Assembly: GCA_963514005.1 (NCBI GenBank)
Contig: OY740798.1
Coordinates: forward strand, 51,832,001-51,896,000
Source: Raja brachyura
Lineage: Eukaryota
Direction of reading: 5' to 3'
Length of the DNA: 64,000 bases
Shown here: positions 1 to 64,000 of the stretch, in pieces
Position numbering within the stretch: position 1 is the stretch's first letter
Layout of the letters: every line of letters begins with the position of its first letter
Notes under the pieces: generated by a model
Database searches by the model: none
What the model saw: the letters and a program-made list of their open reading frames with translations, nothing else
Told to the model about the DNA's origin: nothing
Translations under genes and position numbers: made by a program

Positions 1-685
1 GGGCTGTGGTGAGCCCATTAGGCAACGCCCTATATTGCCACAGCTGATCCATCCAGATAAATTTTAAGAACCTTCTGTAATATTTTTTCATAGGTACGGT
101 ATAGTACGCATCCTGTAAATCAATGCATGCCATAAAGCACCCTTGTGAAATCAATGATTTGGCCGTTTCAAACGTGTCCATTTTAAAATGAGTATATGTT
201 ACAAAGTTATTCAGAGTGGTTAGATCAATAATGACTCTACAGCCTCCATCCCTCTTAGGTCTAGTAAAAATATTGGAAACAAATTCAACGGGCTCATGAA
301 CCGTTCTCTCTATGACCCCTTTCTGTTCCAACCTTAAAATTTCCTTATAGCCTACTGACTGTTCCGCAGCCGTTAGTTTGAAAGTACGACCCGGTCTATG
401 CTGAGGTGGAGGGATGTCCCCATTAATAAACTCAATACTATGGCCCTGAATATTCCGTAACACATACTCATCGCTGGTAATGTCACCCCATGCACCCGCA
501 AACAACCGCAAACGCCCACCAACATGTGGAGTTAAACAAAGAGAAAAAAGAGAACCAGATCGCCTCACCTCTGTGGTTACCGGCGGTCCCTGACACGAGT
601 GGGTGGTCGTGGAGGTGCTGGGTTGGTCTGAGGTCGTGGCGTCCTCATTTTCCACCTCGGCTTCTGCCGAGCCTGTCCTAAAAAA
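1..685 (-). CDS. DIRS ORF2 reverse transcriptase, N-terminal part (-1 frame relative to gag; not in ORF track)
   Basis: Manual translation: VGGRLRLFAGAW...FVSNIFTRPKRDGGCRVIIDLTTLN...HFKMDT...MACIDLQDAYYTVP...LKFIW...WQYRALPNGLTTA. The frame is open from 841 to the window edge. Confidence 0.92.
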
Positions 686-2310
686 GACCCCTGGGGTTGG
701 GGTGGCTGATATCGGTTTGGAGCTGGAGGGTAATTCCTGGTGGAAGTGCTGACAGACCCTCGTGAACGGCCAAGTGGGGCTTTCGAGCTTGATGGCGTGG
801 GGGCACTGTGAGAGCGCATGAGCCCCACGGTCTTGGCTTGTTCATCCAGCTCTCTGACCCTTTTGGAGAGGTCTTCGCCAAAGAGCTGACGGGGCGGCGG
901 CGGCGGCGGTGGTTTGCACAACCCTGCAAACTTAGGGTTGAGCGCTGGGCGGATGCTGTTTTTCCGAAAACCGTTTATTTCGTTTTGAGTAGCGCACAGA
1001 AGCGCCAGAGCATCCTCCTGGTCCAAATTAAGCTCCTCTCCGTCGACCGACCGCACAAAGGCAGTAATCCCGGCCATGAGGAGTTTCAGGATCCGCTGAA
1101 TTTTCAGCTCCTGCTGACGGATAGCCGCACTGATGTTGCCCCATATTGGCGTATTGACCACAGGCACGTTGAGGGAATTGCAGTTTGATGGAGCCTTGTG
1201 GCGGCTCATGGCTTGTAGTAGGACTTCCTCCTGAAGCTGGTGATTATTTAGGAAGTCCACTGTGGCTGCCAACTTCGTATTGATGGGAAGCCCCAACGAA
1301 TGAGGGGCTGCAAATTTGGTAGCCACATCGAGGAGGTCCTCCGCCGGTAATTCAGGCGGGGGTGGGATGGGGTCAACCACGGCCTCCTCGTCCTGCTGCT
1401 CCAGGCTGGTGTACGAAGCTGGTGATGAAGCCCTGTGCCTGTCGCTGCTGGATGCCTGTTGTTGTTGACCTTGTAGGAGAAGCTCCAGCAGCCGCTCCAT
1501 CCGGTCAATACGCCCTTCACCCTGAACACTCAGGTGGTCGGAGTCCTCCGGCTCTGAAAATTGGCCGGGGCTCCTGTCATCGGCCCGCACCTCGTCGAGG
1601 CCCTGCCGGTGCCGGTAGCTGTCGTCGACAGCCGCCGAGGCGAAACTGCGCGATTCCTGCACGGGCATGTTCAACCGCCTCCGTTTAGCGGGAGCGGAAG
1701 CCGTTGCCTCTATGGACAGATGCGGCATGGTGTCGGCACCAGCCGAAGCCTGGATACCTTGGGCCCGTGCAGGCTTGCCAGCTGCCCACATCGTGGACCT
1801 TGCCGACGCATGGTCTCGCCCACCCATCCATGGGGGGCTCGGCGACCGTGACGGGACCCCCAACTGACTCGTCCCGGCGTCGAAAGTTGGGGGGCGACGG
1901 CTGGACCTCACAGCTGCCCCGGGTCCCGTCCTGGAACCTGACCGCTCCCTGGCGGCAGGCAGAGCCTTAGCCCCAACAGGGTTAGGCTGCTGGGCTCCTG
2001 CCCTTCCCCTTCTCAGAGGGCTGCGTGAAACGGGCCGTGCAGCCGCACGGACCCTTCTGCTCGAAGCCGTCAGCAAGCCTGCTGACGACCTGGCTGCCAT
2101 GGCAGAGTCGTCCTGCTCTGGCGGCACACCACACTCCTCCTCGTCGGACTCCTCCGAGCTGTGGTGTGCGGGCGGGTCCGGACCTGAAAATACAGAGCTC
2201 ACCGACATCTCCGCCCTCGTTCCGGTCTGTGTTGCAGGTACCCCCGACAACTCTCGCTCCGGAACTGCTGGCCGGCGACTTCTCCTCGAACTCCGGCCTC
2301 TCCCATCCAT
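577..2310 (-). CDS. DIRS ORF1 (gag-like); likely start ATG at 2310 (MDGRGR...)
   Basis: Uninterrupted ORF with a disordered N-terminus and DIRS-gag-like C-terminus (PSNCNSLNVPVVNTPIW...LNPKFAGLC...LFGEDL). The track start at 2337 is a TTG. Confidence 0.8.
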   Translation of the reverse strand: MDGRGRSSRRSRRPAVPERELSGVPATQTGTRAEMSVSSVFSGPDPPAHHSSEESDEEECGVPPEQDDSAMAARSSAGLLTASSRRVRAAARPVSRSPLRRGRAGAQQPNPVGAKALPAARERSGSRTGPGAAVRSSRRPPTFDAGTSQLGVPSRSPSPPWMGGRDHASARSTMWAAGKPARAQGIQASAGADTMPHLSIEATASAPAKRRRLNMPVQESRSFASAAVDDSYRHRQGLDEVRADDRSPGQFSEPEDSDHLSVQGEGRIDRMERLLELLLQGQQQQASSSDRHRASSPASYTSLEQQDEEAVVDPIPPPPELPAEDLLDVATKFAAPHSLGLPINTKLAATVDFLNNHQLQEEVLLQAMSRHKAPSNCNSLNVPVVNTPIWGNISAAIRQQELKIQRILKLLMAGITAFVRSVDGEELNLDQEDALALLCATQNEINGFRKNSIRPALNPKFAGLCKPPPPPPPRQLFGEDLSKRVRELDEQAKTVGLMRSHSAPTPSSSKAPLGRSRGSVSTSTRNYPPAPNRYQPPQPQGSFLGQARQKPRWKMRTPRPQTNPAPPRPPTRVRDRR

Positions 2311-3244
2311 GTTCTTGCTGTGAAGCAAACACAACAAGAACCACCAACTTAAGGTAGCATACTTACCTGCGTGGTTCCCTTATGAAGGGCTGGCGAGGAG
2401 CTCGCTCCTCCGTCAGCCGTCGCAGCAACGCGATACGACGATATGTCGAGCATGCGCGCCGGCGGGCTCTTCACGAAGTCACTCACGTGACTCCGAAATG
2501 AAATTATGCCTACCTAAGAGATCGATCTTTTACATAGGCATAATTCTCCCATGCCTTTATTATTCATATTTAATTATTACTATGTTATAATTTTAGTCAG
2601 GGTAGGCAGTGCCTACCTTGCCTACCCTGACGGCACGTGCCTGTTGCGGTTAGCGGTGAAGTCGGGAGGAAAAATACTGTTTTTTCATACATTTTTTTGG
2701 ACCCCATTTCGCAACATGAAAAAGTTATTAAAGCCTCCCGAAAAACCAACTTTTAATATAAAAATAAACGATTTACCTTTTTTTCTCCCCTACGCAAAAT
2801 CCTTCCGGTTGTCTGTGCTCACGGCTTTTGAAGGTGATTTTTAAATTACTCTAGTTAATAAATAATTTAGAGTAATTTAAAAATACCTTCATTCATGAAA
2901 TGTCGGAGCGATTTTTCTTCCGCAACGAAATTGCCCGACATTCATTGATTATCCCTGCCTGTGGAAAAACGGCACTTTAAGCCCGCCCCCCTCTGAAAGG
3001 CGCCAAAGTCACGCACACGGGGAGCGGCAGAACTGCAGCGCTGCTCAAGGTAAGTTTTGTAACATACCTATTTACTGGTGTTTAGAATAGATGATTTGGG
3101 ATGTTCAGTTGTTTAAAATCTGCTTGGGTGAGACACTTAGTCAAAGATCACTGAAACAGGCCCTTCGGCCCAACTTGCCGTTGTCAACCAAGGTGCCCCA
3201 TCTAAACTAGTCCCACCTGCCCGTGATTGGCCCATTTCCATCAA

Positions 3245-3765
3245 TCTATGCTTTTACTAAAACTCTCATTTTGACCACTTCCGGTCTGCGTTGTAATTAA
3301 ATATGCGCAAAAACGATCCCCCATAGCGCTAACATTTTTCGCCACCTTACTCACCGTTCTCCTCTGCTGCAAGTCAAATAAGTTTTGTCCCGATCGGTGA
3401 AATATTATAAAAGTTATTGGTCTGTTATTCGCCAGGACGGCGACACCCCTTCCGGCACCCACTGTCAATCACCGGCCGCGAGAATAAAGCTGAGGGAGCG
3501 TTGTGAGCAGAGTGCGAGCTGTGTTCTGTGTTCTACGAGCGGGGGACCACACCACCCCTTCCCACATACACCCCCTCCCCTATCCCCACAACCCCCTCTC
3601 CTCTGCACACCCCCCTCCCCTACACCCCACCTTCCCCTCAACCACCCCCTCCCCCACACTCCCTCCTACCACACACGCCCCTCCTCCCTATCAACCACCC
3701 CCATCCACACACCACCCCTACTCCCACCCCCACCATCCCCCCTACCCCCCCCCCCCCCCCCCACC
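3245..3765 (+). mobile_element. Possible Helitron-like 5' fragment followed by a C-rich tract (present in every monomer)
   Basis: Begins A|TCTAT...ACTAAAACTCTC and is absent from the older homologous segment at 37480-37620. No 3' hairpin-CTAG end was seen. Confidence 0.35.
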
Positions 3766-3767
3766 CA

Positions 3768-4182
3768 TGAGGTTGGAGGAGGTGCAGGTGAACCTCTGCC
3801 TCAGCTGGAAAGACTGCTTGGGTCCTTGGATGGAGTCGAGGGGGGAGGTAAAGCGACATTTGTAGCATTTCCTGTGGTTGCAAGGGAAAGTACCAGAGGA
3901 AGGGGGTGATTTGTGTGGGAAGGGACGAATTGACCAGGGAATTGGTTCAGGTAGTCCTTGCTTTCGCCATCCTTCCCGTCCCCTTCACAGCTCTCCCACA
4001 GCCTACTCTCTCTGCCTCTTCCTTTTTTTCCCCTCCCCACCGCCCCACATCAGTGTGAAGAAGGTCTCGACCCGAAACGTCCCCTATTCCTTCGCTCCAT
4101 AGATGTTGCCTCACCCGCTGAGTTTCTCCAGCATTTTTGTCTACCGTCGGTTTTTCCAGCATCTGCAGTTCCTTCTTAAACA
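3768..4182. mobile_element. Penelope-like fragment with internal inversion (complete in full monomers, truncated in the short units)
   Basis: 3768-3945 is antisense and 3946-4182 sense to the GIY-YIG-bearing Penelope copy at 62373-63055. Confidence 0.8.
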
Positions 4183-4215
4183 TCAGGTTTAATTAAGTTC
4201 TTTTTTATTCTGCAG

Positions 4216-4260
4216 GTTTTGGCAAAATAGAAAATGTTGTCAATGAAAATGTCGATAAAG
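4216..4260 (+). CDS. 45-nt phase-1 micro-exon, copy 1 (GFGKIENVVNENVDK)
   Basis: TTCTTTTTTATTCTGCAG acceptor and AAG/GTAAAA donor. Only phase 1 is stop-free, matching the phase of the terminal Ig exon. Confidence 0.72.
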
Positions 4261-4369
4261 GTAAAAGTCTTCATTTCCAATAGTTACTGTATTTTGAATG
4301 TTTGCTTCAAGTAGAAATTTAGATCATTACACATGATCCAAATGTTCTCAAAACACAAAGCATCTGGGT

Positions 4370-5685
4370 ATTCAATTATCTGGATATTCAAATTACTAGA
4401 AAATATAAATCTTTATTCAATGCAAACTATATGCCCTTACTTACTAAATTAAATGCTTTGATTACATTTTGGAAACACTATTGATGTCTTTAATAGGCAG
4501 AATAAATGCCATAAAAATGATTTTTCTGCCACAAATCTTATATCTATTTCAATCAATACCAATATATTGACCTAAATTTTTTTTAAAAACTTGACTCTGA
4601 TATCACATAGAAACATAGAAATTAGGTGCAGGAGTAGGCACCTTCGAGCCTGCACCGCCATTCAATATGATCATGGCTGATCATCCAACTACCTGCCTTC
4701 TCTCCATACCCCCTGATCCCCTTAGCCACAAGGGCCACATCTAACTCCCTCTTAAATATAGCCAATGAACTGGCCTCAACTACCCTCTGTGGCAGAGAGT
4801 TCCAGAGACACACCACTCTCTGTGTGAAAAAAGTCCTTCTCATCTCGGTCCTAAAGGATTTCCCCCTTATCCTTAAGCTGTGACCCCTTGTCCTGGACCT
4901 CCCCAACATCGGGAACAATCTTCCTGCATCTGGCCTGTCCAACCCCTTAAGAATTTTGTAAGTTTTTATAAGATCCCCTCTCAATCTCCTAAATTCTAGA
5001 GAGTATAAACCGAGTTTATACAGTCTTTGTTCATAAGACAGTCCTGACATCCCAGGAATCAGTCTGGTGAACCTTCTCTGCACTCCCTCTATGGCAATAA
5101 TGTCCTTCCTCAGATTTGGAGACCAGAACTGTACGCAATACTCCAGGTGTGGCCTCACCAAGACCCTATACAACTGAAGTAGAACCTCCCTGCTCCTATA
5201 CTCAAATCCTTTTGCTATGAAGCTATCACAATGATATCGCTATGATTGCTATCACAAATTTCATATGGGACTATAAGTACTTGTTGGACAATTCTGCCCA
5301 GCAGGTAGATTGGATAGCAATGGAGAGAGAGGACTGCTCTCCTTTTAATATAGGAGCGATCCTTCTCTCACCAATACAACTGAATAATATAATATACAAG
5401 AAAAATCCAATTATTCATCGTACAATACGAACGAGGAGACAAATAAAATCAACTTTCAAATTAAGAAATCTATCACGTCGCTCTCCTATTGTTAATAATC
5501 CGTCGTTTAAACCATCTACTGTCAATAAAATGTTTACACACTGGGAAAGAATAGAAATATTTTTTACAAAAGTATTTAAAACAGAAAAGAACCCCAATGC
5601 AGAATTGATTATCTTTGGAACAATGGAGACCGGCTCTGAGCTGACTTCGTTCCAAGAGAGTTTCCTTAACTATGGCTTAATAACG
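4370..5685 (+). mobile_element. L1/Tx1-like LINE ORF2 3' fragment, internally deleted (every full monomer); native 3' end retained only at ~36470-37470
   Basis: Peptides QILYLFQSIPIY..FFKKLDSDITNFIWDYK and DWIAMEREDCSPFNIGAILLSP...NPIIHRTIRT. The terminal copy continues ...FLKIWSPFIDLLQ. Confidence 0.75.
4608..5222 (-). mobile_element. CR1 LINE 3' fragment in monomer A (also ~12041-12655, ~19461-20075, ~26899-27513)
   Basis: LVRPHLEYCVQFWSP...RRLRGDLI...TRGH...RVVCLWNSLP; (ATAGAAAC)n tail; TATCACA duplicated on both sides; empty site present in monomer B. Confidence 0.93.
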
Positions 5686-5686
5686 A

Positions 5687-5860
5687 GAGGACAAGTTGGT
5701 CCAAAGGGCCTGTTTCCACACTGTATGACTACGACTCTGTCTTTGGGATGTAGGAAGAAACCCGCACGTTCACAGGGGGGGAACGTGCAAACGCCACACA
5801 GACAGCACCCGCTGGTCAGGATCGAAACCGGGTCTCTGGCGCCGCGCCACTGCGCCGACC
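5687..5860. mobile_element. tRNA-derived SINE fragments at the monomer junction
   Basis: AAGGGCCTGTTTCC tail followed by an antisense SINE head (GGTCAGGATCGAAACCGGGTCTCTGGCG). Confidence 0.7.
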
Positions 5861-7112
5861 CTTTCACTTCAAACTTTACACTAGATTTATTTGATTGTCT
5901 CTTTCACAACAAAGTTTCACGTTGAATAAATTAGTTTTATTTTTTTACTGGTGTTGAGAATAGATGATTTGGGATGTTCAGTTGTTTAAAATCAGCTTGG
6001 GTGAGACACTTAGTCAAAGATCACTGAAACAGGCCCTTCGGCCCAACTTGCCGTTGTCAACCAAGGTGCCCCATCTAAACTAGTCCCACCTGCCCGTGAT
6101 TGGCCCATTTCCATCAATCTATGCTTTTACTAAAACTCTCATCTTGACCACTTCCGGTCTGCGTTGTTATTAAATATGCGCAAAAACGATCCCCCATAGC
6201 GCTAACATTTTTCGCCACCTTACTCACCGTTCTCCTCTGCTGCAAGTCAAATAAGTTTTGTCCCGATCGGTGAAATATTATAAAAGTTATTGGTCTGTTA
6301 TTCGCCAGGAAGGCGACACCCCTTCCGGCACCTGCTGTCAATCACCGGCCGCGAGAATAAAGCTGAGGGAGCGTTGTGAGCAGAGTGCGAGCTGTGTTCT
6401 GTGTTCTACGAGCGGGGGCCCACACCACCCCTTCCCACATACACCCCCTCCCCTATCCTCACAACCCCCTCTCCTCTGCACCCCCCCACACCCCCCTCCC
6501 CTACACCCCACCTTCCCCTCAACCACCCCCTCCCCCACACTCCCTCCTACCACACACGCCCCTCCTCCCTACCAACCGCCCCTATTCACAAACCTCCCCT
6601 ACTCCCACCCCCACCATCCCCGTCTCCCCGTCCACCCCCCCCCCCCCCCCCCCCCCCCCACCCATGAGGTTGGAGGAGGTGCAGGTGAACCTCTGCCTCA
6701 GCTGGAAAGACTGCTTGGGTCCTTGGATGGAGTCGAGGGGGGAGGTAAAGCGACATTTGTAGCATTTCCTGTGGTTGCAAGGGAAAGTACCAGAGGAAGG
6801 GGGTGATTTGTGTGGGAAGGGACGAATTGACCAGGGAATTGGTTCAGGTAGTCCTTGCTTTCGCCATCCTTCCCGTCCCCTTCACAGCTCTCCCACAGCC
6901 TACTCTCTCTGCCTCTTCCTTTTTTTCCCCTCCCCACCGCCCCACATCAGTGTGAAGAAGGTCTCGACCCGAAACGTCCCCTATTCCTTCGCTCCATAGA
7001 TGTTGCCTCACCCGCTGAGTTTCTCCAGCATTTTTGTCTACCGTCGGTTTTTCCAGCATCTGCAGTTCCTTCTTAAACATCAGGTTTAATTAAGCTCTTT
7101 TTTATTCTGCAG

Positions 7113-7157
7113 GTTTTGGCAAAATAGAAAATGTTGTCAATGAAAATGTCGATAAAG
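7113..7157 (+). CDS. 45-nt micro-exon, copy 2
   Basis: Identical exon and splice sites. Confidence 0.7.
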
Positions 7158-8199
7158 GTAAAAGTCTTCATTTCCAATAGTTACTGTATTTTGAATGTTT
7201 GCTTCAAGTAGAAATTTAGATCATTACACATGATCCAAATGTTCTCAAAACACAAAGCATCTGGGTATTCAATTATCTGGATATTCAAATTACTAGAAAA
7301 TATAAATCTTTATTCAATGCAAACTATATGCCCTTACTTACTAAATTAAATGCTTTGATTACATTTTGGAAACACTATTGATGTCTTTAATAGGCAGAAT
7401 AAATGCCATAAAAATGATTTTTCTGCCACAAATCTTATATCTATTTCAATCAATACCAATATATTGACCTACATTTTTTTTTTAAACTTGACTCTGATAT
7501 CACAAATTTCATATGGGACTATAAGTACTTGTTGGACAATTCTGCCCAGCAGGTAGATTGGATAGCAATGGAGAGAGAGGACTGCTCTCCTTTTAATATA
7601 GGAGCGATCCTTCTCTCACCGATAAAACTGAATAATATAATATACAAGAAAAATCCAATTATTCATCGTACAATACGAACGAGGAGACAAATAAAATCAA
7701 CTTTCAAATTAAGAAATCTATCACGTCGCTCTCCTATTGTTAATAATCCGCCGTTTAAACCATCTACTGTCAATAAAATGTTTACACACTGGGAAAGAAT
7801 AGAAATATTTTTTACAAAAGTATTTAAAACAGAAAAGACCCCCATTGCAGAATTGATTATCTTTGGAACAATGGAGACCGGCTCTGAGCTGACTTTGTTC
7901 CAAGAGAGTTTCCTTAACTATGGCTTAATAACGAGAGGACAAGTTGGTCCAAAGGGCCTGTTTCCACACTGTATGACTACGACTCTGTCTTTGGGATGTA
8001 GGAAGAAACCCGCACGTTCACAGGGGGGGGAACGTGCAAACGCCACACAGACATCACCCGGTGGTCAGGATCGAAACCGGGTCTCTGGCGCTGCGCCGCT
8101 GCGCCGACCCTTTCACTTCAAACTTTACACTAGATTTATTTCATTGTCTCATTCACAACAAAGTTTCACGTTGAATAAATTAGTTTTATTTTTTTACTG

Positions 8200-10498
8200 T
8201 AGCAATGTTACAAAATTTTGAGATTTTAAAAATCAAGTCTGCAATTTATCCCATCAGATAAAGCATAAAAAGAAGTTGAATTTGACACCTAATTCACTTT
8301 CATATCTTCAGTATTAAGAAAATTATGGCCATTTTCATACTCGGAAATTAGCATCTTGTTCCCCATTGCCTTTCAATTGACTTAACTCAAAAGCTGTGAT
8401 CTGGAACAGTTAAAAGCCCATAACTTTCTTAAAAATTAAGAAAAGCAATGAAATTTTCAGTTATTATAGATTGAAGCATTCTGAAACAAATATTAAACAA
8501 TCTTACTTGGATGACCTGAAATTAAAGCATATAATTAGTTAGTTATCTAATTGTAGCTAATTACAAAATTCAATGAGTAGATCTAAACATTTATCCATTT
8601 CTTAAGAAAAGAAAAACTTTTTTTAAATTGCCTAAGTGTCCAAATAACATTCACACAATAATCCACAATATAACATAATTTTTAAATCTCATTTTCATGA
8701 ATTTCTGGGCCAAATGGAAGGAATTTAGTGTTTGATTCCTGTAAATTAATGGCCATTTAAATCAACTAGCGAGTGGGTTTTAGTGGAATGCGGTGAATTG
8801 GAACGTTGCGGTTCAGGCACGTGCCGTGAGTAATTACTCAGGGTAGGCACTCGTCCGCTTTGAAAAAAAAATTAAACCACGCATGCGCAATTTGTTCTCC
8901 CCGTTAAATAAATAAATAAATAAAAACGGTGACATTTCAATTTGCCCAAGGCTTCCTAGTCCTAGACCAATTGGGGAACAGTTCCTTTCACAGCGTGTGG
9001 AGAGTCTGTGCCAGGGGTAAAGTTGTGGGGAGGGCACGAGTATTGAGAAGGAGGGTGTCGGGGATACTGCCAGTAACTCACTCACCGCTACCGCAGCTCT
9101 CCGGGCGCGAAGCCACGCACTGTAGCTGGGGATAGAAGCAGCTCGGGGAGCTACGAGCGGCCACCGGGACCTGACAGCAGAACTGGCCGCCACTTCAGCG
9201 CCTTCTGCCGGCCCGCTCACCTTTGGCAGTGCTCTCCGTCGGAACACCTGTCACCTGCCGTTCGCCGACTTCGCTCATGTCAGCGGCTTCCTGCAAATCC
9301 TTAAATTCGCACAGCCCAGTAACCTCAATCGCGCTGTCGGAATTTAAGGACATGAGTGAGGCCAGCGAGCGGCAGGAGAGAGGTTTTTAGACGGAGAGCT
9401 GCCTGAGGTGAGCGACTGGCAGAAGGAGCTAAGGTGGCGGCTGGTTCCGCTGTCCGGCCCGGCGGCCGCTCAGCCACCCGAGCTAATTCTCTCTCTTCTC
9501 CCCCCCCCCCCGGCCTCAGAGCGGTGGCATCCCACGCCTCCGTGCAAGGAGCATCGCAAGTGGATGCTCCCGACCCCTCATTCATAACATTCGTGCCCTC
9601 CCCGCAACTTTACCCCGGGCCAGACTCCCCAAACGCTGTGAAAGAAGCGCTCCCCCCACCCACACACCCCGGGAAATACGGTATTTAAAAACGTAAACAC
9701 AAAATGTACTTACCACATTATTGGTACACGACAAACCATAGATGAAAACCCCGCCAAGAAACTTGCGCTGCGCATACGCATCAGTCTACTGCGCATGCGC
9801 AGTGCAGCAAAGGCAGAATTTCTGCTGCCTTCAGCCCTGCTTGAAACTGACGGCTTCAGGCAGTGCTGACGGCACGTGGGCTGCACAGAGCTTCCCGTGT
9901 TACAAGCGCTGCGGATGAAAGGCACGGAGAATTATGCCTACCTAAGAGATCGATCTTTTACATAGGCATAATTCTCCCATGCCTTTATTATTCATATTTA
10001 ATTATTACTATGTTATAATTTTAGTCAGGGTAGGCAGTGCCTACCTTGCCTACCCTGACGGCACGTGCCTGTTGCGGTTAGCGGTGAAGTCGGGAGGAAA
10101 AATACTGTTTTTTCATACATTTTTTTGGACCCCATTTCGCAACATGAAAAAGTTATTAAAGCCTCCCGAAAAACCAACTTTTAATATAAAAATAAACGAT
10201 TTACCTTTTTTTCTCCCCTACGCAAAATCCTTCCGGTTGTCTGTGCTCACGGCTTTTGAAGGTGATTTTTAAATTACTCTAGTTAATAAATAATTTAGAG
10301 TAATTTAAAAACACCTTCATTCATGAAATGTCGGAGCGATTTTTCTTCCGCAACGAAATTGCCCGACATTCATTGATTATCCCTGCCTGTGGAAAAACGG
10401 CACTTTAAGCCCGCCCCCCTCTGAAAGGCGCCAAAGTCACGCACACGGGGAGCGGCAGAACTGCAGCGCTGCTCAAGGTAAGTTTTGTAACATACCTA
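8200..10498. mobile_element. Non-autonomous TIR DNA element (~1.0 kb plus nested hAT); also 15623-17919, 23053-25352, 30486-32784 and a partial copy ending at 3070
   Basis: TAGCAATGTTACAAAA...TTTTGTAACATACCTA termini; TTTACTG duplicated; empty site at ~5940-5955. Confidence 0.8.
8814..10071. mobile_element. Non-autonomous hAT element; also 16237-17492, 23667-24925, 31100-32357 and a partial copy ending at 2643
   Basis: Perfect 14-bp TIRs CAGGCACGTGCCGT/ACGGCACGTGCCTG with an 8-bp TSD TTGCGGTT. Confidence 0.9.
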
Positions 10499-11648
10499 TT
10501 TACTGGTGTTTAGAATAGATGATTTGGGATGTTCAGTTGTTTAAAATCTGCTTGGGTGAGACACTTAGTCAAAGATCACTGAAACAGGCCCTTCGGCCCA
10601 ACTTGCCGTTGTCAACCAAGGTGCCCCATCTAAACTAGTCCCACCTGCCCGTGATTGGCCCATTTCCATCAATCTATGCTTTTACTAAAACTCTCATTTT
10701 GACCACTTCCGGTCTGCGTTGTAATTAAATATGCGCAAAAACGATCCCCCATAGCGCTAACATTTTTCGCCACCTTACTCACCGTTCTCCTCTGCTGCAA
10801 GTCAAATAAGTTTTGTCCCGATCGGTGAAATATTATAAAAGTTATTGGTCTGTTATTCGCCAGGACGGCGACACCCCTTCCGGCACCCACTGTCAATCAC
10901 CGGCCGCGAGAATAAAGCTGAGGGAGCGTTGTGAGCAGAGTGCGAGCTGTGTTCTGTGTTCTACGAGCGGGGGACCACACCACCCCTTCCCACATACACC
11001 CCCTCCCCTATCCCCACAACCCCCTCTCCTCTGCACCCCCCCACACCCCCCTCCCCTACACCCCACCTTCCCCTCAACCACCCCCTCCCCCACACTCCCT
11101 CCTACCACACACGCCCTCCTCCCTATCAACCACCCCCATCCACACACCACCCCTACTCCCACCCCCACCATCCCCCCTACCCCCCCCCCCCCCCCACCCA
11201 TGAGGTTGGAGGAGGTGCAGGTGAACCTCTGCCTCAGCTGGAAAGACTGCTTGGGTCCTTGGATGGAGTCGAGGGGGGAGGTAAAGCGACATTTGTAGCA
11301 TTTCCTGTGGTTGCAAGGGAAAGTACCAGAGGAAGGGGGTGATTTGTGTGGGAAGGGACGAATTGACCAGGGAATTGGTTCAGGTAGTCCTTGCTTTCGC
11401 CATCCTTCCCGTCCCCTTCACAGCTCTCCCACAGCCTACTCTCTCTGCCTCTTCCTTTTTTTCCCCTCCCCACCGCCCCACATCAGTGTGAAGAAGGTCT
11501 CGACCCGAAACGTCCCCTATTCCTTCGCTCCATAGATGTTGCCTCACCCGCTGAGTTTCTCCAGCATTTTTGTCTACCGTCGGTTTTTCCAGCATCTGCA
11601 GTTCCTTCTTAAACATCAGGTTTAATTAAGTTCTTTTTTATTCTGCAG

Positions 11649-11693
11649 GTTTTGGCAAAATAGAAAATGTTGTCAATGAAAATGTCGATAAAG
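11649..11693 (+). CDS. 45-nt micro-exon, copy 3
   Basis: Identical exon and splice sites. Confidence 0.7.
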
Positions 11694-14544
11694 GTAAAAG
11701 TCTTCATTTCCAATAGTTACTGTATTTTGAATGTTTGCTTCAAGTAGAAATTTAGATCATTACACATGATCCAAATGTTCTCAAAACACAAAGCATCTGG
11801 GTATTCAATTATCTGGATATTCAAATTACTAGAAAATATAAATCTTTATTCAATGCAAACTATATGCCCTTACTTACTAAATTAAATGCTTTGATTACAT
11901 TTTGGAAACACTATTGATGTCTTTAATAGGCAGAATAAATGCCATAAAAATGATTTTTCTGCCACAAATCTTATATCTATTTCAATCAATACCAATATAT
12001 TGACCTAAATTTTTTTTAAAAACTTGACTCTGATATCACATAGAAACATAGAAATTAGGTGCAGGAGTAGGCACCTTCGAGCCTGCACCGCCATTCAATA
12101 TGATCATGGCTGATCATCCAACTACCTGCCTTCTCTCCATACCCCCTGATCCCCTTAGCCACAAGGGCCACATCTAACTCCCTCTTAAATATAGCCAATG
12201 AACTGGCCTCAACTACCCTCTGTGGCAGAGAGTTCCAGAGACACACCACTCTCTGTGTGAAAAAAGTCCTTCTCATCTCGGTCCTAAAGGATTTCCCCCT
12301 TATCCTTAAGCTGTGACCCCTTGTCCTGGACCTCCCCAACATCGGGAACAATCTTCCTGCATCTGGCCTGTCCAACCCCTTAAGAATTTTGTAAGTTTTT
12401 ATAAGATCCCCTCTCAATCTCCTAAATTCTAGAGAGTATAAACCGAGTTTATACAGTCTTTGTTCATAAGACAGTCCTGACATCCCAGGAATCAGTCTGG
12501 TGAACCTTCTCTGCACTCCCTCTATGGCAATAATGTCCTTCCTCAGATTTGGAGACCAGAACTGTACGCAATACTCCAGGTGTGGCCTCACCAAGACCCT
12601 ATACAACTGAAGTAGAACCTCCCTGCTCCTATACTCAAATCCTTTTGCTATGAAGCTATCACAATGATATCGCTATGATTGCTATCACAAATTTCATATG
12701 GGACTATAAGTACTTGTTGGACAATTCTGCCCAGCAGGTAGATTGGATAGCAATGGAGAGAGAGGACTGCTCTCCTTTTAATATAGGAGCGATCCTTCTC
12801 TCACCAATACAACTGAATAATATAATATACAAGAAAAATCCAATTATTCATCGTACAATACGAACGAGGAGACAAATAAAATCAACTTTCAAATTAAGAA
12901 ATCTATCACGTCGCTCTCCTATTGTTAATAATCCGTCGTTTAAACCATCTACTGTCAATAAAATGTTTACACACTGGGAAAGAATAGAAATATTTTTTAC
13001 AAAAGTATTTAAAACAGAAAAGAACCCCAATGCAGAATTGATTATCTTTGGAACAATGGAGACCGGCTCTGAGCTGACTTCGTTCCAAGAGAGTTTCCTT
13101 AACTATGGCTTAATAACGAGAGGACAAGTTGGTCCAAAGGGCCTGTTTCCACACTGTATGACTACGACTCTGTCTTTGGGATGTAGGAAGAAACCCGCAC
13201 GTTCACAGGGGGGGAACGTGCAAACGCCACACAGACAGCACCCGCTGGTCAGGATCGAAACCGGGTCTCTGGCGCCGCGCCACTGCGCCGACCCTTTCAC
13301 TTCAAACTTTACACTAGATTTATTTGATTGTCTCTTTCACAACAAAGTTTCACGTTGAATAAATTAGTTTTATTTTTTTACTGGTGTTGAGAATAGATGA
13401 TTTGGGATGTTCAGTTGTTTAAAATCAGCTTGGGTGAGACACTTAGTCAAAGATCACTGAAACAGGCCCTTCGGCCCAACTTGCCGTTGTCAACCAAGGT
13501 GCCCCATCTAAACTAGTCCCACCTGCCCGTGATTGGCCCATTTCCATCAATCTATGCTTTTACTAAAACTCTCATCTTGACCACTTCCGGTCTGCGTTGT
13601 TATTAAATATGCGCAAAAACGATCCCCCATAGCGCTAACATTTTTCGCCACCTTACTCACTGTTCTCCTCTGCTGCAAGTCAAATAAGTTTTGTCCCGAT
13701 CGGTGAAATATTATAAAAGTTATTGGTCCGTTATTCGCCAGGAAGGCGACACCCCTTCCGGCACCTGCTGTCAATCACCGGCCGCGAGAATAAAGCTGAG
13801 GGAGCGTTGTGAGCAGAGTGCGAGCTGTGTTCTGTGTTCTACGAGCGGGGGCCCACACCACCCCTTCCCACATACACCCCCTCCCCTATCCTCACAACCC
13901 CCTCTCCTCTGCACCCCCCCACACCCCCCTCCCCTACACCCCACCTTCCCCTCAACCACCCCCTCCCCCACACTCCCTCCTACCACACACGCCCCTCCTC
14001 CCTACCAACCGCCCCTATTCACAAACCTCCCCTACTCCCACCCCCACCATCCCCGTCTCCCCGTCCACCCCCCCCCCCCCCCCCCCCCCCCACCCATGAG
14101 GTTGGAGGAGGTGCAGGTGAACCTCTGCCTCAGCTGGAAAGACTGCTTGGGTCCTTGGATGGAGTCGAGGGGGGAGGTAAAGCGACATTTGTAGCATTTC
14201 CTGTGGTTGCAAGGGAAAGTACCAGAGGAAGGGGGTGATTTGTGTGGGAAGGGACGAATTGACCAGGGAATTGGTTCAGGTAGTCCTTGCTTTCGCCATC
14301 CTTCCCGTCCCCTTCACAGCTCTCCCACAGCCTACTCTCTCTGCCTCTTCCTTTTTTTCCCCTCCCCACCGCCCCACATCAGTGTGAAGAAGGTCTCGAC
14401 CCGAAACGTCCCCTATTCCTTCGCTCCATAGATGTTGCCTCACCCGCTGAGTTTCTCCAGCATTTTTGTCTACCGTCGGTTTTTCCAGCATCTGCAGTTC
14501 CTTCTTAAACATCAGGTTTAATTAAGCTCTTTTTTATTCTGCAG

Positions 14545-14589
14545 GTTTTGGCAAAATAGAAAATGTTGTCAATGAAAATGTCGATAAAG
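14545..14589 (+). CDS. 45-nt micro-exon, copy 4
   Basis: Identical exon and splice sites. Confidence 0.7.
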
Positions 14590-17500
14590 GTAAAAGTCTT
14601 CATTTCCAATAGTTACTGTATTTTGAATGTTTGCTTCAAGTAGAAATTTAGATCATTACACATGATCCAAATGTTCTCAAAACACAAAGCATCTGGGTAT
14701 TCAATTATCTGGATATTCAAATTACTAGAAAATATAAATCTTTATTCAATGCAAACTATATGCCCTTACTTACTAAATTAAATGCTTTGATTACATTTTG
14801 GAAACACTATTGATGTCTTTAATAGGCAGAATAAATGCCATAAAAATGATTTTTCTGCCACAAATCTTATATCTATTTCAATCAATACCAATATATTGAC
14901 CTACATTTTTTTTTAAACTTGACTCTGATATCACAAATTTCATATGGGACTATAAGTACTTGTTGGACAATTCTGCCCAGCAGGTAGATTGGATAGCAAT
15001 GGAGAGAGAGGACTGCTCTCCTTTTAATATAGGAGCGATCCTTCTCTCACCGATAAAACTGAATAATATAATATACAAGAAAAATCCAATTATTCATCGT
15101 ACAATACGAACGAGGAGACAAATAAAATCAACTTTCAAATTAAGAAATCTATCACGTCGCTCTCCTATTGTTAATAATCCGCCGTTTAAACCATCTACTG
15201 TCAATAAAATGTTTACACACTGGGAAAGAATAGAAATATTTTTTACAAAAGTATTTAAAACAGAAAAGACCCCCATTGCAGAATTGATTATCTTTGGAAC
15301 AATGGAGACCGGCTCTGAGCTGACTTTGTTCCAAGAGAGTTTCCTTAACTATGGCTTAATAACGAGAGGACAAGTTGGTCCAAAGGGCCTGTTTCCACAC
15401 TGTATGACTACGACTCTGTCTTTGGGATGTAGGAAGAAACCCGCACGTTCACAGGGGGGGGAACGTGCAAACGCCACACAGACATCACCCGGTGGTCAGG
15501 ATCGAAACCGGGTCTCTGGCGCTGCGCCGACCCTTTCACTTCAAACTTTACACTAGATTTATTTCATTGTCTCATTCACAACAAAGTTTCACGTTGAATA
15601 AATTAGTTTTATTTTTTTACTGTAGCAATGTTACAAAATTTTGAGATTTTAAAAATCAAGTCTGCAATTTATCCCATCAGATAAAGCATAAAAAGAAGTT
15701 TAATTTGACACCTAATTCACTTTCATATCTTCAGTATTAAGAAAGCTATGGCCATTTTCATACTCGGAAATTAGCATCTTGTTCCCCATTGCCTTTCAAT
15801 TGACTTAACTCAAAAGCTGTGATCTGGAACAGTTAAAAGCCCATAACTTTCTTAAAAATTAAGAAAAGCAATGAAATTTTCAGTTATTATAGATTGAAGC
15901 ATTCTGAAACAAATATTAAACAATCTTACTTGGATGACCTGAAATTAAAGCATATAATTAGTTAGTTATCTAATTGTAGCTAATTACAAAATTCAATGAG
16001 TAGATCTAAACATTTATCCATTTCTTAAGAAAAGAAAAACTTTTTTTAAATTGCCTAAGTGTCCAAATAACATTCACACAATAATCCACAATATAACATA
16101 ATTTTTAAATCTCATTTTCATGAATTTCTGGGCCAAATGGAAGGAATTTAGTGTTTGATTCCTGTAAATTAATGGCCATTTAAATCAACTAGCGAGTGGG
16201 TTTTAGTGGAATGCGGTGAATTGGAACGTTGCGGTTCAGGCACGTGCCGTGAGTAATTACTCAGGGTAGGCACTCGTCCGCTTTAAAAAAAAAATTAAAC
16301 CACGCATGCGCAATTTGTTCTCCCCGTTAAATAAATAAATAAATAAAAACGGTGACATTTCAATTTGCCCAAGGCTTCCTAGTCCTAGACCAATTGGGGA
16401 ACAGTTCCTTTCACAGCGTGTGGAGAGTCTGTGCCAGGGGTAAAGTTGTGGGGAGGGCACGAGTATTGAGAAGGAGGGTGTCGGGGATACTGCCAGTAAC
16501 TCACTCACCGCTACCGCAGCTCTCCGGGCGCGAAGCCACGCACTGTAGCTGGGGATAGAAGCAGCTCGGGGAGCTACGAGCGGCCACCGGGACCTGACAG
16601 CAGAACTGGCCGCCACTTCAGCGCCTTCTGCCGGCCCGCTCACCTTTGGCAGTGCTCTCCGTCGGAACACCTGTCACCTGCCGTTCGCCAACTTCGCTCA
16701 TGTCAGCGGCTTCCTGCAAATCCTTAAATTCGCACAGCCCAGTAACCTCAATCGCGCTGTCGGAATTTAAGGACATGAGTGAGGCCAGCGAGCGGCAGGA
16801 GAGAGGTTTTTAGACGGAGAGCTGCCTGAGGTGAGCGACTGGCAGAAGGAGCTAAGGTGGCGGCTGGTTCCGCTGTCCGGCCCGGCGGCCGCTCAGCCAC
16901 CCGAGCTAATTCTCTCTCTTCCCCCCCCCCCCGGCCTCAGAGCGGTGGCATCCCACGCCTCCGTGCAAGGAGCATCGCAAGTGGATGCTCCCGACCCCTC
17001 ATTCATAACATTCGTGCCCTCCCCGCAACTTTACCCCGGGCCAGACTCCCCAAACGCTGTGAAAGAAGCGCTCCCCCCACCCACACACCCCGGGAAATAC
17101 AGTATTTAAAAACGTAAACACAAAATGTACTTACCACATTATTGGTACACGACAAAGCATAGATGAAAACCCCGCCAAGAAACTTGCGCTGCGCATACGC
17201 ATCAGTCTACTGCGCATGCGCAGTGCAGCAAAGGCAGAATTTCTGCTGCCTTCAGCCCTGCTTGAAACTGACGGCTTCAGGCAGTGCTGACGGCACGTGG
17301 GCTGCACAGAGCTTCCCGTGTTACAAGCACTGCGGATGAAAGGCACGGAGAATTATGCCTACCTAAGAGATCGATCTTTTACATAGGCATAATTCTCCCA
17401 TGCCTTTATTATTCATATTTAATTATTACTATGTTATAATTTTAGTCAGGGTAGGCAGTGCCTACCTTGCCTACCCTGACGGCACGTGCCTGTTGCGGTT

Positions 17501-19068
17501 AGCGGTGAAGTCGGGAGGAAAAATACTGTTTTTTCATACATTTTTTTGGACCCCATTTCGCAACATGAAAAAGTTATTAAAGCCTCCCGAAAAACCAACT
17601 TTTAATATAAAAATAAACGATTTACCTTTTTTTCTCCCCTACGCAAAATCCTTCCGGTTGTCTGTGCTCACGGCTTTTGAAGGTGATTTTTAAATTACTC
17701 TAGTTAATAAATAATTTAGAGTAATTTAAAAATACCTTCATTCATGAAATGTCGGAGCGATTTTTCTTCCGCAACAAAATTGCCCGACATTCATTGATTA
17801 TCCCTGCCTGTGGAAAAACGGCACTTTAAGCCCGCCCCCCTCTGAAAGGCGCCAAAGTCACGCACACGGGGAGCGGCAGAACTGCAGCGCTGCTCAAGGT
17901 AAGTTTTGTAACATACCTATTTACTGGTGTTTAGAATAGATGATTTGGGATGTTCAGTTGTTTAAAATCTGCTTGGGTGAGACACTTAGTCAAAGATCAC
18001 TGAAACAGGCCCTTCGGCCCAACTTGCCGTTGTCAACCAAGGTGCCCCATCTAAACTAGTCCCACCTGCCCGTGATTGGCCCATTTCCATCAATCTATGC
18101 TTTTACTAAAACTCTCATTTTGACCACTTCCGGTCTGCGTTGTAATTAAATATGCGCAAAAACGATCCCCCATAGCGCTAACATTTTTCGCCACCTTACT
18201 CACCGTTCTCCTCTGCTGCAAGTCAAATAAGTTTTGTCCCGATCGGTGAAATATTATAAAAGTTATTGGTCTGTTATTCGCCAGGACGGCGACACCCCTT
18301 CCGGCACCCACTGTCAATCACCGGCCGCGAGAATAAAGCTGAGGGAGCGTTGTGAGCAGAGTGCGAGCTGTGTTCTGTGTTCTACGAGCGGGGGACCACA
18401 CCACCCCTTCCCACATACACCCCCTCCCCTATCCCCACAACCCCCTCTCCTCTGCACCCCCCCACACCCCCCTCCCCTACACCCCACCTTCCCCTCAACC
18501 ACCCCCTCCCCCACACTCCCTCCTACCACACACGCCCTCCTCCCTATCAACCAGCCCCATCCACACACCACCCCTACTCCCACCCCCACCATCCCCCCTA
18601 CCCCCCCCCCCCCCCACCCATGAGGTTGGAGGAGGTGCAGGTGAACCTCTGCCTCAGCTGGAAAGACTGCTTGGGTCCTTGGATGGAGTCGAGGGGGGAG
18701 GTAAAGCGACATTTGTAGCATTTCCTGTGGTTGCAAGGGAAAGTACCAGAGGAAGGGGGTGATTTGTGTGGGAAGGGACGAATTGACCAGGGAATTGGTT
18801 CAGGTAGTCCTTGCTTTCGCCATCCTTCCCGTCCCCTTCACAGCTCTCCCACAGCCTACTCTCTCTGCCTCTTCCTTTTTTTCCCCTCCCCACCGCCCCA
18901 CATCAGTGTGAAGAAGGTCTCGACCCGAAACGTCCCCTATTCCTTCGCTCCATAGATGTTGCCTCACCCGCTGAGTTTCTCCAGCATTTTTGTCTACCGT
19001 TGGTTTTTCCAGCATCTGCAGTTCCTTCTTAAACATCAGGTTTAATTAAGTTCTTTTTTATTCTGCAG

Positions 19069-19113
19069 GTTTTGGCAAAATAGAAAATGTTGTCAATGAA
19101 AATGTCGATAAAG
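19069..19113 (+). CDS. 45-nt micro-exon, copy 5
   Basis: Identical exon and splice sites. Confidence 0.7.
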
Positions 19114-21966
19114 GTAAAAGTCTTCATTTCCAATAGTTACTGTATTTTGAATGTTTGCTTCAAGTAGAAATTTAGATCATTACACATGATCCAAATGTTC
19201 TCAAAACACAAAGCATCTGGGTATTCAATTATCTGGATATTCAAATTACTAGAAAATATAAATCTTTATTCAATGCAAACTATATGCCCTTACTTACTAA
19301 ATTAAATGCTTTGATTACATTTTGGAAACACTATTGATGTCTTTAATAGGCAGAATAAATGCCATAAAAATGATTTTTCTGCCACAAATCTTATATCTAT
19401 TTCAATCAATACCAATATATTGACCTAAATTTTTTTTAAAAACTTGACTCTGATATCACATAGAAACATAGAAATTAGGTGCAGGAGTAGGCACCTTCGA
19501 GCCTGCACCGCCATTCAATATGATCATGGCTGATCATCCAACTACCTGCCTTCTCTCCATACCCCCTGATCCCCTTAGCCACAAGGGCCACATCTAACTC
19601 CCTCTTAAATATAGCCAATGAACTGGCCTCAACTACCCTCTGTGGCAGAGAGTTCCAGAGACACACCACTCTCTGTGTGAAAAAAGTCCTTCTCATCTCG
19701 GTCCTAAAGGATTTCCCCCTTATCCTTAAGCTGTGACCCCTTGTCCTGGACCTCCCCAACATCGGGAACAATCTTCCTGCATCTGGCCTGTCCAACCCCT
19801 TAAGAATTTTGTAAGTTTTTATAAGATCCCCTCTCAATCTCCTAAATTCTAGAGAGTATAAACCGAGTTTATACAGTCTTTGTTCATAAGACAGTCCTGA
19901 CATCCCAGGAATCAGTCTGGTGAACCTTCTCTGCACTCCCTCTATGGCAATAATGTCCTTCCTCAGATTTGGAGACCAGAACTGTACGCAATACTCCAGG
20001 TGTGGCCTCACCAAGACCCTATACAACTGAAGTAGAACCTCCCTGCTCCTATACTCAAATCCTTTTGCTATGAAGCTATCACAATGATATCGCTATGATT
20101 GCTATCACAAATTTCATATGGGACTATAAGTACTTGTTGGACAATTCTGCCCAGCAGGTAGATTGGATAGCAATGGAGAGAGAGGACTGCTCTCCTTTTA
20201 ATATAGGAGCGATCCTTCTCTCACCAATACAACTGAATAATATAATATACAAGAAAAATCCAATTATTCATCGTACAATACGAACGAGGAGACAAATAAA
20301 ATCAACTTTCAAATTAAGAAATCTATCACGTCGCTCTCCTATTGTTAATAATCCGTCGTTTAAACCATCTACTGTCAATAAAATGTTTACACACTGGGAA
20401 AGAATAGAAATATTTTTTACAAAAGTATTTAAAACAGAAAAGAACCCCAATGCAGAATTGATTATCTTTGGAACAATGGAGACCGGCTCTGAGCTGACTT
20501 CGTTCCAAGAGAGTTTCCTTAACTATGGCTTAATAACGAGAGGACAAGTTGGTCCAAAGGGCCTGTTTCCACACTGTATGACTACGACTCTGTCTTTGGG
20601 ATGTAGGAAGAAACCCGCACGTTCACAGGGGGGGAACGTGCAAACGCCACACAGACAGCACCCGGTGGTCAGGATCGAAACCGGGTCTCTGGCGCCGCGC
20701 CACTGCGCCGACCCTTTCACTTCAAACTTTACACTAGATTTATTTGATTGTCTCTTTCACAACAAAGTTTCACGTTGAATAAATTAGTTTTATTTTTTTA
20801 CTGGTGTTGAGAATAGATGATTTGGGATGTTCAGTTGTTTAAAATCAGCTTGGGTGAGACACTTAGTCAAAGATCACTGAAACAGGCCCTTCGGCCCAAC
20901 TTGCCGTTGTCAACCAAGGTGCCCCATCTAAACTAGTCCCACCTGCCCGTGATTGGCCCATTTCCATCAATCTATGCTTTTACTAAAACTCTCATCTTGA
21001 CCACTTCCGGTCTGCGTTGTTATTAAATATGCGCAAAAACGATCCCCCATAGCGCTAACATTTTTCGCCACCTTACTCACTGTTCTCCTCTGCTGCAAGT
21101 CAAATAAGTTTTGTCCCGATCGGTGAAATATTATAAAAGTTATTGGTCCGTTATTCGCCAGGAAGGCGACACCCCTTCCGGCACCTGCTGTCAATCACCG
21201 GCCGCGAGAATAAAGCTGAGGGAGCGTTGTGAGCAGAGTGCGAGCTGTGTTCTGTGTTCTACGAGCGGGGGCCCACACCACCCCTTCCCACATACACCCC
21301 CTCCCCTATCCTCACAACCCCCTCTCCTCTGCACCCCCCCACACCCCCCTCCCCTACACCCCACCTTCCCCTCAACCACCCCCTCCCCCACACTCCCTCC
21401 TACCACACACGCCCCTCCTCCCTACCAACCGCCCCTATTCACAAACCTCCCCTACTCCCACCCCCACCATCCCCGTCTCCCCGTCCACCCCCCCCCCCCC
21501 CCCCCCCCCCCCCACCCATGAGGTTGGAGGAGGTGCAGGTGAACCTCTGCCTCAGCTGGAAAGACTGCTTGGGTCCTTGGATGGAGTCGAGGGGGGAGGT
21601 AAAGCGACATTTGTAGCATTTCCTGTGGTTGCAAGGGAAAGTACCAGAGGAAGGGGGTGATTTGTGTGGAAAGGGACGAATTGACCAGGGAATTGGTTCA
21701 GGTAGTCCTTGCTTTCGCCATCCTTCCCGTCCCCTTCACAGCTCTCCCACAGCCTACTCTCTCTGCCTCTTCCTTTTTTTCCCCTCCCCACCGCCCCACA
21801 TCAGTGTGAAGAAGGTCTCGACCCGAAACGTCCCCTATTCCTTCGCTCCATAGATGTTGCCTCACCCGCTGAGTTTCTCCAGCACTTTTGTCTACCGTCG
21901 GTTTTTCCAGCATCTGCAGTTCCTTCTTAAACATCAGGTTTAATTAAGCTCTTTTTTATTCTGCAG

Positions 21967-22011
21967 GTTTTGGCAAAATAGAAAATGTTGTCAATGAAAA
22001 TGTCGATAAAG
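21967..22011 (+). CDS. 45-nt micro-exon, copy 6
   Basis: Identical exon and splice sites. Confidence 0.7.
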
Positions 22012-25000
22012 GTAAAAGTCTTCATTTCCAATAGTTACTGTATTTTGAATGTTTGCTTCAAGTAGAAATTTAGATCATTACACATGATCCAAATGTTCTC
22101 AAAACACAAAGCATCTGGGTATTCAATTATCTGGATATTCAAATTACTAGAAAATATAAATCTTTATTCAATGCAAACTATATGCCCTTACTTACTAAAT
22201 TAAATGCTTTGATTACATTTTGGAAACACTATTGATGTCTTTAATAGGCAGAATAAATGCCATAAAAATGATTTTTCTGCCACAAATCTTATATCTATTT
22301 CAATCAATACCAATATATTGACCTACATTTTTTTTTAAACTTGACTCTGATATCACAAATTTCATATGGGACTATAAGTACTTGTTGGACAATTCTGCCC
22401 AGCAGGTAGATTGGATAGCAATGGAGAGAGAGGACTGCTCTCCTTTTAATATAGGAGCGATCCTTCTCTCACCGATAAAACTGAATAATATAATATACAA
22501 GAAAAATCCAATTATTCATCGTACAATACGAACGAGGAGACAAATAAAATCAACTTTCAAATTAAGAAATCTATCACGTCGCTCTCCTATTGTTAATAAT
22601 CCGCCGTTTAAACCATCTACTGTCAATAAAATGTTTACACACTGGGAAAGAATAGAAATATTTTTTACAAAAGTATTTAAAACAGAAAAGACCCCCATTG
22701 CAGAATTGATTATCTTTGGAACAATGGAGACCGGCTCTGAGCTGACTTTGTTCCAAGAGAGTTTCCTTAACTATGGCTTAATAACGAGAGGACAAGTTGG
22801 TCCAAAGGGCCTGTTTCCACACTGTATGACTACGACTCTGTCTTTGGGATGTAGGAAGAAACCCGCACGTTCACAGGGGGGGGAACGTGCAAACGCCACA
22901 CAGACATCACCCGGTGGTCAGGATCGAAACCGGGTCTCTGGCGCTGCGCCGCTGCGCCGACCCTTTCACTTCAAACTTTACACTAGATTTATTTCATTGT
23001 CTCATTCACAACAAAGTTTCACGTTGAATAAATTAGTTTTATTTTTTTACTGTAGCAATGTTACAAAATTTTGAGATTTTAAAAATCAAGTCTGCAATTT
23101 ATCCCATCAGATAAAGCATAAAAAGAAGTTGAATTTGACACCTAATTCACTTTCATATCTTCAGTATTAAGAAAATTATGGCCATTTTCATACTCGGAAA
23201 TTAGCATCTTGTTCCCCATTGCCTTTCAATTGACTTAACTCAAAAGCTGTGATCTGGAACAGTTAAAAGCCCATAACTTTCTTAAAAATTAAGAAAAGCA
23301 ATGAAATTTTCAGTTATTATAGATTGAAGCATTCTGAAACAAATATTAAACAATCTTACTTGGATGACCTGAAATTAAAGCATATAATTAGTTAGTTATC
23401 TAATTGTAGCTAATTACAAAATTCAATGAGTAGATCTAAACATTTATCCATTTCTTAAGAAAAGAAAAACTTTTTTTAAATTGCCTAAGTGTCCAAATAA
23501 CATTCACACAATAATCCACAATATAACATAATTTTTAAATCTCATTTTCATGAATTTCTGGGCCAAATGGAAGGAATTTAGTGTTTGATTCCTGTAAATT
23601 AATGGCCATTTAAATCAACTAGCGAGTGGGTTTTAGTGGAATGCGGTGAATTGGAACGTTGCGGTTCAGGCACGTGCCGTGAGTAATTACTCAGGGTAGG
23701 CACTCGTCCGCTTTAAAAAAAAAATTAAACCACGCATGCGCAATTTGTTCTCCCCGTTAAATAAATAAATAAATAAAAACGGTGACATTTCAATTTGCCC
23801 AAGGCTTCCTAGTCCTAGACCAATTGGGGAACAGTTCCTTTCACAGCGTGTGGAGAGTCTGTGCCAGGGGTAAAGTTGTGGGGAGGGCACGAGTATTGAG
23901 AAGGAGGGTGTCGGGGATACTGCCAGTAACTCACTCACCGCTACCGCAGCTCTCCGGGCGCGAAGCCACGCACTGTAGCTGGGGATAGAAGCAGCTCGGG
24001 GAGCTACGAGCGGCCACCGGGACCTGACAGCAGAACTGGCCGCCACTTCAGCGCCTTCTGCCGGCCCGCTCACCTTTGGCAGTGCTCTCCGTCGGAACAC
24101 CTGTCACCTGCCGTTCGCCGACTTCGCTCATGTCAGCGGCTTCCTGCAAATCCTTAAATTCGCACAGCCCAGTAACCTCAATCGCGCTGTCGGAATTTAA
24201 GGACATGAGTGAGGCCAGCGAGCGGCAGGAGAGAGGTTTTTAGACGGAGAGCTGCCTGAGGTGAGCGACTGGCAGAAGGAGCTAAGGTGGCGGCTGGTTC
24301 CGCTGTCCGGCCCGGCGGCCGCTCAGCCACCCGAGCTAATTCTCTCTCTTCTCCCCCCCCCCCCCGGCCTCAGAGCGGTGGCATCCCACGCCTCCGTGCA
24401 AGGAGCATCGCAAGTGGATGCTCCCGACCCCTCATTCATAACATTCGTGCCCTCCCCGCAACTTTACCCCGGGCCAGACTCCCCAAACGCTGTGAAAGAA
24501 GCGCTCCCCCCACCCACACACCCCGGGAAATACGGTATTTAAAAACGTAAACACAAAATGTACTTACCACATTATTGGTACACGACAAACCATAGATGAA
24601 AACCCCGCCAAGAAACTTGCGCTGCGCATACGCATCAGTCTACTGCGCATGCGCAGTGCAGCAAAGGCAGAATTTCTGCTGCCTTCAGCCCTGCTTGAAA
24701 CTGACGGCTTCAGGCAGTGCTGACGGCACGTGGGCTGCACAGAGCTTCCCGTGTTACAAGCACTGCGGATGAAAGGCACGGAGAATTATGCCTACCTAAG
24801 AGATCGATCTTTTACATAGGCATAATTCTCCCATGCCTTTATTATTCATATTTAATTATTACTATGTTATAATTTTAGTCAGGGTAGGCAGTGCCTACCT
24901 TGCCTACCCTGACGGCACGTGCCTGTTGCGGTTAGCGGTGAAGTCGGGAGGAAAAATACTGTTTTTTCATACATTTTTTTGGACCCCATTTCGCAACATG

Positions 25001-26506
25001 AAAAAGTTATTAAAGCCTCCCGAAAAACCAACTTTTAATATAAAAATAAACGATTTACCTTTTTTTCTCCCCTACGCAAAATCCTTCCGGTTGTCTGTGC
25101 TCACGGCTTTTGAAGGTGATTTTTAAATTACTCTAGTTAATAAATAATTTAGAGTAATTTAAAAATACCTTCATTCATGAAATGTCGGAGCGATTTTTCT
25201 TCCGCAACGAAATTGCCCGACATTCATTGATTATCCCTGCCTGTGGAAAAACGGCACTTTAAGCCCGCCCCCCTCTGAAAGGCGCCAAAGTCACGCACAC
25301 GGGGAGCGGCAGAACTGCAGCGCTGCTCAAGGTAAGTTTTGTAACATACCTATTTACTGGTGTTTAGAATAGATGATTTGGGATGTTCAGTTGTTTAAAA
25401 TCTGCTTGGGTGAGACACTTAGTCAAAGATCACTGAAACAGGCCCTTCGGCCCAACTTGCCGTTGTCAACCAAGGTGCCCCATCTAAACTAGTCCCACCT
25501 GCCCGTGATTGGCCCATTTCCATCAATCTATGCTTTTACTAAAACTCTCATTTTGACCACTTCCGGTCTGCGTTGTAATTAAATATGCGCAAAAACGATC
25601 CCCCATAGCGCTAACATTTTTCGCCACCTTACTCACCGTTCTCCTCTGCTGCAAGTCAAATAAGTTTTGTCCCGATCGGTGAAATATTATAAAAGTTATT
25701 GGTCTGTTATTCGCCAGGACGGCGACACCCCTTCCGGCACCCACTGTCAATCACCGGCCGCGAGAATAAAGCTGAGGGAGCGTTGTGAGCAGAGTGCGAG
25801 CTGTGTTCTGTGTTCTACGAGCGGGGGACCACACCACCCCTTCCCACATACACCCCCTCCCCTATCCCCACAACCCCCTCTCCTCTGCACCCCCCCACAC
25901 CCCCCTCCCCTACACCCCACCTTCCCCTCAACCACCCCCTCCCCCACACTCCCTCCTACCACACACGCCCCTCCTCCCTATCAACCACCCCCATCCACAC
26001 ACCACCCCTACTCCCACCCCCACCATCCCCCCTACCCCCCCCCCCCCCCCCCCACCCATGAGGTTGGAGGAGGTGCAGGTGAACCTCTGCCTCAGCTGGA
26101 AAGACTGCTTGGGTCCTTGGATGGAGTCGAGGGGGGAGGTAAAGCGACATTTGTAGCCTTTCCTGTGGTTGCAAGGGAAAGTACCAGAGGAAGGGGGTGA
26201 TTTGTGTGGGAAGGGACGAATTGACCAGGGAATTGGTTCAGGTAGTCCTTGCTTGCGCCATCCTTCCCGTCCCCTTCACAGCTCTCCCACAGCCTACTCT
26301 CTCTGCCTCTTCCTTTTTTTCCCCTCCCCACCGCCCCACATCAGTGTGAAGAAGGTCTCGACCCGAAACGTCCCCTATTCCTTCGCTCCATAGATGTTGC
26401 CTCACCCGCTGAGTTTCTCCAGCATTTTTGTCTACCGTCGGTTTTTCCAGCATCTGCAGTTCCTTCTTAAACATCAGGTTTAATTAAGTTCTTTTTTATT
26501 CTGCAG

Positions 26507-26551
26507 GTTTTGGCAAAATAGAAAATGTTGTCAATGAAAATGTCGATAAAG
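26507..26551 (+). CDS. 45-nt micro-exon, copy 7
   Basis: Identical exon and splice sites. Confidence 0.7.
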
Positions 26552-28915
26552 GTAAAAGTCTTCATTTCCAATAGTTACTGTATTTTGAATGTTTGCTTCA
26601 AGTAGAAATTTAGATCATTACACATGATCCAAATGTTCTCAAAACACAAAGCATCTGGGTATTCAATTATCTGGATATTCAAATTACTAGAAAATATAAA
26701 TCTTTATTCAATGCAAACTATATGCCCTTACTTACTAAATTAAATGCTTTGATTACATTTTGGAAACACTATTGATGTCTTTAATAGGCAGAATAAATGC
26801 CATAAAAATGATTTTTCTGCCACAAATCTTATATCTATTTCAATCAATACCAATATATTGACCTAAATTTTTTTTAAAAACTTGACTCTGATATCACATA
26901 GAAACATAGAAATTAGGTGCAGGAGTAGGCACCTTCGAGCCTGCACCGCCATTCAATATGATCATGGCTGATCATCCAACTACCTGCCTTCTCTCCATAC
27001 CCCCTGATCCCCTTAGCCACAAGGGCCACATCTAACTCCCTCTTAAATATAGCCAATGAACTGGCCTCAACTACCCTCTGTGGCAGAGAGTTCCAGAGAC
27101 ACACCACTCTCTGTGTGAAAAAAGTCCTTCTCATCTCGGTCCTAAAGGATTTCCCCCTTATCCTTAAGCTGTGACCCCTTGTCCTGGACCTCCCCAACAT
27201 CGGGAACAATCTTCCTGCATCTGGCCTGTCCAACCCCTTAAGAATTTTGTAAGTTTTTATAAGATCCCCTCTCAATCTCCTAAATTCTAGAGAGTATAAA
27301 CCGAGTTTATACAGTCTTTGTTCATAAGACAGTCCTGACATCCCAGGAATCAGTCTGGTGAACCTTCTCTGCACTCCCTCTATGGCAATAATGTCCTTCC
27401 TCAGATTTGGAGACCAGAACTGTACGCAATACTCCAGGTGTGGCCTCACCAAGACCCTATACAACTGAAGTAGAACCTCCCTGCTCCTATACTCAAATCC
27501 TTTTGCTATGAAGCTATCACAATGATATCGCTATGATTGCTATCACAAATTTCATATGGGACTATAAGTACTTGTTGGACAATTCTGCCCAGCAGGTAGA
27601 TTGGATAGCAATGGAGAGAGAGGACTGCTCTCCTTTTAATATAGGAGCGATCCTTCTCTCACCAATACAACTGAATAATATAATATACAAGAAAAATCCA
27701 ATTATTCATCGTACAATACGAACGAGGAGACAAATAAAATCAACTTTCAAATTAAGAAATCTATCACGTCGCTCTCCTATTGTTAATAATCCGTCGTTTA
27801 AACCATCTACTGTCAATAAAATGTTTACACACTGGGAAAGAATAGAAATATTTTTTACAAAAGTATTTAAAACAGAAAAGAACCCCAATGCAGAATTGAT
27901 TATCTTTGGAACAATGGAGACCGGCTCTGAGCTGACTTCGTTCCAAGAGAGTTTCCTTAACTATGGCTTAATAACGAGAGGACAAGTTGGTCCAAAGGGC
28001 CTGTTTCCACACTGTATGACTACGACTCTGTCTTTGGGATGTAGGAAGAAACCCGCACGTTCACAGGGGGGGAACGTGCAAACGCCACACAGACAGCACC
28101 CGGTGGTCAGGATCGAAACCGGGTCTCTGGCGCCGCGCCACTGCGCCGACCCTTTCACTTCAAACTTTACACTAGATTTATTTGATTGTCTCTTTCACAA
28201 CAAAGTTTCACGTTGAATAAATTAGTTTTATTTTTTTACTGGTGTTGAGAATAGATGATTTGGGATGTTCAGTTGTTTAAAATCAGCTTGGGTGAGACAC
28301 TTAGTCAAAGATCACTGAAACAGGCCCTTCGGCCCAACTTGCCGTTGTCAACCAAGGTGCCCCATCTAAACTAGTCCCACCTGCCCGTGATTGGCCCATT
28401 TCCATCAATCTATGCTTTTACTAAAACTCTCATCTTGACCACTTCCGGTCTGCGTTGTTATTAAATATGCGCAAAAACGATCCCCCATAGCGCTAACATT
28501 TTTCGCCACCTTACTCACTGTTCTCCTCTGCTGCAAGTCAAATAAGTTTTGTCCCGATCGGTGAAATATTATAAAAGTTATTGGTCTGTTATTCGCCAGG
28601 AAGGCGACACCCCTTCCGGCACCTGCTGTCAATCACCGGCCGCGAGAATAAAGCTGAGGGAGCGTTGTGAGCAGAGTGCGAGCTGTGTTCTGTGTTCTAC
28701 GAGCGGGGGCCCACACCACCCCTTCCCACATACACCCCCTCCCCTATCCTCACAACCCCCTCTCCTCTGCACCCCCCCACACCCCCCTCCCCTACACCCC
28801 ACCTTCCCCTCAACCACCCCCTCCCCCACACTCCCTCCTACCACACACGCCCCTCCTCCCTACCAACCGCCCCTATTCACAAACCTCCCCTACTCCCACC
28901 CCCACCATCCCCGTC

Positions 28916-28946
<31 letters not shown>

Positions 28947-29399
28947 ACCCATGAGGTTGGAGGAGGTGCAGGTGAACCTCTGCCTCAGCTGGAAAGACTG
29001 CTTGGGTCCTTGGATGGAGTCGAGGGGGGAGGTAAAGCGACATTTGTAGCATTTCCTGTGGTTGCAAGGGAAAGTACCAGAGGAAGGGGGTGATTTGTGT
29101 GGGAAGGGACGAATTGACCAGGGAATTGGTTCAGGTAGTCCTTGCTTTCGCCATCCTTCCCGTCCCCTTCACAGCTCTCCCACAGCCTACTCTCTCTGCC
29201 TCTTCCTTTTTTTCCCCTCCCCACCGCCCCACATCAGTGTGAAGAAGGTCTCGACCCGAAACGTCCCCTATTCCTTCGCTCCATAGATGTTGCCTCACCC
29301 GCTGAGTTTCTCCAGCATTTTTGTCTACCGTCGGTTTTTCCAGCATCTGCAGTTCCTTCTTAAACATCAGGTTTAATTAAGCTCTTTTTTATTCTGCAG

Positions 29400-29444
29400 G
29401 TTTTGGCAAAATAGAAAATGTTGTCAATGAAAATGTCGATAAAG
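29400..29444 (+). CDS. 45-nt micro-exon, copy 8
   Basis: Identical exon and splice sites. Confidence 0.7.
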
Positions 29445-32400
29445 GTAAAAGTCTTCATTTCCAATAGTTACTGTATTTTGAATGTTTGCTTCAAGTAGAA
29501 ATTTAGATCATTACACATGATCCAAATGTTCTCAAAACACAAAGCATCTGGGTATTCAATTATCTGGATATTCAAATTACTAGAAAATATAAATCTTTAT
29601 TCAATGCAAACTATATGCCCTTACTTACTAAATTAAATGCTTTGATTACATTTTGGAAACACTATTGATGTCTTTAATAGGCAGAATAAATGCCATAAAA
29701 ATGATTTTTCTGCCACAAATCTTATATCTATTTCAATCAATACCAATATATTGACCTACATTTTTTTTTAAACTTGACTCTGATATCACAAATTTCATAT
29801 GGGACTATAAGTACTTGTTGGACAATTCTGCCCAGCAGGTAGATTGGATAGCAATGGAGAGAGAGGACTGCTCTCCTTTTAATATAGGAGCGATCCTTCT
29901 CTCACCGATAAAACTGAATAATATAATATACAAGAAAAATCCAATTATTCATCGTACAATACGAACGAGGAGACAAATAAAATCAACTTTCAAATTAAGA
30001 AATCTATCACGTCGCTCTCCTATTGTTAATAATCCGCCGTTTAAACCATCTACTGTCAATAAAATGTTTACACACTGGGAAAGAATAGAAATATTTTTTA
30101 CAAAAGTATTTAAAACAGAAAAGACCCCCATTGCAGAATTGATTATCTTTGGAACAATGGAGACCGGCTCTGAGCTGACTTTGTTCCAAGAGAGTTTCCT
30201 TAACTATGGCTTAATAACGAGAGGACAAGTTGGTCCAAAGGGCCTGTTTCCACACTGTATGACTACGACTCTGTCTTTGGGATGTAGGAAGAAACCCGCA
30301 CGTTCACAGGGGGGGGAACGTGCAAACGCCACACAGACATCACCCGGTGGTCAGGATCGAAACCGGGTCTCTGGCGCTGCGCCGCTGCGCCGACCCTTTC
30401 ACTTCAAACTTTACACTAGATTTATTTCATTGTCTCATTCACAACAAAGTTTCACGTTGAATAAATTAGTTTTATTTTTTTACTGTAGCAATGTTACAAA
30501 ATTTTGAGATTTTAAAAATCAAGTCTGCAATTTATCCCATCAGATAAAGCATAAAAAGAAGTTGAATTTGACACCTAATTCACTTTCATATCTTCAGTAT
30601 TAAGAAAATTATGGCCATTTTCATACTCGGAAATTAGCATCTTGTTCCCCATTGCCTTTCAATTGACTTAACTCAAAAGCTGTGATCTGGAACAGTTAAA
30701 AGCCCATAACTTTCTTAAAAATTAAGAAAAGCAATGAAATTTTCAGTTATTATAGATTGAAGCATTCTGAAACAAATATTAAACAATCTTACTTGGATGA
30801 CCTGAAATTAAAGCATATAATTAGTTAGTTATCTAATTGTAGCTAATTACAAAATTCAATGAGTAGATCTAAACATTTATCCATTTCTTAAGAAAAGAAA
30901 AACTTTTTTTAAATTGCCTAAGTGTCCAAATAACATTCACACAATAATCCACAATATAACATAATTTTTAAATCTCATTTTCATGAATTTCTGGGCCAAA
31001 TGGAAGGAATTTAGTGTTTGATTCCTGTAAATTAATGGCCATTTAAATCAACTAGCGAGTGGGTTTTAGTGGAATGCGGTGAATTGGAACGTTGCGGTTC
31101 AGGCACGTGCCGTGAGTAATTACTCAGGGTAGGCACTCGTCCGCTTTAAAAAAAAAATTAAACCACGCATGCGCAATTTGTTCTCCCCGTTAAATAAATA
31201 AATAAATAAAAACGGTGACATTTCAATTTGCCCAAGGCTTCCTAGTCCTAGACCAATTGGGGAACAGTTCCTTTCACAGCGTGTGGAGAGTCTGTGCCAG
31301 GGGTAAAGTTGTGGGGAGGGCACGAGTATTGAGAAGGAGGGTGTCGGGGATACTGCCAGTAACTCACTCACCGCTACCGCAGCTCTCCGGGCGCGAAGCC
31401 ACGCACTGTAGCTGGGGATAGAAGCAGCTCGGGGAGCTACGAGCGGCCACCGGGACCTGACAGCAGAACTGGCCGCCACTTCAGCGCCTTCTGCCGGCCC
31501 GCTCACCTTTGGCAGTGCTCTCCGTCGGAACACCTGTCACCTGCCGTTCGCCGACTTCGCTCATGTCAGCGGCTTCCTGCAAATCCTTAAATTCGCACAG
31601 CCCAGTAACCTCAATCGCGCTGTCGGAATTTAAGGACATGAGTGAGGCCAGCGAGCGGCAGGAGAGAGGTTTTTAGACGGAGAGCTGCCTGAGGTGAGCG
31701 ACTGGCAGAAGGAGCTAAGGTGGCGGCTGGTTCCGCTGTCCGGCCCGGCGGCCGCTCAGCCACCCGAGCTAATTCTCTCTCTTCTCCCCCCCCCCCCGGC
31801 CTCAGAGCGGTGGCATCCCACGCCTCCGTGCAAGGAGCATCGCAAGTGGATGCTCCCGACCCCTCATTCATAACATTCGTGCCCTCCCCGCAACTTTACC
31901 CCGGGCCAGACTCCCCAAACGCTGTGAAAGAAGCGCTCCCCCCACCCACACACCCCGGGAAATACGGTATTTAAAAACGTAAACACAAAATGTACTTACC
32001 ACATTATTGGTACACGACAAACCATAGATGAAAACCCCGCCAAGAAACTTGCGCTGCGCATACGCATCAGTCTACTGCGCATGCGCAGTGCAGCAAAGGC
32101 AGAATTTCTGCTGCCTTCAGCCCTGCTTGAAACTGACGGCTTCAGGCAGTGCTGACGGCACGTGGGCTGCACAGAGCTTCCCGTGTTACAAGCGCTGCGG
32201 ATGAAAGGCACGGAGAATTATGCCTACCTAAGAGATCGATCTTTTACATAGGCATAATTCTCCCATGCCTTTATTATTCATATTTAATTATTACTATGTT
32301 ATAATTTTAGTCAGGGTAGGCAGTGCCTACCTTGCCTACCCTGACGGCACGTGCCTGTTGCGGTTAGCGGTGAAGTCGGGAGGAAAAATACTGTTTTTTC

Positions 32401-35400
32401 ATACATTTTTTTGGACCCCATTTCGCAACATGAAAAAGTTATTAAAGCCTCCCGAAAAACCAACTTTTAATATAAAAATAAACGATTTACCTTTTTTTCT
32501 CCCCTACGCAAAATCCTTCCGGTTGTCTGTGCTCACGGCTTTTGAAGGTGATTTTTAAATTACTCTAGTTAATAAATAATTTAGAGTAATTTAAAAATAC
32601 CTTCATTCATGAAATGTCGGAGCGATTTTTCTTCCGCAACGAAATTGCCCGACATTCATTGATTATCCCTGCCTGTGGAAAAACGGCACTTTAAGCCCGC
32701 CCCCCTCTGAAAGGCGCCAAAGTCACGCACACGGGGAGCGGCAGAACTGCAGCGCTGCTCAAGGTAAGTTTTGTAACATACCTATTTACTGGTGTTTAGA
32801 ATAGATGATTTGGGATGTTCAGTTGTTTAAAATCTGCTTGGGTGAGACACTTAGTCAAAGATCACTGAAACAGGCCCTTCGGCCCAACTTGCCGTTGTCA
32901 ACCAAGGTGCCCCATCTAAACTAGTCCCACCTGCCCGTGATTGGCCCATTTCCATCAATCTATGCTTTTACTAAAACTCTCATTTTGACCACTTCCGGTC
33001 TGCGTTGTAATTAAATATGCGCAAAAACGATCCCCCATAGCGCTAACATTTTTCGCCACCTTACTCACCGTTCTCCTCTGCTGCAAGTCAAATAAGTTTT
33101 GTCCCGATCGGTGAAATATTATAAAAGTTATTGGTCTGTTATTCGCCAGGACGGCGACACCCCTTCCGGCACCCACTGTCAATCACCGGCCGCGAGAATA
33201 AAGCTGAGGGAGCGTTGTGAGCAGAGTGCGAGCTGTGTTCTGTGTTCTACGAGCGGGGGACCACACCACCCCTTCCCACATACACCCCCTCCCCTATCCC
33301 CACAACCCCCTCTCCTCTGCACCCCCCCACACCCCCCTCCCCTACACCCCACCTTCCCCTCAACCACCCCCTCCCCCACACTCCCTCCTACCACACACGC
33401 CCCTCCTCCCTATCAACCACCCCCATCCACACACCACCCCTACTCCCACCCCCACCATCCCCCCTACCCCCCCCCCCCCCCCCCACCCATGAGGTTGGAG
33501 GAGGTGCAGGTGAACCTCTGCCTCAGCTGGAAAGACTACTTGGGTCCTTGGATGGAGTCGAGGGGGAAGGTAAAGCGACATTTGTAGCATTTCCTGTGGT
33601 TGCAAGGGAAAGTACCAGAGGAAGGGGGTGATTTGTGTAGGAAGGGGCGAATTGACCAGGGAATTGGTTCAGGTAGTCCTTGCTTTCGCCATCCTTCCCA
33701 TCCCCTTCACAGAGGACAAGTTGGTCCAAAGGGCCTGTTTCCACACTGTATGACTACGACTCTGTCTTTGGCATGTAGGAAGAAACCCGCACGTTCACAG
33801 GGGGGGAACGTGCAAACGCCACACAGACAGCACCCGGTGGTCAGGATCAAAACCGGGTCTCTGGCGCCACGCCACTGCGCCGACCCTTTCACTTCAAACT
33901 TTACACTAGATTTATTTGATTGTCTCTTTCACAACAAAGTTTCACGTTGAATAAATTAGTTTTATTTTTTTACTGGTGTTGAGAATAGATGATTTGGGAT
34001 GTTCAGTTGTTTAAAATCAGCTTGGGTGAGACACTTAGTCAAAGATCACTGAAACAGGCCCTTCGGCCCAACTTGCCGTTGTCAACCAAGGTGCCCCATC
34101 TAAACTAGTCCCACCTGCCCGTGATTGGCCCATTTCCATCAATCTATGCTTTTACTAAAACTCTCATCTTGACCACTTCCGGTCTGCGTTGTTATTAAAT
34201 ATGCGCAAAAACGATCCCCCATAGCGCTAACATTTTTCGCCACCTTACTCACCGTTCTCCTCTGCTGCAAGTCAAATAAGTTTTGTCCCGATCGGTGAAA
34301 TATTATAAAAGTTATTGGTCTGTTATTCGCCAGGAAGGCGACACCCCTTCCGGCACCTGCTGTCAATCACCGGCCGCGAGAATAAAGCTGAGGGAGCGTT
34401 GTGAGCAGAGTGCGAGCTGTGTTCTGTGTTCTACGAGCGGGGGCCCACACCACCGCTTCCCACATACACCCCCTCCCCTATCCTCACAACCCCCTCTCCT
34501 CTGCACCCCCCCACACCCCCCTCCCTTACACCCCACCTTCCCCTCAACCACCCCCTCCCCCACACTCCCTCCTACCACACACGCCCCTCCTCCCTACCAA
34601 CCGCCCCCATTCACAAACCTCCCCTACTCCCACCCCCACCATCCCCGTCTCCCCGTCCACCCCCCCCCCCCCCCCCCCCCACCCATGAGGTTGGAGGAGG
34701 TGCAGGTGAACCTCTGCCTCAGCTGGAAAGACTACTTGGGTCCTTGGATGGAGTCGAGGGGGAAGGTAAAGCGACATTTGTAGCATTTCCTGTGGTTGCA
34801 AGGGAAAGTACCAGAGGAAGGGGGTGATTTGTGTAGGAAGGGGCGAATTGACCAGGGAATTGGTTCAGGTAGTCCTTGCTTTCGCCATCCTTCCCATCCC
34901 CTTCACAGAGGACAAGTTGGTCCAAAGGGCCTGTTTCCACACTGTATGACTACGACTCTGTCTTTGGCATGTAGGAAGAAACCCGCACGTTCACAGGGGG
35001 GGAACGTGCAAACGCCACACAGACAGCAACCGGTGGTCAGGATCAAAACCGGGTCTCTGGCGCTGCGCCACTGCGCCGACCCTTTCACTTCAAACTTTAC
35101 ACTAGATTTATTTGATTGTCTCTTTCACAACAAAGTTTCACGTTGAATAAATTAGTTTTATTTTTTTACTGGTGTTGAGAATAGATGATTTGGGATGTTC
35201 AGTTGTTTAAAATCTGCTTGGGTGAGACACTTAATCAAAGATCACTGAAACAGGCCCTTCGGCCCAACTTGCCGTTGTCAACCAAGGTGCCCCATCTAAA
35301 CTAGTCCCACCTGCCCGTGATTGGCCCATTTCCATCAATCTATGCTTTTACTAAAACTCTCATCTTGACCACTTCCGGTCTGCGTTGTAATTAAATATGC

Positions 35401-36315
35401 TCAAAAACGATCCCCCATAGCGCTAACATTTTTCGCCACCTTACTCACCGTTCTCTGCTGCAAGTCAAATAGGTTTTGTCCCGATTGGTGAAATATTATA
35501 AAAGTTATTGGTCTGTTATTCGCCAGGACGGCGACACCCCTTCCGGCACTCGCTGTCAATCACCGGCCGCGAGAATAAAGCTGAGGGAGCGTTGTGAGCA
35601 GAGTGCGAGCTGTGTTCTGTGTTCTACGAGCGGGGGCCCACACCACCGCTTCCCACATACACCCCCTCCCCTATCCCCACAACCCCCTCTCCTCTGCACC
35701 CCCCCCCCCCCACACCCCCCTCCCCTACACCCCACCTTCCCCTCAACCACCCCCTCCCCCACACTCCCTCCTACCACACACGCCCCTCCTCACTACCACA
35801 CCCCCCCCATCCACACACCTCCCCTACTCCCACCCCCACCATCCCCCGTACCCCCCCACCCCCCCCCCCCCCCCACCCATGAGGTTGGAGGAGGTGCAGG
35901 TAAACCTCTGCCTCTGCTTGGGTCCTTGGATGGAGTCGAGGGGGGAGGTAAAGCGACATTTGTAGCATTTCCTGTGGTTGCAAGGGAAAGTACCAGAGGA
36001 AGGGGGTGATTTGTGTGGGAAGGGACGAATTGACCAGGGAATTGGTTCAGGTAGTCCTTGCTTTCGCCATCCTTCCCGTCCCCTTCACAGCTCTCCCACA
36101 GCCTACTCTCTCTGCCTCTTCCTTTTTTTCCCCTCCCCACCGCCCCACATCAGTGTGAAGAAGGTCTCGACCCGAAACGTCCCCTATTCCTTCGCTCCAT
36201 AGATGTTGCCTCACCCGCTGAGTTTCTCCAGCATTTTTGTCTACCGTCGGTTTTTCCAGCATCTGCAGTTCCTTCTTAAACATCAGGTTTAATTAAGCTC
36301 TTTTTTATTCTGCAG

Positions 36316-36360
36316 GTTTTGGCAAAATAGAAAATGTTGTCAATGAAAATGTCGATAAAG
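36316..36360 (+). CDS. 45-nt micro-exon, copy 9 (terminal monomer)
   Basis: Identical exon and splice sites. Confidence 0.72.
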
Positions 36361-37714
36361 GTAAAAGTCTTCATTTCCAATAGTTACTGTATTTTGAATG
36401 TTTGCTTCAAGTAGAAATTTAGATCATTACACATGATCCAAATGTTCTCAAAACACAAAGCATCTGGGTATTCAATTATCTGGATATTCAAATTACTAGA
36501 AAATATAAATCTTTATTCAATGCAAACTATATGCCCTTACTTACTAAATTAAATGCTTTGATTACATTTTGGAAACACTATTGATGTCTTTAATAGGCAG
36601 AATAAATGCCATAAAAATGATTTTTCTGCCACAAATCTTATATCTATTTCAATCAATACCAATATATTGACCTACATTTTTTTTTTAAACTTGACTCTGA
36701 TATCACAAATTTCATATGGGACTATAAGTACTTGTTGGACAATTCTGCCCAGCAGGTAGATTGGATAGCAATGGAGAGAGAGGACTGCTCTCCTTTTAAT
36801 ATAGGAGCGATCCTTCTCTCACCGATAAAACTGAATAATATAATATACAAGAAAAATCCAATTATTCATCGTACAATACGAACGAGGAGACAAATAAAAT
36901 CAACTTTCAAATTAAGAAATCTATCACGTCGCTCTCCTATTGTTAATAATCCGCCGTTTAAACCATCTACTGTCGATAAAATGTTTACACACTGGGAAAG
37001 AATAGAAATATTTTTTACAAAAGTATTTAAAACAGAAAAGAACCCCAATGCAGAATTGATTATCTTTGGAACAATGGAGACCGGCTCTGAGCTGACTTCG
37101 TTCCAAGAGAGTTTCCTTAACTATGGCTTAATAACGACAAAAAAACATATTAAAATTCTGTAAAATGCACCAACACCAACGCTTAAAATGTGGATTTCAA
37201 ACATGTCTGAATTGTTACACCTAGATGATATGAGATTCGTCCAAGCAGGCAAATCAGACCAATTCTTAAAGATTTGGTCTCCCTTTATTGATTTATTACA
37301 AGCACATGGTGCAACATAATCCTGAAAATAAACTGTTTCAGAAGCGGGTGAGGGGGGCGCAAAGATATGAAGTAGGTACATCCCTTCCATTTTATCTTCC
37401 TTTTATTATCCTTTTTTTATATCTCTCCTTTCTCCCTTTTTCTTGTACTTTTCATGAACTATCACTTCAGTTCTTTAAAATCTGCTTGGGTGAGACACAT
37501 AGTCATAGTCATAGATCATGGAAAAAGGCCCTTCGGCCCAACTTGTCCTTGTCAACCAAGATGCCCCATCTAAACTAGTCCCACCTGCCCACGATTGGCC
37601 CATATCCCTCTAAACCTATCCTATCCATGTTCCTGCCCAAGTGTTTAGAAATGAGTTTAATACTCTGACTTTGGAAGTGGCAATTTGATTTGACTAATGT
37701 CAGGCTTAATTAAG

Positions 37715-38220
37715 GGGAGACAAAAATGCTGGAGAAACTCAGCGGGTGAGGCAGCATCTATGGAGCGAAGAAATAGGCGATGTTTCGGGTCAAGACCCTT
37801 CTTTAGACTGATGTGGGGGGGGGGGGGGGGGTGTGGCGGGAAAAAAAAAGGAAGAGGTGGAGACAGTAGGCTGTGGAACAGCTGGAAGGGGAGGGGAAGG
37901 AGGGTGAAAGCAAGGACAACCCGAAATTGGAGAAGTCAATGTTCATACCTCTGGGGTGTAAACTAGCCAAGCGAAATATGAGGTGCTGCTCCTCCTATTC
38001 TCTCTGGCCATGGAGGAGGCCCAGGACAGAAAAGTCAGATTCGGAATGGGAGGGGGAGTTGAAGTGCTGAGCCACCGGGAGATCAGGTTGGTTATTGCGA
38101 ACTGAGTGGAGGTGTTGGGCGAAGCGATCAACAAGCCTGCGCTTGCTCTCACCGATATGGAGTAGTTGACACCTGGAACAGCGGATGCAATAGATGAGGT
38201 TGGAGGAGGTGCAGGTGAAC
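37715..38220 (-). mobile_element. Penelope-like element 3' part
   Basis: Antisense to 62373-63055 (AAATGCTGGAGAAACTCAGCGGGTGAGGCAGC...GAGGTTGGAGGAGGTGCAGGTGAAC). Confidence 0.85.
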
Positions 38221-38221
38221 A

Positions 38222-38980
38222 GGTTCTGGATTTAGCTGGTGGACACTCATGTGTTTAAATCTCACTCCACCTTCAACATCCGCGGTGAAGGCTCAGGATG
38301 TGCCGCTCAACCAAATGTTAGAGGCCGCAGGATGGTCTTAAGAAGAAACTTTTTCAAAGTTTTACGACAAACCTGTTGTCACAGTGCCAGGATTTGGACA
38401 TGCTGTGTTGAGTCCTGTTTAATTTGTTTGCTTTGTTTTACATCATTTGATTCATATCCTTTGTTGTAATTTCCCCTTGGGATAGAGGGGTTATTACTTT
38501 CCTTTCTTCTTATTATTATTAAAATACTTCTTGCATAATTTCAAGCAATGTTCAATATATTATTTACTCACTACTGTGTTAAGTGAAGCAGTGTGTCATA
38601 TGGTGTGAATCTATGGCATGAAAATCACAGAGCTTTAAAATCTTCACATAGTCACTCACGTGACTGCGAAGACAAATAGTAAGATTAAAAAAGAACTTAC
38701 CTGTTCGAAGTTTGATCTTTTTTTTATGAGGAGTTACGATGAGGGATTACGTGCCCTCCGCTCCCACCCTCATAATCTAAACGATCATCTGGTAGTTCTA
38801 GTCTTTGCGAGCCTTACTATCTTACTTCGGCTATTGGTTTCTGTGTTTTTCACACCGCTGCTTTGAAGTATGACGCGCATGCGCCTGGCGGGGCTTCTTC
38901 ACGTGTTACTCCTCATTGTAACTCCTCATAAAATAAAGATCAAACTTCGAACAGGTAAGTTCTCGTTTAATCTTACTATT
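38222..38980 (+). mobile_element. DIRS 3' end: tyrosine-recombinase C-terminal remnant, ICR and right ITR with extension
   Basis: Frameshifted FKSHST..STSAVKAQDVPLNQMLEAAGWS*EETFSKFY; ~70-bp inverted repeat 38675-38744 / 38911-38980; 38641-38670 matches the DIRS 5' terminus at 2468-2500. Confidence 0.88.
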
Positions 38981-40560
38981 ATACTGCATCTGCCACGCAT
39001 CTGCCCACTCACTCAACCTGTCCAGGTCACCCTGCAACCTCCTAACATCCTCTTCACAGTTCACACTGCCACCCAGCTCTGTGTCATCCGCAAACTTGCT
39101 AGTGTTCGTCCCAATTCCCACTTCCAAATCATTAATATATATGGTAAACAGTTGCGGCCCCAACACCGAGCCTTGCGGCACTCCACGCGCCACTGCCTGC
39201 CATTCTGAAAAAGACCCGTTCACTCCTACTCTTTGCTTCCGGTCTGCCAACCAATTTCCTATCCATGTCAACGCCCTACCCACAATACCATGTGCTCTAA
39301 TTTTAGTCACCAGTCTCCCGTGCGGGACCTTATCAAAGGCTTTCTGAAAGTCTAGATACACTACATCCACTGGCACCCCTTCATCCATTTTACTTGTCAC
39401 ATCCTCAAAAAATTCCAGAAGATTAGTCAAGCATGATTTCCCTTTCATAAATCCATGTTGACTTGGACTAATCCTTTTACTGCTATCTAAATGCCCCATT
39501 ATTACCTCTGTAATAATTGACTCCACCATCTTTCCCACCACCGAAGTCGGGATAACTGGTCTGTAATTCCCCGTTTTCTCTTTCGCTCCTTTCTTGAAAA
39601 GAGGGATAACATTAGCTATCCTCCAATCCACAGGAACTGATTCTGAATCTATTTAATATTGGAAAATGATCACCAATGCGTCCACTATTTCTAGAGCCAT
39701 CTCCCTGAGGACCCTGGGATGCAGACCATCAGGCCCAGGGGGTTTATCATCCTTCAGTCCAATTAGCCTACCCAATACTATTTCTCACCTAATGAAAATG
39801 TATTTCCGTTCCTCTACCTCCTTAGATCCTCTGTCATCCAGTACAGTGGGAGATTGTTTGTGTCTTCCTTAGTGAAGACAGATCCGAAGTACCTATTCAA
39901 CTCTTCTGCCATTTCCTTGTTGTCCATAATAATTTAACTTGTGTCTGCCTTCAAGGGACCCACATTTGACTTTGCTACTCTTTTTCCCTTAACATATCTA
40001 AAGAAGCTTTTACTGTCCTTTATATTCCTGGCCAGCTTCCCCTCGTACTTCATCTTTTCAGCCCTCTTTGTTTCCTTCTGTTGTCCTATGAAAGTTTCCA
40101 AATCCTCTGGCTTCTGGCTACTCTTTGCTGTGTTATACATATTTTCTTTTAGTTTTATTCTATCCCTAACTTCTCTTGTCAGCCACAGTTGCCCCCTACT
40201 CCCCTTAGAAATTTTCTTCCTTTATGGAATGAAATGATCCTCAAATTTCAGATTAAAACTAATCATATTATGATCACTACCTCCAAGCAGTTCCTTAACC
40301 TCGAGTTCTCTTCTCATATTTGGTTCATTGGACAACTAAATCCAGAATTGCCTTTTCTCTGGTCAGCTCCATTACAAGATGCTCTCAGAATCCATCTCGA
40401 CGGCACTCTACAAACTTTATTTCTTGGGGTCCTGAACCAACCTGATTTTCCCAGTCTACCTGCATATTTAAATCCCCCATCACCACAGTGGCCTTACCTG
40501 TGTTACATGCCAGTTTTAACTCCTTCTGCAACTTATACCCTACATCCGGGCTACTGCAGC
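38981..40560 (-). mobile_element. CR1 LINE (degenerate endonuclease to RT)
   Basis: ORFs with VVMGDLN, NYRPV, QHGF, YLDFQKAFDKV, GVPQGSVLGP, KFADDT. Confidence 0.95.
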
Positions 40561-40599
40561 CACGTCTCAGGAATCCCCATAATGTCATATCTGGAAGGA

Positions 40600-40895
40600 A
40601 TATTTAGTTTAGAGATGGAGCTCAGAAACAGGCCCTTTGGGCCCACCAAGTCCGCACCGACTAACGATCACCACACACTAACACTATCCAATACTCCAGG
40701 GACAATTTATAATTTTTATTGATGCCAGTTAACCTCCAAATCTGCATGTCTTTGGAGTGGGGGCGGAAACCGGAGAATTCGGAGAAACCCCACGTGGTCA
40801 CGGGGAATGTCCAAACTCCACACAGACAGCACCCGTGGTCAGGATCGAGCCCGGGTCTCTGGTGCTGTGACGCAGCAACTTTACCGCTGCGCCCC
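40600..40895 (-). mobile_element. tRNA-derived SINE (HE1/V-SINE-like); similar copies ~41155-41443(-), 46120-46365(-), 49870-50165(-), 51340-51615(-), 60890-61175(+), 61585-61760(+)
   Basis: A/B-box head (GCAGCGGTA...GGTTCGATCC-like), conserved core, AAGGGCCTGTTTC tail and (CTAAA)n. Confidence 0.8.
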
Positions 40896-40976
40896 CCGTT
40901 ATCTTTTCAAACTTTACACTCTGACTTTGTAAGTGCCAATTTAATTTGACTAATTCAGATCTTTTTTATTCTTCAG

Positions 40977-41009
40977 ATAATGGCAAAGTAGAAAATGTTG
41001 TCACTGAAG
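40977..41009 (+). CDS. 33-nt phase-1 micro-exon (DNGKVENVVTE), older paralog of the 45-nt exon
   Basis: GACTAAT branch-like motif, CTTTTTTATTCTTCAG acceptor and AAG/GTAAAA donor. The other two phases contain stops. About 100 bp of downstream intron is shared with the 45-nt exon. Confidence 0.72.
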
Positions 41010-42751
41010 GTAAAAGTCTTCATTTCCAATAGTTACTGTATTTTGAATGTTTGCTTCAAGTAGAAAGTTAGATCATTACACATGATCCAAATGTTTTCAA
41101 AACACAAAGTGCTGGAGGAACTCGGTGGCTCAGGCTGCATCTGGAGGGAATGTTTAGTTTAGTTTATAGATAGAGCTCAGAAACAGGTCCTTTAGCCCAC
41201 TGAGTCCGCAGGATCACCACACACTAACACTATCCAATACTCCAGGGACAATTTATAATTTTTACCGATGCCAATTAACCTCCAAACCTGCACGTCTTTG
41301 GAGTGTGGGAGGACCCTGAGAAAACTGATGCAGTCACAGGGAGAACGTACAAACTCCGTACAGACAGCACTCATAGTTAGGATCAAACGTGGGTCTCTGG
41401 CGCTGTATGGCAGCAACTCTACCGCTGCGTCACTGTGCCGCCCGAATAGAAAGACGCGCTTTGGGTCGGGAACCTTCTTCAAACTCGGAGTCTAACGAAG
41501 GTCAGCCTGATTGTAGGGAGGAGGAAAAGCTGTAAAAGAGATGGGGCAGAAGAAAGCCTGGCAGGTAATAGGTTGTCACAGGTGAGGGTGCTTTTTGATA
41601 AGCAGAAGGTGGAGATAAAAACAATCTTTATAATAATAATAATAATACATTTTATTTATATGGTGCCTTTCAGGACTCTCAAGGACACCGTACAATTAAA
41701 CCAAAAATGACACCTTACAATTAAACAAGCATGAAACAAAAACAACATATACAGTAACAATACACAATTTGGAGAGAGATCAGTGGCAGCCAATCACGCC
41801 AGCATTCACTCTCACCTCCAGCAGCCAAGATAAGACACAACAAACATAAAAACATCCCCCCACAATGGTTCCCACTGTGGGGGAAGGCACAAAGTCCAGT
41901 CCCATCCCCATGTCCACCCATAGTCAGGCCTATTGAGGCCTCCGCAGTCGGCACTACCGCGGCCTGATGTTTTAGCTCTACTCGCCGGGTGATGGTACTC
42001 CGGCGTCGGGAGAGTCCTCACAGCGGCTTGGGACACCTAGAACACACGCTTCCCTACCGGAGTCCGTGGCTACCGAAGCCGACAACTGGTGATCTCGCCG
42101 AGAGATCCCAGGCTCCCGATGTTAAAGTTCAGCGCTGCCGCCAGACCCGCAGCTCCGCGATGTTCACCTGTGTTCTCAGCAAAATCGTAGTTCCAGCGCG
42201 GCGACCCAGGCAAGGCATCGCCCGCTCCGCTCCACGATGGTGCTCCAGCGCTGAGCCGCTGCCGAAGCCGAGGTTCTGGGCGGTCCCCTCAGGAAACGCC
42301 GCTCCAGGCCCGCTGGTAGGCCGCGAGGACGGGTCGAAGTTGCAGCCCGGAGAAAAGCTGCCTCTCCGACCAGGTAGGGACCAGGAAAAGTAGTTTCCCC
42401 CTTCCCCCCCCCCCCCCCCCACACGCATAAAAAAGACTAGAACTCCAAAACAAAACACTAAAACTCACTAAAAATAAAAGAAAGAAGTTAAAAAACAGAC
42501 AGCTGCAGGCTGGGCAGCCATACCAACGGGACAGCGCCGTCGTGTTGCACCTTCTGTATCAGCCCATTACCTGCCAGGCTTTGAACTGCCCCTTCCAGCA
42601 TTCATCTCACCCTACAATCAGTGATGAAGGGTCCTGACCCAAAACATCACCTATCCATAATCCCCATGGATGCTGCCAAACCCACTGACATACTCCAGCA
42701 CTCTGTGTCTTTTTTTTGGTATGCGAGTGTCTGATTCACCATGTTCATAAG

Positions 42752-42778
42752 TATCTAGAAAGCGGAAAGTTAGTTCAG
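42752..42778 (+). CDS. Candidate 27-nt phase-1 micro-exon (VSRKRKVSS)
   Basis: Perfect CAG/GTGAGT donor and frame-preserving length; acceptor (TTCATAAG) is weak. Confidence 0.4.
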
Positions 42779-42888
42779 GTGAGTGTCTTTGGCATGGATA
42801 TGATATTTTTATACATTTTCATTAGTGGTTTGAAGCTAGTTTAGTTATTTTAGGGATACAGTGTGGAAACAGGCCTTTCAGCCGATTA

Positions 42889-45800
42889 CACTGGCTTGCA
42901 AAGGTTTTCATACCACTTGAACTTTTCCACATTTTGTCATGTTACAACCACAAACGTAAATGTATTTTATTGGGAATTTATGTGATAGACTAACACAAAG
43001 TGGTGCATAATTGTGAAGTGGAAGGAAAATGATACATGGTTTCCAAATATTATTCAAAGGGTTTCTACAGCTATATTAATCCAGCTAGGTAAATCCAAAG
43101 GGTTTCTACAGCTATATTAATAGCAAAAGGATAACGAGGGATAAAATTGGACCATTAGAGAGCCAGAATGGACAGCTACCTGCAGAGCCAAAAGAGATAG
43201 GGATATATTGAACAATTTATTTTCTTCGGTATTCACCAAGGATAAGGATATTGAACTCTGTGAGGTAAGGGAAAAAAAGTTGAGTAGCTATGGAAACTAT
43301 GAGATTCAAAGAGGAGGAAGTACTGACACATTTGAAAAAATATAAAAGTGGATAAGTCTCCAGGTCCTGACAGGATATTCCCGAGGACATTGAGGGAAGT
43401 TAGTGTAGAAATAGCAGGGGCTATGACAGAAATATTTCAAATGTCATTAGAAATGGGAATAGTGCCGGAGGATTGGCGTACTGCGCATGTTGTTCCATTG
43501 TTTAAAAAGGGTTCAAAGAATAAACCTAGAAATTATAGACCTGTTAGTTTAACGTCAGTGGTGGGCAAATTAATGGAAAGGATACTTAGAGATAATATAT
43601 ATAAGCATCTGGATAAACAGGGTCTGATCAAGAACAGTCAACATGGATTTGTGCCTGGAAGGTCATGTTTGACAAACCTTCTTGAATTTTTTGAAGAGGT
43701 TACTAGGGAAATTGATGAGGGTAAAGCAGTGGATGTTGTCTATATGGATTTCAGTAGGGCCTTTGACAAGGTTCCCCATGGAAGGTTGGTTAAGAAAGTT
43801 CAATCTTTGGGTGTTAATGGCGGAGTAGCAAGATGGATTCGACAGTAGCTGAATGGGAGATGCCAGAGAGTAATGGTGGATGGCTGTTTGTCAGGTTGGA
43901 AGCTGGTGACCAGTGGGGTGCCTCAGGGTCCACTGTTGTTTGTCATGTACATCAATGATCTAAATGATGGGATGGAAAATTGGATAAGTAAGTATGCAGA
44001 TGATACTAAGATAGGTGGTGCTGTGGATAATGAAGTAGATTTTCCAAGTCTACAGAGAGATTTGGGCCATTTGGAAGAGTGGGCTGAAAGATGGCAGATG
44101 GAGTTTAATGCTGATAAGTGTGAGGTGCTACATCTTGGCAGGACAAATCAAAATAGGACGTACATGGTAAATGGTAGGGAATTGAGGAATACTGTGGAAC
44201 AGAGGGGTCTAGGAATAACTGCATAGTTCCCTGAAGGTGGAATCGCATGTAGATAGGGTGGTAAAGAAAGCTTTTGGTGTGCTGGCCTTTATAAATCAGA
44301 GCATTGAATATAGGAATAGGGAAGTAATGTTAAAATTGTACAAGGCGTTGGTGAGACCGATTCTGGAGTATGGTGTACAATTTTGGTTGCCTAATTATAG
44401 GAAGGATGTCAACAAAATAGAGAGAGTAAAGAGGAGATTTACTAGAATGTTGCCTGGGTTCCAGCAACTAAGTTACAGAGAAAGGTTGAACAAGTTAGGT
44501 CTTTATTCTTTGGAGCGCAGAAGGTTAAGGGGGGACTTGATTAAGGTCTTTAAAATGATGAAAGGTATAGACAGAGTTGACGTGGATAAGCTTTTCCCAT
44601 TGAGGGTAGGGAAGATTCAAACAAGAGGGCATGACATGAGAATTAAGGGACACAAATTTTAGGGGTAACATGAGGGGGAACTTCTTTACTAGAGAGTGGT
44701 GGCTGTGTGGAATGATCTTCCAGCAGAATTGGTGGAGGCAGGATCGATTTTAACATTTAAAAGTAAAGTGGATAGGTATATGGACGGGAAGGGAATGGAG
44801 GGATATGGTCTGAGTGCAGGTAAATGGGACTAGGGGAAAATAAATGGTCGGCACGGACTGGAAGGGCCGAGAAGGCCTGTTTCTGTGCTGTAATTGTTAT
44901 ATGGTTATATGGATTTAGGTCTGGACTTTGACTGGGCCATTCTAACACATGAATATGCTTTGATCTTAACCATTCCATTGTAGTTCTGGCTGTATGTTTA
45001 GGGTCGTTGTCCTGCTGGAAGGTGAACCTCCGCCCCAGTCCCAAGTCTTTTGCAGACTCTAACAGGTTTTCTTCCAAGATTGCCCTGTATTTGGCTCCAT
45101 CCATCTTCCCTTCAACTCTGACCAGCTTCCCTGTCCCTGCTGAAGAAAAGCATTCCCACAGCATGATGCTGCCACCACTACGTTTCACAGTGGGGATGGT
45201 GTGTTCAGGGTGATGTGCACTGTTACTTTTCCGCCACACATAGCGTTTTGCATTTAGGCCAAAAACTTCAATTTTGGTCTCATCAGACCAGAGCACCTTC
45301 CTACACATGTTTGCTGTGTCCCCCACATGGCTTTGTAGCAAACTGCAAACGGGACTTCTTATGGCTTTCTTTCAACAATGGCTTTCTTCTTGCCACTCTT
45401 CCATAAAGGCCCGATTTGTGGAGTGCACGACTAATAGTTGTCCTGTGGACAGATTCTCCACCTGAGCTGTGGATCTCTGCAGCTCCTCCAGAGTAACCAT
45501 GGGCCTCTTGGCTGCCTCTCTGATCAATGCTCTCCTTGCCCGGCCTGTCAGTTGAGGTGGACGGCCATGTCTTGGTAGGTTTACAGTTGTGCCACACTCT
45601 TTCCATTTTCGGATGATGGATTGAACAGTGCTCCGTGAGATGTTCAAAGCTTGGGATTTTTTTTATCACCTAACCCTGCTTTAAACTTCTCCACAACTTT
45701 ATCCCTGACCTGTCTGGTGTGTTCCTTGGGCTTCATTATGCTGTTTGTTCACTAATGTTCTCTAACAAACCTCTGAGGCCTTCACCGAACAGCTGTATTT

Positions 45801-46117
45801 ATACTGAGATTAGATTACACACAAGTGGACTCTATTTACTAATTAGGTGACTTCTGAAGGCAATTGGTTGCACTGGATTTTATTTAGGGGTATCAGAGTA
45901 AAAAGGGGCTGAATACCTTTGCACGCCACACTTTTCAGTTTTTTATATGTAAAAAAATTTGAAAACCATGTATCATTTTCCTTCCACTTCACAATTATGC
46001 ACCACTTTAGCGTTGGTCTATCACATAAATTCCCAATAAAATACATTTACGTTTGTGGTTGTAACATGACAAAATGTGGAAAAGTTCAAGGGGTATGAAA
46101 ACTTTTGCAAGCCACTG
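42889..46117 (-). mobile_element. Tc1-like transposon, disrupted, inserted into a SINE
   Basis: Long TIRs (CAGTGGCTTGCAAAAG...), TA TSD, transposase with GRP HTH linker, WSDETK, FQQDNDPKH and WPSQSPDLNP, frameshifted near 45340. Confidence 0.95.
43055..44912 (+). mobile_element. CR1 LINE nested in Tc1
   Basis: KSPGPD, NYRPVSL, QHGF, YMDFSRAFDKV, KYADDTK, RRLRGDLI; (GTTATATG)n tail. Confidence 0.95.
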
Positions 46118-46484
46118 TAAGTCTATGCTGACCAGTAAACACCCGTACACTAGTTCTATCCATTACGCTAGGGACAATTTACATCAAGGCAATTAACCTA
46201 CAAACGTGCACATCTTTGGAGTACGGGAGGAAACAGGAGCACCCAGATAAAATCCACGTGGTCACGGGGAGAATGTATGAACTCCATACAGTCAGCACCC
46301 ATAGTCCCGATCGAACCCAGGTCTCTGGCGCTGTAAGGCAGCAACTCTACCGCTATGCCACAATGTTGTCCTGAAACTGCTATTTGAAGGATTGTGATGA
46401 ATCTTTTGAAGATCATATGTTATTCTATATGCATGATTTTCCATATCCACCCAAATGCAACTATTTAGATGGTAAAAATAGATT

Positions 46485-47165
46485 TAGGTTTATTATTGTC
46501 ATGTGTACCAAGGTATAGTATTAAGCTTTATTTTGCATGCTATCCAAGCAGATCCGATATCCCGTACATATATACAATCAGTTGAAACAGAAATAAAACA
46601 GATAGAGTAAAGGGGAAGATACAGAGTGCAGGATATAGTTCTCAGCATTGTAGCCCATCAGTTACAGAGACAAAGTCCAATGTCTACGATACGGCAGAGG
46701 TGAATCAGATAGTGCCCTAGCTTATGGAAGGACTGTTCATAAACCTGATAACAGAGGGGAAGAAGCTGCTCCTGAGTGGTGGTGTGTCCCTTCAAGCTTC
46801 TGTACCTTCTCCATGACAGAAGCAGGGAGAGAAAGGAATTGCCGGGGCGGGACATGTCTTTGATTATGTTGGCTGCTTTCCCGAGGCACTGTGAAGTGTC
46901 GATGGAGTTGATAGTCTGTGTGATGGACTGGGCTACATCTCCATCTCTCTGCAATATTGTGCGGTCTTGAGCAGAGCAGTTCCCAAACGAAGCTGTGATG
47001 CAAACGGTTAGTATGTTTTCTCCAGTGCATCTGCAGAAGTCTGCAAGGTGACATACCAAATCTCCTCAGTCTCCTCAGGAAGTAGAGGTGTTGGTGTGCC
47101 TTCTTGGCTGTCGCATCAATGTGGTTGGTCCACGACAGGTTATTGGTTATATTAGCGACTATAGT
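46485..47165 (-). mobile_element. Rex/Babar- or L2-like LINE 3' fragment
   Basis: NNLSWTNHIDATAKKAHQHLYFLRRLRRFG, ENILTVCITASFGNCS. Confidence 0.75.
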
Positions 47166-47494
47166 CATTTACTTTAAACATTGGAATTGGTGAATCTGTG
47201 GAATTTATTGCCACAGGCGGCAGTGGAGGCTAAGTCATTGGGTATTTTTAAAGCAGAGATTGATGGATTTGTGATACGCAAGGGTACCAAAAGGTTACGG
47301 GGAGAAGGCATGAGAATGGGATTGAGAGAGCCATGATTGGATGATGTAGTAGACTCAATGGGCTGAATGGCCTAACTCTGCTCCTATGTGTTATGGTCTT
47401 ATGTTTGGATTAAAATAAGTTGATTATGAGTATCAATAACCAGTGACTGTCATTATGGGTTTTACATTATTTACTATAAATGATATTCCAACAG

Positions 47495-47796
47495 AAGCGT
47501 TGAAGGTGGTCTCAAAGATAACATGCCTTACAGAGAAACCTAAGGCTGGGCACCCTGCAATGCTGTCCTGTAATGTTCGAGGCGCAGCCATAGAAAACGC
47601 CCATATCATCTGGTACAAAAATACTTACCCTTTTGATGAATATCGGTATGTTACAAACACGCCATTTGAAAATGAATTTGGTTTCACTACGACTTTAACT
47701 TACACACCAAAGGAAACAGATGGCAATCATATCCAAGTTTTCATTGATGTTAACCTGGAAGAACATGTTAGAGATTTCACTTTGATATTAAGTTGA
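47495..47796 (+). CDS. Terminal coding exon: atypical Ig-like (C-type) domain of an Ig-superfamily gene starting left of the window
   Basis: TTCCAACAG phase-1 acceptor; EALKVVSKITC...AMLSCNVRG...IIWYKN...FTTTLTYTPKETDGNHIQVFIDV...FTLILS*; non-repetitive sequence; AATAAA follows. Confidence 0.75.
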
Positions 47797-47889
47797 ATAA
47801 GCTAGTTCGGTATTCCAAAAAACACAAGGAATCATGGGAATTGTCCAAGGTCATTTGCCATGAAGAAAAAGCGAACAAAGTGCTGGCTG

Positions 47890-47895
47890 AATAAA
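47890..47895 (+). terminator. Polyadenylation signal AATAAA
   Basis: 94 nt after the stop codon, followed by T-rich sequence. Confidence 0.55.
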
Positions 47896-50800
47896 CTATA
47901 TAAATTCTTATCTTTATTCATAATTTATGTGTAAAAATATATGTAATCTGAGGAACGGGGGTGCTGTGTGGTCACATTGTAGGAATACAATGATGATAGT
48001 TTCCGAGTCGAATTTCACCATCCTGCTAATTTCAAAGCAATGGAATTCTTCAGCCTCATCTATGAGAGACTCCCATAAATGGTCAATTACTCATCCCCTC
48101 CCCAAAGGAACAGGTAGCGGGAGAGCGGGGTGTAACAGCGAGAGAGAGGGGGCAGATGAGAGTGGGAGACAGGGGAACCCGGGTCCCCAGCGCTGCCTAA
48201 CCGCCACTGGACCCCCTGTCCCGTTCCGTTTCCCCCCCCCCCCCCCCCCCCACCACCAAGTGTCCCATCCCCACCCAGCGACCCCGGACCGACGACACCA
48301 GTGGCCCCAGGCCCATAGCCAGCATGGAGAAGAAGTGGCAACCCCAGCTCAACTCCGCCTGTCTAGTCGGGCCAACCGACAGCCTCCGACCGACGGGACA
48401 CCAATCCCATAGACCACCCACGGGACACCAGGCCCACAGCCAGCGCGGAGAAGAAGTGCCAGCTACAGCCCAACCACGCTCCAACTCCTGAGGAACCCTC
48501 TCCCCGATGGGCTGGGGACCGACAGCAGCCGCCGGCCAAGCCCCCTGCCACTGATGAAAGCCGAGCACCAGCCATCAATGGGGGGACACGTAAAGCACTG
48601 CAACAACTCAGCTGGGACAGGCAGCATCCCCAGAGAAAAGGAATCGGTGAAGTTTCGGGTCCGGACATCTCCAGAGATGTTGCCTGACCCGCCGAGCCAC
48701 CGCAGCACCCAGTGTGCATCTCCGCCGATGACCGGCGCTTGGCCCCTGCCAACCGACAACCACTGAACAAGGAGAGAGGCGCAGCCAACAGTCCCCAGCC
48801 CCGGCCCCCCCCGGAAGCCGGAGCAGAACTGAGCCAGAGCTAGCGCTTTTTCCCCGCGCAGGCTGCAAGTCTAGCCCGACACCTCCGGCCGCCCCCGGAC
48901 ATGGACAGGACACCCGGGAGGGGACGGCCCAGCATCAACTCAACAGTGCCCGCAGTGCCGGAGACACGGGCCCAACCCCGACTCCACGAAGCAGCACGAA
49001 CTCGCTCACTCACCAAAGCATAAAGCAATAAAAACAACAAAATAGTCTTAGCTTTTAACAAAGGAACAACTAATACAACTAATTCATAGTTTGAAAGCAG
49101 TATTTTCTGACCTAGAAGAATCAAAACTGGAAAAAACAGATGAAATGAAGGTCTGTTTGTACACAGCTCCACTGCATCCAGCAATGTTTATGCAGAGTGA
49201 CCTTTGACCTGGGCATGCACAGTTGGAATACTGAACTCGCTTATTGATTCAGCATTTTTTGGAAGAATTTCAAACTGCAAGAATTTTGTTGTTCTTTTCT
49301 GATGCTTATGAAATTAACACGCTTGACTCATAATGTATAATTGAAGGCATTTCGTCAGTTTAGTTTATTGTCACATGTATCGAGGCACAGTGAAAAGCTT
49401 TGTTGCATGCTGACCAGTCATCGGATACACTATACATGATTACAATTGAGCAATCCACAGAGTTCAGATACATGATATAAGGGAATAAGATACAAGGGAA
49501 TAACGTGAATGATCAGTAAGGATGTGAAGAGTTACAGGGAGAAAGTGGGAGAATGGGGTTGAGAGGGAATAATAGGCCTATCCCAATGGCCTAATTCTGC
49601 TACAATATCTTATGGTCTAATGTGAGAATGAAATACTGCAATGTCAACTTCATGTTTACTACTGTATTTATATCTTTTTTACCCTTCTGGTTGATAAATG
49701 AATCCAGTTTGGTTCCCATATATTTTTATGCAAGTCATATAAAGTCACATTGATGTAAAGAGTTATGCGAGATTGTGAAGGGAAGTGGGGGCAAAGAGTG
49801 ATTTTTTTTTAGAGTTACAGCGTGGGAACAGACCACTGATCTGTCCACACTCGTTTATTTTAGTGATACATCATGAAAAAGACCCTTCAGCCAACTGAGT
49901 CCATGCCGACCATCAATCACACTCGTTCCATCTTGTCCCACTTTCACACCCACTCCCCACTCACTAGGGCCAATGTACAGAGGCCAATTAACCTACAAAT
50001 CCACACGTCTTTGAGATGTGAGAGGAAACCAGGCCACCCAGAGGAAACCCATACAGTCACAGGGAGAACATGCAAACTCCACACAGACACGCCTTAGGTC
50101 AGGATCGAACCTGGGTCTTTGGAGTTGAGAGGCAGCAGCTCTGCCAGCTGTGCCTCTGTGTTGCCCTTAGTTATGTTAACACTAGGTGCTACAAGAGACT
50201 AAATAATGATTAATTAAACACCAGTGGTTGCTTAGACAAGGCACTTTGTACCATGACCCAGAAACTGGTACAAAGCGAGTTATCTGAACAGACACTGGGA
50301 TTTAGTTAATAATTTCCCCGAATCTCCAACCCAGTATTTTTCCACGTTTGGAATATTTTAGGAATAGCATCGGGGCTGATGGAATTAAATGTTAATGCTG
50401 CAGAGTTTGCAGTTACAGCCAGTTAGTAACAGAAGTTTAGAGTATAGAAGGTTGAAGGGGAACCTCATTGAAACTTACAGAATAATGAAAGGCATAGATA
50501 GTGGATGTGGAGAGGATGTTTCCACTGGTGGGAGAGTCTAGGACAAGAGGGCACTGTTTTAGAAACGAGGTGAGGAGAAACCTCTTTAGTCATTGCCACA
50601 GAGGGCTGTGGGGGCCAAATCAGTGGATATTTTTAAGGCATAGATAGACAAATTCTTGATTAGAACAGGTGTCAAGGGTTATGGGGAGAAGCCAGGAAAA
50701 TGGGATTAGGCAGAAATCACCCATGATTAAATGGCAGTCTCAATGGGCCGAATGGCCTAATTTTGCTCCTATATCTTGTGAATTTGTAACAGGAACCAAG

Positions 50801-51714
50801 GATGTAGCAGTCCATCTGGTAATCATTACATTTTGTGGAAAAGAACTGCAGATGCGAGTTTAAATCAAAACTTGAATTTCAATTCTAAAGAATGGTCTCG
50901 ACCCAAAACGTCGCCCATTCCTTCTCTCCAGAGTTACTCCAACATTTTGTGTCTACTCTGTTAATCATTACTTTAGTGACTTTGATCGCCAGCTACCACT
51001 GCCTCAGGAGATTTTTGCAATCAGTGTGGCTTCTGGAATCTCAATCACATCAGAGTTTTTTATAGAAGTGGCCATACAGATTTTTATTCATTTCACGCAG
51101 TAATTAAATAATATATTATTTGCATTTGCAGAAGATGGTATTTTGAAATAATTTGTAATATCGAATGTATGTTCTATTTTATAAACTTCTTTAACTTTTG
51201 ATGCATGCAATAAATATTTTCTATCATTGAATGTGTGTGGATGTTTCATAAACCCCCAGATATCTGAGTTGCTGTCATTGCTAGAGTCTGATATTGGCCC
51301 AGCTCTAAGCTGGCCACAGGTTGTGATTACCTGGTTTAATTTAGTTTAGAAATACATTGGAAACTGGCCCTCCAGCCCACCAAGTCCGCACTGACCAGCG
51401 AACCCCACACATTAACACGACCCTAAACACACTAGAGACAATTTGTACATTTAAAATGGCAATTAACCTACAAACCTGTACGTCTTTGAAAACCGGAGCA
51501 CCAGGAGGAAACCCACATGGTTACGGGGAGAACGTACAAATTCCCTACAGACAGCACCCGTCGTCAGGATCGAATCCGGGTTTCTGGCGCTGTAAGGCAG
51601 CAACTCTACCGCTACTGTCCTTAAAACATTGTGTTTAAAGACTAGCTGTATTTTAATAAAGGCTTAAAATGAAAAAAAAAAAAATCAGTGATTGCAGCCA
51701 GGGCCAGATGAACA

Positions 51715-52270
51715 CAGAAAATAGATGCAGAGGAGGCCATTCGCCCCTTCGGGTCAGCACCGCCATTCATTGTGATCATGGCTGATGATCCACAATCAGT
51801 AACCCGTGCCTGTCTTCCCCATATCCCTTGATTCCACAACTCTCTGGGTGAAAAGGTTTTTTCTCACCTCAACCTTAAACAACCTCCCCTTTATTCTAAG
51901 ACTGTGGCCTCTGGTTCTGGACTCGCCCAACATTGGGAACATTTTTCCTGCATCCAGCTTGTCCAGACTTTTTATAATTTTATATGTTTCTATAAGATCC
52001 CCCACTCATCCTTCTAAACTCCAGTGATTACAAGCCTAGTCTTTTCAATCTTTCCTCATATGACAGTCCCGCCATCCCAGGGATCAATCTCGTGAACCCA
52101 CGCTGCACTGCCTCAATCACAAGGATGTCTTTCCTCAAATTAGGAGACCAAAACTGTACAGAATACTCCAGATTTGGGCTTACCAGAGCCCTATACAACT
52201 GCAAAAGAACTTTACTCCTGTACTGAAATCCTCGTTATGAAGGCCAACATTCCACTAGCTTTCTTCACTG
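51715..52270 (-). mobile_element. CR1 3' fragment (others ~47170-47400 +, ~50440-50775 +, ~54995-55370 -, ~59560-59800 +)
   Basis: GDLIETYKI...GESRTRGHSLRIKG...FTQRVV. Confidence 0.85.
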
Positions 52271-55200
52271 CAGTGGCGAGTGGAGTGCCACAAGGCTTGG
52301 TGTTGCTCTCATTCCCTGTCCCTCCACCTACCCAGGTCGTAGAGCAGGGCCAGGGCCTGGTTCTTGTACTCAGCACGGCCCTGGATGTAGACTGCAGCCG
52401 TCAGCCCGGCCGCCGCTCGGTCTCCAGTCCAGGCCCCGACTTCATCTCCGAGCTCGTCCCTGACCTCGGCTCGTCCTCGGTTCCACCGGCGGCTTCTTTT
52501 TCAACGCCGATCACAGCCCCATCTCAAGCCCTGGGCTCGGCCCCCAATCCAGCTCCAGGCCCGGCTAAGCCCGTGGCAGCACCCTCCCCAATGGGCTGCG
52601 GGCGGGGCCCCGAGGTCCCGACTTGCGAGTTGAATGTGACGTCAGTCGGAATTCTTTTCTACAAAATGAGAGCTTGGAAAACTTTAATATTTTGAAGCGT
52701 GAGGGGGAGTGTAGACGTTTAAACAACTCTCCCTACCCCTTCCTCTCCCTCAATCCCCCCACTTTCCCTGCTCAACCTCCCAGGATTTTTCCCCTCTCCT
52801 CCAATCGCTCCCTCACCTCTTCGTGTGGAGCTGATGGAGCTGGGCTCAACGTGTCCGAGCCGAGCGTGCAGGGCCAAACAGGTCCCAGCAGAGCCGAGCG
52901 GGTCCGAGTGGGGCTGTGCGGATCCGAACAGGGCCGAGCAGTTCCCAGCGGGGGCTGAGCGGGGCCCAACGGAGCCGACCAGGGCCCAACGGGTCGGCAG
53001 GGGTCGAGCGGGTTGAGGAAGGGGGAGGGGGTAGAGAGGGAGAGGGAGGTGAGGTGGGTAGAGAGGGAGAGGGAGAGGGGCAGAGATGGAGGGGGTTAGG
53101 GAGAGGGAGGAATTCGAAGGGTCGAATGGCCTACTCCATGGAAGAAGATAGAAATTAAGGAGTTTAAAAGAAAGTTGACACAACCCTGGCCCACACTCTC
53201 TACAGTAAAGTTTGAAATGTTGATCAGATCTTATCAGTAGAGGATTCAAAGTTCGACAACTTCAGCAGAGTTCTCTTCCCACTGAGATAAAACCCCACTT
53301 TCAGCATACACAGGCTCCATTTCACCTCCCTTCCTTTCCAGCTGAGTCCCAGTTTATATTCTCTCCCATGAAGAAATATATTTTCAACAATCATCCCATC
53401 AACTTCCCTCAAGATTTAATTTGTTTCAATCAGTCTGCTCTCATTATAGTAAACAACAGCAGAAAGAAGCTTATGTACCTCCCTTACCTCAACACCTTTT
53501 CCTGAAAATGTTTAGTTGAAGATAGAATATAGAAAAGTACAACTCAGGAACAGCCCTTTTACTCAAAATTCTAGCAGTTTCTTGCACCTACATTAACGTC
53601 CTTTTTTAACCAAATAACCAAAACTCTATAAGTCTTCAGATATGGTCTCATTTAGCTAAAATATAACTTAGTATAACAGAGTCATATAGCGTGGAAACAA
53701 GCCCATTGACTCAACTTGTCCACACCGACCAATATACCCCATCGAAACTAGTCCCATCTGCATGTATTTCGCCCTTATTTCTCTTAACTCTATCCATCTA
53801 CCTGTCTAAATGTTTCTTAAACATTGTGATAGTAACCGCCTAAACTACCTCCGCCGGCAGCTTGTTCCTCACACCCAACACACTTTGTGTAAAAAAATTA
53901 TCCCTTAGGATCCTATTAAATCTTTCTCCTCTCACCTTAAACCTATGTGTAATATGAAAAAGTGACACAAAGTACAGGGGTGACTCAACGGCTCAGGCGG
54001 CATCTCTGGAGAACATGGATAGGTGACATTTTGGGTTAGGACCCTTCTTCAGACTAATTGTAGAATCTGACTGATTCAGTCCTGATCTCAGGTGCGGTCT
54101 GTGTGGAGTTTTTATACTGAAGAAGGGTCCCGACTGAAACCCAGGGGTGGAAACAAAGCCTGGTAAGGGATAGGTGGATACAGGTGAGATGGGAGGGGTG
54201 GAATTGGCAGATGGTTGGACAAAGGCCAGAGATGAAAACAGAAAAAGTGAGGTAAGGATAGAAGAGGCAAAAATGTGAACCCAGAGGAATGAATTTGGTG
54301 GAAGGGGACGAGGGGGGAGGAGAAAGTGAAAATTGGATGTGCATCCAAGTGGGGTACAGGGAAGAGAGGGGAGAATGTGGAGTGAGGAAAAGTGTTTGTA
54401 GTTTAGTTACCTAAAATTGGAGAATATAATGTTCTCTCAGTTGTGCTGTTGCTCCAGTTTGTGTGTGGCCTCACTCTGGCAATGGAGGCGGCCCAGGACA
54501 GCATGGATATAGGAAGGGGAATTAGCTTACTTAGCCCCAGTTCCCGCTCTCCAACCCTGAAACATCGCTTGCCTATTTCCCTCTGCGATGACCCACTGAG
54601 TTCCTCCAGTAATTTGTGTTTTGCTCAAGATTCTGCCATCTGCATTTGTCTAGTAGCCCTTTAAATTTGCCATCCTCACTAAAAACATCGCAGCATTACT
54701 GTGTGGAGTCAAGGCATGCGACGGGGAGGGGAGGGAGGTGTGAAGAGAGGGGGAGAGGGGGAGACAGGGAAGTGGAGGGGGAGAGAAAGACAGACTGAGA
54801 GCTGATTGGAAAGAGTGTGGGAATTAGGGAGGAAGGTGGGAGAGTGCAGGACACATTGCAAGGAGGGAACTGACGGGAAGTTGTTGTGATATTTGCCATT
54901 CTTTACCCATTGGGAGGGTTTAGGGAACCGTATAACCATTGACGTTAGGCATTTTTCTGAGCCAGCCTGTTAATGGTGCAGCCCTCAGCTGTACATAGAA
55001 ACATAGAAAATAGGTGCAGGAGGAGGCCATTCATTGTGATCATGGCTGATCGTCCGCTATCAATAACCCGTGCCTGCCTTCTCCCCATATCCCTTGACTC
55101 CACTAGCCCCTGGAGCTCTATCCAACTCTCTCTTAAATCCATCCAGTGATTTGGCCTCCACTTCCCTCTGTGGCAGGGAATTCCATAAATTCACAACTCT

Positions 55201-57266
55201 CTGGGTAAAAAGGTTTTTTTCTCACCTCAGTCTTAAATGGCCTCCCATTTTATTCTAAGGCTGTGGCCCTTGGTTCTGGACTCACCCAACATTGGGAACA
55301 TTTTTTCCTGCATCTAGCTTGTCCGGTCCTTTTATAATTTTATATGTTTCTATAAGATCCCCCCTCATCCTACACAAATCACCAGGGGTGCCGAAAGATT
55401 GGCAGCCCCGCCAACAGTCTGTCCATTTTTTTGTCTTTTTAAAACATTTTTGTGTGTGTTAAAAGTATGTGTAAATGTTCTTCGGTTTGTTTTATGTGGG
55501 GGGAGGGGGAGGGGGTTAGGGGAAACTTTTTTTTCAGTTTCTTAAGTTGCCGGAGATGCAAATTTTTTTTCGGGTCACATCTCTGGTCGTGCTGCGGCCG
55601 ACCATCGATGGAACTGATGGCCTCCTTGGACTGACTTTGAGCCCCACGGCGGAGCATGGACTTAAGATCGGAGCCGATCCCTTGCCTGTGATCGCTCCAG
55701 CCGCGGCCTGCGGACTGCATTGAGAGCTCACAGTCTCGGTAGAGGCTAGTCAGGAGCTCCAATGACACAGAGCCTCGACCAGCCCAGACACGGGGTCCGA
55801 TCACCCGGCGCAGGTGAGCTGACATCCCCCCGATGCAGGAGCTGATCGCCCCGTGCGGAGGGCCAAAATTACACCAGCTACGAGAGTCAAGATCATCCCA
55901 TCAATGGAGGGCTCAAGGCCACCGACTGCAAAAGAGCAAAGAAGGGAGAGATTTTAACTTTTTTTTCGCCTTCCATCACAGTGAGGAATGTGGAGGAGTC
56001 ACTGTGGTGGATGTTTATGTTAAAATGGATTTTGTGTGTTCCGTTGCTTTTTATTTGTATGACTGACTTGGAAAATGAAATTCCTCGTATGTTACAAAAC
56101 AACTTGGTTAATATGATTGTGACCTCACCTTTACACCAATCACCCCCTAACCTCACCTGCAAATGCCTATCATCACCTTCCTCACCTATCACTTGCCAAA
56201 TTCAGTCCTGCCCCTACTGCTATTTCCCACCCTTTTCTGCTCCCCCCCCCCACTCAGTCTGAAGGGTCATGTTAGGTGCAGACACTGTGGGCCGAAGGGC
56301 CTGTTGCTCTATGCAGATGCTGGAATCTTGAACAAAACACAAAGTGCTGCGGCAACTCAGCGGGTCAGTCAGCATCTGTGGAGGGAATGCACTGGTGACA
56401 TTTGATTAAAGTCTGAAGAAGGATCCCAACTCAAAATGTTGTCTCTCCATTCCCTCCACAGATGCTGCCTGACACATTGAGTTTTTCTTGCACTTTGTGT
56501 TTTTCAGTACTGTTCTCTGTTAAGAATTATATGTATTATTATGAATAAAATGTATCTTTGAAATTAAAAAATCCCCTCCATAGATGATTCCTGACACACT
56601 CTGGTACTTTGTGTTTTGCAGTACTGTTCAATTAAGAGTTTTATATACATATTTTATCATGACTAAAGTTTAATTTTGACATAAAACACATTCCCACAGC
56701 AGCTGCTGCCTGACCCAAGTTACTCCAACTCCCTGTATTTTGATGATGAGGATACTTTATTCACTTGTACCCAGCTAGGTACAGTGAAAATCTTTGTTTT
56801 TGCATAAAAGGTATACAAGAGTCACCACAAAGGCACCGACAAAGTTACAAAAAGTACTTATCCCTTAGTATTTCGCTCCCTAGAGTGAAAAGTACTTGGC
56901 TCCCCTGGATCTCCATCCACAGCCAGGCTGTCCGAGGCGCCCACCTCGACCTCGGGGTCTCCCTAAGGTACAGCGCCCAGCACGAGTCTGTACTCTATAT
57001 ATATATTTATTATAGATACAGTTTGTTTTCACAATAAAACCAATCCCCTCCACAGTTGTTGCCCGACCCACCTCGTTATTCCAGCACGTTGCTGTTTGCT
57101 GGACTGGCCTATGTGCTATTAAGCATCTTCATTTGCGGATGACACAAAGCTGGGTGGCAGAGTGTGCACCAGTGTGTGCGTGTGTCTCTGTGCCGGACAG
57201 AACCTGTGTGTGTGTGAACGCGGTTGCCCATCGCCTGTGGAGCTGGGGGCGGACACAGACGAGCTC

Positions 57267-57327
57267 TCCCCGCCCGCCACGCCCGCGCAGCGTCAGTGTC
57301 AGAGTACGGGCGAAAGTGAAAGTAAAC
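57267..57327 (+). promoter_or_regulatory. Promoter elements: GC box and IRF-binding ISRE (GAAAGTGAAAGT, 57312-57323) in a CpG-rich region
   Basis: Match to the IRF-E/ISRE consensus ~300 bp upstream of the leader ATG. Confidence 0.65.
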
Positions 57328-57337
57328 GTTTGGGCGG

Positions 57338-57600
57338 TCGGGGCACCAGGGCGGCGGGTGTCGGGGCACCAGGGCGGCGGGTGTCGGGGCACCAGGGCGG
57401 CGGGTGTCGGGGCACCAGGGCGGCGGGTCTCGGGGCACCAGGGCGGCGGGTGTCGGGGCACCAGGGCGGCGGGTGTCGGGGCTCGGGGCACCAGGGCGGC
57501 GGGTGTCGGGGCACCAGGGCGGCGGGTGTCGGGGCTCGGGGCACCAGGGCGGCGGGTGTCGGGGCTCGGGGCACCAGGGCGGCGGGTGTCGGGGCTCGGG
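57338..57600 (+). repeat. GC-rich VNTR, ~10 copies of 23-bp TCGGGGCACCAGGGCGGCGGGTG with occasional 7-bp TCGGGGC inserts
   Basis: Read directly from the sequence. Confidence 0.95.
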
Positions 57601-57627
57601 GCTGTATCGGGGTGAAGCGAGGCGACC

Positions 57628-57703
57628 ATGCCGTGCAGTGGCGACTTGTGGCCGGCCCTGTTCCCGGGACTCATCGCTGTGCTCGCCCTGCTCGGGGCCG
57701 CAG
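57628..57703 (+). CDS. NCR3LG1: NCR3LG1/B7-H6-like gene, leader exon (MPCSGDLWPALFPGLIAVLALLGAA)
   Basis: ACCATG Kozak context, hydrophobic signal peptide, CAG/GTAAGG phase-1 donor. Confidence 0.8.
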
Positions 57704-57797
57704 GTAAGGCGGGGCTGGGACGCGACCTCTCTTCCACCCAGAGACAAGGGCGATCCCGCCGACCCCTCACCAAGCAATTCACACTCACCCCAGTGTA

Positions 57798-58670
57798 TAG
57801 GGGGTGGCACGTCAGGTCACGGAGCCGCTCAATCCATCTGGAAGACATCGCACCTTCCGGTATATGTTGTTAATACACGAGACGTGTACTTTCCTACCAG
57901 TTAAAAACGGCCAAAATGTTGAATTTTTGCGCTGTAAAATATTGTGGACATCGGGGTAGGCGTGAGAGACATGAACCCAACTTCAGAATTCCAAAAGTGA
58001 AGCGAAATGAAGGTAAAGAGAGGCGAGAGCTGAAGGGACAACAACAGCTAAAGAGCTTGGCCAACATTGGCCGTGCAGATATCGAGATTGAAAATATTGG
58101 GAATGATCGCGTTTGCTCACTGCATTTCATCAACAGTAAGGCATGATTTGTGTTTTTTCTTGATTCCTTTGGTATCTAAAAAGTCTCAGAGTGATAAATC
58201 TGGCTGTAAATTTTGCTTCAGAGGCGTTTTCTGTGTGTATGTAAAAACCCACTTGAGAACCATGGGCGATTTTAAAATGTTAAAGCCAGATTTATCACTT
58301 TTGAAACTCTTTCGATGCCAAAGGAATCAAGAAAAAACACAAATAATGTCTTTGTTGATGAAATGCAGTGAGCAAATGGCCAATGTTCGCCAAGCACCCT
58401 GCCTGTTGTTGTCTTCAGCTCTTGCTTCTATCTACCGTCATTTCTCCTCACTTTTGGAATTCTGAAGTAGGCTAAATGTCTCTCACACTTATCCCGATTT
58501 CCATAATTATTTACAGCACAAAAATTGACAATTTCTGCGGGTTTTAACGGGCCCGTTACACTAGAAACAATGGTCAGTGCTTACCTGCAGTTCATCGCGT
58601 GTACTCCACTTGGCGTAGCAGGAACAATACGGGTCATGGGTCGTGACCCCACTGCCGTGCAACCTCCCTA
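57798..58670. mobile_element. Non-autonomous TIR element, superfamily unclear
   Basis: TAGGGGGTGGCACG...CGTGCAACCTCCCTA imperfect TIRs; the minisatellite resumes on both sides. Confidence 0.65.
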
Positions 58671-58993
58671 CACTCACCCCAGTGTACACTCACACTCACT
58701 CCAGTGTAAACTCACACCCACACTAGTGTATGCTCACTATCACTCCAGTGCACACACTCCAGTGCACACTCACCCCAATGTACACTCACACTCACTCCAG
58801 TGTAAACTCGCACCCACACTAGTGTATGTTCACTATCACACCAGTGTACACTCACTCTAACACCAATGTACACTCACTCCCACAGTGCTCACTCACTCTA
58901 GCGCACCCTCACACCAGCACCAGTGTACACTCACTCCAGTGTACACCCATACCCACACCAGTGTACACTCACTCTCACACCAGTGTACACTCA

Positions 58994-59272
58994 TGGGCCT
59001 GTCCCACTTACATGACTTTTTCGGCGACTTCTGACACCCATCATAGGTCGTTGAACGTCGGCAAAAATGTTCAACATGTTGAAAATTCAGCGGCGACCAG
59101 AAAGATGCTACGACGCTTTGGGCCACCGAGGAGACTACTCGCGACCAAACAGGCGACACCTTGTTCTGGTCACCACTGGATTTTCAACATGTTGAAATTT
59201 TTTGGTGACCTGTAACAACCTATGATGGGCGCCGGCAGTCACCGAAAAGGTTGTGTAAGTGGGACAGGCCCA
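58994..59272. mobile_element. PIF/Harbinger-like MITE
   Basis: TIRs TGGGCCTGTCCCACTTACA/TGTAAGTGGGACAGGCCCA with a 3-bp TSD TCA. Confidence 0.85.
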
Positions 59273-60500
59273 TCACTCTCACATCAGTTCACACTCACTC
59301 TCACACTGTACACTCACACCAGTGTACACTCGCTCTCACTCCAGTGTCCACTCACTCACACCAGTGTACACTCACACTCAAATCAGTGCACACTCACTCT
59401 TACACTGTACACTCACACTCACACCAGTGTACACTCACTTATGTACAAACAATCTCCCACCAATGTACACTCAATCTCACACCATCCAGTGACAAGTTGC
59501 ATTGATACTAGATTTTCTTTGTGCTCTTTACAGTTTATTGCCATAAATCTGAAAAAGGTGTAGAGAGGATTCAGCAGGATTTTGGCCGGACCCGAGGGCC
59601 TGAGCTCTGGGGAGAGGTTGGCCAGGCTGGGACTGATCCTTGGAGGGCAGGAGGCTGAGGGGTGATCTTATAGAGGTGTATACTATCATGAGGCGAATAG
59701 ATAAATATACACTCTTGCTCAGAGTAGAGGAATCAAGAACCACATAGGTTTAACATAGAGGGGAGGAAGATTTAATAGGAACCTTAAGGACAATGTTTAT
59801 CAATAAATGAATTAAAAGTTAGATAAGAATGCTGGAGAAACTCAGCGGGTGAGGCAGCATCTATGGAGCGAAGGAATAGGTGAGATTTTGGGTCGAGACC
59901 CTTGTTCAGATTATTGGGATTATTTTGCTAAAGTCAATACGAATTCATGATACATTTCCAGGTGCTGTGTGTGCGTAGTTTGTACATTCTCCCTGTGACT
60001 GTGTGGGTTTTCCCCGGGTGCACCGGTTTCCTCCCACACTCCAAAGACGTGCAGTTTCATAGGATAATTGCTTTCTGTAAACTTATAAATTGTCCCTAGT
60101 GTGTAATATCATAAGTGATAGAAGTAGAATTAGTCTATTTGGCCCATCAAGTATACTCCACCAATCACTCATGGCTGATCTGTCTCTCCCTCCTAACACG
60201 ATTCTCCTGCCTTCTCCCCATAACCTCTGACACCCGTCCTAATCAAAAACTATCTATCTCTGCCTTAATTATATCCATTGACTGCCTACACAGCCTTCCG
60301 TGGCAAAGAATCCCACAGATTCACCAGGATAGTACTAGTGTATCGTTGGTCGGCACGGACTCGATGGGCCAAAGGGGTTGTTTCCACTCTATGTCTAAAC
60401 TACATTTTCACACTGCATCACCGTGCTGGCAAAATTAGTTTCCTACTTTTTGTTTGGCGATTTGTTTGTAGACTGGCAACTTGTTTATCTGTGATTGCAG

Positions 60501-60860
60501 AAGGAGGAGATCTGGTTGTGTCAATGAATTCAAGAATGGTGGAAGTCCCTGTGAATAAAGATGCCCTTCTTGAATGCCGAGTGTCTGGTTACAAGACCAG
60601 TGAGATCAACCTTCAAACTGTGGGTGTCATCTGGTACCATCGAAAGTTGGGGGCTTCCACCAAGGATGAATTGTATAAATTCAACGGAGGAAAGCATACA
60701 TCTTACAGAAAAGATGCTGCGATTTTTGATGATGAGTTAAAGAAGGGAATTGCTTCACTCTTCCTCCCACGTGTTCAATTTAATGAAGAAGGAGATTATA
60801 CCTGCGTAGTCTTCATCGGCCCAGACCAGGGAAGCGGCGAATCTTCAATGATTGTTTCAG
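60501..60860 (+). CDS. NCR3LG1: NCR3LG1/B7-H6-like IgV exon
   Basis: 360 nt, phase 1-1; DLVVSM...LECRV...VGVIWY...GIASLFLPRVQFNEEGDYTCVV resembles the B7-H6 V domain from memory. A tapasin-like identity is the alternative. Confidence 0.85.
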
Positions 60861-61911
60861 GTAAAAACAATTAATAAATATTTCAGGCGTGCACAGTGGC
60901 GCAGCGTGTTGAGCTGCTGTTTCACATTCCAGAGAAACCGGTTCAATCCTGACCTCGTCAGTGTGGAGTTTGTACGTTCTCCCTGTGATGGGTTTTCTCC
61001 GGGTGCTCCGGTTTCCTCCCACCCTCTAAACATCTGCAGGTTTGTAGGTTATTTGGCTTTGGTAAAATTGTTAAATTGTCCCTACTGTGGGATCGTGCTG
61101 GTGTACGTGGTGATCGCTGGTCCGCATGGACGCGGTGGTCTAAAGGGCCTGTTTCCACGCCGTATCTCCAAAGCCTGAAGTCTAATGAATTTGACCCCTG
61201 TTTATATGTCTTTGACATTTTAACCCAGGGATAAAACGTTCTGACAATCTACTCTTTGAAACAGATCACAAAAAAATATTCACTCAATCGTTATATATGT
61301 ACACATCTCCACCATGTGTCTACGCAACCTCTGACATTCCAGAGAAAACAATGCAAGTCTGTCCAACTTCTCCTTGTAGCTAACACCACCTAATACATCA
61401 ACTTTCTACCCTGAAAAGGACATAAAATGCTGGAGTACCACAAGTGTTCCGACTGGAAACGTCACCTATCCATGCTCTCCAGAAATGCTGCCTGACACAC
61501 TGAGTTACTCCAACAATTTGTAAAGCAGCCCACCTATAGTTTTTATATCAGCATTCTAGTTGATTGTGGGGAAAGGCTGTGGGTGGCACAGTGATAGATT
61601 TGCTGCCTTACAGTGCCAGTGACTCAAGTGACAGTGCGGACTTGTGTAAATTGCCCCTAGTGTGTAAGATAGAATTAATGTACGAGGTGATTGATGGTCA
61701 GCGCGGACCCGATGAGCCGGAGGGCCTATTTCCATGCTGTATCTCGAACCTAAACTAAACGTTTCAATTTGTGCACTTATTCGGATTGAAAAGATATTTT
61801 TAAACGTCCACTAATATCAAATGACTATGGGACATGCTGGCTCATGTGGCAGATTGGGCCAAAGGGCCTGTTTCCACACTGTATGACTAACATTGATTAT
61901 TATCTTTACAG

Positions 61912-62232
61912 CTGAACCGCAAATTAGTTTATCCGCAACTGCTATCACCATTGAGAGTGGGACGGAGAAATCGGTGAAATGTGACAGTACTGAATTTTAC
62001 CCCTTGGCGATTCAGATAAGCTGGCTCAAGAAATCAAAGATTGGAGAACAGAAGATCCTGGACCACATTTGCACAGGATCTCCTGTTAAAAATGCGGATG
62101 GAACCTACAATGTGTCGAGCCAAATGAGGCTACGTCCAACACTCCAGGACGATGGTAACACTTACGTGTGCTTAGTGAGACATAGATCACTTTATAAGGA
62201 CACAGAGTTGACCACCCATCTGACTGTCAAAG
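61912..62232 (+). CDS. NCR3LG1: NCR3LG1/B7-H6-like IgC1 exon
   Basis: 321 nt, phase 1-1; C...FYPLAIQISW...ICTGSPVKNADGTYNVSS...DGNTYVCLVRHRSL. TM and cytoplasmic exons lie beyond the window. Confidence 0.87.
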
Positions 62233-62372
62233 GTAAGTTTAATTTTAGTTATAGAAGTAATGTGGAGACAGACCCTTCAGCCCAACTAATCCACACTGAC
62301 CATCGATGGGCCAAATATGGGCAGGTTAGTCTGGCGTAGATGGTGCATCTTGGACAGTATGAATAAGTTGGG

Positions 62373-63055
62373 TTGAAAGGCATTTGTCTCCTACTGATTC
62401 TAAAGAAATACTACCTTCCCACCCAAACCACCCACTCCCCTGGTACTTTCCCTTGCAACCGCAGGAAATGCCACACTTGTCATTTTACCTCCCCCGCGAC
62501 TCCACCCAAGAGTCTCCACCTAAGCAGTCTTTCCAGGTTCACCTGCACCTCCTCCAACCTCATCTATTGCATCCACTGCTCTAGGTGTCAGCTGCTCTAC
62601 ATCTGTGAGACCAAGTGCAGGTTTGGTGATCACTTCGCCCAACACCTCCGCTCGGTTCCTATTAACCAACCTGATCTCCCGGTGGCCCAGCACTTCAACT
62701 TCCCCTCCCATTCCGAATCCGACCTTTCTGTCCTGAGCCTCCTCCATGGCCAGTATTTCCTCGTATTTCGCTTGGGCAATTTACTCCCCAGCAGTATGAA
62801 CATTGACCTCCAAATTCAGGTAGTCCTTGCTTTCTCTCTCCTTCCCCTCCCCTTCCCAGCTCTCCCACAGCCTACTGTCTCCACATCTTCCTTTCTTCTT
62901 CCCGCCGCCCCACCCCCACATCAGTCTGAAGAAGGGTCTCGACCCAAAACGTCACCTATTCCTTCGCTCCATAGATGCTGCCTCACCCACTGTGTTTCTC
63001 CAGCATTTTTGTCTACCTTTGATTTCTCCAGCATCTACAGTTCTTTCTTAAACAA
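62373..63055 (+). mobile_element. Penelope-like element (GIY-YIG endonuclease remnant and 3' end); further fragments ~53965-54660, 59825-59910, 63765-64000 (-)
   Basis: FTCTSSNLIYCIHCSRCQLLYICETK..F..H...VAQHFN. Confidence 0.88.
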
Positions 63056-64000
63056 CCCTGCACACTAGGGGGCATTCATTTAAGTAAACCAACATCTGCA
63101 GCAAGGAAACGGGCCCTCTTGCCAAACCTCCCTATGCCAATCAAGATGCCCCATCTAAGCTAGTTCCACCTGCCCGTGTTTGGTCCATGTCCCTCTCAAC
63201 CTTTCTTATCCATGTACCTGTCCAAGTGTCTTTTAAATGTAGTTATTGCACCTGCCTCAACTTCCTCTTCTGGCAGCTCGTTCCATGTACGCACCACCTG
63301 TGTGGAAAAAAGTTGTCCCTCGGGTTCCCTTCAAATCTTTCCCTTACTTATGTCCCACGATTGTCTAATCATATGGTATTAACCTGAAATTCAAAGCTCC
63401 TCTACTGGTATACTGGGTCAGGCTACATCTCTTGAAAACATGGATAGGCGACGTTTCAAATCGGGACTCATCAGGTCGTGCATTTTAATGTGAGCAGTTT
63501 GGAGCACAAAATCTAGACGTTTGGAACAAAAACGAATTGTGGCGGGCATTCATTCTCAATAGAGACCAGACACACTAAGTTGTGAAGCAGCGTTACAAAG
63601 CAAATTCATCAAATACATTTGAGAGAGTTGTCTGAAGCAAAATATCCCGAATCCAATAGGGAATACTAGTTTCGCTTAGTCTAGTTCAGTTTAGAGATAC
63701 AGTGTGGAAACCGACCCTTCGGCCAGCTGAGTCCATGTCAACCATGTACATTAGTTCTCTGGTAGACAAAAATACTGGAGAAACTCAGCGGGTGAGGCAG
63801 CATCTATGGAGCGAAGGAAATAGGCAACGTTTCGGGCCGAAACCCTTCTTCAGACTGATGTGGTGGGGGGGGGGGGGGGGGTGCGTGCGGGAAGGGCGGG
63901 AAGAAGAAAGGAAGAGGTGGAGCCAGTGGGCTGAGGGAGAGCTGAGAAGGGGAGGAGACAGCAAGGGCTACCTGAAATGAGAGAGTCAATATTCATACCG

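Follow-up and report, generated by a model that had tools for sequence, protein, structure and literature searches.

The window, as we call the whole 64,000-nucleotide stretch of DNA analyzed here, contains part of an intact 5.3-kb DIRS1-like element with gag, reverse transcriptase (RT) and tyrosine-recombinase open reading frames. Within this element lies a candidate −1 ribosomal frameshift cassette, and the features of the element inside the window are as follows.

2442..2504, minus strand: left terminus and inverted terminal repeat; the element begins with ATT at 2504
2318..2366, minus strand: donor-like (CAG/GTAAGT) and acceptor-like motifs of the 5' leader, separated by 49 nt, noted as sequence motifs
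577..2310, minus strand: gag-like ORF1, 577 aa counted from its first ATG and ending in TAA (579-577), assigned by position
679..685, minus strand: slippery heptamer U UUU UUA in the gag register (S-F-L), read F-F-R in the RT frame; the register is conserved
672..678, minus strand: 7-nt spacer GGACAGG, read from the sequence
656..671, minus strand: 6-bp hairpin CUCGGC-AGAA-GCCGAG with an AGAA loop, a predicted stimulator private to the window family
2..841, minus strand: 5' part of the RT/RNase H/methylase ORF, in frame −1 with respect to gag; the rest lies left of the window

A Pfam domain search of the element matched RVT_1 (E = 6e-21), Phage_integrase (E = 3e-6) and Phage_int_SAM_4 (E = 3e-7), together with a Dam match (PF05869, E = 0.0016) that falls under the curated cut-off; an RNase H family was not among the Pfam matches listed for the element, and neither a protease nor a DDE integrase was found in this search. 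ORF1 gave no Pfam match and was called gag by position alone. The inverted terminal repeats are 88% identical over 68 nt, the halves of the internal complementary region are 100% identical over 37 and 79 nt, and the element ends in ATT with a 3-nt AAT junction overlap. An Rfam search of the window gave no match. The element adjoins a tandem array of ~7.4-kb units that are 99.6% identical (window 2502-33712) and carry an L1-like ORF fragment (7418, 22322, 29755); two further element copies, identically flanked, are found on C18 at distances of 44 and 94 kb, apparently duplicated along with the array. Donor- and acceptor-like leader motifs precede the gag ATG in all own-genome families seen; their 49-nt distance is short for an animal intron, and the RT-less copy L230, described below, retains the equivalent of leader segment 2318-2366 unspliced.

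The gag frame is open from 2379 to 577 on the minus strand and reads TCT TTT TTA across the heptamer (687-679). Re-reading the sequence placed every part of the cassette where the sequence-only reading had put it (TTTTTTA at 685-679, GGACAGG at 678-672 and the hairpin at 671-656), and recomputing the frames agreed with its claims that the RT frame is the −1 frame, is closed by TGA at 844-842 and has no ATG before position 181. This frame opens at 841, just past the TGA, and spans 731 aa from stop to stop; its first ATG is residue 221, inside the RT domain and beyond the start of the RVT_1 match at residue 195. The features of a canonical −1 signal present here are an in-register X XXY YYZ heptamer, an open −1 frame and a predicted structure at 7 nt, spacers of 5-9 nt between heptamer and structure being usual. 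The predicted hairpin energy is −10.9 to −11.3 kcal/mol, with z of about −2.5 in pieces of 29-39 nt and only −0.7 to −1.7 in longer pieces. Among 20,000 dinucleotide shuffles of the gag/RT overlap, 13% contained an in-register heptamer and 0.075% contained a heptamer followed by an equally stable hairpin, the threshold being the observed energy.

The 30-nt cassette occurs in 974 exact copies in its own genome, and all 40 scored matches to the window element are 99-100% identical, a measure by which the window family is young. Because its copies are so alike, conservation among them is uninformative, and our comparison covered related families. The sample of 111 loci comprised 30 own-genome loci located with a distant RT, the best 80 of 397 metagenome loci, and the window copy; it excludes the LAP2alpha-type DIRS elements (amphibian, fish), PAT and Dictyostelium DIRS-1. 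Matches extended up to the RT N-terminus in 102 of the 111 loci, which formed 41 clusters at 80% RT identity. After leaving out 7 clusters with a broken or short gag near the overlap, there remained 3 in which gag and RT share a frame and 31 with RT in the −1 frame, the latter being 38-61% identical to the window element in RT. The tree of these 34 rows is a quick version, and family counts are not independent trials, since the families share ancestry.

An alignment for an in-frame TTTTTTA had been suggested in the sequence-only reading, and this comparison recovered a strict heptamer in the gag register in 27 of the 31 families; for the other two registers the counts are 5 and 1. The in-register type is TTTTTTA in 20 families, AAAAAAC in 4 and GGGTTTT in 3; two of the four families that lack a strict heptamer have TTTTTTG, and two have nothing. 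We observed 32 in-register sites versus 4.3 expected from the gag-body rate, and synonymous resampling with the RT frame kept open gave an expectation of 8.8 families and a maximum of 20 in 200,000 draws. On the tree, 10 changes are needed among six slip-site labels, and L071 (AAAAAAC) is sister to L088 (TTTTTTA) with support of 100/100. Judged by these comparisons, the slip site is conserved across divergent families.

A [SP]FLG motif near the Gag C-terminus is likewise conserved in many families, and the heptamer could in principle be a by-product of this conserved F-L-G protein motif, or of RNA-polymerase slippage on the T-run. We regard both as highly improbable. Of the F-L pairs, 20 of 22 in overlaps are coded TTTTTTA, but 0 of 25 in gag bodies and 1 of 78 in RT bodies, and the families with fused frames retain P-F in codons that are non-slippery. 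Polymerase slippage would presumably have no need of the gag register, yet the register counts are 27, 5 and 1. In-frame fusion of gag and RT has at least two origins (L104/L117/L121 and L178/L183); fused ORFs of 1,053-1,063 aa in L195/L196 (C31 and C17 of the own genome) group with the L178/L183 origin, and the two own-genome fused lineages keep P-F but lack the U-run. A phase-0 donor is retained in L195, and no donor scored in the L178/L180 type.

Alternatively, RT and recombinase could be made without Gag, by termination-reinitiation or from a near-cognate start right after the gag stop. An ATG lies at the gag stop in 5 of 31 families. L035 and L049, and also RT-less copies, read TAA-CC-ATG, which places the ATG 5 nt downstream of the first base of the stop; in L074, L101 and L140, stop and ATG overlap. 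However, no ATG occurs at this position in the window family (ACA) or in its two nearest sister families (ACG, AGG), and the window family has nonetheless reached 974 exact cassette copies. An RT-frame ATG ahead of the conserved RT start is absent from 18 of the 31 families, including the window's, and reinitiation leaves the register-specific heptamer unexplained. We therefore consider it unlikely as the general route, although the RT-frame ATG in 13 of 31 families suggests that it may serve some of them.

Turning to the stimulator of the favored −1 frameshift, the sequence-only reading had expected a covarying stem among DIRS families. This expectation was not borne out: when 11 related own-genome sequences were compared, only 38% of cells were paired for the window hairpin, which was found in the window family only. 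The sister families share a 5-bp stem that is weaker and uses a different register (85.5% paired, with two pairs changed on both sides), and the covariation of this shared stem was not significant (219 of 500 shuffles were as high). The 50 nt following the slip site were more structured than their shuffles, with a mean z of −1.0, and 10 of 29 families below −1.65, compared to a mean of 0.0 and 1 of 29 families in an upstream control (p ~0.002 without correction for kinship). In the other 19 of 29 families, no structure after the site falls below z −1.65, and L070 and L077 are nearly devoid of it. These comparisons suggest that a stimulator probably exists but turns over fast; we put the odds that the window hairpin is the main stimulator of slippage at about even. 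Taken together, register and codon choice give strong comparative support to the proposed Gag-RT fusion via −1 frameshifting at U UUU UUA, whereas the predicted covarying stem failed. From these sequence comparisons, a −1 frameshift at the window cassette is very likely.

The sequence-only reading missed what appears to be a splice joining the same −1 frame to the recombinase, with two further features.

563..571, minus strand: predicted phase-0 donor GAG/GTGAGG, 11 nt downstream of the first base of the gag stop
from 568, minus strand: predicted intron of 1,916 nt to the acceptor TTGCAG/ at L031:5653, left of the window and in phase with the recombinase ORF

A donor motif in phase 0 of the RT frame was found past the gag stop in 30 of 34 families, compared to 10 in phase 1 and 0 in phase 2. 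Among control windows, the same motif occurs in 5 of 253 from gag and 28 of 463 from RT (2-6% background), and resampling gave 8.6 families expected and a maximum of 19. Across families, donors lie −1 to 44 nt from the gag stop, and nonsense-mediated decay is avoided when donors are within 50 nt of the stop. Such a strict donor phase implies that the −1 frame is translated from the heptamer to the donor, which provides independent support for the frameshift in ATG-less families. Tandem donors 4-5 nt apart (phases 0 and 1) follow the gag stop in L049, L068, L070, L077, L078, L117 and L121, and might permit an alternative out-of-frame splice.

At the other end of the predicted intron, all 26 clusters whose RT and recombinase are intact have a phase-0 acceptor-like site (against 15 and 17 for the remaining phases), although both donor and acceptor scores are simple home-made scores and, in phase 0, the acceptor score also matches 37% of control windows. 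In 25 of the 26 clusters, the recombinase can be read without a stop from this acceptor onward. Two acceptor sites alternate among families, an FPPF-S site and a downstream CAG site. The serine of FPPF-S is AGY in 16 of 17 cases, versus 25% in RT bodies, a pattern spotted post hoc, and 8 of 9 FPPF-C families (the window's included), which are without that AG, carry CAG at the start of recombinase homology. In RNA data, 0 reads of the one raw run aligned, and among the contigs listed from other runs, of unknown or guessed kind, there was no joint at the predicted sites, an outcome that speaks neither for nor against the splice. On the sequence evidence, we consider splicing of the pol region at the predicted sites likely.

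Splice motifs could also be read in a way that dispenses with frameshifting, with TTTTTTAG serving as the acceptor of a short exon that extends to the donor past the gag stop. Indeed, 17 of 29 heptamer sites read TTTTTTAG, and a donor-like motif is present in the 5' leader of own-genome families. At the other 12 of 29 sites, however, AG is missing after the run; acceptor-like sites in the overlap are distributed without phase bias (10/10/8) and are absent from 9 of 31 families, and 0 of 9 listed gag donors scoring at least 6 are in the required phase. The window leader ATG is out of phase and not conserved, and leader donors have neither a conserved ATG ahead of them nor a conserved phase. Searching by motif for genomic copies joined at this AG gave 4 matches, all of them local deletions or point changes. 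The phase counts and these four genomic matches lend no support to the use of TTTTTTAG as an acceptor supplying RT with a start, a case that the sequence-only reading had raised against its own proposal, and we find the short-exon reading scarcely plausible.

A different alternative accepts the frameshift but has the recombinase reached through a second −1 frameshift, at the RT/recombinase overlap, instead of splicing. This route was proposed for Ngaro by Poulter and Butler 2015, as quoted in a passage of PMC13003380. It fits the −1 position of recombinase relative to RT in 26 of 26 intact families, and at this overlap T TTA AAT stands in register in the window family. Nevertheless, in-register heptamers occur there in 5 of 26 families, versus 8 and 3 in the other registers, and a second frameshift does not account for the conserved donor and acceptor or for the existence of RT-less copies. 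We rate this route as very unlikely compared to splicing.

RT-less copies were found by searching the own genome for the predicted junction motif, which gave 2 matches, a wider search 90, and a reversed control 0. Those checked, namely 20 of the 87 matches of the commonest type plus L203/L204 and L230, are DIRS copies joined exactly from donor to acceptor; L203 and L204 count as one event (3.8 kb upstream in common, 96.5%). A junction match for a fused family (L229/L233) turned out not to be a DIRS and was set aside. L230, 3.4 kb long, is complete: it has both termini, gag and the heptamer, and its recombinase frame is open over 327 aa, but there is no RT. It clusters with the full-length L197 family (85/91) and separately from the large RT-less one, so that the same junction arose at least twice. 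The L197 family includes a full-length sister element with a 1.5-kb insertion, carrying a 443-aa open frame, inside the recombinase gene (L197:5944-7236, oriented). The large RT-less family (L209-L228) occupies ~87 places with copies that are 91-99% alike and non-autonomous, most of them decayed; the gag end runs straight into the shifted frame in 19 of 20 copies, and copies that have the site show a U-run shortened by 2 nt. In one RT-less copy, L222, a further deletion joins the 5' leader almost directly to the gag end. The RT-less junction lies on a 4-nt microhomology, AGGT, so deletion during reverse transcription could also create it; the recurrent identical join at conserved splice motifs favors reverse transcription of spliced RNA.

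These observations are consistent with an expression scheme in which most ribosomes would end at the gag TAA and yield Gag, while a smaller share would shift into the −1 frame at U UUU UUA. With unspliced RNA as the template, the slip would produce a Gag-RT/RNase H/methylase protein of ~1,220 aa by arithmetic; with the RT region removed by splicing (568 to L031:5653, both phase 0), the same slip would give a Gag-recombinase of ~910 aa. Slippage and how often it occurs, any part played by the hairpin, cellular splicing and the fusion proteins are elements of the scheme that we infer from sequence. We assign a probability of roughly 0.7 to the whole scheme, in which an intact DIRS1-like retrotransposon combines the slip site with a spliced pol. 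Its extension to DIRS1-like elements across animals is somewhat favored: one RNA and one frameshift would give Gag, Gag-RT and Gag-recombinase, the whole pol would be an optional intron with a donor at most 50 nt from the gag stop, and splicing would pick the enzyme. The spliced RNA would itself be retrotransposed, and one RT-less family would have hard-wired the slip through the 2-nt loss in the U-run, yielding an in-frame Gag-recombinase. If true, −1 frameshifting extends to another order of retrotransposons, and frameshifting and alternative splicing act in series to load two different enzymes onto Gag. The annotation of DIRS proteins would change accordingly, a class of non-autonomous RT-less copies would be explained, and the scheme supplies exact coordinates for both the frameshift and the splice.

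The element shares its gag, RT (with putative RNase H and methylase regions) and recombinase ORFs, inverted termini, internal complementary region, ATT ends and AAT junction with the DIRS1-like tyrosine-recombinase retrotransposons, as described in the parts consulted of PMC3266345 and PMC9210276. Those passages describe ORF overlaps for DIRS1-like elements and give no expression mechanism; none is given either in the parts consulted of PMC7192593, PMC9341512, PMC6681497, PMC1965478, PMC5009743 and PMC13003380, and the sections of PMC5009743 retrieved mention 'DIRS' 0 times. The passages searched thus held no explanation for the expression of the two start-less DIRS enzyme genes. Our literature search found no report of gag-RT frameshifting or pol splicing for DIRS1-like elements, although Poulter and Butler 2015, Goodwin and Poulter 2001 and a 2003 recoding survey may already propose frameshifting. 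Xenopus DIRS Gag has a LAP2alpha match in the excerpts consulted, unlike the Gag of the window element.

Among known frameshifting systems, PMC5009743, in the sections retrieved, identifies U_UUU_UUA as the HIV slip site, places A_AAA_AAC and G_GGU_UUU among the most shifty sites, and summarizes that 28 of 51 surveyed animal LTR retrotransposons use a −1 gag-pol frameshift. Animal LTR retrotransposons likewise have a heptamer-based −1 overlap, and some relatives a single fused ORF; their integrase is part of Pol, whereas the recombinase of the window element is a third ORF, predicted to be joined by removal of the pol intron. HIV-1 gag-pol has the same heptamer, followed by GG, a spacer in the usual range and a stem-loop, with pol in the −1 frame. 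In contrast to HIV-1, the window element is not a retrovirus, its 6-bp stem is not conserved between families, and its shifted frame apparently leads to two alternative enzymes. Copia-type elements splice out pol, and their spliced RNA, which is without RT, gives Gag alone. An RT-less spliced RNA would thus be common to both, but in the window element the recombinase would enter the shifted frame.

Follow-up and report, generated by a model that had tools for sequence, protein, structure and literature searches.

The locus analysed here raises the question of whether a kilobase-scale tandem repeat can multiply an in-frame micro-exon, and so set the length of a peptide linker in an Ig-superfamily gene. 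The window, i.e. the whole 64,000-nt stretch of Raja brachyura DNA that was analysed, probably holds the 3′ part of a plus-strand B7-H6-like gene, in which phase-1 cassette exons would encode 15-aa spacer units.

Nine micro-exons in a higher-order tandem repeat

Direct reading identified one identical 45-nt segment at nine sites within the window. Each copy is preceded by ...ttttttattctgcag and followed by gtaaaag, in agreement with a preliminary description that had claimed nine identical copies with AG/GT flanks.

4216–4260, + strand: micro-exon copy 1, A type; 45 nt, phase 1-1, encoding (G)FGKIENVVNENVDK
7113–7157, + strand: micro-exon copy 2, B type; 45 nt, orthologue-unit match
11649–11693, + strand: micro-exon copy 3, A type; 45 nt, orthologue-unit match
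14545–14589, + strand: micro-exon copy 4, B type; 45 nt, orthologue-unit match
19069–19113, + strand: micro-exon copy 5, A type; 45 nt, orthologue-unit match
21967–22011, + strand: micro-exon copy 6, B type; 45 nt, orthologue-unit match
26507–26551, + strand: micro-exon copy 7, A type; 45 nt, orthologue-unit match
29400–29444, + strand: micro-exon copy 8, B type; 45 nt, orthologue-unit match
36316–36360, + strand: micro-exon copy 9, in a third-type monomer whose exon-proximal 785 bp are identical to the B type

Start-to-start distances between successive copies were 2897, 4536, 2896, 4524, 2898, 4540, 2893 and 6916 nt. A 22-nt core pattern (≤3 mismatches) matched the nine copies and position 40982 and nothing else in the window, with 0 matches expected in 100 shuffles. 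Only the phase-1 frame of the exon is open. The other two are interrupted by TAG and TGA, as had been stated; that ORF finders miss these exons, as was also remarked, is correct but trivial. With AAG|GTAAAA, the donor has only moderate strength. As acceptor, donor and frame are kept in every copy, any number of copies could be included or skipped in 15-aa steps with no frameshift. A structured RNA splicing element at the micro-exon was considered and rejected, since folding the exon together with its conserved flank gave a result no better than that for shuffled sequences (z = 0.40).

The copies sit in a head-to-tail array bordered on its left by a retroelement:

1–2501, − strand: putative DIRS-like retroelement, adjoining the array
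2502–33712, + strand: higher-order tandem repeat of ~7.43-kb units
33711–37137, + strand: irregular right end of the array; an exon-less truncated monomer, then the third-type monomer with the ninth exon

The array comprises ~4.2 higher-order units of ~7.43 kb each that are 99.6% identical and start at 2502, 9930, 17351, 24784 and 32216, the last one being partial. Every unit consists of monomer A (~2.9 kb) and monomer B (~4.5 kb), with one exon in each and shared cores that are ~97% alike. A truncated A-core (32785–33712) ends the array and is followed by the exon-less monomer (33711–34908). On the other side, array homology stops abruptly at 2501/2502, where the retroelement begins; this element carries a gag-like ORF (577–2337), then an RT-like motif that leaves the window at its left edge. 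Further array sequence to the left of the element, as had been proposed, is not seen within the window. Substitutions between monomer types spare a tract of ~785 bp around the exon and not the exon alone. What the exon copies share is a homogenised ~785-bp tract and not the product of selection on the exon alone; identity among the nine copies is not evidence of selection.

The terminal Ig exon and the older 33-nt unit

Downstream of the array, three further features were located:

40977–41009, + strand: older 33-nt unit outside the array, encoding (D)NGKVENVVTE
47495–47796, + strand: terminal exon, C1-like Ig domain; ends LILS-stop and lacks the F-strand cysteine
47890–47895, + strand: AATAAA polyadenylation-like signal, 94 nt past the stop

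The terminal exon had been described as an Ig exon in the phase of the micro-exons, and it is indeed open in that phase to a TGA; its acceptor is a tandem CAG|AAG. An AF2 model of the encoded domain adopted an Ig fold (pLDDT 93) that was nearest to the C1 domains of MHC class II and beta-2-microglobulin. In a phmmer search, the exon matched the last ~98 residues of 1000–1300-aa proteins (E 5e-52), with identities of 84% in Amblyraja, 83% in Leucoraja and 83% in Rhinoraja. Farther right in the window, V and C1 exons at 60.4–62.3 kb belong to the next gene.

By its sequence, the 33-nt copy is a true paralogue of the 45-nt exon, which bears out the proposal of a phase-matched relative at 40977: the interval 40951–41109 is 87% identical to the micro-exon and its flank and carries an in-frame deletion of 12 nt. 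Between the two copies, conservation is lower in the exon than in the 100 nt of intron flank downstream of it, and all five substitutions alter the amino acid. The 33-nt unit corresponds to the last linker unit (DNGKVENDVSE...) of Amblyraja and Leucoraja, which at 48 nt is 15 nt longer. An optional exon encoding VSRKRKVSS (42752–42778) had also been suggested; it has a good donor and a poor acceptor, had no counterpart in any of the orthologues, and was rejected.

Linker units in orthologous skate proteins

The matching proteins are RefSeq 'uncharacterized protein' models of one gene in three skates, namely LOC116984368 (Amblyraja radiata), LOC129705966 (Leucoraja erinacea) and LOC144602191 (Rhinoraja longicauda), and their isoforms are predictions. 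Exon number in relatives had been named as a check, and these orthologues carry 3, 5 or 8 homologous units of 15–16 aa (motif xGKxENxVNExxDx) directly before the last Ig domain. The Raja brachyura locus shares with them the terminal Ig domain and the unit motif immediately upstream of it, and shares the last unit, DNGKVEN..., with Amblyraja and Leucoraja. It differs in copy number (9 + 1 versus 3, 5 and 8) and in that all nine 45-nt units are identical. Rhinoraja has four dimers in which two unit types alternate, an arrangement mirrored by the two-exon repeat unit of Raja brachyura. Each Rhinoraja unit has one Cys; FGKIENVVNENVDK has neither Cys nor Pro.

Whether the 45-nt segments could be open frames that arose by chance, with splice-like flanks, inside a repeat was weighed against these orthologues. 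Short open segments flanked by AG and GT are common in any genome, yet when the orthologue units were compared with all six frames of the window they matched the ten claimed exons only (0 matches in 20 shuffles). Moreover, the matches have the correct order, strand and phase and lie upstream of the homologous terminal exon, so that a chance origin is extremely improbable.

Predicted isoforms of the orthologues differ by one unit (1271/1256, 1303/1288/1273 and 1226/1210 aa), as anticipated by the claim that the linker changes in 15-aa steps, and some also differ by a single residue at unit borders. Mean unit identity was 0.75–1.00 within species and 0.57–0.75 between species, the Amblyraja–Leucoraja pair tying at 0.75. 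That identity within species equals or exceeds that between species indicates concerted evolution of these predicted units.

Matches to the family were found in sharks, rays, coelacanth, lungfish and a frog. In the Amblyraja orthologue, the V-C1 ectodomain had human B7-H6 as its best match (E 1e-36). The comparative evidence from the units and isoforms of the orthologues supports the central part of the earlier interpretation, in which the 45-nt segments are cassette exons of an Ig-superfamily gene, probably an immune one; the interpretation as a whole is partly supported.

A tblastn search of the window with the orthologues returned no V-C1, TM or C1-chain exons upstream of the array, and the 5′ exons of the B7-H6-like gene must therefore lie to the left of the window. 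Their position outside the window, the adjoining retroelement and the identity of some repeat units across 1.5 kb would also fit an inactive B7-H6-like duplicate (a 3′ part only, or a pseudogene), or an array length that is an assembly artefact. We consider this improbable, as all 99 codons of the terminal exon are intact and the exon retains the family motifs (AHIIWY...YPFDE...TNTPFEN...GFTT.LTYTPK) and the exact C-terminus, the repeat units have private substitutions and length differences, and multi-unit linkers are encoded in the independent assemblies of three skates.

Under the active-gene reading, which we consider the likely one, symmetric 45-nt cassette exons would encode the spacer that separates the C-terminal Ig domain from the last C1-like domain. 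The ancestral block would have been an intron–exon–intron segment in which a ~170-bp non-repeat island is flanked on either side by transposon fragments. Tandem duplication of this block would have produced the two monomer types. Their joint amplification as a 7.4-kb dimer, most likely through unequal crossing-over, would have left nine identical exon copies, followed by the older 33-nt unit and then the terminal exon. Skipping or inclusion of copies would then change the spacer by 15 aa and keep the frame.

Inclusion of the copies and known exon-bearing repeats

Sequencing reads from four runs, none recorded as RNA, were inspected across 36250–42249 of the window (likeness ≥90). Transposon-derived contigs dominated, and no exon joint occurred among the joints listed for this region. 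All four runs, X17 and X20 included, covered every bin, and X17 and X20 yielded unique intronic contigs as well, so neither can be called RNA. Consequently, the terminal-exon word share of 0.93 in X17 is not evidence of expression.

A neutral, recent segmental amplification within a large intron, with most copies skipped and an mRNA containing one or two copies or the 33-nt unit only, is a less likely alternative. The homogenised tract extends well beyond the exon, the FGKIENVVNENVDK unit is much less acidic than the orthologue units and has lost most of their acidic residues, and orthologue isoforms suggest that units are readily skipped. Against this, splice signals and frame are identical and intact in every copy, nothing sets one copy apart from another for the spliceosome, and in the longest orthologue models none of the 3, 5 or 8 modelled units is left out. 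On comparative grounds we infer that the mRNA of Raja brachyura would contain several or all of the nine copies.

The array belongs with two known exon-bearing tandem repeats, LPA KIV-2 and the IgG3 hinge exons. The repeated hinge exons of IgG3 are 45 nt long and encode 15 aa each. The number of hinge exon repeats in human IGHG3 differs between alleles and alters spacer length and function (PMC7899677). Both systems have repeated ~45-nt exons that form a spacer between Ig domains. However, the IgG3 repeats are rich in Pro and Cys and form interchain disulfides, whereas the Raja brachyura unit contains neither residue, and the period is a few hundred bases in IgG3 compared to 2.9–4.5 kb, within a 7.4-kb unit of transposon fragments, in Raja brachyura.

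LPA KIV-2 is a 5.6-kb intragenic tandem repeat whose copy number sets protein size, giving >40 isoforms (PMC6314250). The array resembles it as a kb-scale intragenic repeat with at least three head-to-tail, high-identity copies, each with a complete in-frame exon and identical AG/GT flanks. The KIV-2 unit holds two exons and a whole folded domain, whereas each Raja brachyura monomer holds one micro-exon for a 15-aa linker piece. Copy-number polymorphism is proven in LPA; in Raja brachyura the known differences are between species only (3, 5, 8 and 9 + 1), and array length may also vary among individuals. Human B7-H6 (NCR3LG1) is the best solved-structure match of the Amblyraja V-C1 region, the Raja brachyura ectodomain lying outside the window; the human protein lacks the post-membrane chain of Ig domains, the repeat linker and the terminal Ig domain.

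Among related skates the spacer appears to differ in length, with 3, 5, 8 and ≥10 units. A more tentative suggestion, which we regard as possible but rather doubtful, is that the array acts as a fast-evolving molecular ruler in a family of B7-H6-like ligands, its length reset independently in each skate lineage, perhaps polymorphic within species as a result of unequal exchange in the 7.4-kb repeat, and further tuned by exon skipping. If so, the reach or spacing of the conserved terminal Ig domain would vary among individuals and cells. Several paralogues of one gene cluster may each have their own array. The locus offers a clean non-mammalian case of a kb-scale repeat multiplying a putative working micro-exon, in a gene family whose relatives include the NK-cell ligand B7-H6, and suggests that a tiny exon can be carried along by transposon-laden introns as these are repeatedly amplified and homogenised. 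This conserved vertebrate family is uncharacterised, and its linker and terminal domain merit functional study. Annotation will mis-model such loci unless it draws on long-read cDNA.

Copies, frame and arrangement of the micro-exon

The 45-nt segment is identical at all nine sites (4216, 7113, 11649, 14545, 19069, 21967, 26507, 29400 and 36316, all +), each copy being preceded by a pyrimidine tract and CAG and followed by GTAAAAG. A search with its 22-nt core pattern, allowing up to three mismatches, returned these nine sites and 40982 only, and nothing in 100 shuffles, which bears out the nine identical copies of the preliminary description. Likewise, two frames are shut by TAG and TGA, as had been claimed. 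The third is open, with two bases finishing a codon at the exon start and one base remaining at the end, and encodes the unit (G)FGKIENVVNENVDK. The proposed sharing of this phase with two downstream segments was also confirmed, as all three are open in it, the terminal exon up to its TGA.

40977-41009 (+): 33-nt unit, a diverged relative of the micro-exon
47495-47796 (+): terminal exon, encoding a C1-like Ig domain

Spacing between the micro-exons alternates between ~2.9 and ~4.5 kb, with a final gap of 6.9 kb. Self-alignment revealed a ~7.43-kb repeat unit starting at 2502, 9930, 17351, 24784 and 32216, the final one being incomplete; the units are 99.6% identical to one another. Each unit comprises two monomers, A and B, with one exon apiece and a common 1.5-kb core (3071-4607 versus 5944-7504, 97% identical); a LINE-tail fragment of 0.64 kb and an additional 2.3-kb segment set the two apart. 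The right end of the array is irregular, consisting of two cut-off monomers followed by a third-type monomer that carries the ninth exon.

32785-33712: cut-off monomer
33969-34908: cut-off monomer
3385-3990 and 6258-6887: equivalents

Both cut-off monomers break ~226 nt before the expected exon position, and in both the break adjoins a C-rich tract of variable length, which gives poly-proline ORFs and is a likely hotspot for unequal exchange. The left edge (2501/2502) is a sharp break within a palindrome; there the array meets a minus-strand retroelement at that element's 5' end, and the element continues out of the window. This element (1-2501, -) has a 586-aa gag-like ORF (577-2337) and then an RT-like motif (IDLQDAYYTVP) running off the left edge.

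The micro-exon lies within a ~170-bp island flanked on either side by repeat fragments. A further island copy, outside the array at 40951-41109, has 87% identity and an in-frame 12-nt deletion. Together with the array anatomy, this indicates that age rises towards the 3' end, from the young dimer array through the ninth copy to the 33-nt unit.

Substitutions that distinguish the monomer types are depleted in a 785-bp tract spanning -400 to +385 around the exon (3816-4600 and equivalents). This tract held 4/19 of the substitutions separating A from B (p = 0.005) and 0/19 of those separating B from the ninth copy (p = 6e-7). That all nine exons are identical is by itself no sign of constraint; the pattern points to gene conversion or recent common descent of a tract far wider than the exon. 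Between the micro-exon and its 33-nt paralogue there are five substitutions in 33 nt, every one amino-acid changing, versus two in the 100-nt downstream flank (41010-41109 against 4261-4360, 98% identity), a contrast that is marginal (rough estimate, p about 0.05) and from which we conclude nothing. The conserved flank may serve as a splicing element within the intron or represent a conversion tract, and folding of exon plus flank against shuffles gave no unusual RNA structure (z = 0.40).

Terminal exon and gene identity

The exon at 47495 contains 99 open codons before TGA, with AATAAA 94 nt beyond the stop. In database searches it aligned to the extreme C-terminus of proteins 750-1300 aa long (best E 5e-52). 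The nearest were Amblyraja radiata LOC116984368, Leucoraja erinacea LOC129705966 and Rhinoraja longicauda LOC144602191, each a RefSeq 'uncharacterized protein', with remoter matches in rays, a shark, coelacanth, lungfish and a frog. A literature search found no paper on the gene family. Terminal-domain identity to the window was 84, 83 and 83% for Amblyraja, Leucoraja and Rhinoraja, respectively, in comparison to 98% for Amblyraja-Leucoraja and 80% for Rhinoraja-Amblyraja, consistent either with the orthologue of a different skate lineage or with a close paralogue.

The domain models as an Ig fold (pLDDT 93), nearest to the C1 domains of MHC class II and beta-2-microglobulin. Its F-strand cysteine is absent from all batoid sequences compared and kept in remoter homologues, so this is a family trait and no sign of decay. 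The V-C1 ectodomain of the Amblyraja orthologue had human B7-H6 as its best match (E 1e-36), which supports the earlier suggestion of a probable immune gene. When orthologues were searched against the window (tblastn), the terminal exon and the V and C1 exons of the next gene were the only hits; the 5' exons of the micro-exon gene must therefore be left of the window.

60440-60865 (+): V exon of the next gene, a B7-H6-like family member
61899-62300 (+): C1 exon of the same gene

These exons share 34-48% identity with the V-C1 of skate/ray orthologues, and the presence of a second B7-H6-like member makes the locus a tandem gene cluster.

Linker units in related skates

Repeated units stand directly before the terminal domain in the orthologues.

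Linker units and isoforms in RefSeq models
Amblyraja: longest model DYGKKENDVNEDADE, DYGKKENDVNEKVDE, DYGKKENDVNEDADE, then DNGKVENDVSEEVNEE; isoforms of 1271 aa and two of 1256 aa, a different unit missing in each
Leucoraja: longest model with five units, K and N types alternating, then DNGKVENDVSEEVNKE; isoforms of 1303, 1288 and 1273 aa
Rhinoraja: longest model with eight units (four dimers, two types alternating), straight into (E)ALKVVSKITC; isoforms of 1226, 1210, 1225 and 1224 aa
Hemitrygon (stingray): unrelated-looking 15-aa units; isoform ladder of like kind

RefSeq models of related skates already contain, without comment, a multi-unit linker. The comparison with related skates suggested in the preliminary description gave three, five and eight homologous units in the orthologue models, with isoforms differing by one unit. 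One-residue differences among Rhinoraja isoforms fall exactly at unit borders and the last junction; the window terminal exon has a tandem CAG|AAG acceptor (47490-47497), which would yield the same one-residue alternative. Alternative isoforms in RefSeq generally rest on transcript alignments. One-unit ladders and one-residue border changes are what separate cassette exons would be expected to produce.

Ten of the 14 body positions of (G)FGKIENVVNENVDK match a Rhinoraja unit, and 8/10 positions of the 33-nt unit match the last Amblyraja unit. When orthologue units were scanned against the entire window in six frames, the micro-exons and the 33-nt unit were the only matches (none in 20 shuffles). 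Mean unit identity was 1.00, 0.92, 0.79 and 0.75 for comparisons within a species and 0.57-0.75 across species, indicating that the repeated units evolve in concert; the last unit, outside the array, is recognisably orthologous in the window, Amblyraja and Leucoraja.

The orthologue units and isoform ladders uphold a linker amplified in 15-aa steps in an Ig-superfamily gene. The optional exon VSRKRKVSS, also proposed, did not hold: the segment (42752-42778) has a good donor and a weak acceptor, with no counterpart in any orthologue.

In Hemitrygon akajei isoform X6 (P0043), the TM segment is skipped relative to P0046 (...LTVEV|PPKITG...). Without it, the C1-like chain, linker and terminal domain could be secreted and not cytoplasmic.

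Splicing and changes in spacer length

Among the runs that contain the terminal exon, none is recorded as RNA. Reads of four runs on 36250-42249 (ninth exon and 33-nt unit; likeness 90) were dominated by transposon-derived contigs, with no exon joint among the matches listed. Each of the four runs covers all bins, and unique intronic contigs came from X17 and X20 as well; the reads are therefore not classifiable as RNA. From sequence, we infer that the micro-exons are probably spliced at the Raja brachyura locus.

A symmetric phase-1 cassette exon, together with its transposon-laden intron flanks, was probably duplicated in tandem. The copies would then have diverged into two monomer types, and the resulting dimer would have been amplified, with unequal exchange between long identical units as the most likely route. 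As splice signals and frame are kept in every copy, gain, loss or skipping of copies would shift the spacer before the terminal Ig domain by 15-aa steps, and the differing unit counts in four skate lineages indicate that spacer length changes over evolutionary time.

The closest analogues are the IgG3 hinge, whose small repeated exons differ in copy number from allele to allele, with effects on function (PMC7899677), and LPA KIV-2, a 5.6-kb exon-bearing repeat giving >40 protein sizes (PMC6314250). The Raja brachyura locus joins a hinge-like micro-exon, as in IgG3, with a kb-scale higher-order repeat, as in LPA KIV-2.

Another repeat, a G-rich minisatellite, was observed in the window.

57336-57602: 23-nt unit, ~8 copies, with overlapping periods of 30, 53 and 69 nt
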